From positions 1,183,699-1,247,698 of the forward strand of contig OX638292.1 in the NCBI GenBank assembly GCA_951812285.1: DNA of 64,000 bases, read 5' to 3'. Source of the DNA: an uncultured Dehalococcoidia bacterium (lineage in GTDB: Bacteria > Chloroflexota > Dehalococcoidia > Lucifugimonadales > UBA1127). Under the pieces are notes generated by a model, which was given only the letters and a program-made list of their open reading frames with translations, was not told where the DNA came from and did no database searches. The position numbers were made by a program, and so were the translations under genes. How positions within the stretch are numbered: the first letter of the stretch is position 1; the number at the start of each line of letters is the position of its first letter. Below are positions 1 to 64,000 of the stretch, one piece after another.

Positions 1-540
1 GATGATGGTGTGCTCCAACGCCGGGAGGTTGGGCAGCACCTCGGCGATGCGCTTGCGCAGGTCGGGCTGGGTGATGAGCACCTTTGCGCCGCTGTCCTCC
101 ATCCGGTCGCGGACCGGATCCGGCCCGAAGGCGGAGAAGAGCGGGCCGACGACGGCACCATGCTTGAGGACGCCGAACATCGCGAAGTAGAGCTCGGGCA
201 GGCGCTCCATGAAGATGAAAACCCGCTCGCCGTGCTGCACGCCAAGGCCTTCAAGGACGTTGGCGAACTTGGCGGTCTCGCGCTTCATGTCGCTGAAGGT
301 GTACTGCTCTTCCTCGCCGTTCTTGCCGACCCAGATCATCGCGGTCTTGTCGCCGTTGCCGGCCTCGACGTGGCGGTCTATGCACTCGTGGGCCTGGTTC
401 AGGTAGCCGCCGGGCAACCAGCTGATCTCCTTGTACACGTCGGCCCACTGGAAGCCCTCTTTCGCCGCGTCGAGGTCGGGCAAGTTCGGGGTTACGGCCA
501 TGGTCTCAGCCGGCGGTTTGCCGATGGTCTGGTACTCCAT
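1..540 (-). CDS. acsA: Acetate--CoA ligase / acyl-CoA synthetase, N-terminal part (runs off window start)
   Basis: Manual minus-strand translation from ATG at 540: MEYQTIGKPP...LNQAHECIDRH...YTFSDMKRETAKFANVL..LGVQHGERVFIFM...GPLFSAFGPDPVRDR. AGGAGG RBS upstream. Missed by the ORF track because it has no stop in the window. Confidence 0.85.
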   Translation of the reverse strand, partial: MEYQTIGKPPAETMAVTPNLPDLDAAKEGFQWADVYKEISWLPGGYLNQAHECIDRHVEAGNGDKTAMIWVGKNGEEEQYTFSDMKRETAKFANVLEGLGVQHGERVFIFMERLPELYFAMFGVLKHGAVVGPLFSAFGPDPVRDRMEDSGAKVLITQPDLRKRIAEVLPNLPALEHTII

Positions 541-685
541 GACGCCTCCTTTGCGGTTGCACTTCAAGTGCCGGGGGATAGGTTGGCCTCAGACTACAAA
601 AGGGGTATGGGGGCGTCAAGCGGGGGAGGGGGCACTGTCTTTCACCCTGCCACGCGACGGAAGGGCATGACCAACCCTGCCGCGT

Positions 686-1051
686 CTAACCAGCCCCATT
701 TTCGAGTAGGGAAACCATGCGGTTCACGAACTGGTGCACCACAGGGCGGTCTACAGCGACCTCGTAATCTTCCATTTCGTCGTGGTAGAAGTTCTTGTGG
801 AACTTCTCGGCTGCCGTGAACCCAGCATGCAAGAGGAAGTCCTGGTACTCGGTCGCAAGCCGCTCCACTGCGATCTTGAGTTCCCGGTGCGACCGGCAAG
901 GCCAGTTGCGCTGAACGGCGGCAGCCATGACTGCGTGCGTTGCTGCGCCCCAGAGTTTTTCTGAGGCCTGCAGCTTGTCGCCCTCAAGGAACTCGCGATC
1001 CGAGGCTGTGAGAAATTCCCGCGCCGTTTGGAGGTGGTCTTCGTGTTCCAT
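686..1051 (-). CDS. PaREP1-like (HEPN-fold) protein, stand-alone
   Basis: GDKLQASEKLWGAA...SH...AEKFHKNFYH motifs typical of PaREP1. Start moved to MEHEDH with GAGGGAG upstream. Confidence 0.7.
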   Translation of the reverse strand: MEHEDHLQTAREFLTASDREFLEGDKLQASEKLWGAATHAVMAAAVQRNWPCRSHRELKIAVERLATEYQDFLLHAGFTAAEKFHKNFYHDEMEDYEVAVDRPVVHQFVNRMVSLLENGAG

Positions 1052-1194
1052 GTTGTCGCTCCCTCGAATGGTGTATGAGGCGATTTCCTCCTCACCACCC
1101 GGGGGCTTGGCTCGACGGTCTTCACCTTCTGCCAAGCTTCACATCCCTATCGCCTGCGGGGCCCAGCCCCGTCTGGTCCTGTGATCCTACTATT

Positions 1195-3252
1195 CTACGC
1201 CTTTGGTTGGATGAGCACGCGGACTGTGCCGTCGCCCTCGTCGCGGCGGTTGATGAAGGTGTGGCCTTCCTTTTCCGACCAGAGCATGACGTCGAAGATG
1301 TTCAGGGCGTCGCCGAGGATGGCTTCCACCATGGAGTGGTGGTCGGCCTCCGTCTGCTTGGCGAGGGCGGCGATGACGCCGGCGCAGGACTTGCCGCGGC
1401 CGTCGATGACGACCCAGCCGGCGCCCTGGGTGACGACCGGCGCGTGCCCGTTGCCGTTGCCCTGGGGCACGTACGGGTCCGGGCGAACGTTGATGGCGCC
1501 CGTCTTGCGCAAGTCGACTTGGCGCTTGAACTCGGCGACGGACTCCCATGCGACGGCGCGGCCTCGGTCGCCGCTGGCGCACACCGCGCCGCGTACGCCG
1601 ACGATGTCAGGATTGACGCGGGCCAGCTCGTCGAGGTCGTCCATCTTCAGGTGGCCTGAGAGGGCCGTGCTCATGCCGAGCTTCTTGCCTTCCAGCACGA
1701 TGTCTCGGAGCTCGTCTTCGCTCAGGAAGTCGAAGAGGTTGCGGCCGTCCTTGATGAGCGTGTCGATGAGGAAGCCGTCGCACTCACCGTCCTTTGCGAG
1801 CTGCACCATGAGGTGCGGGTCGAGACCGCCCTCGTAGAGGAGGTTGTCGGCGAAGAGGGAGCCGACGAGCTTAGTGTTGTAGCCCTCCATCGCGCGGCGG
1901 GACTCTCGGAGCACCTCGACAGCGACGTCGTAGTCGGCCTGCATGAAGCCGACCTTTACGGAGGTGGCGTCCATGACGGCGGCGGCGTAGGCGGCCATCG
2001 CAACGGTGCCAGCCTGGTTGGGGACGACGCCGAGGGTCACGCTGACGTGGTTCTCGGGCTGGATCATCGCGCGCACCTGGCGGACGGTGTTCGGGTGTCC
2101 GGAGCCGACGAGCGCCTCCTGCAGGTTCTTCACGTCCACGACGTCGGCTCCGCCACGCTCGGCTTCGAGGGCCTCGGCGACGTCCTGGACGCTGACCATG
2201 AGCAGCATGCCGGTGGCGAAGAAGGGGCTGTTGTTGCCGGTTAGCCATGCGGCCCTCGGCTGTACCGAGACTGCGGGCTGCGGCGGCCTGGGCTTGAGGG
2301 GCTCGAGCTCGGACTTGAGCTGGGCCTTCTCGGAGGCGGTGAGCTGCGGCAGGGGCTGGCGGGTGGGGCCGCCGGCCATGCCCATGAGCTCGCCCCAGTA
2401 CTTGACCATCGCGACTGGGAGCGCGCCGCCGTTCTTGTCCATGGTGCGCGTCCACCAGGTGTCGTTAAGCTCCTTGAGGCGGCGGAGGTGCTTCTCGTAG
2501 AAGGCGTCGTCGTAGTCGCCGACGGACGCCTTCTCGATGAATTGCACGTAGTAGTTACACTCCGGCGTGTCGAAGCGCCAGTCGGAGGTGTTGGCGAACA
2601 TTACCTGCTGCTGGAAGCCGAGGTCCTGCGCGAATGGGTAGATCCACTCGTCCGGCGTGCTGATGACGTAGTCCTTGCCGAGCGAGAGATGGGTCTCGAT
2701 GGAGAGCTGCTGATTGAAGCTGGCTTCCTTGACGCCGACGACCTGCTGCAGCTCGCAAATGCGGCGCAGGCCCTGCGGGCTCATGACGATGCCAAACTGC
2801 GGCGAGTTGTAGAACATGATGCCGAGGTTGGTGTTGTCGCTGAGGGTCTTGACGTAGTCGATGACCTGGTCCTCTGTCTTGGCCTCCATGTATGGGGCTG
2901 CGACGATGAGGAGGTCGAAGCCGGCGTCCTCGGCGTGGCGGGCGAGGTCAAGGGTCTCGCGGGCCGAGGTGTGCGTGACGTGCGCGCCGACGGGCCATCG
3001 GCCGGCGGCTTCCTCCGCGACGATGTCCATGACGCGGACGCGCTCGTCGTGGGTGAGGCTCCAGAACTCGCCCATGCCCCAGGTGCAGCCGGCGCCCCGG
3101 GTGCCGAGGCTGCGCACGTGGCGCACGTTCCGTCGGAGGCCATCCTCGTCGAGGTCACCATCGTCTGTGAAGGGCGTGATCAGCGTGCTCCACTGCCCCT
3201 TCAGCGTTTCCCATGCCCAGTCCTGTGCTTCATGCGCCTTGTAGTGCGCCAT
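1195..3252 (-). CDS. Three-domain fusion: DHDPS/NAL-family class I aldolase + MfnB-like (5-formylfuran-3-yl)methyl phosphate synthase + TusA/SirA-like domain
   Basis: N-part: TPF..DGDLDEDGLR, GEF.SLT.DER, FYNSP, VGVKEAS. Middle: EALEA..GGADVVDVKN, VKVG, LIDT..KDG..LFDF, DIVGVRGAVC. C-part: IDGRGKSC...W....GH. GGAGGGG RBS before ATG 3252. Confidence 0.8.
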   Translation of the reverse strand: MAHYKAHEAQDWAWETLKGQWSTLITPFTDDGDLDEDGLRRNVRHVRSLGTRGAGCTWGMGEFWSLTHDERVRVMDIVAEEAAGRWPVGAHVTHTSARETLDLARHAEDAGFDLLIVAAPYMEAKTEDQVIDYVKTLSDNTNLGIMFYNSPQFGIVMSPQGLRRICELQQVVGVKEASFNQQLSIETHLSLGKDYVISTPDEWIYPFAQDLGFQQQVMFANTSDWRFDTPECNYYVQFIEKASVGDYDDAFYEKHLRRLKELNDTWWTRTMDKNGGALPVAMVKYWGELMGMAGGPTRQPLPQLTASEKAQLKSELEPLKPRPPQPAVSVQPRAAWLTGNNSPFFATGMLLMVSVQDVAEALEAERGGADVVDVKNLQEALVGSGHPNTVRQVRAMIQPENHVSVTLGVVPNQAGTVAMAAYAAAVMDATSVKVGFMQADYDVAVEVLRESRRAMEGYNTKLVGSLFADNLLYEGGLDPHLMVQLAKDGECDGFLIDTLIKDGRNLFDFLSEDELRDIVLEGKKLGMSTALSGHLKMDDLDELARVNPDIVGVRGAVCASGDRGRAVAWESVAEFKRQVDLRKTGAINVRPDPYVPQGNGNGHAPVVTQGAGWVVIDGRGKSCAGVIAALAKQTEADHHSMVEAILGDALNIFDVMLWSEKEGHTFINRRDEGDGTVRVLIQPKA

Positions 3253-3306
3253 TGTCCCCTCCGTCACACGGCTTGCCACGCACGGGAGGTGCGCGGAGCT
3301 AGATTG

Positions 3307-3374
3307 AGTCTAGTTTGGGGCATAAACAGTGTCAATTGCGCGGCTTTGACCCTGACTGTTGTTTCAGCTAGAAT
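3307..3374. promoter_or_regulatory. Divergent sigma70-type promoters
   Basis: Minus strand TTGACA(3335-3330)-17-TAGACT(3312-3307); plus strand TTGACC(3346-3351)-17-TAGAAT(3369-3374). Confidence 0.6.
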
Positions 3375-3407
3375 CCCTGCCCCCCAGATGGCAAAAGGAG
3401 GACTCCA

Positions 3408-3794
3408 ATGGACAAGTCATATCACAACTACCCGGACATTGCGCCGACGATTGGCAACTACTCGCGGGCGGCGCGGGCGGGCGACCTGTTCTTCTTCGCG
3501 GGGACGACGGCGGGCGGGAGCGAGGCTGAGCACGGCGACCTGCCGGCGCAGGTGCGGGTGACGCTCGACCGGATCCGGCGCATTCTCGAAAGCGAGGGGC
3601 AGTCGCTGGGCGACGTTGTGCGGCTGGTGACGTATGTGACGAGCATCGCGGAGTGGCGGTCGCACGGGGCGGAGCTCGGCGGGATCTTCGAGGAGTTCTT
3701 CCAGGGGAACTATCCGCCGAACACGCTCATAGGCATCGCGGAGCTGGCGGAGCCGACGATGAAGGTGGAGATTGAGGCTACTGCGGTGTTTTAG
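3408..3794 (+). CDS. RidA/YjgF/UK114 family protein
   Basis: GNYSRA.RAGDLFF.AG, L...G.SLGDVV....Y, YPPNTLIGI..LA....VEIEATA. AGGAGG RBS. The usual catalytic Arg position (P-A-R) reads PPN. Confidence 0.85.
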   Translation: MDKSYHNYPDIAPTIGNYSRAARAGDLFFFAGTTAGGSEAEHGDLPAQVRVTLDRIRRILESEGQSLGDVVRLVTYVTSIAEWRSHGAELGGIFEEFFQGNYPPNTLIGIAELAEPTMKVEIEATAVF

Positions 3795-3846
3795 GCAATT
3801 GTTGCCACTAGCATGTTTCTGCTAGAGCGTCTAGAATTACGACGGG

Positions 3847-4260
3847 ATGACTGCTGTTGGTTCATGGCTACGGCTTCAAGCGTTCCTGGCCCCGCCGGCT
3901 ATCCTGCTAGCGACAGGACTCCTCTGGTGGGCCGGCGGTTACACAGACTCGCTGTCCATGGCGGGACTCGCGCCGCTTGGAGTACTGGCATATGCTACGT
4001 TTGGGGCAGTCATTGAGGGAGGTACCTACATGGTCCTCTGGGCGCTGGAACAACGCCGAAAGTGGCAAGCAGAACGAGAGCAGCGGGAGCAGCAGCTTCG
4101 CGAGGAACGGGAGCAGCGGGAGCAAAAGCTGCGCGAGGAAGGCCGGGTGAGAGGCCGCGAGGAGTTGGCGGCTCTATTGCTTCGTGAGGCCCGCGAGGGG
4201 GAGTCTGTCAGGCAGACGCTGGAACGAATCGACAACCGCCACACTGAACGGAAGGAATAG
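3847..4260 (+). CDS. Small membrane protein (about 2 TM) with E/R-rich coiled-coil tail
   Basis: Hydrophobic N-half, then MVLWALEQRRKW and EREQREQQLREE repeats. Confidence 0.55.
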   Translation: MTAVGSWLRLQAFLAPPAILLATGLLWWAGGYTDSLSMAGLAPLGVLAYATFGAVIEGGTYMVLWALEQRRKWQAEREQREQQLREEREQREQKLREEGRVRGREELAALLLREAREGESVRQTLERIDNRHTERKE

Positions 4261-4271
4261 CGCCGAGCACT

Positions 4272-4553
4272 ATGGTTCTTTGGGCACTTGAGCAACGCCG
4301 AAAGTGGCGGTTGGAGCGAGAAGAACGGGAGCGCGAGCGCGAAGAGCAACTTCGGAGGGAAAGAGAAGCACGGGAGCAACTGCAACGAGAACTGCAGGAG
4401 CGGTGGCGGGCAGAGGGGCGGAAACAGGGTCACGCCGAGGCCTTGGCGCAGTTCCGGTTGGAGTTGCGGGCGGCCGGCGCAGTGAACGACTCCATATCGG
4501 CATATTTGGAGCGGTTCGAAACCATGTGCAACTGGGAGAAGGCCTCCGGGTGA
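4272..4553 (+). CDS. Soluble coiled-coil paralogue of the C-terminal half of the preceding gene
   Basis: Begins with the identical peptide MVLWALEQRRKW followed by an E/R-rich tract. Confidence 0.5.
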   Translation: MVLWALEQRRKWRLEREEREREREEQLRREREAREQLQRELQERWRAEGRKQGHAEALAQFRLELRAAGAVNDSISAYLERFETMCNWEKASG

Positions 4554-4567
4554 TTCAATGCACCCTT

Positions 4568-4600
4568 GTTCGTGCCCTTCGACAAGCGCAGGGCAAACGG
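4568..4600. repeat. REP-like short palindromic element (CCCTTCGACAAGCTCAGGGCGAACGG-type)
   Basis: gttcgtgcccttcgacaagcgcagggcaaacgg, intergenic, with tgccct/agggca inverted arms. Family recognised from memory. Confidence 0.45.
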
Positions 4601-4643
4601 AGGAAGACGAGGGCGAACGAGGGAGACAGCGAGCGCAGGACGA

Positions 4644-4684
4644 ACGAGAGAGGCCCCGGCCTGTTATGCCGGGGCCTCTCTCGT
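4644..4684. terminator. Stem-loop between convergent genes (probable terminator)
   Basis: acgagagaggccccggc-ctgttat-gccggggcctctctcgt, perfect 17-bp stem. Confidence 0.7.
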
Positions 4685-4706
4685 GTTTCTTAGAGGCAGT
4701 GGCTGG

Positions 4707-6002
4707 CTATGCCTTGGTCGGCACCCACGTCGTCGGGCCGGCCATTCTGGACTTGACGAGCTCGACGGCCTCGAGGGGGGGCATGTCGCCGGGGACGGTG
4801 ACGCGGGCGGTGTGGACGCGGTAGGCCTCGGGGTTGGTGGGCCCCGAGGGTTCGACACCCTCCATAAGTGCGCGGGCGGCGTTGATGAGGCGGCGGCGCA
4901 CCTTAATGATGGACTCGTCAGAGCTTACGAGGCGCTCCTTGCTGCGGTCGGCGCGCGGGCCCCACTGGTCCTCGACGAGGGCGAGGTCCTGGATGGGGAA
5001 GGCCTTGATACCCGTGTAGGAGTAGTTCTTCTGGGCGATGCGGTCGACAAGGTAGTCGTTGTCCTTGTTTTCCTTCGCCATGAAGGAGCCCGGGATCTGC
5101 TCCGGGTATGTGTAGCCGCCGTACTTGTCCTCCATGACCTGCTGCTGCGTGAAGGGGTTGTAGCTCCAGCGGAGCCGGTACATGTAGCAGCTCTCGTCGT
5201 CGATGGGGATGCGCATGTTGCTGGAGTAGACGTCCGGGCCGGCAATGCCGGCGGAGCTGTAGCAGGGCATGTAGAAGTGGCCGATGTTGGCCTGTTGCTG
5301 GCCGTCAGAGGTGCGGGAGACGGCGACGTTCATGACGCCGTAGTCGGTGTCGATGTAGTCGGCGTAGGTGCGGTTGAGGAAGCTGTTGAACACGCCTGCG
5401 CCGAAGCGGCGGCCGGGGTTGCCCTCGTTGTTGTCCAGCGTGCTGTGCAGGAAGAAGGCGTGGGAGGGGTCGTAGTCGCCCTCGAGCGCCTGGAAGTAGT
5501 TGCAGCGGAGGTGGTACTTGCGGACGTAGCGGCGGTCCTCGCCGTACTCCAGCCACTCGAAGCCGGGCTTCGGGGGCTCCTTGTCTGCCGGGCCCATGTA
5601 GGTCCAGACCATGCCGCCGCCCTCGAAGCACGGGTAGGCCTTGACGTTTACCTTGTCCTTGTAGGTCTCACCCTCGGGCGAGTTGGGCAGGTCGACACAC
5701 TTGCCGGAGACGTCGAACTTCCAGCCGTGGTAGACGCAGCGGATGCCGGCTTCCTCGTTTCGGCCGAAGAAGAGCGGCGCGCCACGGTGCGGGCAGTAGG
5801 CGTCGACGAGGCCGGGGTTGCCGTTGGAGTCGCGGAAGGCGATGAGCTTCTCGCTCAGCAGCGTCACGCGGACGGGAGGGCAGTCCGCCGAGGGAATCTC
5901 CTCGGCCAGGAGCGCGGGAATCCAGTGGCGCCGGAACAGGTCGCCCATGGGGGTGCCGGGGCCTGTTTGCGTGAGCATGTCATTTTCTTCGACACTTAGC
6001 AC
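4707..6002 (-). CDS. Rieske non-heme iron oxygenase alpha subunit (phthalate 4,5-dioxygenase/LigXa-like)
   Basis: Rieske motif CPHRGA...RCVYHGW; mononuclear Fe motif EGDYDPSHAFFLH and later QD; GPGTPMGDLFRRHWIP N-terminus. AGGAGG RBS before GTG. Promoter TTGACA(6093-6088)-17-TAGCAT(6070-6065). Confidence 0.9.
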   Translation of the reverse strand: MLSVEENDMLTQTGPGTPMGDLFRRHWIPALLAEEIPSADCPPVRVTLLSEKLIAFRDSNGNPGLVDAYCPHRGAPLFFGRNEEAGIRCVYHGWKFDVSGKCVDLPNSPEGETYKDKVNVKAYPCFEGGGMVWTYMGPADKEPPKPGFEWLEYGEDRRYVRKYHLRCNYFQALEGDYDPSHAFFLHSTLDNNEGNPGRRFGAGVFNSFLNRTYADYIDTDYGVMNVAVSRTSDGQQQANIGHFYMPCYSSAGIAGPDVYSSNMRIPIDDESCYMYRLRWSYNPFTQQQVMEDKYGGYTYPEQIPGSFMAKENKDNDYLVDRIAQKNYSYTGIKAFPIQDLALVEDQWGPRADRSKERLVSSDESIIKVRRRLINAARALMEGVEPSGPTNPEAYRVHTARVTVPGDMPPLEAVELVKSRMAGPTTWVPTKA

Positions 6003-6132
6003 GACGATTCCTCCTTCTGGTCTGTACGGGTCTCGTTCTCGAATTCGGGGTAGAATCTAGGGCGATGCTAGCGCGGGCACATGGGGATGTCAATTTGCGG
6101 CGCGTGCCCGCGCGGCGCGCAAGGAGAAACGA

Positions 6133-6375
6133 ATGACCGAGGAACACAGTGACATCATCACCATGGCCGACATGGCCGCTGTATTTGACGTAACCGACGC
6201 GCTGTCCATCGACCGCGAGAGCATCAGTGTGGAGCTCACGAAGGAGGACCCCGGCGCGGTGCAGCAGGCGGCGAACGGGGAGATTGAGATTACGCTGCCG
6301 CTGACGTCGCCGATTGCGGCGTTCCTTGAGGGCGTGCGGCAGGAGCTCATCGGCATGGGGTATTCGGCGGAGTGA
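6133..6375 (+). CDS. Small acidic hypothetical protein
   Basis: AAGGAG RBS, host-like codon usage, 80 aa. Confidence 0.65.
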   Translation: MTEEHSDIITMADMAAVFDVTDALSIDRESISVELTKEDPGAVQQAANGEIEITLPLTSPIAAFLEGVRQELIGMGYSAE

Positions 6376-6426
6376 GGGGGCGGAAACTAATGCCCAAGGC
6401 ACTACGTTAGCGTCGAGGCGGCACAC
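6376..6426 (-). pseudogene. Remnant of a VapC/PIN toxin N-terminus
   Basis: GTG-CRLDANVV resembles PIN start M-Y-L-L-D-T-N-V-V. It overlaps the antitoxin 3' end and similarity is lost after ~10 codons. Confidence 0.4.
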
Positions 6427-6691
6427 CCGCCCACTCCGAGGTCAAGCGGTTTGGGTGGAGACGCCGCTCCCGTGACGGTGTCAGGTGCTCCGTCCGTGCC
6501 TCCGGAGCAAGGAGGAGTTCCTTCAAGTTCGGCCTCGTCATCCGTTCCAGCTCTTGCCATTGCTCGATGGGAACAAGCACTGCGGTATCCGTTCCTCGTT
6601 TGGTCACGATCTGCGGCCCTTCAGAGAGAGCCGTTTTGAGCAACTCACTGAACCGGACTTTGGAGTCCTCGACCGGCCACTTCCTGCTCAT
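6407..6691 (-). CDS. Phd/YefM-family antitoxin
   Basis: W.VEDSKVRFSELL..A..EGPQIVTKRG.DTAVLVP pattern. Promoter TTGACG(6756-6751)-17-TAGTCT(6733-6728). Confidence 0.85.
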   Translation of the reverse strand: MSRKWPVEDSKVRFSELLKTALSEGPQIVTKRGTDTAVLVPIEQWQELERMTRPNLKELLLAPEARTEHLTPSRERRLHPNRLTSEWAGVPPRR

Positions 6692-6884
6692 GATCTACTC
6701 CGATTCACATTGACCTGACTCGTCACAAGACTAGACAGATTTCATGTCAGCGTCAAAGAGAACCTGCCTATTTCCCCTCCCCGAACACCGGCCCGTCCGG
6801 GTATGGGGCATGCTGCCGCAGGTGTGACAAAGAGCCAACGATATCATCACGGAAGATAGGCGAGGTGGGTCCGCCGCAGCCGCT

Positions 6885-6913
6885 CTGGATTGCGGCCTCC
6901 GCCGGGATGACGA
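6885..6913. repeat. Degenerate REP-like element (TGGATTCCNGCCTTCGCNGGAATGACG type)
   Basis: ctggattgcggcctccgccgggatgacga; related hairpin at 23763-23792. Confidence 0.4.
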
Positions 6914-7041
6914 CGGGGGCCATCCCTTCCAGCATTGGGCGTCAGCGTGTAAGCTAGGGCTGCCCCTCGCGCTTGTGCGGATTGCTATGTGATGCGCCGT
7001 CGCGCGGCGGGCACACCGCCAACTAAGGAGGACCCCGGCAC

Positions 7042-9639
7042 ATGCCCGAATCGCAAGCTGTGCTACTGCCCACCAACGTCAGGCCGCTGCGCTACGCCCT
7101 TCACCTGACGCCCGACCTCGAGGCCTTCACCTTTGACGGCGAGGAGTCCATCGACATCGAGGTGCTGGAGGCGACGGACACCGTCGTGCTGAACGCCTGC
7201 GAGATGACCGTGCACTCGGCGAGCCTGATGGACGCCGGGAACGCGCAGGTCGACGCCACCGGCATCGAGATGAACGCCGATGACGAGACGGTCGCGATCC
7301 AATTCCCCTCGACCGTGCAGCCGGGGCCCGCGGTGCTGCGCATCTCGTACACGGGTGAGCTCAACGACCGGCTTACCGGCTTCTACCGGAGCACCTACAC
7401 GCGTGAGGACGGCACGCCTCGGACGATGGCAACGACGCAATTCGAGCCGTCGTCGGCGCGGCGAGCGCTGCCGTGCTGGGACGAGCCGGCCATGAAGGCG
7501 AGCTTCCAGGTCACGCTGACCGTCCCGTCGGACATGGACGCCATCTCCAACATGCCGGCCGTCGAGGAAACGGTGGACGGCGACACCAAGACGGTGCGAT
7601 TCGGCGAGTCGCCGGTGATGTCGACGTACCTGCTGGCCTTCGTGGTTGCGGAGCTGGGCTCCATCGAGCAGGAGGCGGCGAACGGGACGATGATCAGAGT
7701 GCTCACGACGCGGGGCAAGGAGGAGCAGGGGCGGTTTGCGCTGGAGACATCCGTCGCGCTGCTCACCTACTTCAACGACTACTTCGGCATCCCGTACCCG
7801 CTGGAGAAGCTGGACCACATCGCCATCCCGGACTTCGCGGCGGGGGCAATGGAGAACTGGGGCATCATCACGTACCGCGAGACTGCGCTGCTCGTCGACC
7901 CGGCCATCAGCCCGGCGGCGACACGGCAGCGGGTGGCAGAGGTCGTATCGCACGAGATGGCGCACATGTGGTTCGGCGACCTGGTCACGATGCAGTGGTG
8001 GGACGACCTTTGGCTCAACGAGAGCTTTGCATCGTGGATGGGGGACAAGGCGGTCGACCACATCCACCCCGAGTGGAAGATGTGGACGCAGTTTGTCGCC
8101 AACGACACGATCCGCGCGTTCAACCTCGACGGCCTGAAGAACTCGCATCCAATCGAGGCGACTGTGCACACGCCGGCCGAGGTGGAGGAGCTCTTCGACG
8201 CCATCAGCTACAGCAAGGGCGCGTCCACCATCCGGATGCTGGAGCACTACCTGAGCGAGGAGACGTTCCGGGACGGCCTGCGCCGTTACCTGGACGCGCA
8301 CCAGTACGACAACGCGCGCACGGCCGACCTCTGGGCGGCGCTGGAGGATGCGTCGGGCAAGCCGGTCAAAGCGCTGATGGACACCTGGACGGGCCAGATG
8401 GGATACCCGGTGCTCACCGTCGGGTCACGCCACGAGCCGGACGGCGTGAAGCTCGATGTCTCGCAGACCCGCTTCCTCCTGAGCCACGTGGCCGAGGACA
8501 ACGACAGCGACGAATCCAGCTGGAAGGCGCCCATTGACGTGACCGCGTCGTGGCTGGACGCGCCGACCTCGACGCTGATGGAGGCGCGCGAGGACACCGT
8601 CGTGCTGCCGCCCGCTCCGAGCGGCGAGGATTCGTGGTTCAAGGTGAACGCGGGGCAAACGGGCTTCTACCGCGTGAACCTCAGCCCCCGCGACTGGGAC
8701 GCGCTCATTCCCGCTGTCTCATCGCGGGCGCTGTCGGACACGGACCGGTTGGGGCTGCAGAACGACGCGTACGCGCTTGCTCGCGCGGGATACCTGCCAA
8801 TCAGCCAGTTCCTTGCCCTCGCCGAGGGGTACCGCGACGAGACGGACGCCAGCGTGTGGCGCGACCTCGCGGGGAACCTCGGCGACCTGGACACGCTGCT
8901 TTCGGACGAGGCGTGCTACCCGGCGTTCAAGGCGCTGTGCCAGGGGCTGTTCAGCCCGCTCGCCGAGCGGATGGGCTGGGAGCCGAAGCCGGGCGACGGG
9001 CACCTCGACGCGATTCTTCGCAGCGTGGCGCTCGGGCAGGCGGGCTACTATGACGATCCGGCGGTGCTCGCGGAGGCGCGGCGGCGGTTCGAGCTGTACC
9101 TGGAGGACCCGTCGACGCTGCGCCCGGACCTTCGCGGGGTCGTGTTCAGCCTGACGGCGCAGCAGGGCGACACGGACACGTACAACAGGCTGTGGGAGCT
9201 GCAGAAGAGCGCGGAGTCGCAGGAGGAGAAGGTCCGGCTGCTGATCTCGCTCACGCGCATTCCGGACCCGGAGCTCATCAGCGACGTGCTGCAACGCTCG
9301 CTTACCGACGACGTCCGGTCGCAGGACACCGTGTCCGTGGTGGGGGCTGTCTCGGCCAACCCGAAGGGCAAGGAGCTCGCGTGGGACTTCCTGAAGGACA
9401 ACTGGGACACATTCATGGACCGCTACGGGCACGGCGGCTTCATGCTCATGCGGATCGTCGGGCTGCCGCGCGGGTTCACGACGCGGGAGAAGCTCGACGA
9501 GGTGCGCGAGTTCTACGAGACGCACCCGGCGCCGGCGGCGGAGCGGTCGGTGCGCCAGACCATCGAGGGGCTGGAGCTCAACGTGGCGTGGGTGGAGCGC
9601 AACAAGGACGACGTGGCGGAGTGGTTCGCGGGGCGGTAG
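7042..9639 (+). CDS. pepN: M1 family zinc aminopeptidase (puromycin-sensitive/ERAP1-C type)
   Basis: TQFEP..ARRALPCWDEP, GAMENWG, HEMAH-x18-E (WLNES), YSKG. AAGGAGG RBS. Confidence 0.92.
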   Translation: MPESQAVLLPTNVRPLRYALHLTPDLEAFTFDGEESIDIEVLEATDTVVLNACEMTVHSASLMDAGNAQVDATGIEMNADDETVAIQFPSTVQPGPAVLRISYTGELNDRLTGFYRSTYTREDGTPRTMATTQFEPSSARRALPCWDEPAMKASFQVTLTVPSDMDAISNMPAVEETVDGDTKTVRFGESPVMSTYLLAFVVAELGSIEQEAANGTMIRVLTTRGKEEQGRFALETSVALLTYFNDYFGIPYPLEKLDHIAIPDFAAGAMENWGIITYRETALLVDPAISPAATRQRVAEVVSHEMAHMWFGDLVTMQWWDDLWLNESFASWMGDKAVDHIHPEWKMWTQFVANDTIRAFNLDGLKNSHPIEATVHTPAEVEELFDAISYSKGASTIRMLEHYLSEETFRDGLRRYLDAHQYDNARTADLWAALEDASGKPVKALMDTWTGQMGYPVLTVGSRHEPDGVKLDVSQTRFLLSHVAEDNDSDESSWKAPIDVTASWLDAPTSTLMEAREDTVVLPPAPSGEDSWFKVNAGQTGFYRVNLSPRDWDALIPAVSSRALSDTDRLGLQNDAYALARAGYLPISQFLALAEGYRDETDASVWRDLAGNLGDLDTLLSDEACYPAFKALCQGLFSPLAERMGWEPKPGDGHLDAILRSVALGQAGYYDDPAVLAEARRRFELYLEDPSTLRPDLRGVVFSLTAQQGDTDTYNRLWELQKSAESQEEKVRLLISLTRIPDPELISDVLQRSLTDDVRSQDTVSVVGAVSANPKGKELAWDFLKDNWDTFMDRYGHGGFMLMRIVGLPRGFTTREKLDEVREFYETHPAPAAERSVRQTIEGLELNVAWVERNKDDVAEWFAGR

Positions 9640-9668
9640 TTCAGACGACGCAAGACTAGGAGGAAGAA

Positions 9669-10598
9669 ATGAAGCTCGTGATGTACAACGACAACCAGCC
9701 GGGCATCCTGACCGATGCGGGAGTAATTGACGTAAGCGACATCAGTCCCGGCGGCGGCCAGGCCGCGATGGTCCACCTCATCACCAACTACGACGACCTG
9801 AAGGGGCAGCTCGAGGCGCGGGCCGCGGAGGGGACGCCTGTCGAGGGTGCGCAGCTACGGGCACCGTTGCCGCGGCCCAACAAGGTCCTCTGCATGGGCG
9901 GCAACTACCGCGAGTTCGGCGCGCGGGAGCCCTCGCCGATGTGGGGGTTCACGAAGGCGCTCGACAGCATCCTCGGGCCGGGCGGCACCGTCGTGCTGCC
10001 GGACGTCGACGCCAACATCTTCCACCACGAGGCTGAGCTCTTGCTGGTCTTCGGCAAGGGCGGGAAGGACATCCCGGCGTCGGAGGCCATGGACCACGTC
10101 TTCGGCTACACGGCTGGCGTGGACGTCTCGGCGCGCATGTCGGGCGGCGGCGGGCGCGTGCCGAACACGATGCCAATTTCCGAGCACAAGTCGTACGACA
10201 CCTTCTGTCCCATGGGCCCGTGCATCGTGACGAAGGACGAGATTGCGGACCCGGAGAACCTGCAGGTCACGCTCAAGGTCGACGGCGAGGTGCGCCCCAA
10301 CTACAACACGAGCGACCTTGCGCACTCGATTGCCGAGTCAATCGAGTACGTGGCGGCGATCGAGGAGATCAGCGCCGGCGACGTGCTGTTCATGGGTACA
10401 AACCACCAGGGGCTCGGCGCGATGCAGGACGGCGAGACTGTCGAGATGGGCATCGAGGGGATCGGCAGCTTCACGTTCAGCGTGAGCGACCCGTTAAAGC
10501 GCCGCTGGCCCAAGGGCATCGACGAGGCGACGGCGAAGGACATCCGCGAAGGCACCGGCGGTCCTGGGCGACAGTCGCGGCCGATGCCGGCGGGGTAG
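9669..10598 (+). CDS. Fumarylacetoacetate hydrolase family protein
   Basis: CMGGNY, HEAEL..V.GK, VFGYT...DVSAR, KSYDTFCPMGP, GDV..MGT. Confidence 0.9.
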   Translation: MKLVMYNDNQPGILTDAGVIDVSDISPGGGQAAMVHLITNYDDLKGQLEARAAEGTPVEGAQLRAPLPRPNKVLCMGGNYREFGAREPSPMWGFTKALDSILGPGGTVVLPDVDANIFHHEAELLLVFGKGGKDIPASEAMDHVFGYTAGVDVSARMSGGGGRVPNTMPISEHKSYDTFCPMGPCIVTKDEIADPENLQVTLKVDGEVRPNYNTSDLAHSIAESIEYVAAIEEISAGDVLFMGTNHQGLGAMQDGETVEMGIEGIGSFTFSVSDPLKRRWPKGIDEATAKDIREGTGGPGRQSRPMPAG

Positions 10599-10611
10599 GC
10601 GTCGCTCGACC

Positions 10612-11154
10612 ATGGACATCGAGCTCGGAAACGGGTTCACCCTGCGCGAATGGGCGTTGGCGTGGGAGAAGGCCGACCGGGAGCGGTTTGTTGCGCTGGC
10701 CAACGACTACGACGTCTGGAAGCAGTTGTACGACCGCTTCCCGCACCCGTACACGTCTGCGGACGCCGACGAGTGGATTGCGCTGAATGCCGGACGGACC
10801 ACGCTCTCAACCTTCGCCATCTGCGACGCCGACGGGCCCATCGGCAGCGCCGGCCTGACGCTGCGGGACGCCGACTACCGGCACTCGGCGGAGATTGGGT
10901 ACTGGCTAGGGCAGCCGTTCTGGGGCCAGGGCATCGTGACCGCGGCGGTGAAGGCCTTGACGGCGTACGCGTTCGAGTCGCTCGGGCTCATCCGGATCGA
11001 AGCGCACATCTTCGCCCGCAACGACGCGTCGGCGCGGGTGCTGGAGAAGGCCGGGTATCGGCGCGAGGGGCTGCTGCGCATGGCGAGCATGAAGGAAGGC
11101 GAGGCGCTCGACAACGTGCTGTTCGCGGCGCTGAAGCACGAGTGGCGGCCGTAG
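10612..11154 (+). CDS. GNAT N-acetyltransferase, RimJ/RimL family
   Basis: FPHPYT..DA..W, AEIGYWLG..FWGQG, N.AS.RVLEKAGY..EG.LR. Confidence 0.9.
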   Translation: MDIELGNGFTLREWALAWEKADRERFVALANDYDVWKQLYDRFPHPYTSADADEWIALNAGRTTLSTFAICDADGPIGSAGLTLRDADYRHSAEIGYWLGQPFWGQGIVTAAVKALTAYAFESLGLIRIEAHIFARNDASARVLEKAGYRREGLLRMASMKEGEALDNVLFAALKHEWRP

Positions 11155-11202
11155 CCGCGTCGGCGGCCGGCTAGGGGCCGGCAATCGGAAGGAGCGTGAA
11201 CC

Positions 11203-11535
11203 ATGGCGATGTACCGCGTGTTCCCTGACGAGAACGGGGAGAGCCACATCGAGCCGCTGTCGCTGGACGACCATGCCTACCTGGAGGCGTTCAACAACGT
11301 CACGGAGGCGGGCATCCGGCACTACTCGGAGCTTCGGTGGATGGACTTCCACCCGCTGCCGGAGCGGCGGCTGATCATTCAGCTCGTGGGGGAGATCGAG
11401 ATCGGGCTGAGCGACGGCACGAAGCAGCGGTTCGGCCCGGGCGACGTTCGGCTGATGGAGGACGTCACCGGCAAGGGGCACACGCACGAGGACGTGACCG
11501 AGTGCACGCAGTTCATCATGATGCTGAAGGACTAG
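11203..11535 (+). CDS. Small cupin-like protein
   Basis: DENGESH.E, FHP.PERR.II.L.GEIEI..SDG...RFGPGDV.L.EDVTGKGH. Confidence 0.8.
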   Translation: MAMYRVFPDENGESHIEPLSLDDHAYLEAFNNVTEAGIRHYSELRWMDFHPLPERRLIIQLVGEIEIGLSDGTKQRFGPGDVRLMEDVTGKGHTHEDVTECTQFIMMLKD

Positions 11536-11600
11536 GAGAGGCTAGCGAAGGTGAACGGTTGACGTCTTGATAAGGGCATCCGGAGAAGGCGAATTGGAGC

Positions 11601-11828
11601 CTAACTAACTTCCAAGAACCGCATGGCGACCACGACAACGGACAACGCGATGCCCATGAGCCCCATGGTCCATCGAATGGACTTCAACTCGCCACGAAGC
11701 TCTGCTATCTCAGCCTTGAGGTCGGCCTTTAGGTCGCCAAGGTCAGCTTTGGTGGCATAATGCTGCAGCACTTGCTCTAGCTCTTGCCGGAGCTCTGACC
11801 GCGTAATGGGCTGCTCGGCGGTTGTCAT
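11601..11828 (-). CDS. Small coiled-coil protein with C-terminal TM helix (DUF1640/CCDC90-like, ATKADL motif)
   Basis: HYATKADL..LKADLKAEI then a hydrophobic tail. GAGGAG RBS. Promoter TTGACA(11893-11888)-17-TAGAAT(11870-11865). Lower GC than neighbours. Confidence 0.7.
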   Translation of the reverse strand: MTTAEQPITRSELRQELEQVLQHYATKADLGDLKADLKAEIAELRGELKSIRWTMGLMGIALSVVVVAMRFLEVS

Positions 11829-11917
11829 GGCTCCTCAATTCAAACGGTAGCTAATGTAGAGCCAATTCTAGCTACAATATTTGCCTCTGTCAACTATTAT
11901 TTGCTCAATTCAGGCCA

Positions 11918-12271
11918 CTACTCCAGCGGGACCCACATCATGGTGCGGGGCTTGTTGCCTACTACGCGGGTTACGTGGCCCTGGCCGGTGAGGTCCTCGG
12001 CGAGGAGGACGTCTCCGGGGCCGAAGCGCTTGGTGGAGCCGTCGCCGACCTCGATCTCGCCCTCACCGTCCAGGGTGACGACGTATTGGCGGCCCGGGGC
12101 GCAGTGCCAGTCGAGGACGTAGTCGGCCGACTGACGGGTGAAGAAGGCGTGCATGGCGTTCGACGGCGGGGTTGCCTCGGACTGGCCGTCGCCCCTTGGG
12201 CTGAAGTCGAGGGCGACTTCCTCGAAGTGGGACTTGCCGTCTTCGCCGGTGTAGATGCGTGTTACGTGCAT
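11918..12271 (-). CDS. Small cupin-like protein, paralogue of 11203..11535
   Basis: RIYTGEDGKSHFEE, WHCAP.RQYVV.L.G..EIEVGDG..KRFGPGDVLLAEDLTGQGH. AGGAGG RBS. Confidence 0.85.
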   Translation of the reverse strand: MHVTRIYTGEDGKSHFEEVALDFSPRGDGQSEATPPSNAMHAFFTRQSADYVLDWHCAPGRQYVVTLDGEGEIEVGDGSTKRFGPGDVLLAEDLTGQGHVTRVVGNKPRTMMWVPLE

Positions 12272-12454
12272 GGTGGCCCTCCTGATGCCTAGGTGAAGCC
12301 GCGACTCAGTTTGTTGGTGAGGGCAGTATAGCGTTTCCCCACTCCAAATCTCATACCTGCGCATAGCTCAGTTTCCTTGACCCGCGACGAATTTCGTGAT
12401 ACTTTCGGCAATTGCCTAGGACAAGCTCTCAAATGCGATATGGAGGTGACTCCC

Positions 12455-14509
<2,055 letters not shown>

Positions 14510-14520
14510 GGCAATTGAAC

Positions 14521-14591
14521 GGCCGCACCGCAGTGGTCAAGAGATAAGACTTTTCTTAGACCTTGACAAGCAAGTGCGGTGCGGCCAAGAT
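14521..14591. promoter_or_regulatory. Long imperfect hairpin after hppA overlapping a TTGACA-17-CAAGAT promoter
   Basis: ggccgcaccgca(14521-32)/tgcggtgcggcc(14575-86) with inner gtcaag/cttgac and taaga/tctta pairs. TTGACA at 14563-14568. Confidence 0.45.
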
Positions 14592-14594
14592 ATT

Positions 14595-14716
14595 GGTTGA
14601 AACGTGGTCCGCACGCGTTGGCGGGCCATCTGGAGAACTGGAACGGATAACGTTCCACTGTTAGCGGCATGGTACACTGAGGGCACCGTTTCCAACCTCA
14701 GTCGTCCTTCCCGCTG
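14595..14716 (+). ncRNA. Candidate structured RNA or leader, unassigned family
   Basis: Closing helix ggttgaaacg/cgtttccaacc, two internal hairpins, and an alternative actgagg/cctcagt helix. Confidence 0.3.
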
Positions 14717-14737
14717 TAGATAGTAGGCAGGCCATCT

Positions 14738-17110
14738 ATGGTCAAGTCAAAGTCAGCAAGATTGCTGGCAGCCCTAGCAATGGCGCTCTCACTGCTGGCG
14801 TTGACTTGCAGCAGCGATACTTCCGCAGCCCCCACGCCATTGCCGCCTACACCCACGGCCATTCCTCCGCTTGCTTCGCCGTCGCCTCTTCCCGTTGACG
14901 CGTCCACGCCCGTGGGCAACGGATCGGCGAACGGCATCTTCCCCTCGCCGATCCCCTTTGCCGTCTCGCTCCGACCAGCGCGGCCCGAGGGGTGGGCGTC
15001 GGCGCTCATCGTGTCGGGGCAGCCGAACGCGACGGAGAGCGGCCCCATCGGCGACGACGGGCAGATGTACGTGAGCTGGGCCGTAACAAACGGCGGGCCA
15101 GACGACGCGAGCGTGCCCTTCTCCGTCGACCTGCTGGTGGACGGGGTGCCGGTTGAACGCTGGGCCTCGTTCGGCCTGACCTCGGGCGAAGTGCAGTCAA
15201 TCCGCGACTGGGACGACCTGCCGCTCCGCGCGAACCTCTCGCCGGGCAGCCACACGCTGGAGCTGGTAGTGGACTCGACCGGCTACCTACAGCCGCTAAA
15301 CATGCAGGGCAACAGCATCTCAGTCACGTTTGACTGGCCCGAACTACCCGACCACAACGGCTCCACGCCCATCGCGCCGGAGCGGCTGCCCAACCTGACG
15401 CCCTACCTGCCCGAGGGATGGCAGGACGCCATCAGGCTGGAGGGCGTGCCCGCGTCCATAAGCGCGGCGGTCAACGGGTCCACCCCGGCAATGCAGATCG
15501 CCTACCGCAACGGCGGGCTCTCCAGCATCAGCCGGTTCTTCCTGGTGTACGTCTACCTGGACGGCGTGCTGGTCACGAAGTTCAACCAGCACGGCCTGAT
15601 CGCCGACGAAGCGGTGGTCTCGCCGCCGTGGCACGAACTGCTGAGCACGATCCACATGACGCCCGGCCAGCACACGCTGACGCTGGAGCTGGACCCGACG
15701 GGGCTCGTCGCGGAGGCGGACGAGACCGACAACGTGGTCTCTGTCGACTTCAACTGGGCCGCGCCTGCTGTCGCGCAGCCTGCGCCAGCGCAGACGGCTG
15801 TTGCCGGACTGCCGGCGATCATCGGCTACACCCCCTCCGGGTGGTCCGGGTCGCTTGTGGTCAGCAGCTACCTGGGACAGACCTCTCAGGCGAGCAATGC
15901 TTACCTGAACTCGCAGTCCTACGTCAGCTGGGCCGTGCGGAACGCGGGCGCCGCGCTGAGCAGCCCCTACTCGCTCGAGCTGCTCGTGAGCGGCGAGGTG
16001 GTGCACACGTGGGAGCGCGCGGGCATCGACGCAGGCGCCATCGACTTCCTGGTCGACGAGCCCATCCCGGCGGCGTTCGCGCCCGGCATCCACAGCGTGG
16101 AGCTGCGGATGCGGACGGCGGACGGCGAGGTGACGCCGCTCGCGCGCAGACCGACCAACTGGCGCACCGGTTTCGCGCCTCCGCGCGCGGGCGCACCGAT
16201 CGACGACGACGAACGCCGCAGCCGGCTGGCCTCGCTCGAGTGGGTGCGGTCGTCAACAGCGTTGCTGAGCGACTCTGATGACATGCGGCAGGACGTCGTT
16301 GACCTCGTGGACCTCGTCTACCAGAGCCTCTACAACCGCTCGCTGGAAGAGGAAGCGCTGGGCATCAACATACTCACGGACGACGAATTCACCGCATGGG
16401 TGGACGCCGAGTGCGGGGACGTCTCGCAGAGCCTTACGGGCAGCGCACGCGACATCTACCTGCAGCGGTGCGAGGTGGCCAAGGGTTTCGTTGGCTACTA
16501 CTCCGACTGGCGGGGCGCGTCCCGCATCGTTGTTCGCAGCGACAGGACGCCGATGGACGTGCTGAGCACGGTTGCCCATGAGCTCGGCCACTTCCTGCAG
16601 GCGCGGGCCAACCCCTCGCTGAACGACCAGCCTGACCTCAACGTCATCGCTCTCCGGGAGGCGCAGGCGTACGCGCACCAGGCGCTCTTCTTCCGAACGC
16701 TGGAGTCACTGGCAGGCCTGGACTTACTGCTGTACCCGCGCCTCAGCGGCTACGAGAACTTCGTGCAAATGCGGGTCGGCGACCTGCGGGCCCGCGCCGA
16801 GACGAGCGAGCACGCTCGCGGGCAGCTGGTGCTGTGGCTCGCAATCCTGTCCGACCCCGAGCTTCGCCGGCAGCGGACGGTGCTGCTGAACAACCTCGCC
16901 ATTCCGGCGCAGACGGCGCGGGAGGTCTTCGACTACCTGGTGGACTTCTCGCCGGGCGGGGCACGGTTCTACGTGACGCGGATCATGGGGAATGCCAGCG
17001 CGCAGATCGGCGCCATCGAATCGCTCGTCTCGGCGAGGCTGATCCCTGGGCTGCCGTACTGGAACGAGGGCTCGCCGGAGCTCCGGGAGATCGGGCTGCT
17101 GCTGCCGTAG
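14738..17110 (+). CDS. Lipoprotein with CARDB/Ig-like domains and C-terminal HExxH zinc metallopeptidase
   Basis: Lipobox LALTC. Repeated SWAV.N.G...F.V.L..DG...PG.HTL.L..D (one with EADETDN). AHELGH followed by LREAQA. Confidence 0.7.
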   Translation: MVKSKSARLLAALAMALSLLALTCSSDTSAAPTPLPPTPTAIPPLASPSPLPVDASTPVGNGSANGIFPSPIPFAVSLRPARPEGWASALIVSGQPNATESGPIGDDGQMYVSWAVTNGGPDDASVPFSVDLLVDGVPVERWASFGLTSGEVQSIRDWDDLPLRANLSPGSHTLELVVDSTGYLQPLNMQGNSISVTFDWPELPDHNGSTPIAPERLPNLTPYLPEGWQDAIRLEGVPASISAAVNGSTPAMQIAYRNGGLSSISRFFLVYVYLDGVLVTKFNQHGLIADEAVVSPPWHELLSTIHMTPGQHTLTLELDPTGLVAEADETDNVVSVDFNWAAPAVAQPAPAQTAVAGLPAIIGYTPSGWSGSLVVSSYLGQTSQASNAYLNSQSYVSWAVRNAGAALSSPYSLELLVSGEVVHTWERAGIDAGAIDFLVDEPIPAAFAPGIHSVELRMRTADGEVTPLARRPTNWRTGFAPPRAGAPIDDDERRSRLASLEWVRSSTALLSDSDDMRQDVVDLVDLVYQSLYNRSLEEEALGINILTDDEFTAWVDAECGDVSQSLTGSARDIYLQRCEVAKGFVGYYSDWRGASRIVVRSDRTPMDVLSTVAHELGHFLQARANPSLNDQPDLNVIALREAQAYAHQALFFRTLESLAGLDLLLYPRLSGYENFVQMRVGDLRARAETSEHARGQLVLWLAILSDPELRRQRTVLLNNLAIPAQTAREVFDYLVDFSPGGARFYVTRIMGNASAQIGAIESLVSARLIPGLPYWNEGSPELREIGLLLP

Positions 17111-17135
17111 CGCGCCTGGGTTCCTCCCCGCCAGA

Positions 17136-18257
17136 CTACCCCACCATGTTGATGATGATGCCCGCCGCGATTGCCGATCCCAACACGCCCGCCACGTTCG
17201 GTCCCATTGCGTGCATGACGAGGAAGTTGTTGGGGTTGGCCTCCAGCGCGACGCGGTGCACGACACGCGCCGACATCGGCACGGCGGAGACGCCGGCGGC
17301 GCCGAGCAGCGGGTTTACCTTGCGCCCCGACGCCAGGTACATGATCTTGCCGAAGAAGATGCCGCCGACCGTTGCCAGCGAGAATGCGATCAGTCCCAGC
17401 CCGAACACCTGCAGCGTGTCGACGTCCAGGAACTCGTCGGCCACCATTGTGCCGCCTACAGTGAGGCCCAGCAGGATGGTGACGATGTTGATGAGCTCGT
17501 TCTGCGCGGTGGACGAGAGGCGCTCGACAACGCCGCTCTCACGCAGGAGGTTGCCGAACATGAACATGCCGATGAGCGGGATGGAGCCCGGCGCGAAGAG
17601 GACGGCAAGGAGCAGCACGGTCAGCGGAAAGAGCAGCTTCATCAGCTTGGAGACCGGCTGCGGATCGTAGGGCATCTCCACCATGCGCTCGGCCCTGGAC
17701 GTGAGCGCGCGCATGATGGGGGGCTGGATGATGGGGACCATCGCCATGTAGGAGTAGGCCGAGAGAGCGATGGGCCCGAGCAGGTGATCGGCGAGCCGTC
17801 CAGCCACGAAGATGGACGTCGGGCCGTCCGCACCGCCGATGATGCCGATGGCGCCCGCCTCCTGCAGCGTGAAGCCGAGCGCGATGGCGCCCAGCAGCGT
17901 CCCGAAGATACCGATCTGCGCGGCCGCGCCCAGCAGCGCCATCGTGGGACGCTGGATGAGCGGCGTGAAGTCCGTGAGGGCGCCGAGACCGAGGAACATC
18001 AGCAGCGGGAAGATCTCGGTGCTGAGGCCCGTCTTCTTCAGCAGCACCAGAAGACCCTCATCCTCGCCGAGGCCGCCGAAAGGGACGTTCGCCAGCATTA
18101 TGCCGACGCCGATGGGGATGAGCAAGAGCGGCTCGAAGCCCTTCTGGATCGCCAGGAAGATGAATCCCAGCGCTATCAGGATCATCAAGCCGTTCTTCCA
18201 GAGGCTTGCGATCTCGCTGAAAAACTGGCTGTCGAAGGGGATTTCGCCGGTAAGCAC
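17136..18257 (-). CDS. oadB: Na+-translocating decarboxylase beta subunit
   Basis: FEPLLLIPIG, GAAAQIGIF, IGIIGGADGPTSIF, AYSYMAMVPIIQPP, AGVSAVPMSARV, HAMGPNVAGV. Confidence 0.92.
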   Translation of the reverse strand: MLTGEIPFDSQFFSEIASLWKNGLMILIALGFIFLAIQKGFEPLLLIPIGVGIMLANVPFGGLGEDEGLLVLLKKTGLSTEIFPLLMFLGLGALTDFTPLIQRPTMALLGAAAQIGIFGTLLGAIALGFTLQEAGAIGIIGGADGPTSIFVAGRLADHLLGPIALSAYSYMAMVPIIQPPIMRALTSRAERMVEMPYDPQPVSKLMKLLFPLTVLLLAVLFAPGSIPLIGMFMFGNLLRESGVVERLSSTAQNELINIVTILLGLTVGGTMVADEFLDVDTLQVFGLGLIAFSLATVGGIFFGKIMYLASGRKVNPLLGAAGVSAVPMSARVVHRVALEANPNNFLVMHAMGPNVAGVLGSAIAAGIIINMVG

Positions 18258-18283
18258 TGCGTTCCTTCAGGTGGAGATGGGGG

Positions 18284-18676
18284 TCAGTCCCGGGAATTCC
18301 GAGGGCGCACACGGTTGCCCTGCGATGACATGAGCGCTTGCCGCCCCTGCACGCGCCACGCGCCGGGGGCCTCCGCCGACTCTCGACGCGGGGCCGGGGT
18401 CCGGGTCGAGCCGATGCCGCGACGGACGAAATGCACCGCCGCCGCCATCGCCGCGACCATCGCGGGCTCCACTTCGCCGCCGGCGGTTGCGGGCGCGACG
18501 GGGGGCTCGGCCGTGGACGCGGGAGAGGGGGCAGCGGCCTCGGTGGAGGGCTCGACGCCGACGCGACGGAGCGCGCGGCCGAGCAGCGTCGTCACGACGG
18601 CCAGCGACACCAGCGCGGCAAACACGACGCCCACGCCCGTGCCCGCGATCTCAAACCCTCTCTGCAGCTCGTCCAC
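18284..18676 (-). CDS. oadG: OadG-family (gamma/delta) decarboxylase subunit
   Basis: N-terminal TM (G.GVVF..L..L), Pro/Ala linker, VAAMAAAV, W...GR tail. AAAGGAG RBS. Directly upstream of oadB. Confidence 0.7.
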   Translation of the reverse strand: MDELQRGFEIAGTGVGVVFAALVSLAVVTTLLGRALRRVGVEPSTEAAAPSPASTAEPPVAPATAGGEVEPAMVAAMAAAVHFVRRGIGSTRTPAPRRESAEAPGAWRVQGRQALMSSQGNRVRPRNSRD

Positions 18677-18818
18677 GCGACTCCTTTACTTTGGCGGCCC
18701 TGCCATTGTAGACGCGAGCGTTGTTCGATGCCACCACTCGACCCGGCGAGCAGATGGACGGCGCGACAGTCATTCTGTTACCCTATACGCCACAGCCACT
18801 AGGGCAAAGGACGCAAAT

Positions 18819-19151
18819 ATGTGGGTAAAGACACCGAAATACGTCCTCGACACAATCGAAGCGGCCGTGTGGGACTACATTAACGAGCAGTACCACGGCA
18901 ACGACGTCTTTGGCCCTGTTTTCGTCATCGAACACCCGGACGTCTTTGAAGAGGACCGTATCCACATCTACATCTTCTACGACGGCGAGGACGAGTTGCT
19001 GGACCGCGATTTTCGATGGGGTTTATATGAATGGGTGACACAATGCGTCACCGATAGTGAAATGCCCGTCCTCCCTTCAATTAAGTTCTTCCACAAGTCA
19101 TGGCGGAAAGAAATCAATACCAGGGTGGGTAAGTGGATCCCGCAGAGTTAA
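18819..19151 (+). CDS. Small acidic protein, probable degenerate nucleotidyltransferase-like partner of the downstream HEPN gene
   Basis: Tail of the long track ORF from ATG 18819 (MWVKTPKY...EDRIHIYIFYDG...PSIKF). AT-richer. Overlaps the start of the HEPN gene. Confidence 0.55.
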   Translation: MWVKTPKYVLDTIEAAVWDYINEQYHGNDVFGPVFVIEHPDVFEEDRIHIYIFYDGEDELLDRDFRWGLYEWVTQCVTDSEMPVLPSIKFFHKSWRKEINTRVGKWIPQS

Positions 19152-19618
19152 TTGGCCTTGGGCGGGAGCTGGCTGCGGGGAAGAGGAAAAGGCACCGAGG
19201 AACACCGAGACAAGCGGACTTGCGCCGGGCAGTCAGCTCGGCGTACTACGCTATGTTCCATGCGCTGTGCACAATCTGTGCACGTTCGCTCGCTGGCGCC
19301 TTGGCTGCGTCCACAGATGAAGTATCGTGGAGATTGGCATACCGCGCTCTTGAACATGGCAACGCCAGGAGCAGGTTCTTACACAAGAACGGCATGCAGC
19401 GATTTCCCATCGCCATCAAGAGCTTTGGCAAGCTGTTAGTGGAGATTCAGGAAGAGCGAAACACGGCCAACTATGAACCTGCCACAAGCTTTGAGTCTGC
19501 GGAGGTCGAAGAGTTAGTCGAGGACGCCGCGGACGCCATCGCGCAACTGAGACGCTCCCCGCGTCAAGACCTCCGCGCCCTCTCCCTCTACCTCCTTCTC
19601 CGCCCCCGGCGCGACTAG
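19133..19618 (+). CDS. HEPN-domain protein
   Basis: RRAVSSAYYAMFHAL and QEERNTANY (variant of the R..ADY motif). Confidence 0.75.
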   Translation: MDPAELIGLGRELAAGKRKRHRGTPRQADLRRAVSSAYYAMFHALCTICARSLAGALAASTDEVSWRLAYRALEHGNARSRFLHKNGMQRFPIAIKSFGKLLVEIQEERNTANYEPATSFESAEVEELVEDAADAIAQLRRSPRQDLRALSLYLLLRPRRD

Positions 19619-19693
19619 TCCCTTGCCTTCGCTCCACTTGCGACGGGTAGCCGCCCCTGCTACCGTACTGAGACCCTCTGCAGCGGGAGCGAC

Positions 19694-20446
19694 ATGGCCC
19701 AGAAACGAGTTTCCCTGTTCGTGACGTGCCTTGTGGACCAGTTCTACCCCGAGGTCGGCGAGGCTACGGTGCGGCTGCTCCGTCACCTCGGCGTCGAGGT
19801 TGACTTTCCGGCTGACCAGACGTGCTGCGGGCAGGTTGCGCTGAACGGCGGGTACCGGTCGCATGCGACGGCCGTTGCCAAGCGCTTCGTCGAGGTCTTC
19901 CGCGGCAGCGAGGCGATCGTCGCGCCGTCCGGGTCGTGTGTCGCGACGATCCACGCGCACTACGGGGATCTGCTGCGCGGCTACCCTGAGCTTGCGGAAG
20001 AAGTGGCGTCACTGCAGGCGCGGACGTACGAGCTCTCGCAATACCTCGTGGACGTGCTTGGCGTGGAGAATGTTGGCGCGCGCCTGCCGTCGCCGGCGCG
20101 GGTCACGTACCACGACTGCTGCCACGCCCTGCGCGATCTCGGCGTGGGGGCACAGCCGCGGAGGCTGCTGTCCGCCGTGGACGGCGCGGAGCTTACCGAG
20201 ATGAAGGACTCAGCGTCGTGCTGCGGGTTCGGGGGGACGTTTTCGGTGAAGTTTGCCGACATCTCGTCGGCGATACTGCGTGAGAAGCTGCACAACGTCG
20301 AGGCGACGGGCGCGGACGTGCTCACGGCCGTCGACTCGAGCTGCCTGATGCACATGGGCGGCGCGCTGCGACGGCAGGGTTCGCGGACGCGGCCGATGCA
20401 CATCGCCGAGCTGCTGTGCGAGGGCATCGAGGGGGAGCGGGCATGA
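19694..20446 (+). CDS. lutA: Lactate utilization protein A (CCG-domain Fe-S)
   Basis: LFVTCLVD, QTCCGQ, PSGSC, TYHDCCH, CCGFGGTFSVK, SCLMH. Confidence 0.92.
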   Translation: MAQKRVSLFVTCLVDQFYPEVGEATVRLLRHLGVEVDFPADQTCCGQVALNGGYRSHATAVAKRFVEVFRGSEAIVAPSGSCVATIHAHYGDLLRGYPELAEEVASLQARTYELSQYLVDVLGVENVGARLPSPARVTYHDCCHALRDLGVGAQPRRLLSAVDGAELTEMKDSASCCGFGGTFSVKFADISSAILREKLHNVEATGADVLTAVDSSCLMHMGGALRRQGSRTRPMHIAELLCEGIEGERA

Positions 20447-21879
20447 CGGACGTGCTTTCGGCCCACTTCAAGGAGCAGGCCGCGGAGGCCATCGGCAACG
20501 CGACGATACAGGAGTCGCTGGACCGGCTGGTAAACTTCCGGCAAGGGCGCGTCGACGCCATCGCGGAGTATGGGCAGGAGCGGTGGGACGCGCTCAGCCA
20601 GAGCGCACGGGAGATCAAACGCGAGACGCTCGAGCACCTCGACTACTACCTCGACGAGCTCTCGCGAAACGTCGAGCGGGCGGGCGGGCACGTCTTCTTC
20701 GCGAGGGACGCGGCGGAGGCCAACGAGTACGTCGCCAAGGTTGCGGCGGACAACGGCGTCAAGACTGTTACCAAGAGCAAGTCGATGGTGTCCGAGGAGA
20801 TGGGCATCGCGGACGTGCTGGAGTCGATGGGCATCGAGCCCGTGGAGACGGACCTGGGCGAGTACATCATCCAGTTGGCGCGCGAAGCGCCCTACCACAT
20901 CATCGCGCCGGCGCTCCACAAGTCGAAGGAAGAGGTGTCAGAGCTCTTCGAGCGCATCCTGGGCACTCCGGCGGAGAGCGACATAACGGCGCTGGCGGGC
21001 GTCGCGCGAAAGGTGCTGCGAGAGAAGTTTCTCGAGGCGGACATGGGCATGACGGGCGCCAACTTCGGCGTGTCGGAGACGGGCACAATCGTCATGGTGA
21101 CCAACGAGGGGAACGGGCGCATGTGCTCGTCGCTGCCGCGTGTACACGTCGCGACGATGGGGATGGAGCGCGTCATCCCGCGCCTGCGGGACGTTGCGAC
21201 GTACCTGCCGCTGCTGACGCGCTCGGCGACGGGGCAGCGGATCTCGAGCTACGTCTCCTTCGTCACTGGCCCGCGCCGGAGCGACGAGGAGGACGGGCCG
21301 CAGGAGTTTCACCTGGTCATCCTCGACAACGGACGGTCACGGATGCTGGCCGATCCGGAGCTGCGGGAGGCACTCTACTGCATCCGGTGCGGCGCGTGCC
21401 TGAACGCTTGCCCCGTGTACGGCAAGGTGGGCGGCCACGCCTACGGCTGGGTGTACCCGGGGCCCATCGGCGCGGTGGTCACGCCGTCGCTGGTTGGCGT
21501 GCCAAAGGCGAAGGACCTGCCCTTCGCGTCGACGCTGTGCGGGGCGTGCCGAGACGTGTGCCCGCTGAAGATCGACATACCGCGGATGCTGCTCAAGCTC
21601 CGCAGCGACGCTGTCGAGGGGCCGGCGGAGACGCGGGTGCCTCGGCGCGTGGAGTCGCTGATGATGCGTGCGTGGCGGAGGACGGTGGCCGGGCCGCGGC
21701 TTTTCTCGCTGGCAGGGAAGGTCACGTCCGCCGCGCAGTGGCCGCTCTCGCGAAGGGGCTCGCTGCGATGGCTGCCGCCGCCGCTGTCCGGCTGGACGCG
21801 CACGCGAGACTTCCCCCGCGCCGCAATGCGCCCATTCCGCGCTCGCTGGCGCAAGGACGAGGGTAATCGTGGCGGATAG
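20443..21879 (+). CDS. lutB: Lactate utilization protein B (Fe-S)
   Basis: KSKSM.SEE, ETDLGEYIIQL, NEGNGR, CIRCGACLNACPVY, STLCGACRDVCP. ATGA overlap with lutA. Confidence 0.93.
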   Translation: MTDVLSAHFKEQAAEAIGNATIQESLDRLVNFRQGRVDAIAEYGQERWDALSQSAREIKRETLEHLDYYLDELSRNVERAGGHVFFARDAAEANEYVAKVAADNGVKTVTKSKSMVSEEMGIADVLESMGIEPVETDLGEYIIQLAREAPYHIIAPALHKSKEEVSELFERILGTPAESDITALAGVARKVLREKFLEADMGMTGANFGVSETGTIVMVTNEGNGRMCSSLPRVHVATMGMERVIPRLRDVATYLPLLTRSATGQRISSYVSFVTGPRRSDEEDGPQEFHLVILDNGRSRMLADPELREALYCIRCGACLNACPVYGKVGGHAYGWVYPGPIGAVVTPSLVGVPKAKDLPFASTLCGACRDVCPLKIDIPRMLLKLRSDAVEGPAETRVPRRVESLMMRAWRRTVAGPRLFSLAGKVTSAAQWPLSRRGSLRWLPPPLSGWTRTRDFPRAAMRPFRARWRKDEGNRGG

Positions 21880-22564
21880 GGAGGAGTTCCTCGCGCACAT
21901 CCGCAGCGCGCTGGCCTCGGGGCCGTGCATCGGCGCGCCGCCGAGCGCATCGCCGCCCGCTGCCACGCCGTCGCCGCCGTCACGCGACGACCTGCTCGCG
22001 CAGCTCGAACGGAGCGCGGGGCTGCAGAGCTGGCACTTCGTACGAGCGGCCAATGCGGATGAAGCCACCGCTCGTGTCGTCGAGATCGCGAAGGGTCACG
22101 GCGCGGGGACGGTCGTGCGAACTGCGCATGACGTGCTGCAGCGCATGGGTATCGACGCGGCGCTGGCTGGAGCCGGTATGGAGAGCGTCGTGCTGGCCGA
22201 CGGCCCCGGCGGGCTCGACGCAGAGCAGCGGCAGGCTACGGCGGCAGGGGCAGCGGTGGGCGTCACGGGCGTGGACGCCGTCATCGCGGAGACGGCCTCG
22301 GTGGCGCTGGCGCCGCGGAAGGGCATGAGCCGGCAGGCGTCGCTGCTGCCGCCGGTGCACGTGGCCGTCGCAATGGCGGACCAGGTCGTCGGGACGCTGG
22401 ACGACGTGCTGGCGCTGCGGCTCGTAGAGCTTGCGGAGGCGGAGGAGATCACCTGGTACATGAACCTCGTCAGCGGGCCCAGCCGCACGGCGGACATCGA
22501 GCAGACGCTGGTGGTCGGCGTGCACGGGCCGGGGGTGGTCTACCTGGTGGTCATCGAGGAGTAG
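21869..22564 (+). CDS. lutC: Lactate utilization protein C (LUD domain)
   Basis: GVTG....IAET, SLLPPVHVA, SGPSRTADIEQTLVVGVHGP. Confidence 0.9.
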   Translation: MADREEFLAHIRSALASGPCIGAPPSASPPAATPSPPSRDDLLAQLERSAGLQSWHFVRAANADEATARVVEIAKGHGAGTVVRTAHDVLQRMGIDAALAGAGMESVVLADGPGGLDAEQRQATAAGAAVGVTGVDAVIAETASVALAPRKGMSRQASLLPPVHVAVAMADQVVGTLDDVLALRLVELAEAEEITWYMNLVSGPSRTADIEQTLVVGVHGPGVVYLVVIEE

Positions 22565-23693
22565 CGCGCCGCAGCATTGCTCGCAGGCCGCGCGACGTTG
22601 CCCGTTTCAGATGCTCGCTTGGGCGCGCCATTGCGTCTTCCACTGTCACCGCGCCTGTTGCCATGCCTGCCAGCGCCATGAATCCCTCAGCGTAGAGCTT
22701 GCGCCAGCCGGGGCCGAGGCTTCCGCCGACACCGAGGACGGGGATGCCGCGCGCCGACGCCCGGTTGGCGACGACGGCCGGGGCCTTGTGGTAGGCCGTC
22801 TGCCAGTCGAGACGCCCCTCGCCTGTGATTACGAGCGACGCGCCCTCCAGCCGCGCGTCGAGGGCGACAGCCTCCGCTACGATGTCGGCGCCCCAGGCGA
22901 TGCGCGCGCCGAGGAAGGCCACCAACCCCGCGCCCATGCCGCCGGCCGCGCCGCCGCCCGCAATGCCCGACACGTCCACGCCGAGATCGCGTCGCGCGAC
23001 GTCCGCCATGCGCCGCAGCGCGCGGTCCAGCGTCGCGACGTCGTCCGGTGTCGCGCCCTTCTGCGGGCCGAAGGTGGCCGCAGCGCCTGACGGGCCGCAC
23101 AGGACGTTGGTGACGTCGGTGGCGATGACCAGCTCGGCGTCACCGAGCCGCGCGTCCAGACCGGAGGCGTCGATGGCGGCGAGGTCCAGCAGCCCCTCGC
23201 CGCAGGGGGCGATGGGTCCGCCGTCTTCGCGAAAGAGGCGGACGCCCAACGAGGCTGCGAGGCCCGCGCCGCCGTCATTGGTGGCGCTGCCGCCTATGCC
23301 GAGGATGATTCGGCGGTAATCGGCGTCCAGCACTGCGCGGATGACCGCGCCGACGCCGTACGTGGTCGCGCGGAGCGGGTCTCGGACGGTGGACGGCAGG
23401 AGGGCGAGCCCGCAGGCCTGTGCGGTCTCGACGACGGCGGTCTCGCCGCCGCCGAGGGCGCCCCAACGGGCGATGACCGGCCCGCCGAGGGGGCCGGTGG
23501 TGTTGACGGTGTGGTACGCGCCGCCGGTGGCCTCCACGAGGGCGTCCAGGGTGCCATCACCACCGTCGGCCACGGGGCAGCGCACGACGTCGGCGTCGGG
23601 GAACGCGGCGCGGGCGGCCTCGGCCATGGCGTCGGCGGCTTGCCCAGCGGACAGTGTGCCCTTGAATGCCTGCGGGGCGATGACGATCTTCAT
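22551..23693 (-). CDS. glxK: Glycerate kinase (GlxK/GarK family)
   Basis: MKIVIAPQAFKGTL, PVADGGDGT, GIGGSATNDGG, FGPQKGA, GAAGGMG, ITGEGRLD.QT...K.P. Confidence 0.92.
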   Translation of the reverse strand: MKIVIAPQAFKGTLSAGQAADAMAEAARAAFPDADVVRCPVADGGDGTLDALVEATGGAYHTVNTTGPLGGPVIARWGALGGGETAVVETAQACGLALLPSTVRDPLRATTYGVGAVIRAVLDADYRRIILGIGGSATNDGGAGLAASLGVRLFREDGGPIAPCGEGLLDLAAIDASGLDARLGDAELVIATDVTNVLCGPSGAAATFGPQKGATPDDVATLDRALRRMADVARRDLGVDVSGIAGGGAAGGMGAGLVAFLGARIAWGADIVAEAVALDARLEGASLVITGEGRLDWQTAYHKAPAVVANRASARGIPVLGVGGSLGPGWRKLYAEGFMALAGMATGAVTVEDAMARPSEHLKRATSRGLRAMLRRATPR

Positions 23694-23762
23694 GGGGACA
23701 GGGTAGCGGTCGACGGGCCGGCGGGGGAAGGGGATCGCGGCAGGAAGGGTGGGGCGGGATTG

Positions 23763-23792
23763 TCGTCGTTCCTGCCTTCGCAGGAACGACGA
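23763..23792. repeat. Perfect 13-bp hairpin (REP-like element or terminator after gmk)
   Basis: tcgtcgttcctgc-cttc-gcaggaacgacga. Confidence 0.55.
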
Positions 23793-23799
23793 GGGGGGG

Positions 23800-24432
23800 C
23801 TAGAGCGCGGTGGAGTGGCGGGGGTAGCGCCAACGTTCGGCGCGCATGATGGCCTCGAGGGCCTGTGCCGTGTCGTCAATGCGGCCGTTCTCGTTCACGA
23901 CGACGTAGTCGAACATCGGCATCAGCTCCATCTCGTGGCGGGCGGTGTACAGGCGGCGCTCGAGGTCGACAAGGTCCTCACTCTTGCGCTCGAGCAGACG
24001 ACGCTCGAGCTCCTCCATGGACGGCGGCGCCAGGAAGACAAAGACGCCGTCCGGGTTCAGTGTCTTGATGGTCCGCGCGCCCTGCACGTCAATCTTGATG
24101 ATGACGTCCATGCCGCTGGCCAGCGCATCGCGCACCTGGTCCCTTGGGACGCCGTATCGGTTGCCGTAGACCTCGGCGCTCTCCAGGAAGCCGCCCTCAT
24201 CCAGCTTCTCCCTGAAGGTGTCGCGATCAAGGAAGATGTAGTCGACGCCGTCGGTCTCGGTGGGCCGCATGGGCCGGGTGGTCGCCGTCACGACGAAGTG
24301 GACGGGGTAGTTGCGCTCCCGGAGCCGCGTCAGGACGGCGTCCTTGCCGACGCCGGAGGGGCCGGACACGATCATCATGAGGGGGTGCGGCGCGAGAATC
24401 TCGGGGAGGCGCGGCTCGTCGGGCGAGGTCAT
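23800..24432 (-). CDS. gmk: Guanylate kinase
   Basis: SGPSGVGKD P-loop, TTRPMRP.E.DGVDY.F, VYGNRYG, IDVQGA, FDYVVVN. Confidence 0.95.
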   Translation of the reverse strand: MTSPDEPRLPEILAPHPLMMIVSGPSGVGKDAVLTRLRERNYPVHFVVTATTRPMRPTETDGVDYIFLDRDTFREKLDEGGFLESAEVYGNRYGVPRDQVRDALASGMDVIIKIDVQGARTIKTLNPDGVFVFLAPPSMEELERRLLERKSEDLVDLERRLYTARHEMELMPMFDYVVVNENGRIDDTAQALEAIMRAERWRYPRHSTAL

Positions 24433-24539
24433 ACGTCACCGCCATTCCGGGGCATACCGCGATGGCCTGGAGGGCTTGCCGGCGGGAATGTCGTCACGGT
24501 CATGTCGTTCGCTCCCGCATTTCCGCCCGGGGGGGGGGC

Positions 24540-25532
24540 CTAGTCCCGCCTGTAGATCGTGGGGTCTTCCTTTTCCTGCCCCACGTCCCGGAACCGCTTG
24601 GCCACCGTGTCACCCAGAAGCATGCCCATGAACTGGTCGGAGGCCTTGAGGCCCTCGAAGGCGCCCTCTTCGCCCTCGCGGCCGAGCATCCAGCGGGCGC
24701 GGGCCTCCCACGCCTCGACGAGCGCCCGCTCAAGGCCGGCCTGGTCGTCCTTGACCATGCCGCGCAGGCTATGCAGGTCCTTGATGAGCTCGTCGATCCA
24801 GTAAACGAGGGCGTCGCGGTTGGTCACGGCGATGTCGCGGTGCATGATGGGGTCGCCGGACGCGAGGCGGGAGATGTCGCGGAAGCCGCTGGCCGCCAGC
24901 TTAGCCATCTCGCGCCAGCCGACGCTGCGGGACGTCGCGTTGACCAGTGAGACTGAGAGCATGAAGGGCAGGTGGCTCACGGCGGCGACGTAGCTGTCGT
25001 GCTCCGCGGGGTCGACAAAGTAGGGCTTGGCGCCGATGGCCTGTACGAGCGAGACGATGACCTGCACCGACTCCGGAGTGGCGCTGCGGGCCGGGCAGAT
25101 GGCGTAGACGGAGCCGTTGAGCATGGCGGCCTCGGCGTCCTTAGGGCCCGAGGTCTCCTTGCCGGCCAATGGGTGGCCGCCGACGAAGCTCACGCCGTCG
25201 GGCAGCAGCTCTTCGGCCCACGCGACGACGTCCTTCTTCGTGCTGCCCGTGTCGGTGACGATGGCGCCCGGCGCGAGAAACTCGGGGAGGAACTCGAACA
25301 GCTCGCGCATGGCGAGGACGGGAACGGCGACGATGACGATGCTCGCGTCGCGAACCGCCTCGGGAATCGTGCGGACGTCGCGGTCGATGGCGCCCATCTT
25401 GCGGGCCGTCGAGACGTGGGTGGGCTCGAGGTCGATGCCGACAACCTCGATGTCCTTGTTCTGCGTCTGCCGGATGGCGAGGCCCATGGACGTGCCGATG
25501 AGCCCCAGTCCGATGATGGCGATCTTGTCCAT
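24540..25532 (-). CDS. tyrA: Prephenate/arogenate dehydrogenase
   Basis: IIGLGLIG.S, TD.GSTK, GGHPLAG.E, EHD..VA.VSHLP, GFRDISRLA. Confidence 0.92.
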   Translation of the reverse strand: MDKIAIIGLGLIGTSMGLAIRQTQNKDIEVVGIDLEPTHVSTARKMGAIDRDVRTIPEAVRDASIVIVAVPVLAMRELFEFLPEFLAPGAIVTDTGSTKKDVVAWAEELLPDGVSFVGGHPLAGKETSGPKDAEAAMLNGSVYAICPARSATPESVQVIVSLVQAIGAKPYFVDPAEHDSYVAAVSHLPFMLSVSLVNATSRSVGWREMAKLAASGFRDISRLASGDPIMHRDIAVTNRDALVYWIDELIKDLHSLRGMVKDDQAGLERALVEAWEARARWMLGREGEEGAFEGLKASDQFMGMLLGDTVAKRFRDVGQEKEDPTIYRRD

Positions 25533-25603
25533 GAAGGCTCCCGTTCTCCCGCTCGATATGTGCGCCCATTATACGCGGGTATCCGCATTCTACTGCAAGC
25601 GTG

Positions 25604-26299
25604 CTACAGGACGATGCTCTCCAGGAAGCGGATGGGCGGGCCGATGATCCATGCGAGGATGCCGACGCCAAGCATGATGTCCAGCATGATGATAACGAGC
25701 AGGATGCCGGGGCCGTAGGGCTCCAGCCGGAGGAGAGGTATCGCGAGGGCGCGGGGGAGCAGGCCCGCGGCCACCTTGGAGCCGTCCAACGGGGCCAAGG
25801 GGATCAGGTTGAACACGCCGAGGATGAGGTTCAGGAAGAGCCACATCGCGAAGAACTGCCCGATGACGAGCGACACCGGCGCGCCTGACTGCAGCGGCGT
25901 GAAAACGACGTTGTACGGCCACTCGACGATGCCGAGCTTGAAGAGTAGGCCAATGAGGAAGGCCAGCAAGAAGTTTGAGAGGGGGCCGGCGAAGGCGACA
26001 AGCATCATGGCCTTCAGCGCGTTGGCCCCGAAGGCGTAGCCGTTTACGGGCACCGGCTTGCCCCACCCGAAGCCGGCCACCAGGAACATGATGCTGCCCG
26101 CGGGGTCCAGGTGCGCTTTGGGGTTCAGCGACAGCCGCCCGAGACGCCGCGCGGTGTCGTCGCCGAGGGACGTGGCGGTCAGGGCGTGGCTGAACTCGTG
26201 GAACGTGACGCTGGCGACCACCGCCAGGAGGAGCATGCCGGTGAATATAAAGAACGCGACGGGGTCGTCGCCCAGGATGCCGATGTTACGGAAGATCAT
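25604..26299 (-). CDS. Site-2 protease (M50) family membrane metalloprotease
   Basis: HEFSH, GD.TAR..GRLSLNP..HLDP.G, FGWGKPVPVN, FNLIPLAPLDG. Confidence 0.92.
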   Translation of the reverse strand: MIFRNIGILGDDPVAFFIFTGMLLLAVVASVTFHEFSHALTATSLGDDTARRLGRLSLNPKAHLDPAGSIMFLVAGFGWGKPVPVNGYAFGANALKAMMLVAFAGPLSNFLLAFLIGLLFKLGIVEWPYNVVFTPLQSGAPVSLVIGQFFAMWLFLNLILGVFNLIPLAPLDGSKVAAGLLPRALAIPLLRLEPYGPGILLVIIMLDIMLGVGILAWIIGPPIRFLESIVL

Positions 26300-27074
26300 C
26301 GGGGTCGTCCGGGTCGAAGTCGTCGTCGTCATCGTCGTGCTGGTGCTGAGGGCGGCTGCTGACGCGCGGCACGATCGGCGAGCCGGAATCGCCGCGTGAC
26401 TTTCGGCGCGGCAGGCCGCGGATCGCCTCAGAGAGCGCCTTCAGCCCCTCGGCGTCGGTGGTCTCGAGGTCCGCGACGACGCCCTCGACGCCTATATCGC
26501 GGAGGCACTCGAGCTCCCACGCGGTCAGGGCGCCGTGAACGGGGAGGAGGAACGGCCGGCCGATCTCACAGCGGGCCGTGGCCAGGTGCATGAGCACCTC
26601 CAGCGTCAGCGGGGACGCGACGGCGTCGGCGTAGACGACGGCATCGACGGGCATGACCTCCAGGGAGTGGGCGTGCTCCTCCTTGAGGTCGACCGGGATT
26701 ACCAGGAGCTTCCCGACGTCCTCGTCGTGCAGCGCGTCGAGCGAGGACGTGAGGCCGGTCAGGGAGACGAAGTCGGCACCGGCCTGCACGAGGGCGGTCA
26801 CGTCGTCAGCGGCTAGGGTGTTGACCTGCGCGCCCCACGGCACGTCGGGCATCGACTGCATCGCCTGCGACGCGGCGGCCGCGTCTGCGCCGTCGCCGCG
26901 GAAGATGACGCCATCGAGGGCGACGCCGTTGGCGTTGGCGACGGCCTCGGGCTCGGCGGTGGCGGCGAGGAGGACCATCGTGGGCATGGGCTGCCGCCGT
27001 GCGGCTGCGCCAAAGCCCATGGGCGCGGGCGCATCCTTGCCCAGACGTTCAATGCGTTGAATCAGCTTGCTCAT
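26286..27074 (-). CDS. Conserved hypothetical protein (possible TIM-barrel/aldolase-like fold)
   Basis: Long ORF in operon context with host codon usage; MGFG N-terminus, GADFV, acidic C-tail. Confidence 0.6.
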   Translation of the reverse strand: MSKLIQRIERLGKDAPAPMGFGAAARRQPMPTMVLLAATAEPEAVANANGVALDGVIFRGDGADAAAASQAMQSMPDVPWGAQVNTLAADDVTALVQAGADFVSLTGLTSSLDALHDEDVGKLLVIPVDLKEEHAHSLEVMPVDAVVYADAVASPLTLEVLMHLATARCEIGRPFLLPVHGALTAWELECLRDIGVEGVVADLETTDAEGLKALSEAIRGLPRRKSRGDSGSPIVPRVSSRPQHQHDDDDDDFDPDDPDDLP

Positions 27075-27192
27075 ACTGCCTCACAGGTGGAGTGCCCGTC
27101 GGCGGTGCGCGGGATTTCGGTACGCCGAGCGGTTACACGTATGGTAGCACACCGGCATTGGGCGCGGTCACGGCGCGGGAACGTCTGGTTGA

Positions 27193-27945
27193 TCACCGGC
27201 CAAAGCTGAGGCGCGCGGCGAGCGAGTCGGGCAGGCCGGCGGCTGTCATCTTCATCTGCGTCCGCTCGATGTCGTAGGGCACGCGGTGGTGTGTGACGGT
27301 GCGGGCGACGGTGTCGTAGACGGCGTAGGCGGCGCGAGGATCGCCGTCGCGGGGCTGGCCGACGCTGCCGGGGTTCAGGATGATGCGCGCTCGGTCGAGT
27401 GCGTGCGCGCCGTCGAGGGCGACTACGGCGCCGGGCTGGAGCGGGGTGACGCTGCCGGACTCGTCGCAGGCGAAGGGGAGGTGGGAGTGGCCGAGCAGGC
27501 AGAGGGGGGTGTCGAAGAGGCTGAAGCACTCGGCGGTGACCTGCGGGGGCATGAGCCAGGGCAGGAAGTACTCCCACACGGGCTCCCGCGGCGTGCCGTG
27601 CACGAGCGTGACCTCCGACTCCTCGTGGCGGAGGGGGTTCGAGCGGAGGTAGGCCTGCTCGTCTGGCGTGAGGCGGTGGCGCGTCCACATCGCCGCCGTG
27701 CGGGCCGCGGGGTTGAAGGTCTCGACGGAGAGCTCGCCGATGGCGGCGAGGTCATGGTTGCCGGCGACGGCGGCGTGGTCGTAGGAGCGCAGCAGCGCGA
27801 GGCACTCGCCCGGGTCCGGGCCGTATCCGACGATGTCGCCGAGGCACAGGACGCGCTCGAAGCCGCCGGACGCCTCCGCGTGGGCGATAACCGCTTGGAG
27901 CGCCTCCAGGTTGCTGTGAACGTCCGCCACCACAAGGCAGCGCAT
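27193..27945 (-). CDS. Calcineurin-like metallophosphoesterase
   Basis: DVHSN, LGDIVGYGP, GNHD, HG, GHSH, NPGSVGQPRDGDPRA. Confidence 0.92.
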   Translation of the reverse strand: MRCLVVADVHSNLEALQAVIAHAEASGGFERVLCLGDIVGYGPDPGECLALLRSYDHAAVAGNHDLAAIGELSVETFNPAARTAAMWTRHRLTPDEQAYLRSNPLRHEESEVTLVHGTPREPVWEYFLPWLMPPQVTAECFSLFDTPLCLLGHSHLPFACDESGSVTPLQPGAVVALDGAHALDRARIILNPGSVGQPRDGDPRAAYAVYDTVARTVTHHRVPYDIERTQMKMTAAGLPDSLAARLSFGR

Positions 27946-27991
27946 ATCCCTCACCTTGGCCGTAGCTGGCGGCTCAAGTATACTTGGAGCC

Positions 27992-28999
27992 ATGCTGGTG
28001 CGGGAACTTGGGGAGTTCGGCCTCATAGAGCGCCTGTCCCGGCGCGTGTCCGCCTCGCCTGCCGGCGCACCCCGATGCAATGAGCCGTCGCTCAACGTGC
28101 GCGTCGGCATCGGCGACGACGCCGCTGTGTGGGAGGCCTCGGGGACGGCCGAGGCGCTGACGACGGACACAATCGTCGACGGGACGCACTTCAGGCTGTC
28201 GACGACGGGGTGGAACGACCTGGGCTGGAAGGCGCTGACAACGAACCTGAGCGACATCGCGGCGATGGGCGCGACTCCCGGCGTGGGGGTGGTGACGCTG
28301 GGGCTGCCGCCGGACACGCGGGTGGAAGACGTCGACGCGCTGTACGACGGGCTGCTGGATGCTGCGGAGGTGTTCGGCGCGAGCGTGGCCGGAGGCGACG
28401 TGGTGGCGTCACCGACGCTGTTCATCACCGTCGCGCTGACCGGCACGCTGGCGCGGGAACCGATGCTGCGCTCGGCGGCGGAGGTGGGGGACCTGATCGC
28501 GGTGACGGGCTCGCTGGGCGCGTCGGCGGCGGGGCTTGCCGTGCTACAGGGGGCGTCGACTGCTGGAGGCGCCGACGCTGAGCCGCTGCTCGCCGCGCAC
28601 CGTCGACCGTGGCCGCGCGTCGCCGAGGGTACTCGGCTCGCCGAGGCGGGCGTGCGGAGCGCGATGGACATAACGGACGGGCTTATCGACGACCTGGGCA
28701 AGCTGAGCGCGGCCGCCGGGTGCGCCGCCCGGCTGGACGAGGAATGCGTCCCCGTGCACACGGCGGCGCTCGCCGCGTTCCCGGACGAGGCGATGGCGAT
28801 GGCGCTGAACGGTGGCGAGGACTATGAGCTGCTCTTCACCGCACCGCCGCGCCTGATGGCGTCGATCGGCGGCGCGCTTGCCTGTGAAGTTCACGTTGTA
28901 GGCGAGATAATTTTGGGGACGCCAGGAGAAGTTGTCGTGGTGGACGCTAAGGGGAACACAGTTGCGCCGCCGCGCAGGGGATGGGACCACTTCGCATGA
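27992..28999 (+). CDS. thiL: Thiamine-monophosphate kinase
   Basis: GEFGLI, GIGDDAA, NLSDIAAMGA, GGD, MDITDGL..DL, GGEDYELLF, GWDHF. Confidence 0.95.
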   Translation: MLVRELGEFGLIERLSRRVSASPAGAPRCNEPSLNVRVGIGDDAAVWEASGTAEALTTDTIVDGTHFRLSTTGWNDLGWKALTTNLSDIAAMGATPGVGVVTLGLPPDTRVEDVDALYDGLLDAAEVFGASVAGGDVVASPTLFITVALTGTLAREPMLRSAAEVGDLIAVTGSLGASAAGLAVLQGASTAGGADAEPLLAAHRRPWPRVAEGTRLAEAGVRSAMDITDGLIDDLGKLSAAAGCAARLDEECVPVHTAALAAFPDEAMAMALNGGEDYELLFTAPPRLMASIGGALACEVHVVGEIILGTPGEVVVVDAKGNTVAPPRRGWDHFA

Positions 29000-29481
29000 G
29001 CATCAGGGTACACATAGCGAGCGGGAGCGCCGACGAGACGCTGCGCATCGGAGCCGAGCTTGGGCAGCGGCTGCAGCCGGGCGACGCGCTGCTGCTGACC
29101 GGAGACCTCGGCGCGGGGAAGACGACACTGACGCAGGGGATCGCGCTGGGGCTCAACGTGCCTGAGCGGCCGCGGAGCCCGACGTTCGTCATGGCGACGG
29201 AGTACGAGGGGCGGCTGCCGCTGTACCACCTCGACCTCTACCGCGTGGAGGACCTGGGAGAGCTTGGCGAGCTGGGACTGGACGAGTACCTGATCGGCGA
29301 CGGCGTCACGGTGGTCGAGTGGGCCGACCGCGCTCCGCACGCCTTCCCGCCGCACGGGCTGTGGGTCGACCTTCAGGTGCGCGAGGAGGATGGGCGGGAC
29401 ATCACCGTCTCTTGCTCGGAGCCGCGCAACGCGGCTGTCGCCGAGTGGCTGGAGCAGGCGGCCGTCGCGAGGAGCGCGTAG
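28996..29481 (+). CDS. tsaE: t6A biosynthesis ATPase
   Basis: GDLGAGKT, SPTF, HLDLYR, VEWA. Confidence 0.95.
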   Translation: MSIRVHIASGSADETLRIGAELGQRLQPGDALLLTGDLGAGKTTLTQGIALGLNVPERPRSPTFVMATEYEGRLPLYHLDLYRVEDLGELGELGLDEYLIGDGVTVVEWADRAPHAFPPHGLWVDLQVREEDGRDITVSCSEPRNAAVAEWLEQAAVARSA

Positions 29482-29482
29482 C

Positions 29483-30175
29483 GTGGAGTTGTGCGTCGAC
29501 ACCGCCACGCGCTACGCGGGCATCGCCCTGGCCGAGGGCGGCGCCGTCATTGCCGAGACTGCGTGGCACAGCCGCAACAACCATACGGCGGAGCTCGCGC
29601 CCGCCGTCCTGAATATGCTGAAAGATGCCGGCTGCGACGCCAAGCAGATCACAGGCATCGTGGCGGTCATCGGGCCGGGCGGGTTCAGCGCGCTGCGTGT
29701 CGGCCTCGGGTTTGCGAAGGGGCTGGCGGAATCGCTCGACATCGCCATCGCGCCGGTGAGCGCGCTGGAGGTCGAGGCGGCGCGGCACTTCGAGGCCGAG
29801 CAGGGGCCGCTGCTGCCGCTGCTGGAGGTCGGACGCGACCGCGTCGCGTGGTGCGTGTACGAGCGCAGAGGCGACGGCTGGCGGCGCGCGGCGGAGGAGC
29901 GGGTCACGACGGTCGCAGAGATGGTAGAGGCCTGCCCCTCGAGCGCAGTCTACTGCGGCGAGGGCGCTTGGCACGTCTCGGAGCGGCTGCGGGAGCTCGC
30001 GCCGGACGCGCGGGTCATCGTCCTGGAGCCGCCGACGCGGTCGCTGGCCGTGTTGGCCGCGCTGGGGCACGCGGCGCTGGCTTCTGGCGGCGCGCCGGAC
30101 CGGCAGACCCTGGAACCCAACTACCTGCGCCCGCCGAGCATCACCATGCCGGCCGGGCGGGTCAATCCGCAATAG
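29483..30175 (+). CDS. tsaB: t6A biosynthesis protein TsaB
   Basis: VDTAT, GPGGFSALRVG...AKGLA, LEPNYLR. Confidence 0.92.
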   Translation: MELCVDTATRYAGIALAEGGAVIAETAWHSRNNHTAELAPAVLNMLKDAGCDAKQITGIVAVIGPGGFSALRVGLGFAKGLAESLDIAIAPVSALEVEAARHFEAEQGPLLPLLEVGRDRVAWCVYERRGDGWRRAAEERVTTVAEMVEACPSSAVYCGEGAWHVSERLRELAPDARVIVLEPPTRSLAVLAALGHAALASGGAPDRQTLEPNYLRPPSITMPAGRVNPQ

Positions 30176-30206
30176 GTCAAGAACTACAAGCACCAGGAGG
30201 CACACC

Positions 30207-30665
30207 TTGGCAGACATCCAGACAACCCTCGTGCTCATCAAGCCGGACGGGCTGCAGCGCGGGCTGGCGGGGGAGATCATCGGCAGGCTGGAGCGGCGCG
30301 GGCTGCAGCTGGTGGGCATGAAGCTCATGCGCGTGGACGAGGCGCTGGCCCACCGGCACTACGAGGCGCACGTGGAGCGGCCATTCTTCCCGGGGTTGGT
30401 GCAATTCATCACGTCGAGCCCCATCGTCGCGATGGCCGTGCGGGGGCCGAACAGCGTCGAGCTCGTGCGGCAGACGGTGGGGGCGACGAACCCCGCGGCT
30501 GCGGCGCCGGGCACGATCCGCGGCGACCTGGGCATCGACATCGGGCGCAACCTCATCCACGGGTCGGACTCGCCGGAGGCGGCGGAGCGCGAGGTGGCGC
30601 TCTTCTTCGCGCCGGAGGAGGTGGTCGACTGGGAGCGCAACGTCGAGGGATGGATCGTCGAGTAG
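30207..30665 (+). CDS. ndk: Nucleoside diphosphate kinase
   Basis: IKPDG..RGL.GEII.R.E, GATNP..A.PGTIRGD, NLIHGSDS. AGGAGG RBS with TTG start. Confidence 0.97.
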   Translation: MADIQTTLVLIKPDGLQRGLAGEIIGRLERRGLQLVGMKLMRVDEALAHRHYEAHVERPFFPGLVQFITSSPIVAMAVRGPNSVELVRQTVGATNPAAAAPGTIRGDLGIDIGRNLIHGSDSPEAAEREVALFFAPEEVVDWERNVEGWIVE

Positions 30666-30688
30666 GGGCGATTCGCGAATCGCCTTAC
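30662..30688. repeat. GTAG-type REP element spanning the ndk/rsfS convergent junction
   Basis: gtaggggcgattcgcgaatcgccttac: GTAG foot plus perfect palindrome ggcgattcgcgaatcgcc. Confidence 0.65.
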
Positions 30689-31038
30689 TGCACGTGCAGG
30701 AGAGGCACGGCCTCGCGCCAGAGCTGCTCGAGGCGGTAATACTCGCGCTCATCGGGCGAGAAGACATGGATGAGGACGTCGCCGTAGTCGAGCAGAACCC
30801 AGCCGGACTGCACGGTGCCCTCGCGGTGGTTCACGGGGATGCCCTCGCCCTTGAGCGCGAGCGTGATGTCCTCGATGAGGGCGTTGACCTGCCGAGGGTT
30901 GTCGGCGCTCAGCAGCACGAAATAATCGGCGAAGTCCGCCAGCTCGCGGATGTCCAGCAACACGATGTTCGACGCCTGCTTGTCGCTGGCAATTTCCACT
31001 GCGCGCTGTGCAATGTGTAGCGGTTCTACGTTTACCAT
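30685..31038 (-). CDS. rsfS: Ribosome silencing factor
   Basis: DKQASNIVLLD, ADYFV, RQVNAL, EG...SGWVLLDYGDV.IHVF....REYYRLEQLW. Confidence 0.95.
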   Translation of the reverse strand: MVNVEPLHIAQRAVEIASDKQASNIVLLDIRELADFADYFVLLSADNPRQVNALIEDITLALKGEGIPVNHREGTVQSGWVLLDYGDVLIHVFSPDEREYYRLEQLWREAVPLLHVQ

Positions 31039-31193
31039 TACAGGCATTATAGTATGCTTGGGCACCCCGTCCAGCGTGAGCGGCAACAATGCCGGGCGGA
31101 TGGGTGAAACAGGGACGCGGGAACATCCGGGCGGCGCGTCTCGTTTAGCAGATAGGAGCAGCGTATCTGTGGGAAAACAGATTACAAGCTGCG

Positions 31194-31234
31194 TATAGTA
31201 GGGGTTGACACACCCTACACGCGCCCCTACTATA
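31194..31234 (+). promoter_or_regulatory. sigma70 promoter enclosed by an 11-bp perfect inverted repeat (candidate operator)
   Basis: TTGACA(31205-10)-17-TACTAT(31228-33); tatagtagggg(31194-204)/cccctactata(31224-34). Confidence 0.65.
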
Positions 31235-31308
31235 GGGTGCGGTATTCTGAATGGGTTGCTGTGAACGCAGCAAGGCCCCAAACACTTCGTAAAACGAAAG
31301 GGGATCTC

Positions 31309-31875
31309 ATGGAACGGTTTTCACCCAGGCGCATCAGCGGGATTGCTGTCATCGTCGTCCTATCGCTTGCTCTCCTGATCGCCGCTTGCGAAGGGCCCGC
31401 TGGCTCGCAAGGCGCACAAGGCCCCCAGGGTGATCCAGGTCTCCCCGGTCTCCCGGGTAACCCCGGTCTTCCGGGCGTCCAGGGTGTCCAAGGTGAGCCC
31501 GGTCTCCCCGGCAACCCCGGTCTCCCCGGCGTCCAGGGCCCACAGGGTGAGCAGGGCCCGCCCGGTCCGTCCGTGGCCGCCCAAGTCGTCGTTCCCGAGC
31601 ACTCCTTCGAGGATGGCAAGGAGCACAGCCTGACAGTGATGGGTTCCGGCTTCCAGCGCGGCGACGTGATCTTCGGTGAGATCGCCATCGGCGGCGAGGA
31701 CACCGTGGCTGTCGTAGGCGCCACCGCCAACGAGTCAGGCGCGTTCATGAGCACCTCCGGCCTCGACCTCGAATCGCTGGCGACCCTGTCGCCTGGTGTG
31801 TACACACTGCACGTCCGCGACACCAGCGGCAACAACGCCACGCACCCCATCGTGATCTCCGAGCCCAAGCAATAG
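31309..31875 (+). CDS. Collagen-like (Gly-X-Y) lipoprotein
   Basis: Lipobox LIAAC followed directly by uninterrupted G-X-Y triplets and a small beta-rich C-domain ([17 protein letters not shown]). Confidence 0.85.
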
Positions 31876-31891
31876 AAGAACTCGGTTAGCC

Positions 31892-31933
31892 AAGAGGCCC
31901 CTGGGAGGAATTCCCAGGGGCCTCTTTTGTTTG
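31892..31933 (+). terminator. Rho-independent terminator
   Basis: aagaggcccctggga-ggaat-tcccaggggcctctt followed by a T-rich run. Confidence 0.8.
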
Positions 31934-32035
31934 TACGAGGGGCGCTCCTCCACGACGCCACTCCCCCGCATCTTTGCATCCGCGCAAGGGTTCTGTTAGG
32001 GTTGCGCCACCACCCCTCCGCCCAAGGAGGCCAAC

Positions 32036-32617
32036 ATGGCAACCCAACGACCATCAACAGCGCAACCCAGCAGCCGCACCATCGGCATGATCCTCATCCT
32101 CTCGATGATTGCCGCGCTTTTAATGGCCGCGTGCGGGCCTGAGGGGGCGCAGGGTCCGCAAGGGCCGCAGGGACCGCCCGGCGACCCGGGCCTTGCCGGT
32201 CTCCCGGGCAACCCTGGTGACGCCGGCGTGCAGGGCCCTCCCGGAGAGCCGGGCCATCCCGGCAACCCCGGCTTCCAGGGCCTCCCGGGCCCGCGGGGTC
32301 CCATCGGTCCGAGTACCATCGCGACGATCGTGATCTCGCTGGACAATGGGCCGGTGGTCGCGGGCGCCGAGAACAGCTTCACCGTCGTTGGCGCGGGATT
32401 TGCGCGGGGAGACGCCATTTACGGCGAGCTGTTCACCGGCGAGGAACCCCTCTCCATGGTCGGGGGCACGGTAGCGGAATCGGGCGCATTCTCGGCTCCG
32501 GCGAGCCTCGACCTCACGCGGCTGACGGCGCTGGGGCCGGGCGTGTACACGCTCTACGTGCGCGACAACAGCGGCAACAACGCGACGGCGCCGTTGGCGA
32601 TCACTGAGGCGAAGTAG
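32036..32617 (+). CDS. Collagen-like lipoprotein, tandem paralogue
   Basis: AAGGAGG RBS, lipobox LMAAC, G-X-Y tract, same C-domain. Confidence 0.85.
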
Positions 32618-32640
32618 CGACGCAAGCAGGTTAGACGTGG

Positions 32641-32679
32641 AAGCCCCCGGCGCGTTGCGCGCCGGGGGCTTCTCTTTTG
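32641..32679 (+). terminator. Rho-independent terminator
   Basis: aagcccccggcgcg-ttg-cgcgccgggggctt followed by ctctttt. Confidence 0.8.
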
Positions 32680-32728
32680 GACTCTCACCGGATGGACGCC
32701 GTGGGGACGTGCGTGAGGGTGGAGGCCG

Positions 32729-33973
32729 CTACTGCCGCTGGACGCGGACGCGGGTGATGCGGCGGCCGGAGGTGCTGAGGACCTCGACGCGGAGGCCGCC
32801 GGCGACGACCTGGTCGCCCTGGCTGGGGATCTTGCCGAGCTTGTTGTAGACGAGCCCGCCCATCGTGTCGAAGCCGTCGCCCTCGAGGTCGACGGAGAAG
32901 TGCTCCTTCAGGAAGCTCAGGTTCACCCTCGCGTCCAGCACCACTTCGTTGGTGCTGATGACCTGGACCTCCTGCTCCTCCTGGTTGAACTCGTCGACGA
33001 TGTCGCCGACGATCTCCTCCAGGATGTCCTCCAGCGTGACGAGGCCGGCGGTGCCGCCGTACTCGTCGACCACGACGGCCATGTGGCCGCGGCGGCGCTG
33101 GAACTCGAGCAGCAGCTCGTCGACGCGCTTGCCTTCCGGCACGAAGAGGGCGGGGCGCAGGAAATCGCGGACCGTGGCGCCGTTGGGGGCCTCGGCGAAC
33201 CACAGCAGGTCGCGGGCGTGGAGGATGCCCTGTACGTGGTCGATGCCGTTGTCGTGGGCCGGGATGCGGCTGTGGCCGGCCTCCCGCATCAGTGCGAGGG
33301 CCTCAGCGACTGGGGCCTTGACGTCGATGGCGACCATGTCGGGCCGAGGCACCATGATGTCGCGCACGGCCTTCTCCTCGAGGACCAGTATCGCGTGGAT
33401 CATCGCCATCTCGCGTTCGTCGGGAGGGTTCACCTCTTTGCTCAGCGGGATGAAGACCCGGTCGAAGCGGGCGGCCAGCTCTGACGTTATCTCCGGCAGC
33501 GTCTCCGGGCGGCCGACGATGGAATGCAGAAGGCGGTAGAGCGGGACGGTGACGGGTCCCCATACAGTCGTCACGACGACGCCGATGGGGGCTCCGAGCA
33601 ACGCCATCCGTGGCCAGTGGCCCCGGAGCACGGGGTAGAAGGCCAGCGGCAGCAGCAGCGCGATGCCTATCCCGCCCACCAGCGAGAGCACGAATGCCCA
33701 AGCCGCCGGGTCGCGGGCAAGCAGGTACGCCGTCAGCGCCGCGATGCCGGCGCCATAGAGCGCCACACCGACCATCAACAGCGTGAAGGCCGTCTCCATT
33801 GGCTTTCGCATGAGGGCCTGCAATGCTCCCCGCGACAGGCCAGTGTGTTCGCCGTTGGACGCGCCGTTGCGAGACGCGACCCGCGTCAGCGCATGTCGGT
33901 ACAGGATCACCGCCGCGGAGAGCGGCAGGACGATGAGCCAAATGATGAGAGGGATGATGGCGTTGCTATCCAA
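32729..33973 (-). CDS. HlyC/CorC family CBS-domain membrane protein
   Basis: TM N-terminus, VRDIMVPR, GHSRIP, VVDEYGGTAGLVTLEDILEEIVGDI.DE, C-terminal CorC domain. Confidence 0.9.
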   Translation of the reverse strand: MDSNAIIPLIIWLIVLPLSAAVILYRHALTRVASRNGASNGEHTGLSRGALQALMRKPMETAFTLLMVGVALYGAGIAALTAYLLARDPAAWAFVLSLVGGIGIALLLPLAFYPVLRGHWPRMALLGAPIGVVVTTVWGPVTVPLYRLLHSIVGRPETLPEITSELAARFDRVFIPLSKEVNPPDEREMAMIHAILVLEEKAVRDIMVPRPDMVAIDVKAPVAEALALMREAGHSRIPAHDNGIDHVQGILHARDLLWFAEAPNGATVRDFLRPALFVPEGKRVDELLLEFQRRRGHMAVVVDEYGGTAGLVTLEDILEEIVGDIVDEFNQEEQEVQVISTNEVVLDARVNLSFLKEHFSVDLEGDGFDTMGGLVYNKLGKIPSQGDQVVAGGLRVEVLSTSGRRITRVRVQRQ

Positions 33974-33979
33974 GCAGGG

Positions 33980-35365
33980 CTACCTTTCTTCTTCAGACGA
34001 ATCAGTATTGCCGGGCTCGATGGGCCTGGCGGGGACGCCGACGACGGTCTCGCCGTCGGCGACGTCGTGGGTGACGACGGCGCCCGCGCCCGTCCGTGCG
34101 CGTTTGCCGACGCGCACGGGCGCTACGAACACGGTGTCCGAGCCGACGAGGGCGTTCTCGCCAATCTCCGTGCGGTGCTTGGCGTCGCCGTCGTAGTTGG
34201 CGGTGACGGCGCCGGCGCCGATGTTCGCGCCGTCGCCGACGGTGGCGTCGCCGATGTAGCTGAAATGGCCCGCCTTCACGTCGCGGCCGAGCGAGCTCTC
34301 CTTGATCTCGACGAAGTTGCCCACGTGCGAGCCAGCGCCTACGTGTGCGCCGGGCCGCAGGTGCGAGAAGGGCCCCACGTCGGCGCCCGAATCCAGCGTC
34401 GCCTCCTCCAGCATCGATGCGACGACGGTGCAACCATCGCCGATGACGGAGTCACGGATGACGGCGTTCGGCCCAATGGTGCAGGCCTCACCGATGCGGG
34501 TGCGGCCGCGGAGGTGCGTGTTGGCGTGCACAACGGTGTCGCGGCCAAGCGTCACGCCGACGTCGATGTACGTGGCCGTCGGGTCGATGAGCGTCACGCC
34601 ATCGAGCATCCAGCGCTCGCGGATGCGCTCCTGCAGGGCGGTCTCAGCGAGCGCGAGGTCCGCGCGGGTGTTCACGCCGATGACATCGCGCGGGTCGCCG
34701 GCCGCGACCGCGTGCACGAGCTCGTTGCGAGCGCGGAAGACGGCGGTAAGGGCGGTCAGGTACAGCTCCCCGTTGGGTGCGGGCGGCGGCAGGGTCAGGG
34801 CGTCCCAGAGGCCCTCGGTGCGGAGCGCGTACAGGCCGCCGTTGACCTCGTTCACGGCTCGCTGCTTGGGCGTGGCGTCGCGCTCCTCGACGATGGCCTC
34901 GACGCAGCCGTCATCGCCGCGCAGGATGCGGCCGAGGCCGGGCTGCAGGGGGTTCTCGACTGTCAGCAGCGTCATTCGCGCGCCGGTCGACTCGTGGGCG
35001 GCCATCAGGCGCGCGATGGCGTCGGCGGGAATGAGGGGGGTGTCGCCGTTCACGACGAGGACGTGGCCAACCTCGGAGTCGATGCTGCCCTCGGCGGCGA
35101 GGAGGGCGCTGCCCGTGCCGGAGGGGGACTCCTGCACGGCGAATCGCGCTCGGCCAGCCAGGTGTGCCAGCAGGGCGTCGGCCTCGCGGGGCACGACGAC
35201 GACGGGGTCGTCGTGGCCAACGGCGGCGAGCGCGGAGAGGACGTGGTCGATGATGGCGAGACCGCCGACGGGGTGCAGGGGCTTGGGGAGGGCAGACCGC
35301 ATCCGGGCGCCGGCTCCGGCGGCCAGGACTACTGCTTGCCAAGCGCTCACAGGCCTGTTGGCCAC
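33980..35365 (-). CDS. glmU: Bifunctional UDP-GlcNAc pyrophosphorylase / GlcN-1-P acetyltransferase
   Basis: LAAG.G.RMRS.LPK.LH, GDTPL, E.YLT, hexapeptide repeats, GPFSHLRPG, GNFVEIK, HFSYIGDA, NYDG. Confidence 0.95.
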   Translation of the reverse strand: MANRPVSAWQAVVLAAGAGARMRSALPKPLHPVGGLAIIDHVLSALAAVGHDDPVVVVPREADALLAHLAGRARFAVQESPSGTGSALLAAEGSIDSEVGHVLVVNGDTPLIPADAIARLMAAHESTGARMTLLTVENPLQPGLGRILRGDDGCVEAIVEERDATPKQRAVNEVNGGLYALRTEGLWDALTLPPPAPNGELYLTALTAVFRARNELVHAVAAGDPRDVIGVNTRADLALAETALQERIRERWMLDGVTLIDPTATYIDVGVTLGRDTVVHANTHLRGRTRIGEACTIGPNAVIRDSVIGDGCTVVASMLEEATLDSGADVGPFSHLRPGAHVGAGSHVGNFVEIKESSLGRDVKAGHFSYIGDATVGDGANIGAGAVTANYDGDAKHRTEIGENALVGSDTVFVAPVRVGKRARTGAGAVVTHDVADGETVVGVPARPIEPGNTDSSEEER

Positions 35366-35553
35366 CGCCGCTGCATCAGCGCCGGTTAAGAAGGACTCTT
35401 CCTTAAAGGGACTACTAAAGGGTGTGCCTCCATGGGCGTGCTATTGCGCTCTTATGCTAGGAAAATGCCGCTCCAATTGTCAAGGAGCACAGACGGGCCT
35501 GCAGGGCACCGGGCTGGGTATAATGGCAGCGAAACGCAAGGATGGAGGAAGGC

Positions 35554-35811
35554 ATGGAAATCTCCGAATTCACCGGCGACGGCATGCGCGTCATCAAGAC
35601 GAAGGCGGCCCCCGGCGAGTCGTGCGGCTACGCGTACCGGCGGCGGCGCATCGACGTGACCGTGCCCGCAGAGACGGACCCGATTCCCATCGACCGCAAC
35701 CAGCTGCTTTACGTGCTGCCGTCGCCGCTTGAAGAGGGAGATCTGGTCAGCTTCCGCACGGACGCGAGAATGATCGACCTCTCGGAACTCTCCCCGTGCC
35801 CTGAGGGTTAG
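35554..35811 (+). CDS. Small hypothetical protein
   Basis: GGAGG RBS, upstream TATAAT, host-like codons. Confidence 0.55.
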   Translation: MEISEFTGDGMRVIKTKAAPGESCGYAYRRRRIDVTVPAETDPIPIDRNQLLYVLPSPLEEGDLVSFRTDARMIDLSELSPCPEG

Positions 35812-35824
35812 CGGCGACGGGTCG

Positions 35825-36100
35825 CTAGGCTGGTGGAGCGTCGTCCTCGGCGTAGACGACGTCCAGGAGCGCCTCATCAAAGGCCGCCAGCACCTCGCCC
35901 GCGACGAGCCCGATGTAGGAGCGGAGCCGTGCCGGGCTGAGCGACAGCTTGCCGTCGGCGCGCTCCACGAGGTCGGCGTCCGCCAGGTCGAGGTCGGGGA
36001 GCTGCAGCTCCATCAAGCGCATGATGCGCGACTCCGCGATCCACTCGACGTTGGTCTGCAGTTGTTGGTCGAATTCGATCCTGGTCAGGGACTTCGGCAT
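35825..36100 (-). CDS. Small hypothetical protein
   Basis: MPKSLTRIEFDQQLQ... with GAGAGG upstream and host-like codon bias. The longer track ORF runs through the tRNA and is not credible. Confidence 0.55.
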   Translation of the reverse strand: MPKSLTRIEFDQQLQTNVEWIAESRIMRLMELQLPDLDLADADLVERADGKLSLSPARLRSYIGLVAGEVLAAFDEALLDVVYAEDDAPPA

Positions 36101-36244
36101 AGGTCGCCTCTCGATGCTCAAGTGTATGGGGACACATGAACTGTACGCAGCGACGGGTCCGGGTGCAAGCAAGGGCGGGGCGCATTTCAGCGCGCTCTTG
36201 CTTGTGGGCGTCCCGCTGGCTAACCTAGAAGGAGCGGCCCTCAC

Positions 36245-36332
36245 GGAGAGATGGCAGAGCGGACGAATGCGCCGCACTCGAAATGCGGTATGGGGCAACC
36301 CATCGTGGGTTCGAATCCCACTCTCTCCGCCA
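36245..36332 (+). tRNA. tRNA-Ser(CGA)
   Basis: Acceptor ggagag.../...ctctcc-gcca, anticodon arm ccgca-ctCGAaa-tgcgg, long variable arm, T loop gttcgaatc. Confidence 0.95.
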
Positions 36333-37101
36333 ATCCCTTCTTTAAGTAAACATAATCTCTCCGATGGCGCATGATGCGCCCTGTTTTTCACACCCGATTT
36401 GTCAACTCTCGTCCCTCGTGTGGCAACTCTTTGGTGCACGACTGCGGATGCGAAACCATGCTGCGACTCATGATGCACGCGCCCACCCTCAGAGGATCTC
36501 GAAATTGGCACCCGTTCTTCGCGATGCGGCTCCTGCGCACACGTAAGCCGAATGATGGTTGATGCTCTTGGGCAACGGGCGGCAGATGCTTCCAACTCGC
36601 CAGGGCAGCAGGCTCGACTGGAGAGCCTCTCGTGGCCCGCGCCTCCCCTTCGAGCTTACCTCGGTCGTCCCAGTGGCTGGGACTGCTTCGAGACCGCGCA
36701 TTCACCCGTTGTCGAAATGACGCTGCATTGAGCGCTCTTGATGACTTCCGTTGGGCGATGGAATGAAGTTGGGCTATCTGGGGATAGTCTAACCAGCGTC
36801 GCATACGCCTAGAGCGTGCGGCCCGCCATCGCCAGTCAACCTCGATTGGGATTTGCGGGCCCCGGCCCTCCGTCGGCGACTGCCCTGAAGTTGCCACAAA
36901 TCGGGCTAGAAGGGGGTCAACCACATCAGATTCACGCTAGATTAATACACATGGCCCATGAATTCGCGAGAGTTTGTAGGAACCTAGTGTGTCCCCTTGT
37001 ATAATACCAACGTGTTATACAAGAGACAGAATGGCTCCCGCCGTTGGGCAGCAGAGACGTGCCGCGAGGACCCGTCTCCTATCGGGGTTGCACCCGGCGG
37101 G

Positions 37102-40100
37102 ATGGTTTTCTTGAGCAAGGGACTGCGGGCAGCCTACTGGACCCGCGCACTCCGGTTGCGGGGCATACTCGGGGCGACGGTCATGGTCGTCCTGATGCTG
37201 GCCGCGTCGCAGCCGGCTTTGGCACAGGGAGGGAGTCTCCCGGCGACGCCGGCCCCCCTCTCCCACGACCCGATGGCCATCACCTGGACCAACCCCGGGG
37301 ACTCCAGCAGCATGGGCTACCAGGCGCTCAGGCGGACCCCTGCGATCCACGATCCGGGCGAGTTCCTGGACATCGAGGACGAGACGGGCAATTCGGCCAC
37401 GAGCTACACAGCCACGAGCGTGCCGGCATCACCCGAGACCGCTTTGGGGTGGCCAAAGATCGCGCTGGATGAGGCGGTACCGGCCAACCGAGGGGCGTGG
37501 GCGGACGGCCTGACCGGATGGAAGCCTGACAAGGGCATCGATCAGCCCGGTGGAATCTCGTCGAACGGAAACGCCGTGTCGACGGGCCGCACGGCTGATG
37601 ATCAAGACGTTCTCAGAGCGACTCCCAGACAGGCATCAGTTGGCAGCCGCGGCTTCACGGCGTTGACCCAGCGCTCCCTAATGACGTGCGGTCTGCGTGT
37701 CGATGGGAGCATCGACTGTTGGGGCGACAACTTCTATGGGACGACCCAGACGCCGGAGGGCTCGTTCGTCGCCGTCGCCAGCGGCTCCATACGTGCGTGC
37801 GCGATCAGGACCGATGGCACCATCGTCTGCTGGGGAAGCACCGACTTCAATGACGTAGACCCACCCGAGGGTACCTTCAAGGCGATCACGGCGCATGCCC
37901 GGACATCGTGCGCGATCGCAAGCGACGACACGCTCGCCTGTTGGGGATACGACGCCTACGGTCAAGCCCATCCGCCCGCGGGCACCTACACGGCCGTCAC
38001 CGTCGGCTGGGAGCATGGGTGCGCGCTCGCGACCGACGGCACACTCGCCTGCTGGGGATACACCCCAGCGGTGTCGCCGCCGACGGGCACATACAAGGCA
38101 ATCGCCGGCGGAGACGTCCACACCTGCGCCATCGCTCCCGACGACACAATCGCCTGCTGGGGCGTCAACAGCTCGCGGCAGCTCAACGCACCCTCGGGCA
38201 CCTACACGGCCCTCTCGGGCGACAACAAACACTCGTGCGCGATCGCGACCGACGGCACGCTCGTATGCTGGGGATACAACGGAAGTGGGCAGACCGACGC
38301 ACCGGCGGGCACCTACACGGCTGTGTCTTCCGGTAACAATCACAACTGCGCCCTCTCGACCGAAGGCACCCTTGAGTGCTGGGGGAAAAACCTTTCTGGG
38401 GAATCCGATCCGCCCGAGGGCACCTACACGGCGGTCCGCGCTTACTTCTCGCACAGCTGCGCTATTGCGACCGACGGCAGCGTCGTGTGCTGGGGTTACA
38501 ACGTCAACGAAAGAGCAGAGCCGCCGGGGGGCGGTCACAGCAGTGTTGCCCTCGGCTTCGAACACGGCTGTTCCATTGCCGACGACCGCACCCTCGTATG
38601 CTGGGGAGATAACACACACGGGCAGACCGACGCTCCCACCGGGGCCCATAAGACCGTTGTCGTTGGCTACTACCACAGCTGCGCCATCGCCGCCGACAAC
38701 ACCCTCGCCTGCTGGGGAGATGACTCACTCGACCAGCACGACGCGCCCGCCGGTACGCACAAAGCCCTTGTCGCCGGCGACGACCACAACTGCGCCATCG
38801 CCGCCGACGACACCCTCGAGTGCTGGGGGCACAAGGACGAGGGCCAGACCGACGCGCCCGCTGGTACCTACAGCGCCGTCGTTGCAGGCGCCGACCACAA
38901 TTGCGCCATAGCGACCGACGGCACGCTCGCATGCTGGGGCAAGAACAACTATGGTCAGACCAATGCGCCCGCCGGCGCCTACAAAGCCCTCACAGCCGGA
39001 GACCACACCACCTGTGCCATCGCCTCCGATGACACCCTCGCTTGCTGGGGCTGGAACGATCAAGGCCAAGCCGACGCGCCTGCCGGCGCCTACAGCTCCG
39101 TCGCCATCGGCAACAGGCACAGTTGCGCCATAGCGACCAACGACACCCTCGCTTGCTGGGGCTGGAACAGAGACGGCCAAACCGACGCGCCCGCCGGCGC
39201 CTACAGCTCCGTCGCCATCGGCACAACACACAGCTGCGCCGTCACGACTGAAGGCAAAATCGCCTGCTGGGGAGACCTCATCGGAGAACCTCCCGACACC
39301 ACAACAGGCACGTACGACACAGTCATAGCGCGCGAAAAACATACCTGCGCAATCGCCACCGACGGCTCCATCTCATGCTGGCCTCGCACGCCCGACGGCG
39401 TCGAATGGTCAAACACCGACACCTTCGGTGACGACGAATTCGTTCCCGTCACTATCGGCTGGGACCAGTCGACCGCCAGCCTGGATGAACATGGGTCAAC
39501 GGTGACGCTCGGGGCCACGGTCACCACCACGGTAGACAGGATGCCCGAGAGCGGGTTCTCCGTCCTCTTGTCGGCGAGGACGGCCGCCGACACGGCGACA
39601 GCCGGGGCCGACTACCAGGCGCTGACCCAGGACCTGAGCTTCCAGCAGAGCGACTTCGCACGCGTCGACGTAGGCGGGCAGTTCCGCTTCCAGGCGACCA
39701 AGAACGTCACGGTCTCGATCATCGACGACACGGTGGACGAGCCGGACGAGGCCTTCACCGTTAAACTGGTGTACCGCGGAGCCTTGCACAGCCACTATAC
39801 GGGCGGCAGAGCCATCGCCACGATCGCCATCACGGACAACGACCACGTGCCCGTACGCCTCGGCTGGGCCGAGACGCAGTTCACCGTGGAGGAGCCCACC
39901 ACCGTCGGCGACACCACGCCGGTGACCCTGACGGCCCGGGCCGTGACGACCAAGGACAAGCGGCCCGAGAGCGGGTTCACCTTCGACATCGCCGTGAACA
40001 CCGCCGACGGCACCGCCCGGCAGCCGGGAGACTACGCGCAGCTCTCGGCGACCGGGGCGTTCAGCCGGGGCGATTTCTCCCGCACGCAGGTCGACGGTCG

Positions 40101-40770
40101 CTTCCGCTATGTCGCGTCGACTTCGTTCACCGTCCACGTGCAGCACGACACGGTCAATGAGCCAAACGAGTCGTTCACCGTGCGCCTCGCCTACGACGGA
40201 TCGAGTCAGCCCCACCTGCTCCTTGGCGATACGACCGCCACCGTCACCCTCACGGGCGACGTTGCGCCCCTGCCCGACCTCAGCACGACCGTCAGTGGAA
40301 GCGGTGTCGGCGGAGGCGGCTTCGGCCCAGCTCCCGTCGCGCCCAAGTTCGCCGACGGCTTCCGCACCGCGCGGGCCGTCCCGGAAAACGCGCGACCGAG
40401 CGATGCTGTCGGTGACCCGGTGCCAGCCACCCACCCCGATGGGCTGGAGATTACCTACTCCCTGAGCGGTGCGGACGCGTCACTCTTCGACGTCGACGAA
40501 GAGACCGGGCAGATCAGCGTTCGGGATGGGGCGGAGCTTACGCTGGGGACCACCTACACCGTCAACCTAACAGCCACGGACTCCGCCGGCTTCGGCGCCA
40601 TCATCATCGTGATGATCGCAGTCGAGGAGGCAGCCCACCACGCCTACGACCTCAACGCAAACGGCCGCATAGATCACGAAGAGGTTGTCGCAGCAGTCAA
40701 GGACTACTTTGCGGGGCTAATCGAAAAGGAATACGTCGTAGAGCTCATCAAGCTCTACTTCGCGTCCTAG
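37102..40770 (+). CDS. Secreted protein: truncated FN3, ~16 RCC1/Crinkly-like repeats, 2 Calx-beta, cadherin-like and C-terminal EF-hand/dockerin-like module
   Basis: Signal ending PALA-Q. 15x CWG plus 1x CWP in ~37-aa repeats (H.CAI..DGTL.CWG.N..GQ..AP.G.Y). DD.VDEPDEAFTV.L. Start uncertain (36997/37102/37183). Confidence 0.8.
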   Translation: MVFLSKGLRAAYWTRALRLRGILGATVMVVLMLAASQPALAQGGSLPATPAPLSHDPMAITWTNPGDSSSMGYQALRRTPAIHDPGEFLDIEDETGNSATSYTATSVPASPETALGWPKIALDEAVPANRGAWADGLTGWKPDKGIDQPGGISSNGNAVSTGRTADDQDVLRATPRQASVGSRGFTALTQRSLMTCGLRVDGSIDCWGDNFYGTTQTPEGSFVAVASGSIRACAIRTDGTIVCWGSTDFNDVDPPEGTFKAITAHARTSCAIASDDTLACWGYDAYGQAHPPAGTYTAVTVGWEHGCALATDGTLACWGYTPAVSPPTGTYKAIAGGDVHTCAIAPDDTIACWGVNSSRQLNAPSGTYTALSGDNKHSCAIATDGTLVCWGYNGSGQTDAPAGTYTAVSSGNNHNCALSTEGTLECWGKNLSGESDPPEGTYTAVRAYFSHSCAIATDGSVVCWGYNVNERAEPPGGGHSSVALGFEHGCSIADDRTLVCWGDNTHGQTDAPTGAHKTVVVGYYHSCAIAADNTLACWGDDSLDQHDAPAGTHKALVAGDDHNCAIAADDTLECWGHKDEGQTDAPAGTYSAVVAGADHNCAIATDGTLACWGKNNYGQTNAPAGAYKALTAGDHTTCAIASDDTLACWGWNDQGQADAPAGAYSSVAIGNRHSCAIATNDTLACWGWNRDGQTDAPAGAYSSVAIGTTHSCAVTTEGKIACWGDLIGEPPDTTTGTYDTVIAREKHTCAIATDGSISCWPRTPDGVEWSNTDTFGDDEFVPVTIGWDQSTASLDEHGSTVTLGATVTTTVDRMPESGFSVLLSARTAADTATAGADYQALTQDLSFQQSDFARVDVGGQFRFQATKNVTVSIIDDTVDEPDEAFTVKLVYRGALHSHYTGGRAIATIAITDNDHVPVRLGWAETQFTVEEPTTVGDTTPVTLTARAVTTKDKRPESGFTFDIAVNTADGTARQPGDYAQLSATGAFSRGDFSRTQVDGRFRYVASTSFTVHVQHDTVNEPNESFTVRLAYDGSSQPHLLLGDTTATVTLTGDVAPLPDLSTTVSGSGVGGGGFGPAPVAPKFADGFRTARAVPENARPSDAVGDPVPATHPDGLEITYSLSGADASLFDVDEETGQISVRDGAELTLGTTYTVNLTATDSAGFGAIIIVMIAVEEAAHHAYDLNANGRIDHEEVVAAVKDYFAGLIEKEYVVELIKLYFAS
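40165..40238 (+). repeat. 74-bp exact repeat shared with 56677..56750 (core of a longer near-identical Calx-beta module)
   Basis: aacgagtcgttcaccgtgcgcctcgcctacgacggatcgagtcagccccacctgctccttggcgatacgaccgc is present at both positions. Confidence 0.85.
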
Positions 40771-41076
40771 GGCTGCGGTCGGGGCGTTGCGTTTGGTCGC
40801 CTTCGCACCTACGAATTGTCTCTCCACTTGCGGGACAGAACGTCCCCACAAACCTGGGTCGCTTCTGGTTTTGTCGTCTTCTACTTGGCTCTCTACAGCC
40901 CAGGGTGTGAGCCAACGATGTAAAGCGGGACACGGCAGTACTTTCGCAATTCAACGCTCACCCGCCGGCCACACCGCCAGTGCAGGACCATGGCCGCAAT
41001 GTCTCGCTTCAATCGGACACCCAGTACGCCAAAGCTGCCTCAACGCATGACATCCGTGGGCCTGTGGGTTCAGGCC

Positions 41077-44000
41077 TCACACCGGAACCCCGAAATACAG
41101 CTTCACCAGTTCTATGACGTCTTCCTTCGCGAGAAGCCCAGCGAAGTAGTCCTTCACCGCAGCTACGACCTCCTCTCGCTCGATGGTCCCGTTGCGGTTG
41201 GCGTCGTAAGCGTGGTGGGCTGCCTCTGACACCTCAATGGTGACGATGATGATGGCGCCGAATCCTGCCGAGTCCGTTGCAGTGAGGTTGACCGTGTAGG
41301 TGCGTCCGAGCACGAGGTCCACGCCCTCCTTCACCCGGATCTGCCCCGTCTCCTCGTCGACGGTGAAGGAGGCGGCGTCGGTACCGCTGAGGGAGTAGGT
41401 GATGGCAAGGTCGTCCACGTGGGTCGCTTGTATCGGTCCGCCCACTGCCTCCCCGGGCCGGGCGTTCTCTGGCAAGTCTCTCGTGGCGCGGAACCCGTCT
41501 GCGAATTTGGGCGCCTTCGGAGCCGGGCCGAACCCGCCACCACCGCCGCCTCCGCCTCCGCCGCCTGTCGTCGATGAGGTGGACGACCCTCCTCTAGTGT
41601 TGAAGACCCGGGACAGGGCACTCTCGGCGTCAAATGCGCTGTTCAACGCCGCCTGAATCTCGTAGAGGGTGTCCTCCTTCAGATTGGTCAGGTCGAATGT
41701 GACCTCCTGGTTGGTGGTCATTTCCGGGTCCATGGGCGTCCACCCCGACTCGCCGAGTTCTCGACAGCGCATGTGCACCATTTGTTCCGTGCCGTCCGGC
41801 GAGTGTACTTTCACCTTCGCCTTGGCGCTGTCCTTCGTCACGCCGGTCTCAGTCAGCGACTCACTGCTAGGATCCTCACCCAACGTGGTAAACATGAATG
41901 ACTTGGTTGTTTGCCCGGGGAAGTCCCGCTCCAGCGAGGCCTGCAGCTCGTATTCCTCGTCGGGAGCGAGCCCATTGAGCTCAAACTCATGGAAGTGTCC
42001 GGACGGGGCGTCTACCGGACTCCGGGTGTTCCACGGGTCAGTGCCCGACCGGTACCGCGTGTACATGGTGACGGACTCCCTCCGGTCCTTGGAACTGACG
42101 CTGACGACGACTTTCCGCTCGGACTTTTCGTGGACGTGGACGCCGGTCGGCGTCGGCACCAGAGTGGTGAACGTCCGTCTGTGCGCTCGGCGAAAGCCGG
42201 TGTCCGTATCCGCCTCTATCTCGTAGTCCATCCCGGCTGTGAGGCCGGAAACGGTGTAGGCCACCGTCGATTCCACGTTTCGGTCCGGGTTGTCGAGGGT
42301 GACGGTTGGCGCGCTAACCCAACTGCCCGCGGGAAGCGTCCGATACCGGGTGTTCACCGGCTGGTCTTCGGGCGCAGCAAACTTCACCTTCGTCGTGAGG
42401 TCGACCGTGCCCTCCGTGATTGTGTCCACGTCAATGCCAATGACTTTGGCAGGCTCTGATCTGATCGTGGTGGAAGCGGTAGCCCCTCGTGGGAAGGTGC
42501 TTTCCAGGGACGCTTCGAATTCGTACAGCGTGTCCGGCTCCAGGCCGGTGGGCTGCATCTCGACCTTTTCCTCGTCCGTCGTAGTCGCTTCGAAGACGTT
42601 CGAGTTCCACTCTCGCTCGCCTGCAATGCGGTAGCGCAGGTAGGCGGTCTTGGTCTCGGCGCCGCCATGGGCAAAGATGATGTCCATAGTGAAGTCGAAC
42701 CCGTCTATTGTGAGGATCTGGATGCGAGACACGCTGGGATCGGGCGGCAGCGTCTCCATGACCCTTGGCCGGGTGTCAGTGGCGGGGAACGATGAGCTCA
42801 ATGAGGCTTCCACCTGGTACTTCCGTCCCATTGCGAGTCCAGTGAGCGAGAATTCGGCCGTACCGGTGTCTGTGTCCTCGGATTGGGCGCTGCTCCACCG
42901 GCCGTTGGGCAATTGCCGGTGACGCAGGTAGACGCGCTGGGTGCCGCTCGGGCTTGCTATCGAGACCGTGGCTTCTGCAGTGGTCTGCGTAATGCTGCCG
43001 AGGGTCAGTCCGCTGAGGGTGGGCGACGCCTGGAGCGTCGTGAGCGAGAGCCGCGTTGTCCCACCCGAAGGGAACGTATCGTCGAGAGAGACCTCGACGT
43101 CGTACCTGACGGCAACGTCCAGGCCCGCCAACGGGAACACGACCTCGTCCGAAGTCGCGTTGCGGTCTGGCGTGGTCACCCAAGAGGGCTGTCCGGGAGC
43201 GCGGTGGCGGAGGTAGACCGTGGGCGAACGATCGTGGCGGTCCGCCACGTCGACCTTGACCTCGGCGGAGTTCGACGTCGTGGAGTCCACGTAGGCAAGG
43301 GACACCCGCGGGTCAGGCGGCAAAGTATCAAAATTGAGCCCCAGGCGAACAAACCTCAGTTCTGGAGAGTCATATCGTCCTATCACGATGTACCCAGTAT
43401 CCGGCAAGAGACCGGACACCTTCGCGGTTCCTGTATTGTCCGAGACCGTGAGTTTCACACGGGCCCTAATGGCACGTGGAATTGGGATATCGATCAGTTC
43501 AATGTTGAAGCTCTGCGCCCTGGCTATCGGATCACTGAGGGTAAGCGTCAGATCGGCTCCGTTCTTGGTGATGTTATCGGCTGTGAAGCTGGCGACTCCC
43601 GGAGGTTCGGTCTGCACCTGCGCGGTGACCGTCTCGCCGCTGGGGAAGGTGTCGTCCATGGATGCCCGCACCTCATAGACGCCGAGCGCCAGCAGTCCTG
43701 TCAGTCTGTGCTCGCCCGTTCCGGTGGTTGTCACGATGTCCGGCAGGTCGATCCAAGACTGCTCCCCCCGCTGCCGGTATTGCACGTACACCGTCTGAGC
43801 AGCGCCGTTGGGGGCGGCAAGGTTCACCGTGACCGTCGCCTCCGTCGCCGTAATGCCGCCGACCTGCATGGAAAACAGCGTGGGCGGCGCGGTTTCGAAT
43901 GTGTCACGCAACGTTCCCTGCGTGGGGAACGTGGGGTCAGTCGAGGCCTCGAGCTGGTACTGGTTGCCGGACATGAAGTGGGGCAGCTTGTGCACGAGCC

Positions 44001-47000
44001 GGGTCTTCGACGACCGCGTAGTCCCCACCTCCACGTACGTCTGACTCCAAGGGCCGGTAGGCGACTCTGTGCGAAAGCGATAGTACGTGTTAACCACGTA
44101 GAGACTGTGCCCCTCGTAGTCGACGTTGACCTCGGCTTCCGTCTGGTTCGCCGACTTTACTTCAAACCCGACGATGGTGGCGGGCAGCGTCGTTACCGAT
44201 ACCGTCTCCGTCGCGTAGCTCGGGAAGCTGTTGTACGTGGAGACCTCTACCTCGTACTCCGCGCCCGCCCGAATCCTCCTGAGCAGGAGCGTGGCAGTGT
44301 CCGTCGCCGTTCTCGTGGTCGGGCCGGACGACCACCGCGCTTCGGACCCGGCAGGGCGGTAGCGGACGTAGACGGCGCGATTGCTGCCGTCCGTGTGCTC
44401 CAGCGTCAGGTTGAGGGTCGCGCTGTCCTGGGTTACATCGACCGCCTCAACCGCCGAGACCGTTGCCCACAGCGTCGTGAAACGCACTGACTTGGTGGTG
44501 TTCGGGGTGAAATCGCTGTCCAGAGACACGGAGATTTCGTATCCGGTCTCTTGCGAGAGGCCCTCAACGGTTTCGACGATCTGCACGGCAAGTTCCAGAA
44601 GCAACGGGGGATCGAATGGGGGAGGCGGAGGAGAGGGAAGCAATCGGATCCAGGGCCCCAGGGGTGAGGTGTTCCTGTACCGTGTGTAAAACTCCCGCAC
44701 GTTTTCGCTGCTGACGCCGGCCAGGTGGTTGATGTGACTTGCCTCTGTCTGCGTCAGGCTGTAGATGCCCACACTCACTATGCGGGCCGGCCGTGTAGTG
44801 AAGGTGACCGGGAGGCTTCCAGAGTCAAGGTCACTGAGCGTGGACACCTGCACCTCATAGGTGACCCCACCGAGGAGTGGCGTCACCTCCATGGCGAAGC
44901 TGGCCGTGGTGCTTATGGCGGTCGGCCCGTCAAGCCAGTCCGTGTCGCCGACCTCGCGATACCTGGAGTAGACGGCCACCTCGCGGCCATCGGCGAATTG
45001 AATGTTGCCCGCAATCGTCGCCGAATTCTCCAGCGTTCTCTGCAATCTCACTGAAGAGACGAGGGGGGCGAGCGTGGTGATTGTTTCGGGACTGGTCTCG
45101 CTGGGAGGGAAGCTGTTGTCCAGGGACACCTCGACGTCGTAATCGGTTCCGGGTGTCAACCCTCGAATAACCAGGAGCGCTTCAAGCACGGCGTCGTTTG
45201 CCAACGTCAAGACCTGCTGGGTTGAGCTCCACGGATCGGATGGCGTGGTGCGATAGCGCAAGTAGACGGGCAGACGGCTGATCAAGTTCTGGATCCGTAC
45301 CCCTACGCTAATCTCGGTGCCCTGTGCGCTTGGGAACAATTCAACGATCGCGGGGTCCGGCGGAGCGGAAACAAATCGTTCGCTCAGCGTGTCGTTGCCC
45401 GGGAAGGTATTGGTCTGCGACGCCCGCACCTGCATGTGCGTCCCGGGCGTCAGTCCGGAGAGCGTGAAGTCCACCGTCGAGGTCGAGGTTGTATCCGTTT
45501 GGAGGCTTCCCCATGACCCGGAAGGCAGCTCCCGGTGCTGCAAGTAGACCGTTTCCGTGCCCTGGGGGTCGGCGATGGTGACCGTCACCGTTGCGCCGGT
45601 CTGGGTGATGCTGCCGGACCCAATGCTCAGCTGTTGCAGGCTGGGAGTGGCCTGCAGCGATGTGAAGGTGGTGGACTGTGTCTCGCCCGGGGGGAAGGTC
45701 GCGTCCAGCGACATTTCCGCCTCGTACGCGGTTTCGGCGCTCAGGGACGTCAACCGGACGTCCCAGATGGACAGCCCGCCGCTGCCTGACCTGGTCGACG
45801 ACCAGGGTCCGTCCGGGCTCTGGCGGTAACGCAAGTGCATGCGCGTCCCGGACTGGGCGTTTGCCACGGTGCCCCTGATGTGCGTCGCGCTGGTGGAGAC
45901 GGCCACGACCGAAACGTTGGTGAGGCTGGCTGGTGTGTGCAACGTTTCGAATTCCTCACTCTCGGACGCATCCCCGGGGAATTGGCTATCAAGCGAGGCT
46001 TGCACGTTGTACGACTCGCCCGGCAGGAGACCCGTCAACGTTGTTGTCCCCGTGTCAGTAGCGGTGGTGAGGGAGTCGGTCAGGTACTCCAGTGGGTATT
46101 GTCGGGTGCGGTAGTACTGGAGGTTGACCACTTGAGACTCCCCGTTTGGCTCATCGAGGGTCACCGTCACATCGGCGGTGGTCTGGGCGATGTTGTCCAC
46201 GCTGACGTCCGTCACGAGTGGCGGAGCAGTCGTGAACGTGCCGGACACCGTCTCTCCCTGCGGGAAGGTGTCGTCCAGCGAGGCCTGCACGTCGTACGTC
46301 GTATCGGTCGACAAGCCGGTCAGGGAGACCTCGCCCGTGGCCGTGCGCGTCACGACGGCGGAAGCGTCCGTCCATGTGACGTCGGCCTGCTTGCGGTACT
46401 GCAGGTACACGGTCTGCGCCTCGCCGTTGGGTGCGCCGATGTCGATCGTGACGGTGGCGGCGGTCTGGCCTGAGTCGTCAACCCGGACGCCCTCCAGGTA
46501 GGGAGGTAGCGTGTCGAACGTGGTTGAGGCTGTCGCGTCCGCCGGGAAGGAGAGGTCTATCGAGGCTTCGACTTCGTAGCCGGTGTTGGACGTGAGGCCG
46601 TACAGAAGAACGCTCGCCTCATCAGTGCTGCTGTGGGTCCGGTGGTAGGTCCACTGGCCCGAGGGCGTGACCCGATAGCGCGCAAAGACGTACTGCCTCG
46701 CTCCGTTGGGCTCCTGAATGGTGACGTCGAAGCTCATGCGAGTCTGGTGCGCCAGACCTCTCTGGCTTATGGCCGTCACTTTGGGCGGCTGTGTTGCGAC
46801 TGGCAGGGCAACGACGCCCGAGGCGAACCCGTTGTCGAGTGAGGCTTCAACGTCGTAGGTCGTGCCGGAGGTCAGGCTGGACACCGTGAACGTCGCGCTG
46901 GTGGTCGAGGTGGACTCTGAGGGCGCCGTCGTCCACGGGTCAGTTCCTTCCGCGCGGTAGCGAAGGTGCACCGTCAACGACGCGGAACTGGGGTTGGCCA

Positions 47001-47214
47001 GGTCGACCGCCACCGTGAACGAGGTCTGCGTGGTCTCGCTGACCGTCACAGCGGTCACCGATGGCGTCTGGGCGAGGGTGTCGTGGGGAGGCAGCAGCGC
47101 CAGCGCCACCGCTGCAATCGCGGCCGCCAACCCGACGAACAAACGACCACGGCCAAGCCACCCAGCAGTCGCCTGGCGTGCCTTGGGCTGGGCTGCGTAC
47201 TTGAGCACCCTCAT
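41077..47214 (-). CDS. Giant secreted protein with 19 FN3-like repeats, cadherin-like and C-terminal EF-hand/dockerin-like module
   Basis: Signal peptide ending TLA-Q. ~97-aa repeats V.LRYR....W...L.GL...T.Y.V.AS.D..F. Gly tract then shared C-terminus. Confidence 0.85.
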   Translation of the reverse strand: MRVLKYAAQPKARQATAGWLGRGRLFVGLAAAIAAVALALLPPHDTLAQTPSVTAVTVSETTQTSFTVAVDLANPSSASLTVHLRYRAEGTDPWTTAPSESTSTTSATFTVSSLTSGTTYDVEASLDNGFASGVVALPVATQPPKVTAISQRGLAHQTRMSFDVTIQEPNGARQYVFARYRVTPSGQWTYHRTHSSTDEASVLLYGLTSNTGYEVEASIDLSFPADATASTTFDTLPPYLEGVRVDDSGQTAATVTIDIGAPNGEAQTVYLQYRKQADVTWTDASAVVTRTATGEVSLTGLSTDTTYDVQASLDDTFPQGETVSGTFTTAPPLVTDVSVDNIAQTTADVTVTLDEPNGESQVVNLQYYRTRQYPLEYLTDSLTTATDTGTTTLTGLLPGESYNVQASLDSQFPGDASESEEFETLHTPASLTNVSVVAVSTSATHIRGTVANAQSGTRMHLRYRQSPDGPWSSTRSGSGGLSIWDVRLTSLSAETAYEAEMSLDATFPPGETQSTTFTSLQATPSLQQLSIGSGSITQTGATVTVTIADPQGTETVYLQHRELPSGSWGSLQTDTTSTSTVDFTLSGLTPGTHMQVRASQTNTFPGNDTLSERFVSAPPDPAIVELFPSAQGTEISVGVRIQNLISRLPVYLRYRTTPSDPWSSTQQVLTLANDAVLEALLVIRGLTPGTDYDVEVSLDNSFPPSETSPETITTLAPLVSSVRLQRTLENSATIAGNIQFADGREVAVYSRYREVGDTDWLDGPTAISTTASFAMEVTPLLGGVTYEVQVSTLSDLDSGSLPVTFTTRPARIVSVGIYSLTQTEASHINHLAGVSSENVREFYTRYRNTSPLGPWIRLLPSPPPPPFDPPLLLELAVQIVETVEGLSQETGYEISVSLDSDFTPNTTKSVRFTTLWATVSAVEAVDVTQDSATLNLTLEHTDGSNRAVYVRYRPAGSEARWSSGPTTRTATDTATLLLRRIRAGAEYEVEVSTYNSFPSYATETVSVTTLPATIVGFEVKSANQTEAEVNVDYEGHSLYVVNTYYRFRTESPTGPWSQTYVEVGTTRSSKTRLVHKLPHFMSGNQYQLEASTDPTFPTQGTLRDTFETAPPTLFSMQVGGITATEATVTVNLAAPNGAAQTVYVQYRQRGEQSWIDLPDIVTTTGTGEHRLTGLLALGVYEVRASMDDTFPSGETVTAQVQTEPPGVASFTADNITKNGADLTLTLSDPIARAQSFNIELIDIPIPRAIRARVKLTVSDNTGTAKVSGLLPDTGYIVIGRYDSPELRFVRLGLNFDTLPPDPRVSLAYVDSTTSNSAEVKVDVADRHDRSPTVYLRHRAPGQPSWVTTPDRNATSDEVVFPLAGLDVAVRYDVEVSLDDTFPSGGTTRLSLTTLQASPTLSGLTLGSITQTTAEATVSIASPSGTQRVYLRHRQLPNGRWSSAQSEDTDTGTAEFSLTGLAMGRKYQVEASLSSSFPATDTRPRVMETLPPDPSVSRIQILTIDGFDFTMDIIFAHGGAETKTAYLRYRIAGEREWNSNVFEATTTDEEKVEMQPTGLEPDTLYEFEASLESTFPRGATASTTIRSEPAKVIGIDVDTITEGTVDLTTKVKFAAPEDQPVNTRYRTLPAGSWVSAPTVTLDNPDRNVESTVAYTVSGLTAGMDYEIEADTDTGFRRAHRRTFTTLVPTPTGVHVHEKSERKVVVSVSSKDRRESVTMYTRYRSGTDPWNTRSPVDAPSGHFHEFELNGLAPDEEYELQASLERDFPGQTTKSFMFTTLGEDPSSESLTETGVTKDSAKAKVKVHSPDGTEQMVHMRCRELGESGWTPMDPEMTTNQEVTFDLTNLKEDTLYEIQAALNSAFDAESALSRVFNTRGGSSTSSTTGGGGGGGGGGGFGPAPKAPKFADGFRATRDLPENARPGEAVGGPIQATHVDDLAITYSLSGTDAASFTVDEETGQIRVKEGVDLVLGRTYTVNLTATDSAGFGAIIIVTIEVSEAAHHAYDANRNGTIEREEVVAAVKDYFAGLLAKEDVIELVKLYFGVPV

Positions 47215-47626
47215 TTTCTATACTGCAAACGACTATTGGCCCTGCACAAACCACCTGCACCCGGGGCACTTCGATTACACGACTCTTAATGAATGCCTGA
47301 CCGTACCCTGGAAGCAGACGGTGGGCCAATTTGTAACATGGGAGCGCTCCACGGGCAAGTTGTGGCCGCCCTGTCAATTCCCTGAGGCTTCCCAAAGGAA
47401 AGTCCAATCGTGTTATTGGGCTCTCACGGCCCGAATGTGGTGATTTTGTACCTTTTGTTCGGCATTCTCCACATAGACCACTGTCCGAATTGCCCTTGCA
47501 GTTCAGGGGGATTACATCAAGCCTTGCAGTACTCGTATAATACATCTCGGCTAGCATCTGTAGATGGCGAACTAGCGCATCCGCGACTCTGCCCTAGCGG
47601 TATTGTATTAGGAGAGATGCAGTCCG

Positions 47627-48379
47627 ATGACGAGGCTATTCGGCGCTGCCGTCCTGCTGGTTGGTTCGCTCTTCATGCTTGCTGCTTGCGCCGGTGCCCC
47701 CTCGGCAACGCAGACCGAGCCGTCGCCCGACCTCGCGCCCGTACAGGCCGACGGGAACGATGGCCCGCCCGACACGGAAGTGGACATCACCGTGGGCGAT
47801 GAGTCTGAGGAGCAACCGGAGTCAAAGTCTGACGATGACTCTGAATCTGAGTCCAAGGACAGCACCGAGGATGCGCCGTCAGCGACCCCTATCCCCCCTT
47901 CACCCGCAAGCGTCAAGAGCCTTCCCGACGCCCCCCTGGAAGCCAAGGAGTACTCCTGGAAGGACGGCGACCGGACGTTCACCGTGGTCCTCCAGCCTGA
48001 CCTTGCATTGCTGGACATTGGAGGCGGCGAACCGCCCAAGGACGCTCTGGCGAACACCGGGAAGGGCGCAATCGTGGAGAGCACGGGCGGCAAGAGCGCA
48101 CTGCCGGTCTTCAAATCCCCGTCCGGCGAGCTCATGACGCTCCCCGGCGGCGTGCTGCTGGTGCTAGAGCCGAAGCTGACTGCGTCTGAGGTCAACTCCT
48201 TCTTCGCCCAAAACGGCATCAAGCGCGACAAGGTGTCGGAGCTGAGCTACGTCACAAACGGCTTCTTCATCGAGACTGAACCGGGATTCCCCTCGCTGGA
48301 CCTGGCCAACAAGCTTGCTGCTCTGGATGACGTCATCATCTCCAGCCCCAATTGGTGGACGGAAATTTCCACGAAGTGA
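47627..48379 (+). CDS. Lipoprotein, candidate stand-alone propeptide/external chaperone of the downstream S8 protease
   Basis: Lipobox LAAC, acidic disordered linker, compact C-domain PVF......LPGGV.L....SL.LAN.L....V..SSPNWW...K. TGATG overlap with the protease gene. Confidence 0.6.
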   Translation: MTRLFGAAVLLVGSLFMLAACAGAPSATQTEPSPDLAPVQADGNDGPPDTEVDITVGDESEEQPESKSDDDSESESKDSTEDAPSATPIPPSPASVKSLPDAPLEAKEYSWKDGDRTFTVVLQPDLALLDIGGGEPPKDALANTGKGAIVESTGGKSALPVFKSPSGELMTLPGGVLLVLEPKLTASEVNSFFAQNGIKRDKVSELSYVTNGFFIETEPGFPSLDLANKLAALDDVIISSPNWWTEISTK

Positions 48380-51300
48380 TGGTTCCGCCCGAACGCACTT
48401 CCGTTGCTGCCGACACGGAGATGCCCCTCTCCGCGATGCCGAACGCGCGCAGCCGCCAGCGCGCCGCGCCTCGTATGTCGACCATCGTGGACCGAATGGG
48501 CCTGCTGCTGGTCCCGGCGCTCGTGCTGATGCTCCTGCTGTCTCTCACAGCGGATCCCGTGTCCGCTCAGTCCGGCACGCCGAGCGCTCCCACCCTCGAC
48601 GCCGTGTCCACCGGCGACGGCGTCCTGAACGCCGAGTGGACCGCGCCGTCGAACACCGGCTCCTCCGCCATCACGGCCTACGACATCCGTTTCATTGAGA
48701 GCAGCGCGTCCGACAAGGCGGACGAACACTGGACGGTGGTGGAGGATGTCTGGGTGCTGTCCGGCGAGCTCGAGGCCACCGTCAGGGGCGTGGACAACGG
48801 CGTCCAGTACGACGTGCAGGTGCGCGCCGTGAACTCGCGGGGCAACGGTGCGTGGTCATCGACGGTCACCGGCACTCCCGCCGACCACGGCGGCAACCGA
48901 AACTCCGCGACGGAGATCGCGCTGCAGACCCCAACGCCCGGCCTCATCTCCTCCAGTTCCGACACCGACTATTTCCGCTTTACGCTCTCGGAGCCCACGG
49001 GCGTATTCATCTACACCACCAGCTACTACTCCGGCTTTCTGCCAACGACGGGCGATCTGCGCAACAGCGGTGGTGCGGTCATCAAGTCGGACGACGGCGA
49101 CAGCGGCATGCGCCAACACGGCGACCAGCTCTTCATCTGGGACTCGCTCAGCGCCGGCACGTACTACGTCAGCGTGGAGGCACCCCAGTCCGGCGCATAC
49201 ACACTCCACACGCAGCTCGTGCCCGATGGGACGAGCGTCGACGACGCCGTTGACCTCACCCTGGGCGGCGTCACAGGGGGCATCCTCGACACCGCTTCCG
49301 GCGACGAGGACTTCTTCCGGCTCCACCTGACCCAGCAGGCGGACGTCGTCATTCGCATCGAACGCGCGAATGAGGGCCTCGACCCTATCGCCACTCTGAC
49401 GGACGATGGCGGCAACGTCATAGCCGTCCATGACGACAGCTACCTCGAGGGCGACAGGGGCAAGCACTTCATCATCAACAGGAGTTTGGACGCCGGGGTC
49501 TACTACCTGAAGGTGAATGCCGCGCCGGAATCCACGTATGAGGTCTGCAGGGGCTTTGTGCCCCGGCTCAGGCTAAGGTCCTTTGTGGACTGCATCGACA
49601 CTGAGACCAAGGACGCAGCCACCACAGGAGGGCCGTACCTCATCGGCGTCCACGAGACGCCGCGGTCAGGGTCCTCGAACTCCTCCGCTCGGCCGCTGCC
49701 CGTCGACGGCGCCGTCATCACCGCCGGCCACATCAGCACGCGAGGCGAGTCCGATTACTACAGCATCACCGTGGACGAACCCACGCGGGTGGCGGTCCAG
49801 GTCGTCAGTGACGAGGTCGACACCACCGGGACCTACTACTACCTGGGCAACAGGGAGGCTCCGGCGTATCTAAAGCCGACGGACTACGTCCCCGGCGGCT
49901 TTGGGTTCATCCTCTACGCCAATCTCGAGGCGGGTACGCACCAGGTCCGCGTGCGCGCCGGCAGATCAACCGAAACTGGCGGCTACACGGTCCGGGTGGT
50001 CGAGGACACTGAGTACGCGGATTTCTTCGACAACTGTTCCTCCATCACCACCCCCTACGACGATCCCCTGTACGGCTGCCAGTGGTACCTCAACAACACA
50101 GGCCAGAACTCGGGCGTGGCAGCCGGCATCGCGGGCGAGGACATCAACGTGGAGGACGTCTGGGCAGGCGGAAACCTCGGCGAGGGCATCATCATCGCCA
50201 TGGTCGACGACGGTCTGGAATTCGAGCACGAGGACCTTTGGGAAAACGTGGACGTCTCACTGAACCGGGACTATTCCCATGGCCGGGGTCAATTTGAGGA
50301 CCACTACGACCGTGGCACCCAGCTCGCTGGCCTCGCCGCCGGCCGGGACAATGCGATTGGCATGAGAGGCGTGGCCCCCCGCGCGACAATCGTCAACTAC
50401 AACGCCCTTCGCTACGGCTTCACATACGACATTGCGAGCGCAATGGTCAGCAATCTGGAAGACGTCGCAGTCTCCAACAACAGTTGGGGGCACATTGGGG
50501 GACCCGGGTTCAACTATTCCAGCAGCGTATGGGAAAGGGCCATCGAGCGGGGCCTTTTGGAAGGGTTCGACGACAAAGGGACCTTTTACACGATCTACTC
50601 GGGGTCGGGAGCGAACGATGGTGACTATTCCAACCTGAGCGGCTACGCGAACCACTACGGGGTCACCGCCGTGTGTGCCGTGAACGACCTTGGCCAGCGT
50701 TCCTCATACTCGGAACGAGGGTCCAACGTCTGGGTCTGCGCACCCTCCAGCGACGATGACGAAGGCAGGCAGGGCCTCACCTCGACGTTGCCGTACAACC
50801 GCTACGCATCCAACATCGGCGGCTCCGGCGCCTCAACCGCTCTGGTCTCAGGCGTTGCCGCCCTCGTTCGCAAGGCAAACCCGGACCTGACGTGGCGCGA
50901 CGTGCGGCTGGTCCTCGCCGGGTCGGCCCGCCAGAACCATACCGCCGACTCCGATTGGTCGACGGGCCCCCTCAAGTACGGTTCAACCACTGAAAATTAC
51001 AAATTCAACCACTCCTACGGCTTCGGGGTCGTGGACGCCAAGGCCGCCGTAGACCTGGCAGCCACCTGGACCAACCTGCCTCGATTCAAGTCTCTGACGG
51101 CGGTCTCAGGTGAACTGAATCTCAGAATTGAGGACATGGGGACCGTGAGCCAGGAGTTGACCGTGGGCCCCGGCGTGGACTTCATCGAGTACATCGACGT
51201 CACCGTTGACCTCTTTCACCCGTCCTTCCGCGACCTGAAAATCGAGCTGGTCTCACCCTCCAACGCCGTGTCAGCGCTGAGCGAGACCTACGATGGGCCG

Positions 51301-54300
51301 GACAAATACTCGATTGACGAAGATTTCCGGTTTGGGACCGCCAAACACCTCGGGGAGGACGCAGCCGGAACGTGGACTCTCCGGATATCCGATGGTGTTG
51401 CGGACCACCTCGGCACGCTGGATTCCTGGAGCCTGCAGATATACGGTCATGGCTCTTCTGTAAGGACTACGTCCATCCACACCGTCATCCCCGGCAGCGA
51501 GTCACTCGAGGTTGGCTGGAAGGGGATCGACGACCCCGACATAGGGGCCTTTGACGTTCGCTACATCCAGAGCGACGCCACCGACAAGGCCGACGCGAAC
51601 TGGACAGTTGTCGATGACGCCTGGACTGGCGCCGGCCCCCTTGAATACGAGGTTACCGGACTCACCAACGGGACCACCTATGACCTGCAGGCGCGTGGCG
51701 TCGGGGTCACGGAGCACGGGGAGTGGTCGGACGTCGTCACCGGCGCTCCCGCCGCCGCGGCCGACGCCGTCCCCGCGGTCATCGCCGCGCTCGGCGAGGA
51801 ACATGCGCTCGGCGTCGTATGGAGCGCGCCGTCCAACCCGGGTGCGACGACGACTGCCTACGACGTACGCTACATCCGCAGCGATGCCAGCAGCAAGGCC
51901 GACGCCGACTGGAGCCTGGTGGACGACGCGTTGACGGACCTCGACGGCAACCTTGCCTACACGATAGCGGGCCTCATGAACAACGTGATGTATGACGTCC
52001 AGGTGCGCGCCGTGAGCTCCAGCGGCGACGGCGCGTGGTCCCCCACCGCCAAGGGCCTGCCCCGTGAGGTCGGCAATGACCTGCGCACAGCCTCGCCCCT
52101 CGCGTTTGCTCTTCCCTTCCAGGCCGCCATGGACTTCTCCAACGACATTGACGTGTACCGAATAGACCTTGCCGAGGAAACAGAGGTCTACTTGTATTCC
52201 GAGGGCCCCACGGACACGGTTGCCGAGCTTCTTGACGCCGACGGCAATTCCTTGCGGTTCAATGACGACTCTGGAGCTTTCCTGAATTTTTCCATTCAGG
52301 AAACCCTCCAGCCGGGCGTCTACTTCCTTGAAGTCACGGGTTGGAGCGGATCCACCGGCAACTATCAGCTCTGGATGCTGATGCCGGAGGAGGAACAGGA
52401 CATCGGTGATGCACTCACGCTTGAACTCGGAAGTTCCATTGATGCCAACATCTCCGTGGACGACGCCGACTACTACAAGCTGGTCTTGACTGGGGAAACT
52501 GAGGTCCTCCTATACAGTTCCGGCGATACTGACACTTATGCGGAGCTTCTCAATGCAGACGAAATGTCCCTGGTGACTGACGACGACGGCTTTCTGCCCA
52601 TCGGCGTCCGGAACTTTACGATCCGGCGCACCCTTGCCGCCGGCACGTATTTCCTGAAAGTCACCGGCCATTTCAATGCGGTGGGCGACTACACAGTTCA
52701 CGCCAAGGCTGTGACCGCCCCCGGCAGTACGCCGGCAGACGCCCTCTCCTTGACGCTAAATTCGCCCGAGGGCGGGAACATTGACCCCGCCGGTGACGCA
52801 GACTACTACACGTTCACCCTGGCGGCTGCGGACTATGTAAGAATCAGTGCGGTCCCGGATTCCAATGCATCGAACCCCCCGGACGTGAAGGGAGAGATTC
52901 TTGACGCTAGCCTTAACTCGCTCGAGGCGTACTTCATAGACTCCTACTACCTCGAGGCATTCGCGATTTACGACTACCTGCCGGCCGGCACCTACTATCT
53001 CAAGGTAACCGGAGATACGGATGCCGTCACTGAGTCGTACATCGTCATGGTGTCTGACGACACGTATGTCCGTGAACTGACGGAAATGTGCGCAGACATA
53101 TTCCCGGAGGTTTCAGACCCCTTCTTCGGCTGCCAGTGGTACCTGCGCAGCGAGGGGCAGCTGCCCGCCCTCGCAGACTCCGACATCAACATCGGTGACG
53201 TCTGGGACGACTACAAGGGGGACGGGATAACCGTCGCCATCGTCGACACCGGTCTGGACTACCGGCACGGCGACCTGCGTGGAGACAGGGTCGACGAGTC
53301 CAAGAACCACTCCTACGTGGAGGGAAGAGACGTCGATGAATTCTCCCCCTCCCACGGCACCGGTGTCGCAGGCATCATCGCCGGCCGTGAGAACGACATC
53401 GGCATGCGCGGCGTTGCCCCGGAGTCCACGATCTATGCCTATAACCTTCTGCAACATTTTAGCGAAATGAACGAGGCCGACGCGATGAGCAGGGACTCTG
53501 CCACCACCGCCGTCTACAACAACAGCTGGGGAGTGCCTGATTTCGCCGCCGGGCCCGGAGCAGCCTCGTCCCTCATCAAGCTGGCGATTGAAGACGGCGT
53601 CATCAACGGCTACGGTGGCAAGGGCGCCTTCTACGCCTGGGCCGCCGGGAATGGCCATAACTTGGGCGACTACTCCACACTGGAGGAGTACTCTAACCTC
53701 TTCGGCGTAACCGCCGTGTGCGCCGTCAACTCGTACGGGAAGCGCTCCACCTATTCCGAGATGGGCTCCAACCTCTGGGTGTGCGGCAGCTCCAACGGCG
53801 GCGGCCGCGGGATCTTGACGACCACGCACAGAAACTCATTCACGCAGTTCTTCGGCGGGACCAGCGCTGCCTCGCCGATGGTCGCCGGCGTCGCCGCCCT
53901 GGTGCGCGACGCCAACAACGCCCTCACCTGGCGCGACGTCAAGCTCATCCTCGCCGCGACGGCGCAGAAGATCGACCCGGACAACCTGGGCTGGGAGACA
54001 GGCGCGCTCAAGTACGGCTCCACGTCCGACCGCTACGACTTCAACCATGAGTTCGGATTCGGCCTCGTGGACGCCGAGGCCGCCGTTGAGGCGGCCGAGA
54101 ACTGGACCCTGCTGCCCAAGTTCCGGCGGGTCACCGTCGCATCCAGCGCCGTTGAGCGTGCAATCCCGGACAGGCCTCTTCAGGGGAGCCCGACGTTCAC
54201 AGAATTCACCCTCACGGTGGGCCCCTACGTAGACTTCATCGAGCACGTGCAGATCGACGCCCACATCGCGCACGAGTCGTTCAGGGAGCTCCAGATCGAG

Positions 54301-57300
54301 TTGGTGTCGCCTTCGGGCGCCGTTTCGGTGCTTTCCCCCTACTATCCCCCGGACGGCCCCCGCTTTTTCGGCTTCCCGGAGGCCCGGTGGGACGCGCCCT
54401 TCGAGTTCAGCTCCACCAAGCACCTGGGTGAAGACGGGGCCGGTGAATGGACGCTCCGCATCGCCGACCACTACACGGGTAGGTCCGGCACGCTCCGGTC
54501 GTGGAGCATCACCCTCTACGGCCACGGCGATTCACCCGAGATCCCCGCGATCGATTCCGTAACCCCCGGCGTCCGCAGCGCAACGATCGCGTGGACCGCG
54601 CCCGAGGACCCCAACAACGCCATCACCTCCTACGACCTGCGCTACGCCGACGGCGGCAACACCGACCTCGCCGAGGACGACTGGACCGTAGTCGAGAGTA
54701 TCTGGACCTCCGGGACGCTGAGCTACACCCTCACCGGCCTTGCGGCCGACGTCGAGCACTGGGTCCAGATCCGCGCCGTCGCCAGTGCCGGACCGGGTCC
54801 GTGGTCGGAAGAGGAGAAGGTTTTCGTCAACCTCGCCGCGCCCACGGCCGTCACGGTCGACGAGATCCGCACGGGCGACCGCTCACTGGGCATCTTCTGG
54901 CAGCCCCCATCAGAGGCGCTGGGAGGCGAGATCACCGCCTATGACATTCGCTACATCCTGACCTCTGAGGACGAGACCGTCGACGGCAACTGGTCCGTCC
55001 GCAGCAACGCGTGGCAGACCGGACTCCTCCAATACGACCTCATGTCGTTGACCAACGACTCGGAATACGACGTCCAGGTGCGCGCGGTCAACTCCGCGGG
55101 CCGTGGCGCGTGGTCGGTCACGTCAACCGGCACCCCCGTCGACCAGGTCAACGTCTCCCTGAGCTGGGAGGTAAGCTCGGCGACCTACGCCGAGAGCGAG
55201 GGCCGGGTCGTTCTGAAGGCGGTCATGGTCACGACGGAAGACGGCGCCCTGCCGTCCTCATTCTCCGTGGACGTCGACGTCTCGGCGTCTGGCGCCGCGG
55301 TGGATCCGGAGGACTACATCCTCGGAACGCAGACCCTGACGTTCTCCGCCGGCGACTTCACCGCCGTCACAGTCGGCTCCGACGACCGGTGGCGCGCCGA
55401 GACCGACGTCGTCGTCACCATACGGGATGACGGTGTAATAGAATCAAACGAGAGCTTCACCCTGACGCTGTCGTACGACACCCTCGTGCAGTCGCACCTG
55501 CGGGGCAACAACGACGCGCTCACCGTGACCATCACGGACGACGACCACGTGCCGGTGACCCTGAGCTGGGTCCAGTCCCTCGTGTCAGTCGACGAGGGCA
55601 GCGGCCGGGTCCGCCTGACGGCTGTCGCGGAGACCACCGCGAACACGGCCCCCAAAGCCGGCTTTGCCTTCCAGGCGTTGATGTCCGCCGTTCAAGGCAG
55701 CGCAACCAAGGGCGACGACTACCCCGTGGCATTCGGCATGGTGGTCTTCCCCGGGACCGCGTTCACCAGGACCACCATAGACGGCCTGAGCCGCTATCGC
55801 GCCAGTGTCCAGATCGAGGTCCCCATCACCGACGACACGCTGGACGAGCCCGATGAGACGCTGACCCTCGTCCTCTCACACGCCAACCCCAGCCTGCGGT
55901 ATGCGGTTGGTGGAGCAGACTCAGTCGACGTCGTCATCAGGGACGACGACTATGGCCCGGTCAGCCTCAGCTGGGAACAGACGTCGTTCACAGTCGACGA
56001 GGACGACAGCTCCGTCACCCTTACTGCCCACCTGACCACGGAGACTTCATTGATGCCTGAGACAAGCATGACCGTCAACGTACGCGTAAGCACGTCAGGC
56101 GTCAGCGCCGCAGCCGGCTCGGACTTTAGCGAGCTGAACAACACGGCACGCTTCAGGGTGGGGGACTTCACCCAGCAGACCGTGAACGGCCAGCTCCGCT
56201 ACCGCGCGTCCAAGGACTTCACCGTCAACCTCATCAACGACACCGACGATGAGCCCGATGAGGAGTTCAGGGTGACGCTGTCCTTCACTAACCCTTCCCT
56301 CCCCCACCTCGTGGGAGGGAGCAAGGACGCCTTTGTCACCATCATTGACAACGACCACGTGCCGGTCACCCTCGGATGGGAGGAGACGGCATTCACGGCA
56401 GAGGAGCCGACAAGCCCAAGCGATACGACGCCGGTGACCCTCACCGCCCAGGCCGTCACGACCGTCGACAAGCGGCCGGAGAGCGGCTTTACCTTCGATT
56501 ACACCGTGAACACGCAGAACGGCTCGGCGCGGCAACCCGATGACTACGAGCAACTCTCGACGTCCGGGACCTTCAGCCGCGGCGACTTCACCCGCACGCA
56601 GGTCGACGGCCACTTCCGCTACATCGCATCGACTTCATTCACGGTCCGGGTGCAGCATGACACGGTCAATGAGCCGAACGAGTCGTTCACCGTGCGCCTC
56701 GCCTACGACGGATCGAGTCAGCCCCACCTGCTCCTTGGCGATACGACCGCAACCATCACCCTCACGGACGACATCGCGTCCCTGACCGACCTCAGCGCGT
56801 CCGTCAGCGGCGGCCCGGGCAACGTCGAGCGCGGCGATCAGATCACCTACGACTGGACCGTCAGCAACAACGGCCCCTCCGCCTCCACGTCCACGCGCTT
56901 GACCGGCTCCCTCGACGCGGGTACGAGCTTCGTATCGGCGACGCCCTCCGGCCAGTGCAGCGGGTCCGGTAACCGGGTCACCTGCAACCTCGGCACGCTC
57001 GAGGTCAACGACTCTGCGAACGGCACCGTCGTGGTCGAGGTCAAGGACGCCGCCTCTGGGGACCTGGACTTCGCGGCCAGCTTCAGCTCCGACCAGTTGG
57101 ACCGGACCCCCTCCGACAACACGAACTCGGTGCACACGGAGCTCGTGGCCCCACCCGATGACATCACCACCCTGAACGCCGCGCCGACCACTGAATACAT
57201 CGACATTTCATGGTCGCCGCCCAAGGACAACGGCAGCGAAGTGACCGGATATGAATTGGAGCGGAAGACCGCGGACGGAGCGTTCGTCCCCATGTTCCCT

Positions 57301-57939
57301 CCGCCCGTGCCAGGTGAGATTTCCTTCCGTGACGATGATGTGGAGCAGGATGTTGAGTACACCTACCGCATTCGCGCCATCAACAATGATGGTACGGGAA
57401 AGTGGTCAATAGAGATTATCGCCAAGCTCGGCGTGCCCCCTCCCCCGCCAACTATCACAACTGGCGGCGGTGGCGGCGGTGGCGGCGGCTTCGGCCCCGC
57501 TCCCGTCGCCCCCAAGTTCGGAGACGGGTTCCGGACCACGCGCAGCCTGGCGCAAAACGCGCGGCCCGGCGGCGCCGTCGGCGACCCCGTGCTCGCCACG
57601 CACCCGGACGGCTTCGACATAACGTACTCCCTGAGCGGGACGGACGCCGCCCTGTTCACCGTCGACGAGGACACGGGCCAGATCCGCGTGAAGGAGGGAA
57701 CAACCCTTGAGCTTGGCCGCACCTACACCGTCAACCTTACGGCCACCGACTCTGCCGGCTTCGGCGCCATCATCATCGTCGCGATCACGGTCGAGGAGGC
57801 GGCCCACCACGCATACGACGAGAACCGCAACGGCACAATCGAACGCGAAGAGGTCATTTCCGCCGTCAAGGACTACTTCGATGGGGAGATATCCAAGGAA
57901 GACGTCATAGAGCTCATCAAGCTGTACTTCTCCACCTAG
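48379..57939 (+). CDS. Giant multidomain kexin-like S8 protease: FN3, PPC-like domains, degenerate S8+P domain, intact S8+P domain, FN3, 4 Calx-beta, DUF11-like, cadherin-like and C-terminal EF-hand/dockerin-like module
   Basis: Signal ending VSA-Q. S8-2 has VDTG/SHGT/AAGNG/GGTSAASP; S8-1 has VDDG/DRGT/YSGSG/GGSGAS. Both have LTWRDV, GFG.VDA and a P-domain (ELVSPS, GE...G.WTL.I.D). Start uncertain. Confidence 0.85.
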   Translation: MVPPERTSVAADTEMPLSAMPNARSRQRAAPRMSTIVDRMGLLLVPALVLMLLLSLTADPVSAQSGTPSAPTLDAVSTGDGVLNAEWTAPSNTGSSAITAYDIRFIESSASDKADEHWTVVEDVWVLSGELEATVRGVDNGVQYDVQVRAVNSRGNGAWSSTVTGTPADHGGNRNSATEIALQTPTPGLISSSSDTDYFRFTLSEPTGVFIYTTSYYSGFLPTTGDLRNSGGAVIKSDDGDSGMRQHGDQLFIWDSLSAGTYYVSVEAPQSGAYTLHTQLVPDGTSVDDAVDLTLGGVTGGILDTASGDEDFFRLHLTQQADVVIRIERANEGLDPIATLTDDGGNVIAVHDDSYLEGDRGKHFIINRSLDAGVYYLKVNAAPESTYEVCRGFVPRLRLRSFVDCIDTETKDAATTGGPYLIGVHETPRSGSSNSSARPLPVDGAVITAGHISTRGESDYYSITVDEPTRVAVQVVSDEVDTTGTYYYLGNREAPAYLKPTDYVPGGFGFILYANLEAGTHQVRVRAGRSTETGGYTVRVVEDTEYADFFDNCSSITTPYDDPLYGCQWYLNNTGQNSGVAAGIAGEDINVEDVWAGGNLGEGIIIAMVDDGLEFEHEDLWENVDVSLNRDYSHGRGQFEDHYDRGTQLAGLAAGRDNAIGMRGVAPRATIVNYNALRYGFTYDIASAMVSNLEDVAVSNNSWGHIGGPGFNYSSSVWERAIERGLLEGFDDKGTFYTIYSGSGANDGDYSNLSGYANHYGVTAVCAVNDLGQRSSYSERGSNVWVCAPSSDDDEGRQGLTSTLPYNRYASNIGGSGASTALVSGVAALVRKANPDLTWRDVRLVLAGSARQNHTADSDWSTGPLKYGSTTENYKFNHSYGFGVVDAKAAVDLAATWTNLPRFKSLTAVSGELNLRIEDMGTVSQELTVGPGVDFIEYIDVTVDLFHPSFRDLKIELVSPSNAVSALSETYDGPDKYSIDEDFRFGTAKHLGEDAAGTWTLRISDGVADHLGTLDSWSLQIYGHGSSVRTTSIHTVIPGSESLEVGWKGIDDPDIGAFDVRYIQSDATDKADANWTVVDDAWTGAGPLEYEVTGLTNGTTYDLQARGVGVTEHGEWSDVVTGAPAAAADAVPAVIAALGEEHALGVVWSAPSNPGATTTAYDVRYIRSDASSKADADWSLVDDALTDLDGNLAYTIAGLMNNVMYDVQVRAVSSSGDGAWSPTAKGLPREVGNDLRTASPLAFALPFQAAMDFSNDIDVYRIDLAEETEVYLYSEGPTDTVAELLDADGNSLRFNDDSGAFLNFSIQETLQPGVYFLEVTGWSGSTGNYQLWMLMPEEEQDIGDALTLELGSSIDANISVDDADYYKLVLTGETEVLLYSSGDTDTYAELLNADEMSLVTDDDGFLPIGVRNFTIRRTLAAGTYFLKVTGHFNAVGDYTVHAKAVTAPGSTPADALSLTLNSPEGGNIDPAGDADYYTFTLAAADYVRISAVPDSNASNPPDVKGEILDASLNSLEAYFIDSYYLEAFAIYDYLPAGTYYLKVTGDTDAVTESYIVMVSDDTYVRELTEMCADIFPEVSDPFFGCQWYLRSEGQLPALADSDINIGDVWDDYKGDGITVAIVDTGLDYRHGDLRGDRVDESKNHSYVEGRDVDEFSPSHGTGVAGIIAGRENDIGMRGVAPESTIYAYNLLQHFSEMNEADAMSRDSATTAVYNNSWGVPDFAAGPGAASSLIKLAIEDGVINGYGGKGAFYAWAAGNGHNLGDYSTLEEYSNLFGVTAVCAVNSYGKRSTYSEMGSNLWVCGSSNGGGRGILTTTHRNSFTQFFGGTSAASPMVAGVAALVRDANNALTWRDVKLILAATAQKIDPDNLGWETGALKYGSTSDRYDFNHEFGFGLVDAEAAVEAAENWTLLPKFRRVTVASSAVERAIPDRPLQGSPTFTEFTLTVGPYVDFIEHVQIDAHIAHESFRELQIELVSPSGAVSVLSPYYPPDGPRFFGFPEARWDAPFEFSSTKHLGEDGAGEWTLRIADHYTGRSGTLRSWSITLYGHGDSPEIPAIDSVTPGVRSATIAWTAPEDPNNAITSYDLRYADGGNTDLAEDDWTVVESIWTSGTLSYTLTGLAADVEHWVQIRAVASAGPGPWSEEEKVFVNLAAPTAVTVDEIRTGDRSLGIFWQPPSEALGGEITAYDIRYILTSEDETVDGNWSVRSNAWQTGLLQYDLMSLTNDSEYDVQVRAVNSAGRGAWSVTSTGTPVDQVNVSLSWEVSSATYAESEGRVVLKAVMVTTEDGALPSSFSVDVDVSASGAAVDPEDYILGTQTLTFSAGDFTAVTVGSDDRWRAETDVVVTIRDDGVIESNESFTLTLSYDTLVQSHLRGNNDALTVTITDDDHVPVTLSWVQSLVSVDEGSGRVRLTAVAETTANTAPKAGFAFQALMSAVQGSATKGDDYPVAFGMVVFPGTAFTRTTIDGLSRYRASVQIEVPITDDTLDEPDETLTLVLSHANPSLRYAVGGADSVDVVIRDDDYGPVSLSWEQTSFTVDEDDSSVTLTAHLTTETSLMPETSMTVNVRVSTSGVSAAAGSDFSELNNTARFRVGDFTQQTVNGQLRYRASKDFTVNLINDTDDEPDEEFRVTLSFTNPSLPHLVGGSKDAFVTIIDNDHVPVTLGWEETAFTAEEPTSPSDTTPVTLTAQAVTTVDKRPESGFTFDYTVNTQNGSARQPDDYEQLSTSGTFSRGDFTRTQVDGHFRYIASTSFTVRVQHDTVNEPNESFTVRLAYDGSSQPHLLLGDTTATITLTDDIASLTDLSASVSGGPGNVERGDQITYDWTVSNNGPSASTSTRLTGSLDAGTSFVSATPSGQCSGSGNRVTCNLGTLEVNDSANGTVVVEVKDAASGDLDFAASFSSDQLDRTPSDNTNSVHTELVAPPDDITTLNAAPTTEYIDISWSPPKDNGSEVTGYELERKTADGAFVPMFPPPVPGEISFRDDDVEQDVEYTYRIRAINNDGTGKWSIEIIAKLGVPPPPPTITTGGGGGGGGGFGPAPVAPKFGDGFRTTRSLAQNARPGGAVGDPVLATHPDGFDITYSLSGTDAALFTVDEDTGQIRVKEGTTLELGRTYTVNLTATDSAGFGAIIIVAITVEEAAHHAYDENRNGTIEREEVISAVKDYFDGEISKEDVIELIKLYFST

Positions 57940-58101
57940 CTGTGGACTCTGTGCAGTGCTCCGCCGGTCCCCTCCCATGTGCTCAGGGCAAACGTGTCTC
58001 CCAACTAAGGTTCTGCTACCATGGCTCCCGCTTACACCTGCCTACCTGGCACTCGATGCCCGGATTCGAGCTGAGGACAACAGTCGCAGAAGGAGTCCAC
58101 C

Positions 58102-58959
58102 ATGCTTACAGACCTGGTCTCCGTCACCACGCAGGATGGCATAACCCTCACAGGCGCGTATTTCGCGCCGGCAGACGTGGAGCGAGCTTCCTCGGTTGAC
58201 GCCGTGCTGTTCTTCCACGGCGATACCGGCCACTTCTACGGCAGCTTGTACCTCGATCTGGGTCAGCGATTCGCCGAGCGGGGAATCGCCTTCCTGGCGG
58301 CCAACCGCCGGGGCCACGACCACGTCGCGAACGGAGTCCGCGGCGGCCCCCTCGCCGGCTACGCGTACGAGTCCGTTGACGACTCGCGCATCGACTTCGC
58401 GGCGTGGCTGGGGCTGCTGCGTGAGCGTGGTCACAGCCGCATCGCCATCGGCGGGCACAGCGGCGGGGCCGTGCGCGCCACCTACGCGCAGGCAACCGAG
58501 CAGTTCGACAACGTCGTCGCGGTCATTCCGGTGTCGCCGGGCGAGTACAACCACGAGGGCGTCGTCGCACTGCACGGCGAGGCCTTCGCGGGGCCGTACC
58601 GCGAGTCTGAGCGCAACATCGCCGAGGGCTGGCCAGACGGGTTGATCCACCCGGGGGTTCCGTGGGGTTCATCCTGGAGCGCGCGGGCCTTCGTTGACTG
58701 TTTCAATGAGGACAACCGCTACAGCGTGAGCATGCACGCGGAGAACACCGGCTGCCCAACGCTCTACATCTTCGGCGCGGAGGAGTGCAGAGTCGGCGGG
58801 CCGCAGGAGCTCCCAGTATGCGGCGCGGCGATGCGGCGCCTCGTGGCGGCCGAATCCCCGCACGTCAAGGTCAAGGTTGTCGACGGCGCAGCCCACGGCT
58901 ACGCGGACCGCGAGGCGGAGCTGTTCGACGAGATGATCTCCTGGCTGAGCGAGCTATAG
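58102..58959 (+). CDS. Alpha/beta-fold hydrolase
   Basis: LFFHG, NRRGHD, nucleophile elbow GHSGG, C-terminal GAAHGY. AAGGAG RBS. Confidence 0.85.
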   Translation: MLTDLVSVTTQDGITLTGAYFAPADVERASSVDAVLFFHGDTGHFYGSLYLDLGQRFAERGIAFLAANRRGHDHVANGVRGGPLAGYAYESVDDSRIDFAAWLGLLRERGHSRIAIGGHSGGAVRATYAQATEQFDNVVAVIPVSPGEYNHEGVVALHGEAFAGPYRESERNIAEGWPDGLIHPGVPWGSSWSARAFVDCFNEDNRYSVSMHAENTGCPTLYIFGAEECRVGGPQELPVCGAAMRRLVAAESPHVKVKVVDGAAHGYADREAELFDEMISWLSEL

Positions 58960-59068
58960 GCGCAGTTGCCTTCGGTCATTGGGCGTCGTTGACACACAAA
59001 TGACGCGATGTCCATACTAGATACGTTCCACTACGGCGCTCAGCCCTCGTGGAACGCCCGTCCCGCTC

Positions 59069-59159
59069 GGAGAGGTGCTGGAGTGGACGAACAGGCGCGC
59101 CTGGAAAGCGCGTAGGGCTCGCAAGGTCCTCGCGGGTTCGAATCCCGCCCTCTCCGCCA
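59069..59159 (+). tRNA. tRNA-Ser(GGA)
   Basis: Acceptor ggagagg/cctctcc-gcca, anticodon arm cgcgc-ctGGAaa-gcgcg, long variable arm, T loop gttcgaatc. Confidence 0.95.
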
Positions 59160-59297
59160 CCATCCTCTTCCCGCAAATCACCCGTCAATTTCGTGACCTC
59201 CCCCTTACACGCCAAGCCGTTCACTATGACACAATTGCGGCATCATTCGAGGATTTATGCCTCGCCCTGCCTCGCCGAGCGTTGTATAGTGGAATTC

Positions 59298-60386
59298 ATG
59301 GATGACCTAAAATACTGGGTGGCCTTCTCCCGCATCCCGTCCATCGGCACCGTGCGGATGCGGTTGCTGGAGGCCGCGTTCCCGAGCATCCGCGACGCGT
59401 GGGAGGCCCCGGCCTCCGCGCTCAAGGCCGCCGGACTCACCGCGAGCGTGCTGCAGCAGGTGACCTCGCGCCGCTCCGCCATCGACCCCGACGCCGAGAT
59501 GGTGCAGCTCGAGCGCGCGGGCGTTCGCGCCGTCAAAATCTATGACCCGCCGCCCGTGCTCTTCTTCAAGGGCGGCTTCACCCGCGAAGACGTGAGCGGC
59601 GTGGCCGTGGTGGGCACACGACGGGCATCGGCGTACGGGCGCGAGGCCTGCGCGTCGCTCGTGCGCGACCTCGCGGTGGCGGGCGTCACGATCATCAGCG
59701 GCCTCGCGCGGGGCATCGATGCGATCGCACACACGACGGCTCTCGAGTCCGGCGGGCGCACAATCGCCGTCATGGGCACGGGCGTCGACGTCATCTACCC
59801 CGCTGACCACAAGCAGCTCGCGGCACGCGTCGCCGAGCACGGTGCGCTGGTGTCCGAGTACCCGCTCGGCGTACGGCCCGACTCGCGCAACTTCCCGCGC
59901 CGCAACCGGTTGTTGAGCGGGCCTGTCGCTGGGCGTGCTCGTCGTCGAGGCGCCGATGGACAGCGGCGTCATGCACACGGTGCGGTTCGCGCTGGACCAG
60001 GGCCGCGACGTCTTTGCGGTGCCCGGCAGCATCTTCTCGCCCACCAGCCCTCGGCACGAACCGCCTGGTGCAGGACGGCGCCAAGCTGGTCACCGACGCC
60101 GCCGACATCCTAGAGGAGCTGAACGTGATGCGGCTGGAACAGCAGCCCGTGCTGCCAGGCTTCATGCCCATGCCGGTGCCCGTGGGCATAGAGGCGGAGG
60201 TGCTGCAGCACATCGGCGTGGAGCCCATCCAACATCGACGAGGTGCGGCGGCAGTCGGCCCTGCCCGTCGCCAACGTCAGCAGCACGCTTTCCCTGCTGG
60301 AAATCAAGGGTCTGGTCAAGCAGGTGGGCGCAATGCGTTATATTAGAGTGATGGAACCGGCCGCCCGGTACGGAGCGGCCCGCTAG
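59298..60386 (+). pseudogene. dprA: DNA-processing protein DprA, interrupted by several frameshifts (probably sequencing errors)
   Basis: VAVVGTR.AS.YG, ISGLARGID..AH, SEYP, NFPRRNR in one frame; LVVEA..SG...T...ALDQGRDVFAVPG in a second; GTNRL..DGAK in a third; LLEIKGLV.Q..AMRY then stop at 60386. Confidence 0.8.
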
Positions 60387-60393
60387 AGGGAAC

Positions 60394-62772
60394 ATGGCAA
60401 AAGACCTGGTAATCGTTCGAGTCGCCGACCAAGGCGCGGACCATTGAGCGCATCCTGGGCAAGGCCCCACCCCGCCACCCCCCCGACCCCCAGCCTCCCC
60501 CCCCGTCATGGCGTCGCTGGGCCACGTGCGCGACTTGCCGCTCCGAGGCCTCGGCGTCGACGTGGAGCAGAACTTCGAGCCCAGCTACGTGATCGAGCCC
60601 GACGGGGGCGGACGGCGCGGGGAGCGCAGCGGCCGCAACCGTCAGAGCAAGGCCGAGCTGGTCGAGGAGATCGCCGCCGCGGCCGCCAAGGCGCCGACGG
60701 TGTACCTGGCGACCGACCCCGACCGCGAGGGCGAGGCTATCTCCTGGCACCTCCTCGAAGCCCTGCGCGAACGCAAGGTGGTGCCGAAGAAGACACAGCG
60801 CGTCGTCTTCCACGAAATCACCGAGTCCGCGGTGAACGAGGCCTTCAGCCACCCGCGCGACATCGACATGGATCTCGTGGACGCACAGCAAGCCCGTCGT
60901 GTGCTCGACCGGCTTGTCGGCTACAAGCTCAGCCCCCTCGTCGGCAAGCACCTGATGTATCGAGGGCTCACTGCCGGGCGCGTGCAGTCCGCCGCGCTAC
61001 GCATCGTCGTCGATCGCGAGCTCGAGATCGAGGCGTTCGTGCCCGTCGAGAGCTGGACCATCGAGGCCGCGCTCCGCAAGTCCGACGCCAAGGCCGCCGC
61101 CGAGTTCGCCGCCAGGCTGCACTCCCGGCAGGGCGACCGCAAGGCGCTCACCATCTCCGACGAGGCGACGGCTACGTCCGTCCTCGCCGACCTGAAGGGC
61201 GCGGCGTTCAAGGTGGCCGAGGTGCGGACGCGGCCGGTCAAGCAGCGGCCCTCGGCCCCGTTCATCACCAGCACGCTGCAGCAGGAGGCATGGCGCAAGC
61301 TGCGCTTCGCAGCGCGCAAGGCAATGTCTGTCGCGCAGTCGCTCTATGAGGGCGTCAACCTCGGCAGCGAGGGCGCCGTCGGCCTCATCACCTACATGCG
61401 CACCGACTCCACGAACCTCGCGGCCTCGGCCCTCGCCGAGACGCGCGACTACATCAAGCGGGAGTACGGCGAGCGCTACGTGCCCTCGAAGCCGCGCGCC
61501 TACGCGAGCAAGGTGAAGGGTGCGCAGGAGGCGCACGAGGCCATCCGCCCGACGTCCGCCATGCGCACGCCGGAGTCGCTCAAGCGCCACCTCTCCGCCG
61601 ACCAGTTCCAGATGTACGACCTCATCTGGAAGCGCACCGTCGCCTGCCAGATGGCGGACGCCGAGGTCGAGCGCACGACAGCCGACATCGACGCCGCGGC
61701 CGAGTCCAAGCCCGCCTACGTCTTCCGCGCGACGGGCTCGGTGCTCACCTTCCCCGGCTTCCAAGCCCTCTACCTCGAGGGCCGCGACGAGGCGTCGGAG
61801 GACGACGACTCAAAGATGCTGCCGCCCCTCACGGCGGGCGATGCGCTCGCCTGTCGTTCGCTAAAGCCGGCCCAGCACTTCACAGAGCCGCCGCCTCGCT
61901 TCTCGGAGGCGACGCTGGTGCGCGCGCTCGAGGAGCGCGGCATCGGGCGGCCGAGCACCTACGCCACCATCGTCTCCACCATCCAGGAGCGCAACTACGT
62001 GAAGCGCGACCAGGGCCGCCTCGTCCCGACGCCCATCGGCCGACGGGTCAACGATTTCCTGAACGAGCACTTCAACCAGGTCGTCAATCTCGACTTCACC
62101 GCCAAGCTGGAGGAGGAGCTGGACGAGGTCGCCCAGGGCTCCCGCGACTGGCGGGCGCTGCTCGGCGAGTTCTACGGGCCGTTCTCCACCAGCCTCGAGG
62201 CCACGGCGGGCGCCGCGCCGCGCTCGGGCATCGCCGCGGGCGAGGACTGCGACCTGTGCGGCAAGCCCATGATCCTGAAGAAGAACCGCTGGGGCCGCAC
62301 CTTCATGTCGTGCAGCGGCTTCCCAGAGTGCCGCAACGCCAAGCCCATCCCGTCCGAGGGCGCGGCCCCCGAACCCGCGGAGCCTGAGATCACCGACGAG
62401 CTCTGCGAGAAGTGCGGCAGACCAATGGCCCTCAAGAAGAACCGGTGGGGGTCCAGCTTCCTTTCCTGCACCGGCTTCCCGCGGTGCAAGAACGCCAAGC
62501 CCATCCTGGTCAAGACGGGCGCCGCATGCCCCAAGTGCGGCGGCGACCTGATTGAGCGCCAGGCCAGGCGGGGCTCGCGCCGCTCCACCTTCTACGGCTG
62601 CGCCAACTACCCCTCGTGCAACTTCACGGTCAACCAGCAGCCCCTGACCGAGCCGTGCCCGGAGTGCGAGGGCCTCATGGTGCGGCGCGGCAAGCAGGGC
62701 ACGAAGTGCACCAACTGCGCCTACCAGGGCAAGTTCGAACAGGAACCGGAGGCCGCGACAGCGGAGGCCTAG
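60394..62772 (+). CDS. topA: DNA topoisomerase I with C-terminal Zn ribbons (5' ~115 nt garbled/frameshifted)
   Basis: MAKDLVIV / ESPTKARTI split by an extra base; GHVRDL, ATDPDREGE, GRVQS, ITYMRTDS, QEAHEAIRP, GIGRPSTY, C..CG..M...F..C.GFP.C repeats. Confidence 0.92.
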
Positions 62773-62773
62773 C

Positions 62774-63838
62774 ATGCAGCAAGGGCACACCCGACAACAC
62801 CCCGCCCGTTCAGCGCACGCTGGTGCGACCGTCGTGGAGCGCGAGCGGCCCGAGTTCCCCGGCGACCCGGGCAGCGGCCACTGGGCGCGGCCCATCGCCG
62901 AGCGGCTGCGCATCCACCTGCAGGCGCAGCGTGGGCTGACGCCATACACCGTTCGCAACTACCTGACGGACCTGCTCCCCTTCTGGCAGTTCCTCGACGA
63001 CCGCGGCATCACGGACCTCTCGACGCTCGACCGGCCGATGCTGCGCACCTACCTGCACTGGCTGCTGACCGACGCCCGCCCGATGAACGGCGGCCGCCAC
63101 GAGCCCCCTGCGACCCGACGCGGCGCCCTCGGCTACGTGCCCAAGAGCGTGACGCGCAAGCTGAGCGCGCTGCGCACGCTCTTCGCGTGGCTGAAGCGGC
63201 AGGGCGACGTCCCCAACGACCCGACGGCCCTCCTCTCCACCGCGCGCACGCAGCGCCGCCTGCCGACGTTCCTCGACGTCGAGGAGGCCGCCACGCTCGT
63301 GGAGGAGCCCGAGCCCGACACGCCCGCCGGCCTGCGCGACCGCGCGGTGCTCGAGGTGCTCTACGGCGCGGGCCTCCGCGTCAGCGAGCTCACCGGCCTC
63401 GACGTCTCCGATGTCTACCTTGATCAGCGGCAGGCAAAGGTGCTGGGCAAGGGATCGAAGGAGCGCATGGTGATGCTTGGCGGCAAGGCGGCCAACGCCG
63501 TCGACTCGTACCTGCGGCACGGCCGGCCCCAACTTCGGGCGGCACGGGACGGCGGCGCGCTTTTCCTCAACAAGAGCGGCGGCCGGCTGACGGCGCGCAG
63601 CGTGCAGAATCTCGTGCGCAACTACGCCGTCCGCTCCGGCCTGGAGACCAAGGTGCACCCGCACACGCTGCGCCACTCCTTCGCCACGCACCTGCTCGAC
63701 GGCGGCGCCGACCTGCGCGTCGTGCAGGAGTTGCTCGGCCACTCGAGCCCCACGACGACCGAGATTTACACCCACGTCACGCAGGCGGCCGCGCGCCGCA
63801 CCTACGTGTCGGCCCACCCGCGGGCGCGGCGGGGTTAG
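62774..63838 (+). CDS. xerC: Tyrosine recombinase XerC/XerD
   Basis: RKLSALRT, LRDRA.LE.LY..GLRVSEL, GKGSKER, HPHTLRHSFATHLL.GGADLR.VQELLGH...TT.IYTH. dprA-topA-xer synteny. Confidence 0.88.
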   Translation: MQQGHTRQHPARSAHAGATVVERERPEFPGDPGSGHWARPIAERLRIHLQAQRGLTPYTVRNYLTDLLPFWQFLDDRGITDLSTLDRPMLRTYLHWLLTDARPMNGGRHEPPATRRGALGYVPKSVTRKLSALRTLFAWLKRQGDVPNDPTALLSTARTQRRLPTFLDVEEAATLVEEPEPDTPAGLRDRAVLEVLYGAGLRVSELTGLDVSDVYLDQRQAKVLGKGSKERMVMLGGKAANAVDSYLRHGRPQLRAARDGGALFLNKSGGRLTARSVQNLVRNYAVRSGLETKVHPHTLRHSFATHLLDGGADLRVVQELLGHSSPTTTEIYTHVTQAAARRTYVSAHPRARRG

Positions 63839-63855
63839 CCGGCGGGCCGCAATGG

Positions 63856-64000
63856 TTGACGGCCTGCGCTTGCGCTGCCGTAGAATGTCCGCAGAGTGAC
63901 AAGTCGAAAAGACGCCGGGGCCCACACCCCGTCGTTCACCACCTCCAGAACTGGAGAACGATACGTCCGTGACACTACTCTCCACCGGCGAGATTTCGCT
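63856..64000 (+). promoter_or_regulatory. Promoter/leader and possible start (GTG 63969) of the next gene, by synteny perhaps rpsB
   Basis: TTGACG(63856-61)-19-TAGAAT(63881-86), GGAG upstream of GTG. Gene identity rests only on common gene order. Confidence 0.3.

Follow-up and report, generated by a model that had tools for sequence, protein, structure and literature searches.

To our knowledge, the only role known for MfnB is to catalyze the first step of methanofuran and methylofuran synthesis. The sulfur carriers of the TusA family share the consensus motif D-x-x-G-x-x-C-P-x-P, and ThiG and BexX are Schiff-base TIM barrels that are given sulfur by a carrier protein in thiazole and 2-thiosugar synthesis, respectively. 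For MfnB itself, the published account names two lysines and two aspartates as essential residues, with Lys27 forming the Schiff base (PMC6604932). Here we describe a gene that joins an MfnB-like barrel to a second Schiff-base barrel of the DHDPS type and to a TusA-like domain, within a stretch of 64,000 nucleotides of DNA (hereafter the window) from an uncultured Dehalococcoidia bacterium.

The gene lies on the minus strand in an open frame at 1195..3279, which counts 694 aa from a GTG codon. Starting from the ATG at 3250-3252, the whole coding sequence (1195..3252) comprises 685 aa and the stop codon at 1195-1197, and this start is supported by a Shine-Dalgarno sequence, GGAGGGG, located 6 nt 5' of the ATG at 3252, and by the invariance of M1 in an alignment of 45 homologues. 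The protein begins with a conserved N-terminal extension (aa 1-17, 3202..3252, minus strand), containing a helix at residues 6-16 in the model, followed by a DHDPS/NAL-type class I aldolase barrel (aa 18-317, 2302..3201, minus strand) delimited by Pfam, DapA alignments, AF2 and Foldseek. A Pro-rich linker with 13% invariant positions (linker 1, aa 318-348, 2209..2301, minus strand) leads to the MfnB-like barrel of the 4-HFC-P synthase family (aa 349-576, 1525..2208, minus strand), located by Pfam and by alignment with MJ1099/4rc1, and linker 2 (aa 577-611, 1420..1524, minus strand) leads to the TusA-fold domain (aa 612-685, 1198..1419, minus strand), which holds the invariant Cys623 (nt 1384-1386). 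Both linkers are poorly conserved: linker 1 differs in length among homologues, some genomes having open frames of 710-755 aa, and linker 2, with 11% invariant positions, is predicted to be disordered (pLDDT <50 for residues 1-24 of the C-terminal model). Profiles, alignments and fold searches bore out the architecture of aldolase, MfnB-like and TusA-like domains proposed in the sequence-only reading, and all of the motifs named there were found, namely FYNSP (Y148), VGVKEA (K175), DVK (D373 and K375), VKVG (K433), IDT..KDG (D497 and K501) and IDGRGKSC (C623); the alignments also agree with its claim that the active-site residues of the domains are kept.

The middle domain matches the 4HFCP_synth profile PF04476 at aa 351-575 and over profile positions 1-227 of 228 (E 8e-55; 186.5 bits against a cut-off of 22.4), so that its proposed relation to MfnB holds over the full length of the profile, and it aligns with MJ1099/4rc1 over the full length as well (E 6e-42). 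Residues D373, K375, K433 and D497 align with D25, K27, K85 and D151 of MJ1099, which, for the three residues other than Lys27, we take to be the numbers of the essential residues. This set of lysines and aspartates is invariant in 63 of 63 distinct clade sequences, and the conserved residues of the barrel are D373, K375, K433, D469, D497, K501, R554 and C558. The barrel is thus like MfnB (MJ1099; PDB 4rc1/4u9p) in being a TIM-barrel class I aldolase with the essential Lys/Asp residues kept, but its clade differs in lying on a long separate branch and in never being found apart from a TusA-fold domain at its C-terminus and a DHDPS-like partner. A search of 1.84 billion representatives matched the full MfnB-TusA span to only three clusters, with at least 59% identity; below these came stand-alone MfnBs of about 240 aa, at 30-46% identity. 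In the tree, the MfnB-TusA clade is monophyletic (SH-aLRT 100) and is separated from canonical MfnB by a branch of 2.29 substitutions per site. When 106 canonical MfnBs were compared with 63 clade sequences, taking as conserved those positions kept in at least 85% of the canonical proteins, the clade was found to keep 21 of 29 family-conserved positions, the other 8 being different and fixed in the clade. An Asp present in 94% of the 106 canonical MfnBs is fixed as Val409 (nt 2026-2028) and a Tyr present in 89% of them is fixed as Phe467 (nt 1852-1854), which suggests a departure from canonical MfnB in one or more steps.

These comparisons bear on the simplest reading of the middle barrel, that it is an ordinary MfnB for methanofuran or methylofuran fused by chance to two unrelated domains. 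The full-length matches to PF04476 and MJ1099 with the essential residues kept, together with the name '(5-formylfuran-3-yl)methyl phosphate synthase' given by NCBI to one split-form member, favor such a reading, but the long branch and the 8 changed positions of 29 argue against it, as does a score under all three NCBIfam equivalog cut-offs for MfnB (187.6 vs 341, 182.8 vs 304 and 107.6 vs 297; the NCBIfam models for MfnB / 4-HFC-P synthase include NF002573 and NF002575). The genome content also speaks against an ordinary MfnB: searches that gave matches in control genomes did not find Ftr, Mch or Fae in the source genome, which is one contig and 94% complete, and of 401 genomes of the class, among them the 24 that carry the fusion gene, none had an Ftr over the cut-off. 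We therefore regard this explanation as highly improbable. The earlier remark that the window holds no other methanofuran/C1 gene can be extended to the whole genome, and in the case of Ftr to 401 genomes, and among the literature matches listed for methanofuran in Chloroflexi no paper holds the word. The function of the fusion is not methanofuran biosynthesis and, as its hosts have no methanofuran-using enzyme, it probably makes an undescribed metabolite or cofactor.

The N-terminal barrel matches DHDPS (PF00701) at aa 18-317 (E 1e-32; 113.5 bits against a Pfam cut-off of 22.1), and its AF2 model (pLDDT 88.4) resembles DapA structures in Foldseek (E 3e-20, TMt 0.83-0.87). It has in common with DapA the whole fold, the Schiff-base Lys175 (nt 2728-2730, minus strand) and Tyr148 (nt 2809-2811, minus strand), the last two being invariant in 45 sequences; Cys56 (nt 3085-3087) of this barrel is nearly invariant. 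In contrast to DapA, the GTTGE loop reads WGMGE, with both Thr gone, PYM and NSPQF are present where DapA has PYY and NIPxR, and in the alignment the equivalents of Tyr107 and Arg138 are Met and Phe, respectively. In E. coli DapA, Thr44 and Tyr107 belong to a relay and Arg138 binds aspartate semialdehyde. Given the loss of the Thr pair of GTTGE and of the Tyr107 equivalent, pyruvate itself may not be the substrate of this barrel, and its C-terminal third diverges from all solved members of the DHDPS/NAL superfamily. We rejected the identification of this domain as DapA, since it reaches only 87.6 bits against the cut-off of 206.15 of the dapA equivalog TIGR00674, key residues are changed and a separate DapA (309-bit DHDPS match) is encoded elsewhere in the genome. 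The domain scores alike against models of DapA, KdgD, NAL and archaeal KD(P)G aldolase, none of them over the cut-off, and profile and fold searches rank DapA, NAL, MosA, YagE and KDA dehydratase nearly equal, so that no subfamily assignment is possible; judged by its sequence, the domain is a divergent DHDPS/NAL-type class I aldolase.

In the whole protein, the TusA profile PF01206 matches aa 615-682 with 15.9 bits (E 0.012), under the Pfam cut-off of 28.6, and the C-terminal domain alone reaches 20.1 bits against the same cut-off. Across the family, however, 64 of 64 C-termini match PF01206 at E<=0.1, the best at 1.8e-7. Hence, of the three Pfam families named in the sequence-only reading, DHDPS and MfnB exceed their gathering scores, whereas TusA stays under the cut-off and is recognized by its fold and by the matches of the family. 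The AF2 model of the domain has the order beta-alpha-beta-alpha-beta-beta, with pLDDT >90 over model residues 28-100, and the top six matches in VIA-align are all TusA/SirA/YeeD (Z 10.4-12.1, rmsd 1.8-3.4 A over 72-77 residues), the next fold having Z <=9.2. Foldseek E-values for this model are all weak (at least 0.019), a PDB profile search with the C-terminal alignment returned noise plus the TusA-like 1pav at E 1.1, and for this domain the ESM Atlas gave no usable match. In the model, helix 1 begins at Cys623 within the motif DGRGKSCAG, and all of the fused forms listed (118 of 118) have the Cys motif, as do, by pattern, 114 of 117 split forms, 2 of the other 3 having it when inspected by eye; most split forms have Thr instead of the Arg of DxRG. 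The domain therefore resembles TusA, SirA and YeeD (TsuB) (3lvj, 3hz7, 8k1r) in its fold and in having a helix-1 Cys after D-x-(R/T)-G, and differs from them in that the CPxP prolines are replaced (C-A-G-V) with the Cys kept, and in being tethered to the MfnB-like barrel rather than free-standing. On the basis of the model, the third domain is a TusA fold with an invariant Cys623.

Relatives of the protein are encoded by 105 genome-contig stretches, and the 77 loci retained, at species level within Dehalococcoidia/SAR202, encode proteins with 61-96% identity. All three domains are present in 63 of 63 complete fused loci. In a sister lineage the protein is encoded by two overlapping genes, DHDPS-like and then MfnB-TusA, and in other lineages, 10 of 10 additional loci have the DHDPS-like part beside MfnB-TusA or fused to it, 5 of these loci being split, with one gene pair overlapping by 8 bp; thus, the three modules always travel together. 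Although the split two-gene forms of the sister lineage could suggest that separate genes were joined here by an assembly chimera or a lost stop codon, a concern raised in the sequence-only reading, we give this explanation practically no weight, because the frame runs unbroken through the fusion in 63 loci, which come from numerous independent assemblies, some of them closed chromosomes, the fused forms make up 34 of 40 rows of one tree group (SH-aLRT 98), and both domain junctions are spanned without frameshift or gaps by contigs of 4 runs from 3 studies, the best of which may be the source sample itself.

At least 118 full-length fused clusters and at least 117 two-domain MfnB-TusA clusters were found, with source names such as 'hypothetical protein' or 'UPF0264/DHDPS/TusA-related'. 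The architecture had been supposed to belong to no described protein; no paper on it was found in full-text literature searches, but with at least 118 fused clusters it is not rare. These searches likewise gave no paper combining MfnB with SAR202, SAR202 with dihydrodipicolinate or formylfuran with TusA, and nothing on the fusion protein was among the matches listed for MfnB, 4-HFC-P, UPF0264 or DUF556; the mention of DUF556 in PMC10364804 proved to be DUF5565. None of the 24 runs listed with the gene is an RNA run. The carriers are a subset of Dehalococcoidia of the SAR202 type, with many of sponge or oceanic origin; cultivation of SAR202 bacteria has been reported (PMC10444878). The identity of the fusion to the protein of the window has a median of 70% in 57 loci, compared with 51% for SpeE, 52% for GHMP kinase and 60% for aspartokinase in the same genome sets; the fusion is better conserved than neighboring housekeeping genes, with the qualification that all the genomes are related MAGs and the counts are not independent. 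In these sequences the three modules are intact, and strong purifying selection acts on all of them.

The divergently transcribed Rid protein had been suggested as a partner of the fusion. This was not upheld, as the Rid gene adjoins the fusion in no more than 6 loci, which all belong to the closest relatives of the window (their fusions being 92-96% identical), and is beside it in no other lineage. ORF clustering in the 77 loci and in the 10 further loci revealed no universal neighbor and only three lineage-specific syntenies. In 39 of 63 loci, the strand of the fusion gene also encodes an acetate-CoA ligase, of one of two different Acs types (the one in the window is the only Acs-type ligase of its genome), and an XDH-family Mo enzyme is encoded 3' of the fusion gene in 15 of 63 loci. 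The recurrence of these acetate-CoA ligase and Mo-hydroxylase neighbors is not explained by a synthetic function of the three modules.

Such neighbors would fit a catabolic or salvage function, in which the DHDPS-like barrel would cleave a 2-keto-3-deoxy (phospho-/sulfo-) sugar acid into pyruvate and a triose-type aldehyde, the MfnB-like barrel would process the aldehyde, for example by elimination of a phosphate or sulfur group, and the Cys would take the released sulfur or have a regulatory role. Consistent with this, the members of the DHDPS/NAL superfamily are mostly catabolic lyases and no subfamily model is preferred for the aldolase domain, a stand-alone DHDPS-like paralogue with 42% identity is grouped with UbiD-like and flavoprotein genes, and the gene has a patchy distribution, being carried by 24 of the 401 genomes of the class. 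However, a peripheral catabolic enzyme would not usually be conserved above its housekeeping neighbors, the lineages have no transporter, regulator or additional catabolic gene in common, the Acs and the Mo enzyme are found in 0 of 10 split-form / long-linker loci, and, as the published account describes it, MfnB catalyzes an irreversible synthesis (PMC6604932), making a catabolic role unlikely in our view.

We consider it a reasonable, though far from assured, possibility that the protein is a self-contained three-module enzyme making a small metabolite or cofactor precursor other than methanofuran, and we infer its mechanism as follows. The best reading of the sequence is that the module would use triose phosphate and pyruvate to build a metabolite of furan type, which may bear sulfur. 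The MfnB-like barrel would bind triose phosphate as a Schiff base on Lys375 and, by MfnB-type chemistry, that is, phosphate elimination, aldol condensation, cyclisation and dehydration, could yield a phospho-aldehyde of furan type or a closely similar compound. The DHDPS-like barrel would form a pyruvate-type enamine on Lys175 and couple it to this phospho-aldehyde, or alternatively could supply a 2-oxo-acid or aldehyde partner, the order of the two barrels being a guess. On its disordered tether of about 35 residues, the TusA-like domain may carry sulfane sulfur on Cys623, loaded by a cysteine desulfurase-type enzyme of the genome, and could deliver it to the active site of one of the barrels, giving a sulfur-bearing product. 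Candidates for such a desulfurase are 8 Aminotran_5 matches in the genome, in which PF01206 has no match over the cut-off.

The working analogy for this three-module synthesis, drawn from ThiG and BexX, is that of a lysine-imine barrel which, with a protein-bound sulfur donor, yields a sulfur heterocycle or thiosugar; these enzymes differ from the fusion in belonging to another barrel family and in using ThiS/MoaD-type thiocarboxylates as carriers, not TusA persulfides. A replacement of thiazole synthase was considered and rejected: ThiG is absent from the genome, but ThiE (TMP-TENI) and ThiC are absent too, so the fusion is not a thiamin enzyme. Matches to Thi4 cover only the N-terminal 45-50 profile positions, and the organism looks like a thiamin auxotroph.

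How far sulfur takes part in the proposed synthesis is where the readings diverge. It is conceivable, but rather doubtful, that the MfnB-like barrel takes sulfane sulfur from Cys623 at ring closure, or that the Lys175 enamine attacks the persulfide, to give a thiophene or a thio-substituted furan carboxylate phosphate. An equally speculative option is that the barrels make a pyruvate-extended furan phosphate free of sulfur, with the Cys tethering the aldehyde as a thiohemiacetal between the active sites, or with the domain being structural or regulatory. The long, disordered and poorly conserved tether would suit this option, as would the loss of the CPxP prolines in a domain under the Pfam cut-off, the Thr in place of the DxRG Arg in most split forms and the absence of sulfur-trafficking genes nearby, no cysteine desulfurase, rhodanese or DsrE gene being among the recurrent neighbors. 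On the other hand, the Cys occupies the place of the persulfide Cys of TusA and is kept in essentially all members, the best structural matches are sulfur carriers, and we know of no precedent for a TusA fold as an aldehyde carrier.

The fusion belongs to a distinct MfnB clade, whose hosts, marine and sponge-associated Chloroflexi of an aerobic type that are abundant worldwide, have no enzyme dependent on methanofuran. The conservation of this clade, and its fixed association with a sulfur-carrier fold and with another Schiff-base barrel, point to a product not yet described, which would be either a cofactor or a signature metabolite. Were the thiophene or thio-substituted furan product to prove true, it would be the precursor of a new sulfur cofactor or metabolite peculiar to the SAR202-type Dehalococcoidia that live in the ocean and in sponges. 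Since the unit is compact, consisting of one or two genes, its direct expression and assay are feasible, and it could broaden what is known of how enzymes form furan rings, and possibly thiophene rings, from triose phosphates.

The fusion occupies a single uninterrupted frame in the window (1195..3279, minus strand) and comprises 685 residues when translated from the ATG at 3252, with the sequence GGAGGGG ending 6 nt 5' of this codon and Met1 unchanged across 45 aligned homologues. The motifs pointed out in the sequence-only reading were all found in place, and the three-domain architecture it proposed was borne out in Pfam for DHDPS (PF00701; aa 18-317, E 1e-32) and 4HFCP_synth (PF04476; aa 351-575, E 8e-55, covering 227 of the profile's 228 positions), while TusA (PF01206; aa 615-682) stayed below threshold, scoring 15.9 bits where the cut-off is 28.6.

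The fusion is a real protein and belongs to a family. A protein homologue search returned 504 matches, the best 120 of which all carry PF00701 and PF04476 at 70-93% identity. Among species-representative genomes 105 related stretches were found and 77 loci were retained (61-96% identity), 63 of them with a complete fused frame, the loci being related MAGs and the counts hence non-independent; nearly all are labeled Dehalococcoidia, SAR202 or Chloroflexota, besides one Bipolaricaulia and one Planctomycetota. Strong matches (E<1e-130) were present in 24 of 401 genomes sampled from the class, own genome included, the remaining 22 matches being weak and DapA-type or a stand-alone DHDPS-like paralogue with 42% identity (genome G076), and in a phylum-wide sample of 401 genomes the matches were limited to the own genome and a single stand-alone MfnB of 38% identity. 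An assembly chimera is countered by contigs from three studies (four runs) that bridge both domain junctions gap-free: X1 (window 1100-2140 and 2111-2598; possibly from the source sample itself), X2 (2050-2406), X3 (2039-2442) and X5 (1102-2398). Across 57 loci, the median identity of the fusion to the window's protein is 70%; at the same loci SpeE, a GHMP kinase and aspartokinase reach 51%, 52% and 60% when compared with their best own-genome matches.

Regarding the third domain, modeling indicates a TusA fold. All 64 C-terminal segments of the family matched PF01206 at E<=0.1 (best 1.8e-7), and an AF2 model built from the alignment of these segments showed a beta-alpha-beta-alpha-beta-beta order with pLDDT >90 over residues 28-100, preceded by 24 disordered residues. 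Foldseek hits with this model were weak (all E-values at least 0.019); in a second look with VIA-align the top six chains were without exception sulfur carriers, namely SirA-like 3hz7 (Z 12.1), YeeD/TsuB 8k1r_B and 8j4c (11.9 and 11.8), E. coli TusA 3lvj and 3lvk (11.3 and 10.9) and YhhP 1dcj (10.4), ahead of the following fold (Alba, IF3-C; Z <=9.2). Helix 1 begins at Cys623, the Cys of DGRGKSCAG, a motif present in 118 of 118 fused proteins among the matches listed and, by pattern, in 114 of 117 two-domain proteins among the matches listed, with two of the other three recognized by eye; its Arg is replaced by Thr in most split forms. The usual TusA Cys motif carries two Pro residues, both of which are missing here, and a role for this Cys domain other than in sulfur transfer is a live alternative.

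The N-terminal barrel retains Lys175 and Tyr148, but compared with DapA structures it has WGMGE, PYM and NSPQF in place of GTTGE, PYY and NIPxR. It scored 87.6 bits with the dapA model (cut-off 206), and a second DHDPS match elsewhere in the own genome scored 309 bits. The AF2 model of the barrel (pLDDT 88.4) superposes much alike on DapA, NAL, MosA, YagE and KDA dehydratase, and a PDB profile search aligned mainly its first 200 residues; these comparisons favor no one subfamily. At another locus (L082:65-4203), a run of four genes consists of a stand-alone paralogue of the DHDPS-like part (42% identity with the fusion's first domain), a UbiD-family decarboxylase, a flavoprotein (FAD_binding_2/Succ_DH_flav_C) and an iron-sulfur protein (Fer2_3).

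In the alignment of the middle barrel to MJ1099, D373, K375, K433, D497 and K501 correspond to D25, K27, K85, D151 and K155. According to PMC6604932, two Lys and two Asp of MfnB are essential and the Schiff base forms on Lys27; K155 and R217 are discussed in PMC11365854. Of the 29 positions with at least 85% conservation among 106 canonical MfnBs, 21 are kept; the other eight, among them Val409 in place of Asp and Phe467 in place of Tyr, differ and are fixed in all 63 distinct clade sequences, and the fusion falls below all three NCBIfam MfnB-type cut-offs. In a search of 1.84 billion representatives, the whole MfnB-TusA span was matched at 59% identity or more by just three clusters (454, 699 and 330 aa), other matches above 50% being fragments; the next tier consisted of stand-alone proteins of about 240 aa (30-46% identity), whose named members are archaeal MfnBs from Methanophagales and Odinarchaeota.

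Some carriers encode the two halves as separate adjoining genes, as at locus L081, where the DHDPS-like gene (5783-6826) and the MfnB-TusA gene (4798-5790) overlap by 8 bp. A search for shorter proteins gave 1095 matches, and of the best 120 almost every one is an MfnB-TusA protein about 327 aa long. Ten additional loci, drawn from other lineages, all have the DHDPS-like part either beside MfnB-TusA (five split) or fused to it (five, ~710 aa). A quick maximum-likelihood tree without bootstraps, from random subsets of the sequences collected (35 rows each of fused and split forms, 20 of canonical MfnB), united the fused with the split forms in a single clade (SH-aLRT 100) separated from canonical MfnB by a branch of 2.29. 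Within it, one group holds 29 split forms and a second (SH-aLRT 98) 34 fused and six "split" rows, some short rows being possibly truncated gene calls.

The fusion does not serve methanofuran biosynthesis. The own genome, a single contig of 2.86 Mb that is 94% complete, has one PF04476 match; the absence of other methanofuran or C1 genes first remarked for the window extends genome-wide to Ftr, Mch and Fae, which were matched in the methanogen controls. Ftr was above cut-off in none of the 401 class genomes, with one sub-threshold match in a non-carrier. A thiazole-synthase role was dropped after a check of thiamin genes: ThiG, ThiE (TMP-TENI) and ThiC had no match in the own genome and Thi4 only N-terminal fragment matches; the organism looks like a thiamin auxotroph.

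Three syntenies were recognized among the 63 fused loci, with ORFs called by a simple longest-ORF script (shadow ORFs present); seven loci fall outside all three. In type A, that of the window's lineage (five loci), an opposite-strand Rid gene is followed by the fusion, downstream of which come a PaREP1-like ORF and then an acetate-CoA ligase (Acs) of PRK04319 type (865 bits vs 729), and type B (34 loci) has an MFS gene on the opposite strand, an Acs of TIGR02188 type (1004 bits vs 725) upstream, often just 46-93 bp from the fusion, the fusion, speE, speH and other genes. From these two gene orders, Acs is on the fusion's strand in 39 of 63 loci; it was found in none of the ten additional loci of other lineages. 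Of five AMP-binding paralogues in the own genome, taken from a crude 2718-ORF set, only the window's Acs (1-567, minus strand, running on upstream in the genome, L079:6491-8266) is an Acs-type ligase. Type C (17 loci) has ileS, fpg and the fusion; in 15 of them, L067 (10318-14091) being one, a molybdenum enzyme of the XDH/aldehyde-oxidase family with three subunits follows about 250 bp after the fusion on the same strand. This enzyme passed no equivalog cut-off and is closest to the 4-hydroxybenzoyl-CoA reductase model. Rid, suggested earlier as a partner, adjoins the fusion in six loci only, which does not favor that idea.

Among other genes of the window, a 149-aa PaREP1-family ORF (686-1135, minus strand; PF05942, E 3e-15) separates fusion and Acs, and about 10 loci of opposite gene order carry weakly similar ORFs (26-34% identity) in the interval from Acs to the fusion. 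The gene at 4707-6002 (minus strand) encodes a Rieske oxygenase whose C-terminal domain is LigXa-like; its place beside the fusion is conserved in the closest relatives of the window alone. Two tandem small ORFs of 137 and 93 aa (3847-4260 and 4272-4553, plus strand) are 77% identical over a 61-nt start region, both contain Glu/Arg-rich 33-nt repeats (REQREQ..), and neither matches a Pfam family; a Phd/YefM-type antitoxin ORF (6407-6691, minus strand) has no obvious toxin partner in the nearby ORF list. Two giant proteins of 2045 and 3195 aa (41077-47214, minus strand; 48352-57939, plus strand) contain fibronectin-III, cadherin, Calx-beta, DUF11, subtilase and P-domain modules and are adhesin-like surface proteins.

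A full-text literature search found no publication on the DHDPS-MfnB-TusA architecture. The two barrels with their tethered TusA-fold Cys domain form an intact, strongly constrained, self-contained unit that occurs in a subset of Dehalococcoidia in which methanofuran-dependent enzymes were not found. A catabolic role for the fusion is a live alternative to the biosynthetic route that we propose, in which the MfnB-like barrel would form a furan-type phospho-aldehyde by MfnB-type chemistry, this product would be coupled with a pyruvate-type enamine, and sulfur may be delivered by Cys623.

Follow-up and report, generated by a model that had tools for sequence, protein, structure and literature searches.

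Three giant genes lie in the window, i.e. the whole stretch of 64,000 nucleotides that was analysed, and their open reading frames were found as in the original prediction (36997/37102-40770 and 48352-57939 on the plus strand, 41077-47214 on the minus strand). That all three end in one common C-terminal module was confirmed, and the locus is arranged as follows:

37102-40770, plus strand: gene 1, ORF of 1257 aa from a TTG at 36997, probable ATG at 37102; signal-like N-terminus, RCC1 repeats, two Calx-beta domains, C-terminal module
37102-37227, plus: gene 1 signal-peptide-like N-terminus, hydrophobic 12-mer followed by ALAQ
40303-40341, plus: gene 1 linker, GVGGGG-FGPAPVA
40342-40629, plus: gene 1 terminal cadherin-fold domain, 96 aa, profile match to protocadherin-15
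40630-40767, plus: gene 1 tag, 46 aa, EF-hand-type loop YDLNANGRIDHEE and two helices, EF-hand_1 19.8 bits
40768-40770, plus: gene 1 stop codon
41077-47214, minus strand: gene 2, ORF of 2045 aa; extended FN3-like domain array followed by the C-terminal module
47068-47214, minus: gene 2 signal-peptide-like N-terminus
41512-41565, minus: gene 2 linker, G11-FGPAPKA
41224-41511, minus: gene 2 terminal cadherin-fold domain, 96 aa, Pfam Cadherin above cut-off
41080-41223, minus: gene 2 tag, 48 aa, EF-hand_1 20.4 bits
41077-41079, minus: gene 2 stop codon
47627-48379, plus strand: family X, putative lipoprotein of 250 aa (LAAC lipobox), directly 5' of gene 3
48352-57939, plus strand: gene 3, ORF of 3195 aa from 48352, ATG candidates at 48379 (originally proposed) and 48478; two S8 subtilase plus P-domain units, PPC, FN3, four Calx-beta, DUF11, FN3, C-terminal module
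48478-48573, plus: gene 3 signal-like stretch, the ATG at 48478 directly 5' of the hydrophobic stretch
57463-57510, plus: gene 3 linker, G9-FGPAPVA
57511-57798, plus: gene 3 terminal cadherin-fold domain, 96 aa
57799-57936, plus: gene 3 tag, 46 aa, EF-hand_1 26.8 bits, above the 25.4 cut-off
57817-57852, plus: gene 3 Ca-loop, module residues D119-E130
57844-57930, plus: gene 3 module residues 128-156, predicted by complex modelling to contact family Y (see below)

In all three ORFs the module comprises poly-Gly, the motif FGPAPxAPKFxDGFR, a 96-aa cadherin-like domain and a tail (the tag) of 46-48 aa with the consensus AAHHAYDxNxNGxIxxEEV..AVKDYF.G....E.V.EL.KLYF. Over 158 aa, the modules of genes 1 and 2 are 74% and 79% identical, respectively, to that of gene 3, and conservation of the FGPAP linker motif does not extend beyond the genus. 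The cargoes preceding the module do differ, as had been claimed, with Pfam matches to RCC1_2 (E 4.1e-92 in 14 stretches) and Calx-beta (E 1.3e-13) in gene 1, fn3 (E 1.3e-33) in gene 2, and Peptidase_S8 (E 4e-68 in 2 stretches) and P_proprotein (E 1.6e-36) in gene 3, but they are not wholly unrelated, as genes 1 and 3 have in common a Calx-beta block of 290 aa with 61% identity. Family X, which matched no Pfam or NCBIfam family, is located directly upstream of tagged S8-protease genes in all three of its copies in the genome and goes with the protease cargo, not with the tag.

The cadherin assignment of the 96-aa domain is real. A profile of 13 modules matched protocadherin-15 at E 3.3e-11, and an AF2 model of the module (pLDDT 87.7) retrieved the EC domains of protocadherin-15 and cadherin-23 in Foldseek at E 2.4e-8, while the Pfam Cadherin cut-off of 28.8 bits was reached by gene 2 only (31.3-32.7 bits; gene 3, 28.4 bits; gene 1, about 18.3-22.1 bits). 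Compared with classical and bacterial cadherin-like domains (PF00028), the domain has the fold and sequence profile of the protocadherin-15/cadherin-23 EC repeats, but as the last EC-type domain it runs into the EF-type tail with no usual inter-domain Ca2+ linker.

The tail contains one EF-hand-type loop and two helices, in the model in the order loop, helix, helix (gene 3 helices at 128-139 and 145-157, module numbering). Its Pfam matches were generic only, with 16.5-26.8 bits for EF-hand_1 (cut-off 25.4), and its profile matched EF-hand_1 and lanmodulin weakly. Residues Y118, D119 and E130 are invariant across 27 diverse tails, and a strict loop pattern was present in 60 of 87 distinct modules (57 of these at one fixed position) and missed by the other 27. 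Like the canonical EF-hand (EF-hand_1; lanmodulin is the best solved match), the tag thus has the loop consensus DxNxNGxIxxxE with invariant first Asp and twelfth Glu; it differs in that the model has no helix ahead of the loop and apparently a single functional loop, in its predicted extracellular location in fusion to giant surface proteins, and in scoring mostly below the Pfam cut-off.

Recurrence of the module is far beyond chance. The 2.86 Mb genome, which belongs to an uncultured Dehalococcoidia lineage, encodes 15 tag carriers with subtilase, FN3-array, RCC1/Calx-beta, cadherin-array and PPDK_N-like cargoes; in all of them the tag is C-terminal, in every one a cadherin-fold domain precedes it, and two paralogues have two tag copies. 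A hydrophobic, signal-like N-terminal stretch, called by a crude hydropathy heuristic and not by a trained predictor, is present in 13 of the 15, so that the carriers look secreted rather than cytoplasmic. The 13 canonical copies have a mean amino-acid identity of 64% as against 51% at third codon positions, and are therefore old paralogues under purifying selection with synonymous sites near saturation, not a set of three recent paralogues. Within the order, 56 of 201 genomes have the tail, and outside it one of 300 other Chloroflexota; a search with the tail gave 3795 matches among 1.84 billion representatives. Across the order the tail is conserved while the cadherin part drifts.

The expectation of strictly C-terminal matches was borne out in this genome (15 of 15), and at loci L031-L139 all 86 tail-bearing copies end 0-5 aa before the stop, but it did not hold for the wider family. 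Among the 150 best of these matches, 82 carry one tag at the C-terminus and in 12 the last of several tags ends there; in 24 the first of several starts within 100 aa, 12 carry one N-terminal tag, 10 an internal tag, and 10 show short loop repeats only. N-terminal copies sit after signal peptides, where many relatives have two or four tandem copies, and a three-copy form also exists (P0007). The tail is thus an autonomous domain and not a strictly C-terminal signal.

A candidate scaffold was found in family Y, which is new here and has no Pfam or NCBIfam match. Y proteins consist of a signal-like N-terminus, one to six or more beta-sandwich domains (up to six per ORF), a Pro/Thr stalk and, at the C-terminus, a membrane helix; of 49 distinct complete ORFs, 44 have a terminal hydrophobic 19-mer with basic residues behind it, and from this sequence pattern Y is probably a surface anchor. 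Both partners were found in 50 of the 201 genomes of the order, Y only in 7, the tag only in 6 (13 genomes in all with one partner alone) and neither in 138, counts in which kin are not independent and larger genomes are likelier to have both. Outside the order, G431 alone among the 300 other Chloroflexota carries the tag and it alone carries Y, the two being adjacent. In this genome, with 4 Y genes versus 15 tags, three Y genes are located 12-40 bp downstream of a tag-ending gene and the fourth lies upstream of two tagged paralogues at a distance of about 380 bp. In 30 genomes, with the best Y locus of each taken without regard to the tag, a tag-ending gene was directly upstream on the same strand in 24 and absent there in 6; starting from distinct tag modules, Y was next door in 20 of 74 only, and the three genes of the window fall within non-adjacent expansion clades.

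Some Y proteins end in LPSTGG or LPPTGG ahead of the membrane helix, as would suit a C-terminal secretion or sorting signal read by a dedicated machine, perhaps with cleavage at the Gly linker as for T9SS CTDs, exosortase, rhombosortase or sortase. The terminal beta-sandwich domain and Gly-rich junction of the module are reminiscent of T9SS CTDs, and in this genome its position is strictly C-terminal. We nevertheless regard such a signal as very improbable. The carriers already have N-terminal signal-like stretches, and in other genomes the tail is also used N-terminally and as tandem copies. No TM-like 19-mer was found by hydropathy past residue 110 in the 15 carriers and no TM helix or basic tail follows the module, NCBIfam gave no match to a C-terminal sorting signal, and the sole T9SS-tail match was at an internal position, all in line with the earlier claim that the module lacks a TM helix or sorting-type signal. 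Pfam searches of the genome found no sortase, nor any match to a PBP transpeptidase, SLH, cohesin or dockerin family, which also counts in favour of docking on Y (below).

Complex prediction, which had been suggested, was run with the gene 3 module, a Y domain and Ca, and gave ipSAE values of 0.65, 0.79 and 0.87 (median 0.79) as against a best of 0.22 in three controls; 58 of 80 solved complexes reach the calibration mark, as do 2 of 110 mismatched pairs, although the score is the model's own confidence and, unlike in the calibration, was obtained with our own alignments and a riding Ca. The runs share at least 10% of their contacts, with a partner pLDDT of at least 93, and the prediction may borrow from solved cohesin-dockerin complexes. 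All contacts of the module lie in the two tail helices, packed onto one Y sheet. Docking is predicted for the 46-aa tail and not for the whole 150-aa module. The contact residues have an entropy of 1.23 bits versus 1.75 for other non-loop tail positions, although these hydrophobic residues could owe their conservation to folding alone; in Y, the residues of the predicted interface are no more conserved than the others (1.84 versus 1.49 bits).

The same conserved hydrophobic face would be equally suited to helix-helix pairing, and each tag could bind another copy of itself, yielding dimers or a mesh that depends on Ca2+ and covers or surrounds the cell, with Y as a co-expressed stalk. EF-hands usually work in pairs. 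The single canonical loop per tag, the two or four tandem copies after the signal peptide in many relatives and the two two-copy paralogues in this genome are consistent with such pairing; it leaves unexplained the tag-to-Y gene order (24 of 30) and the co-occurrence, and three-copy forms exist. We consider self-association unlikely, and it is compatible with docking rather than exclusive of it.

The cadherin domain and Ca2+ tail might instead bind an external ligand (host, matrix or another cell), the proteins being released or held by other means and Y being a separate adhesin stalk sharing the operon. A cadherin fold with EF loops combines classic elements of Ca2+-dependent adhesion, FN3, cadherin, LRR and RCC1 domains abound in the differing cargoes, and the Y fold also resembles stalk domains of fibrillar adhesins and pilins. 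Against this, the carriers have no other anchor by NCBIfam search and TM-like 19-mer scan, the predicted contact is from tail to Y, and it is the tail that is kept across the order. Furthermore, in the relatives the 96-aa domain may be absent or replaced by a Y-type domain, and the tail also occurs at N-termini; a generic handle therefore fits better than a ligand-specific tip, which we find improbable.

The docking of tagged proteins on Y is supported by conserved gene adjacency and co-occurrence, by the several domains and the anchor of Y and its fold matches to cohesins, and by the complex prediction, which stood up to its controls, and we consider it moderately probable that a Ca2+ tag clips giant secreted proteins onto membrane-anchored Y stalks encoded next door. 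The original idea of a lineage-specific, dockerin-like Ca2+ tag docking interchangeable payloads on a scaffold thus gained support, with Y as the candidate scaffold and binding as predicted by modelling. In outline, 15 predicted Sec-exported proteins of varied cargo each end in a flexible Gly linker, a cadherin-fold domain as spacer and the 46-aa tag, i.e. one EF-hand-type Ca2+ loop and two amphipathic helices. Upon export Ca2+ would order the loop, and the hydrophobic face of the helices (V131, I132, V135, Y138, V148, I149, I152, Y155 and F156, module numbering) would bind one sheet of the Y beta-sandwich non-covalently. Y would form a surface stalk of signal peptide, one to six or more Y domains, long Pro/Thr linker, membrane helix and basic tail, and since it would be anchored and bind tags, a few scaffolds could hold many different payloads on a cell that appears to be without peptidoglycan-based anchoring. 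Tag and Y together probably constitute a cellulosome-like surface display built from unannotated parts.

The pair looks like an analogue of cohesin and dockerin, and not a member by sequence. Dockerin is described in PMC12484212 as having an EF-hand-like Ca2+ loop that leads into a helix but lacks an entering one. Like type I/II dockerins (PF00404), the tag forms a short module at the terminus of secreted proteins with very different cargo, is found at either protein end, has in its model a Ca2+ loop then helix without an entering helix, and is predicted to lay helices on the beta-sheet face of an anchored partner. It is, however, no plain match to a characterised dockerin, as Dockerin_1 matched neither the tails (at E up to 10) nor the genome. 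Whereas dockerin has two duplicated loop-helix segments, the 46-aa tag has one canonical and one degenerate loop, and the dual binding mode described for dockerins is therefore not expected; in addition, a cadherin-fold domain always precedes it in this genome, and its cargoes are proteases and adhesin-type repeats instead of carbohydrate-active enzymes.

The closest parallel to Y, by analogy, would be the anchoring scaffoldins with their cohesins (PF00963; 5n5p, 3ul4, 2xdh). The Y domain, about 115 aa long, has an all-beta sandwich fold (model pLDDT 95.4), and cohesins were among its top fold matches from two aligners (Foldseek rank 1, cohesin 5n5p_A at E 7.7e-5, also 2xdh and 3ul4; VIA, 2w1n at Z 11.7 and 2vo8 at Z 10.9), although these matches are flat and non-specific, with TM-scores of only 0.5-0.6, and PrgB Ig-like domains, CLIPPER, pilins and AgI/II domains score as well. 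The Cohesin HMM had no match in the genome. Faint leads for Y were DUF11, present on 2 of 120 among the homologues listed, and BslA/YweA. As in scaffoldins, Y domains occur in tandem on an anchored protein with Pro/Thr linkers, but anchoring is by a C-terminal membrane helix and not by SLH or sortase. In G118 and G193 a Y domain is followed by the tag within one protein, an adaptor-like combination as in adaptor scaffoldins.

Translation of the three long ORFs in the window bore out the original prediction that all three genes end in one C-terminal module. The common ending consists of a Gly run with FGPAPxAPKFxDGFR, a 96-aa domain with the motifs ITYSLSG... and TYTVNLTATDSAGFGAIIIV, and a tail of 46-48 aa (the tag) with the consensus AAHHAYDxNxNGxIxxEEV..AVKDYF.G....E.V.EL.KLYF, followed directly by the stop codon.

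Genes of the window and their cargoes
36997-40770 (+): gene 1, RCC1 repeats and Calx-beta
41077-47214 (-): gene 2, FN3 array
48352-57939 (+): gene 3, two S8 subtilase/P-domain units, with FN3, Calx-beta and DUF11
39430-40300: Calx-beta pair ahead of the tag in gene 1
55942-56811: the same pair in gene 3, the second domain being much more similar between the two genes than the first

The cargoes had been called unrelated, which is slightly too strong because genes 1 and 3 have a Calx-beta block in common (61% identity over 290 aa), a pair whose sequences point to domain shuffling among the carriers; the rest of that observation stood. In gene 3 the Calx-beta pair is separated from the tag by the insertion of a DUF11 and an FN3 domain. 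An internal match of gene 3 to the T9SS Por_Secre_tail model TIGR04183 (residues 1282-1330, 27.6 bits, cut-off 23) sits among pre-peptidase and PPC-like repeats in the 49100-52500 region of the window and, as it is not at the C-terminus, does not represent a T9SS signal. The flanking genes were rejected as partners, being of housekeeping type (GlmU-like, NDK, TsaB-like, DprA, topoisomerase I and an XerC-like integrase).

HMM searches of all stop-to-stop ORFs of the one-contig 2.86 Mb genome in which the window lies (94% complete) detected the module in 15 ORFs, C-terminal in every one, comprising 13 canonical carriers and two paralogues in tandem, in each of which the module has diverged and the tail is present twice. 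By a crude heuristic, 13 of the 15 carriers had a hydrophobic signal-like N-terminal stretch, followed in 11 of those 13 by an AxAQ- or AQ-type motif. Further cargoes included S8 proteases, PPDK_N-like domains, SWM repeats and cadherin arrays. The 13 canonical copies showed pairwise means of 64% amino-acid identity and only 51% third-position identity, a value that led us to reject recent gene conversion as the source of their similarity; judged from these figures, they are old paralogues under selection and not recent copies. The module is thus not confined to three recent paralogues; such confinement would have counted against the original prediction.

The carriers lacked the features of sortase/LPXTG, SLH and T9SS C-terminal domain systems, in keeping with the earlier claim that the window's three genes bear no TM, LPXTG or SLH anchor: a crude hydropathy heuristic found no TM-like segment after residue 110 in any of the 15, and the genome (94% complete, one contig) had no match to PBP transpeptidase (PF00905), sortase (PF04203) or SLH (PF00395) profiles. 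These profile absences are consistent with a cell without a peptidoglycan wall. [quoted passage not shown]

Several carriers departed from the usual architecture.

Unusual carriers in the genome (contig G000:C1)
628738-631590 (-): tagged protein with PPDK_N-like domain
1633924-1636875 (+): tagged protein with PPDK_N-like domain
855562-856074 (+): orphan module, stop-to-stop ORF of 170 aa
2529330-2529848 (+): orphan module, stop-to-stop ORF of 172 aa
879242-881596 (+): double-tail tandem paralogue, 784 aa, no Pfam family
881878-884175 (+): double-tail tandem paralogue, 765 aa, no Pfam family

Two tagged, signal-peptide-bearing proteins of 950 and 983 aa contained a PPDK_N-like AMP/ATP-binding domain (E 3.6e-25 and 9.9e-24), which is odd for an exported protein. 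The orphan modules begin at the poly-Gly linker and have no signal peptide; the one at 855562-856074 still has a gene of family Y, described below, 40 bp downstream, and similar short module-only ORFs occur in relatives. Frameshifted genes were rejected as their origin, no cargo homology being found upstream, and from their sequences they are probably relics truncated at the 5' end; recombination may join sequences at the G-rich linker DNA. In the double-tail paralogues a diverged cadherin-like domain is followed by two tails, the first degenerate, with 13-14 residues after the second.

In order to define the parts of the module, a profile (A1) built from 13 modules of this genome was compared with the PDB. 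It matched protocadherin-15 and cadherin-23 (best E 3.3e-11), its tail region merely touched lanmodulin-type EF-hands (E 0.0023), and no dockerin was among the matches listed (60 of 111 at E <= 1). The AF2 model of the gene-3 module (158 aa; pLDDT 87.7, pTM 0.70) showed a beta-sandwich at residues 24-111, a non-helical loop, and helices at 128-139 and 145-157, and Foldseek grouped the sandwich with cadherin EC repeats (E 2.4e-8). With the Pfam Cadherin family (PF00028, cut-off 28.8), gene 2 scored above the cut-off at 31.3 bits, gene 3 reached 28.4 and gene 1 18.3. The 96-aa domain thus resembles the EC repeat in both profile and fold; that the module is an adhesive tip for external ligands remains an alternative to docking.

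On the tail, Pfam detected generic EF-hand families only, with EF-hand_1 scores of 16.5-26.8 bits (cut-off 25.4); gene 3 lay above at 26.8 and the other two genes gave 19.8 and 20.4. Invariant in 27 diverse tails were the Tyr-Asp with which the loop begins, the Glu at its position 12 and a C-terminal Tyr, and a PROSITE-style EF loop pattern matched 60 of 87 distinct modules, lying at one constant distance from the end in 57 of these. The second tail site retains only G-x-I and one acidic residue. Because of these invariants and pattern matches, the tail can be read as one putative Ca2+ loop with its exiting helix and then a second helix, the turn ahead of which carries mere traces of a loop. 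It therefore has the 12-residue loop consensus of an EF-hand; the entering helix is lacking, model residues 112-127 being non-helical, and whereas EF-hands work as a pair, each tag has a single loop.

A plain match to a characterised dockerin would also have told against the original prediction, and none appeared: six tail or module queries gave no Dockerin_1 match at E up to 10, and neither PF00404 (E <= 0.01) nor Cohesin PF00963 had a match in the genome. Dockerins are described, in the part of the source that concerns us, as two duplicated EF-hand-like Ca2+ loop-helix segments in a loop-helix-helix-loop-helix arrangement (PMC12484212), whereas the tag has one canonical loop and two helices. 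Because the profiles do not match and one loop stands against two, the tag and the candidate scaffold Y are not, by sequence, members of the dockerin and cohesin families.

Among relatives the module was matched in 22 of 41 genomes, and in a set of named contigs every match over the full length came from a record titled Dehalococcoidia. Across families of the order the tail was still recognisable, the FGPAP linker was lost and the cadherin part drifted. The proposed HMM search with the tail alone (profile A2) found 56 of 201 genomes of the order, 1 of 300 other Chloroflexota genomes and, in 1.84 billion representative proteins, 3795 matches at E <= 1e-3 (748 at E <= 1e-10); a cluster look-up of 10 tag-bearing representatives returned no name on any. 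The module is real, ancient, lineage-specific and modular.

Position of the tail in the best 150 of the 3795 representatives
Single tail at the C-terminus: 82
Several tails, the last one C-terminal: 12
Several tails, starting <100 aa from the N-terminus: 24
Single N-terminal tail: 12
Internal tail: 10
Short loop repeats only: 10

The tag had been expected to be strictly C-terminal, which held for the genome (15 of 15) and for loci L031-L139 of relatives, where the stop comes 0-5 aa after the tail in 86 of the 86 copies that have one; in the wider family it is N-terminal or internal as well. Such positions bear on the alternative that the module is a sorting signal, which remains beside docking. 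In the sequences examined, N-terminal tails sit directly after signal peptides and precede varied cargo (trypsin-like proteases with LRRs, FN3, cadherin, He_PIG and RCC1 domains), which argues against a C-terminal sorting signal and for an autonomous domain that would serve as a portable interaction handle.

Comparison of the neighbours of the 15 carriers among themselves revealed a family, Y, with four copies in the genome (one of them at G000:C1:1633043-1633870). Three follow a tag-ending gene at 12-40 bp downstream, and the fourth precedes the pair of double-tail paralogues, lying about 380 bp upstream. The N-terminus of Y is signal-like and leads to a domain of about 115 aa; a long Pro/Thr linker then connects to a hydrophobic helix at the C-terminal end, which has a basic tail. 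No Pfam family (E <= 1) or NCBIfam family was matched, and its 244 homologues within the lengths searched were unnamed or "hypothetical". DUF11 (PF01345) was absent from Y itself and precomputed in 2 of 120 homologues listed; a feature-based atlas search gave weak leads toward DUF11, all scores being <0.9, and solved structures were matched only weakly by sequence (YweA, E 0.027; BslA, E 0.1-0.16). In relatives Y again lay 3' of tag-ending genes, with three to four tandem Y domains in other families of the order and one to six per ORF overall (six in one ORF), and 44 of 49 distinct complete Y ORFs ended in a hydrophobic 19-mer and an Arg-rich basic tail. Like cohesin scaffolds, which carry tandem copies on a cell-anchored protein, Y thus combines repeated domains with a terminal helix. 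The Y proteins of two loci in relatives (L114, L165) have LPSTGG or LPPTGG, then a hydrophobic helix and basic tail, resembling an LPXTG signal; most others have E/D-G-G-x-P-x-W ahead of the helix.

The Y model (pLDDT 95.4) retrieved a cohesin, 5n5p_A, at Foldseek rank 1 (E 7.7e-5, TM 0.52), besides 2xdh, 3ul4, 2jh2 and 6kgf, and VIA gave cohesins 2w1n (Z 11.7), 2vo8 (Z 10.9) and 2xdh (Z 9.5). Tied with these were a PrgB Ig-like domain (Z 12.4) and CLIPPER, pilin and AgI/II domains; the modelled fold is therefore cohesin-like, but not specifically so. CLIPPER and pilins are described as having intramolecular isopeptide bonds; such a bond was rejected for Y, whose invariant columns have no Lys or Asn.

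To examine the link between tag and Y, the best Y locus in each of 30 genomes was chosen without regard to the tag. A tag-ending gene lay directly upstream on the same strand at 24 of the 30 loci, with 102-373 nt, Y signal peptide included, between tag end and first Y domain. Conversely, when 74 distinct modules were selected by the tag, only 20 had Y downstream, the outcome to be expected if a small number of scaffolds serve many tags. Co-occurrence was counted in the same 201 genomes of the order. Of these, 57 had Y and 56 had the tag; the two were found together in 50, Y alone in 7, the tag alone in 6 and neither in 138. In this overlap, counted from two listings, related genomes are not independent cases, and genome size may be a confounder. 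Among 300 genomes outside the order, one (G431) alone had the tag and alone had Y, adjacent on one contig. Two genomes encoded proteins with a Y-type domain in place of the cadherin domain, followed directly by the tail (L180 and L181 in G118, L182 in G193); like adaptor scaffoldins, they have both receptor and tag. Their cargo includes LRR and beta-propeller-like repeats.

Complex prediction, as originally proposed, with gene-3 module residues 12-158, a Y domain and one Ca gave ipSAE values of 0.65, 0.79 and 0.87 (median 0.79), the best of three controls reaching 0.22. In the calibration, 58 of 80 solved complexes came up to the mark, as did 2 of 110 mismatched pairs, counts that are only rough for this pair because of its own alignments and riding ligand. 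Runs agreed in at least 10% of contacts, with partner pLDDT at least 93. All confident module contacts fell in the two tail helices (128, 131-132, 135, 138, 145-146, 148-150, 152-153 and 155-156) and faced Y residues 31-34, 51-56, 63-68 and 92-96; dockerin helices bind the cohesin-type beta-sandwich, and the tag helices lie on the Y sandwich by prediction only. The modelling supports predicted tag-Y binding, and the pair may have passed through its resemblance to cohesin-dockerin complexes already solved. Tail contact residues were more conserved than other non-loop tail positions (1.23 vs 1.75 bits), but are hydrophobic, and contact residues of Y showed no greater conservation than its other positions (1.84 vs 1.49 bits), so that interface conservation is neutral to slightly negative. 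Ca2+-dependent self-association of the tags remains a further explanation and could coexist with docking to Y.

The dockerin-like tag on an unknown scaffold that had been proposed thus gains in Y a candidate partner by adjacency, co-occurrence, fold and complex prediction, the binding itself being predicted. We consider it reasonably probable that this is a cohesin-dockerin-like display system in which the 46-aa Ca2+ tail would dock the payload and Y would be the membrane-anchored scaffold on its stalk; such a receptor on a long stalk would be a sensible means of protein display on a wall-less cell. If so, the pair would account for how some of the largest proteins encoded in these genomes are displayed, would name two unannotated families (3795 representative matches for the tag, 244 for Y within the lengths searched) and would extend the cohesin-dockerin principle beyond plant-cell-wall degradation. 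A full-text literature search, judged from titles and abstract openings, found no description of tag or Y. The binding is directly testable with two small recombinant domains.

In a tree of 86 distinct modules the Y-adjacent label needed 11 changes, compared with 26 in shuffles (0 of 500 as low), and in the quick tree the Y-adjacent copies of the window's genus fell mostly in one subclade (14 of 17 rows, SH-aLRT 95). Genes 1-3 fall in clades without adjacent Y, and the tag of gene 3 passed the complex prediction. From these trees, the pair of tagged gene and Y looks like an old, order-wide unit, the tag having been spread in the window's genus over many more cargoes. A bolder version, put forward tentatively and in our estimate somewhat doubtful, is an independently evolved half-size cohesin-dockerin-type system, with a 46-aa single-calcium tag that would bind arrays (up to six or more) of an unannotated beta-sandwich receptor on membrane-anchored stalks. 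Wall-less marine Dehalococcoidia would build with it a programmable surface of proteases and adhesins, in which the tag subtypes (Y-adjacent and expanded) would form a specificity code like that of type I/II dockerins; on this version, tag and receptor would also offer protein engineering a compact orthogonal docking pair.

A further family, X, with no Pfam or NCBIfam family, was found directly 5' of tagged giant S8-subtilase genes at all three of its copies in the genome.

Copies of family X
47627-48379 (+) of the window
G000:C1:1017515-1018537
G000:C1:1612937-1613683

These proteins of about 250-340 aa have a lipoprotein-type signal (LAAC lipobox) and a conserved C-terminal domain, and in the window the X stop codon overlaps the ATG of gene 3 at 48379. 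Family X could be a membrane-tethered protease partner, for example an inhibitor or a prodomain-like chaperone.
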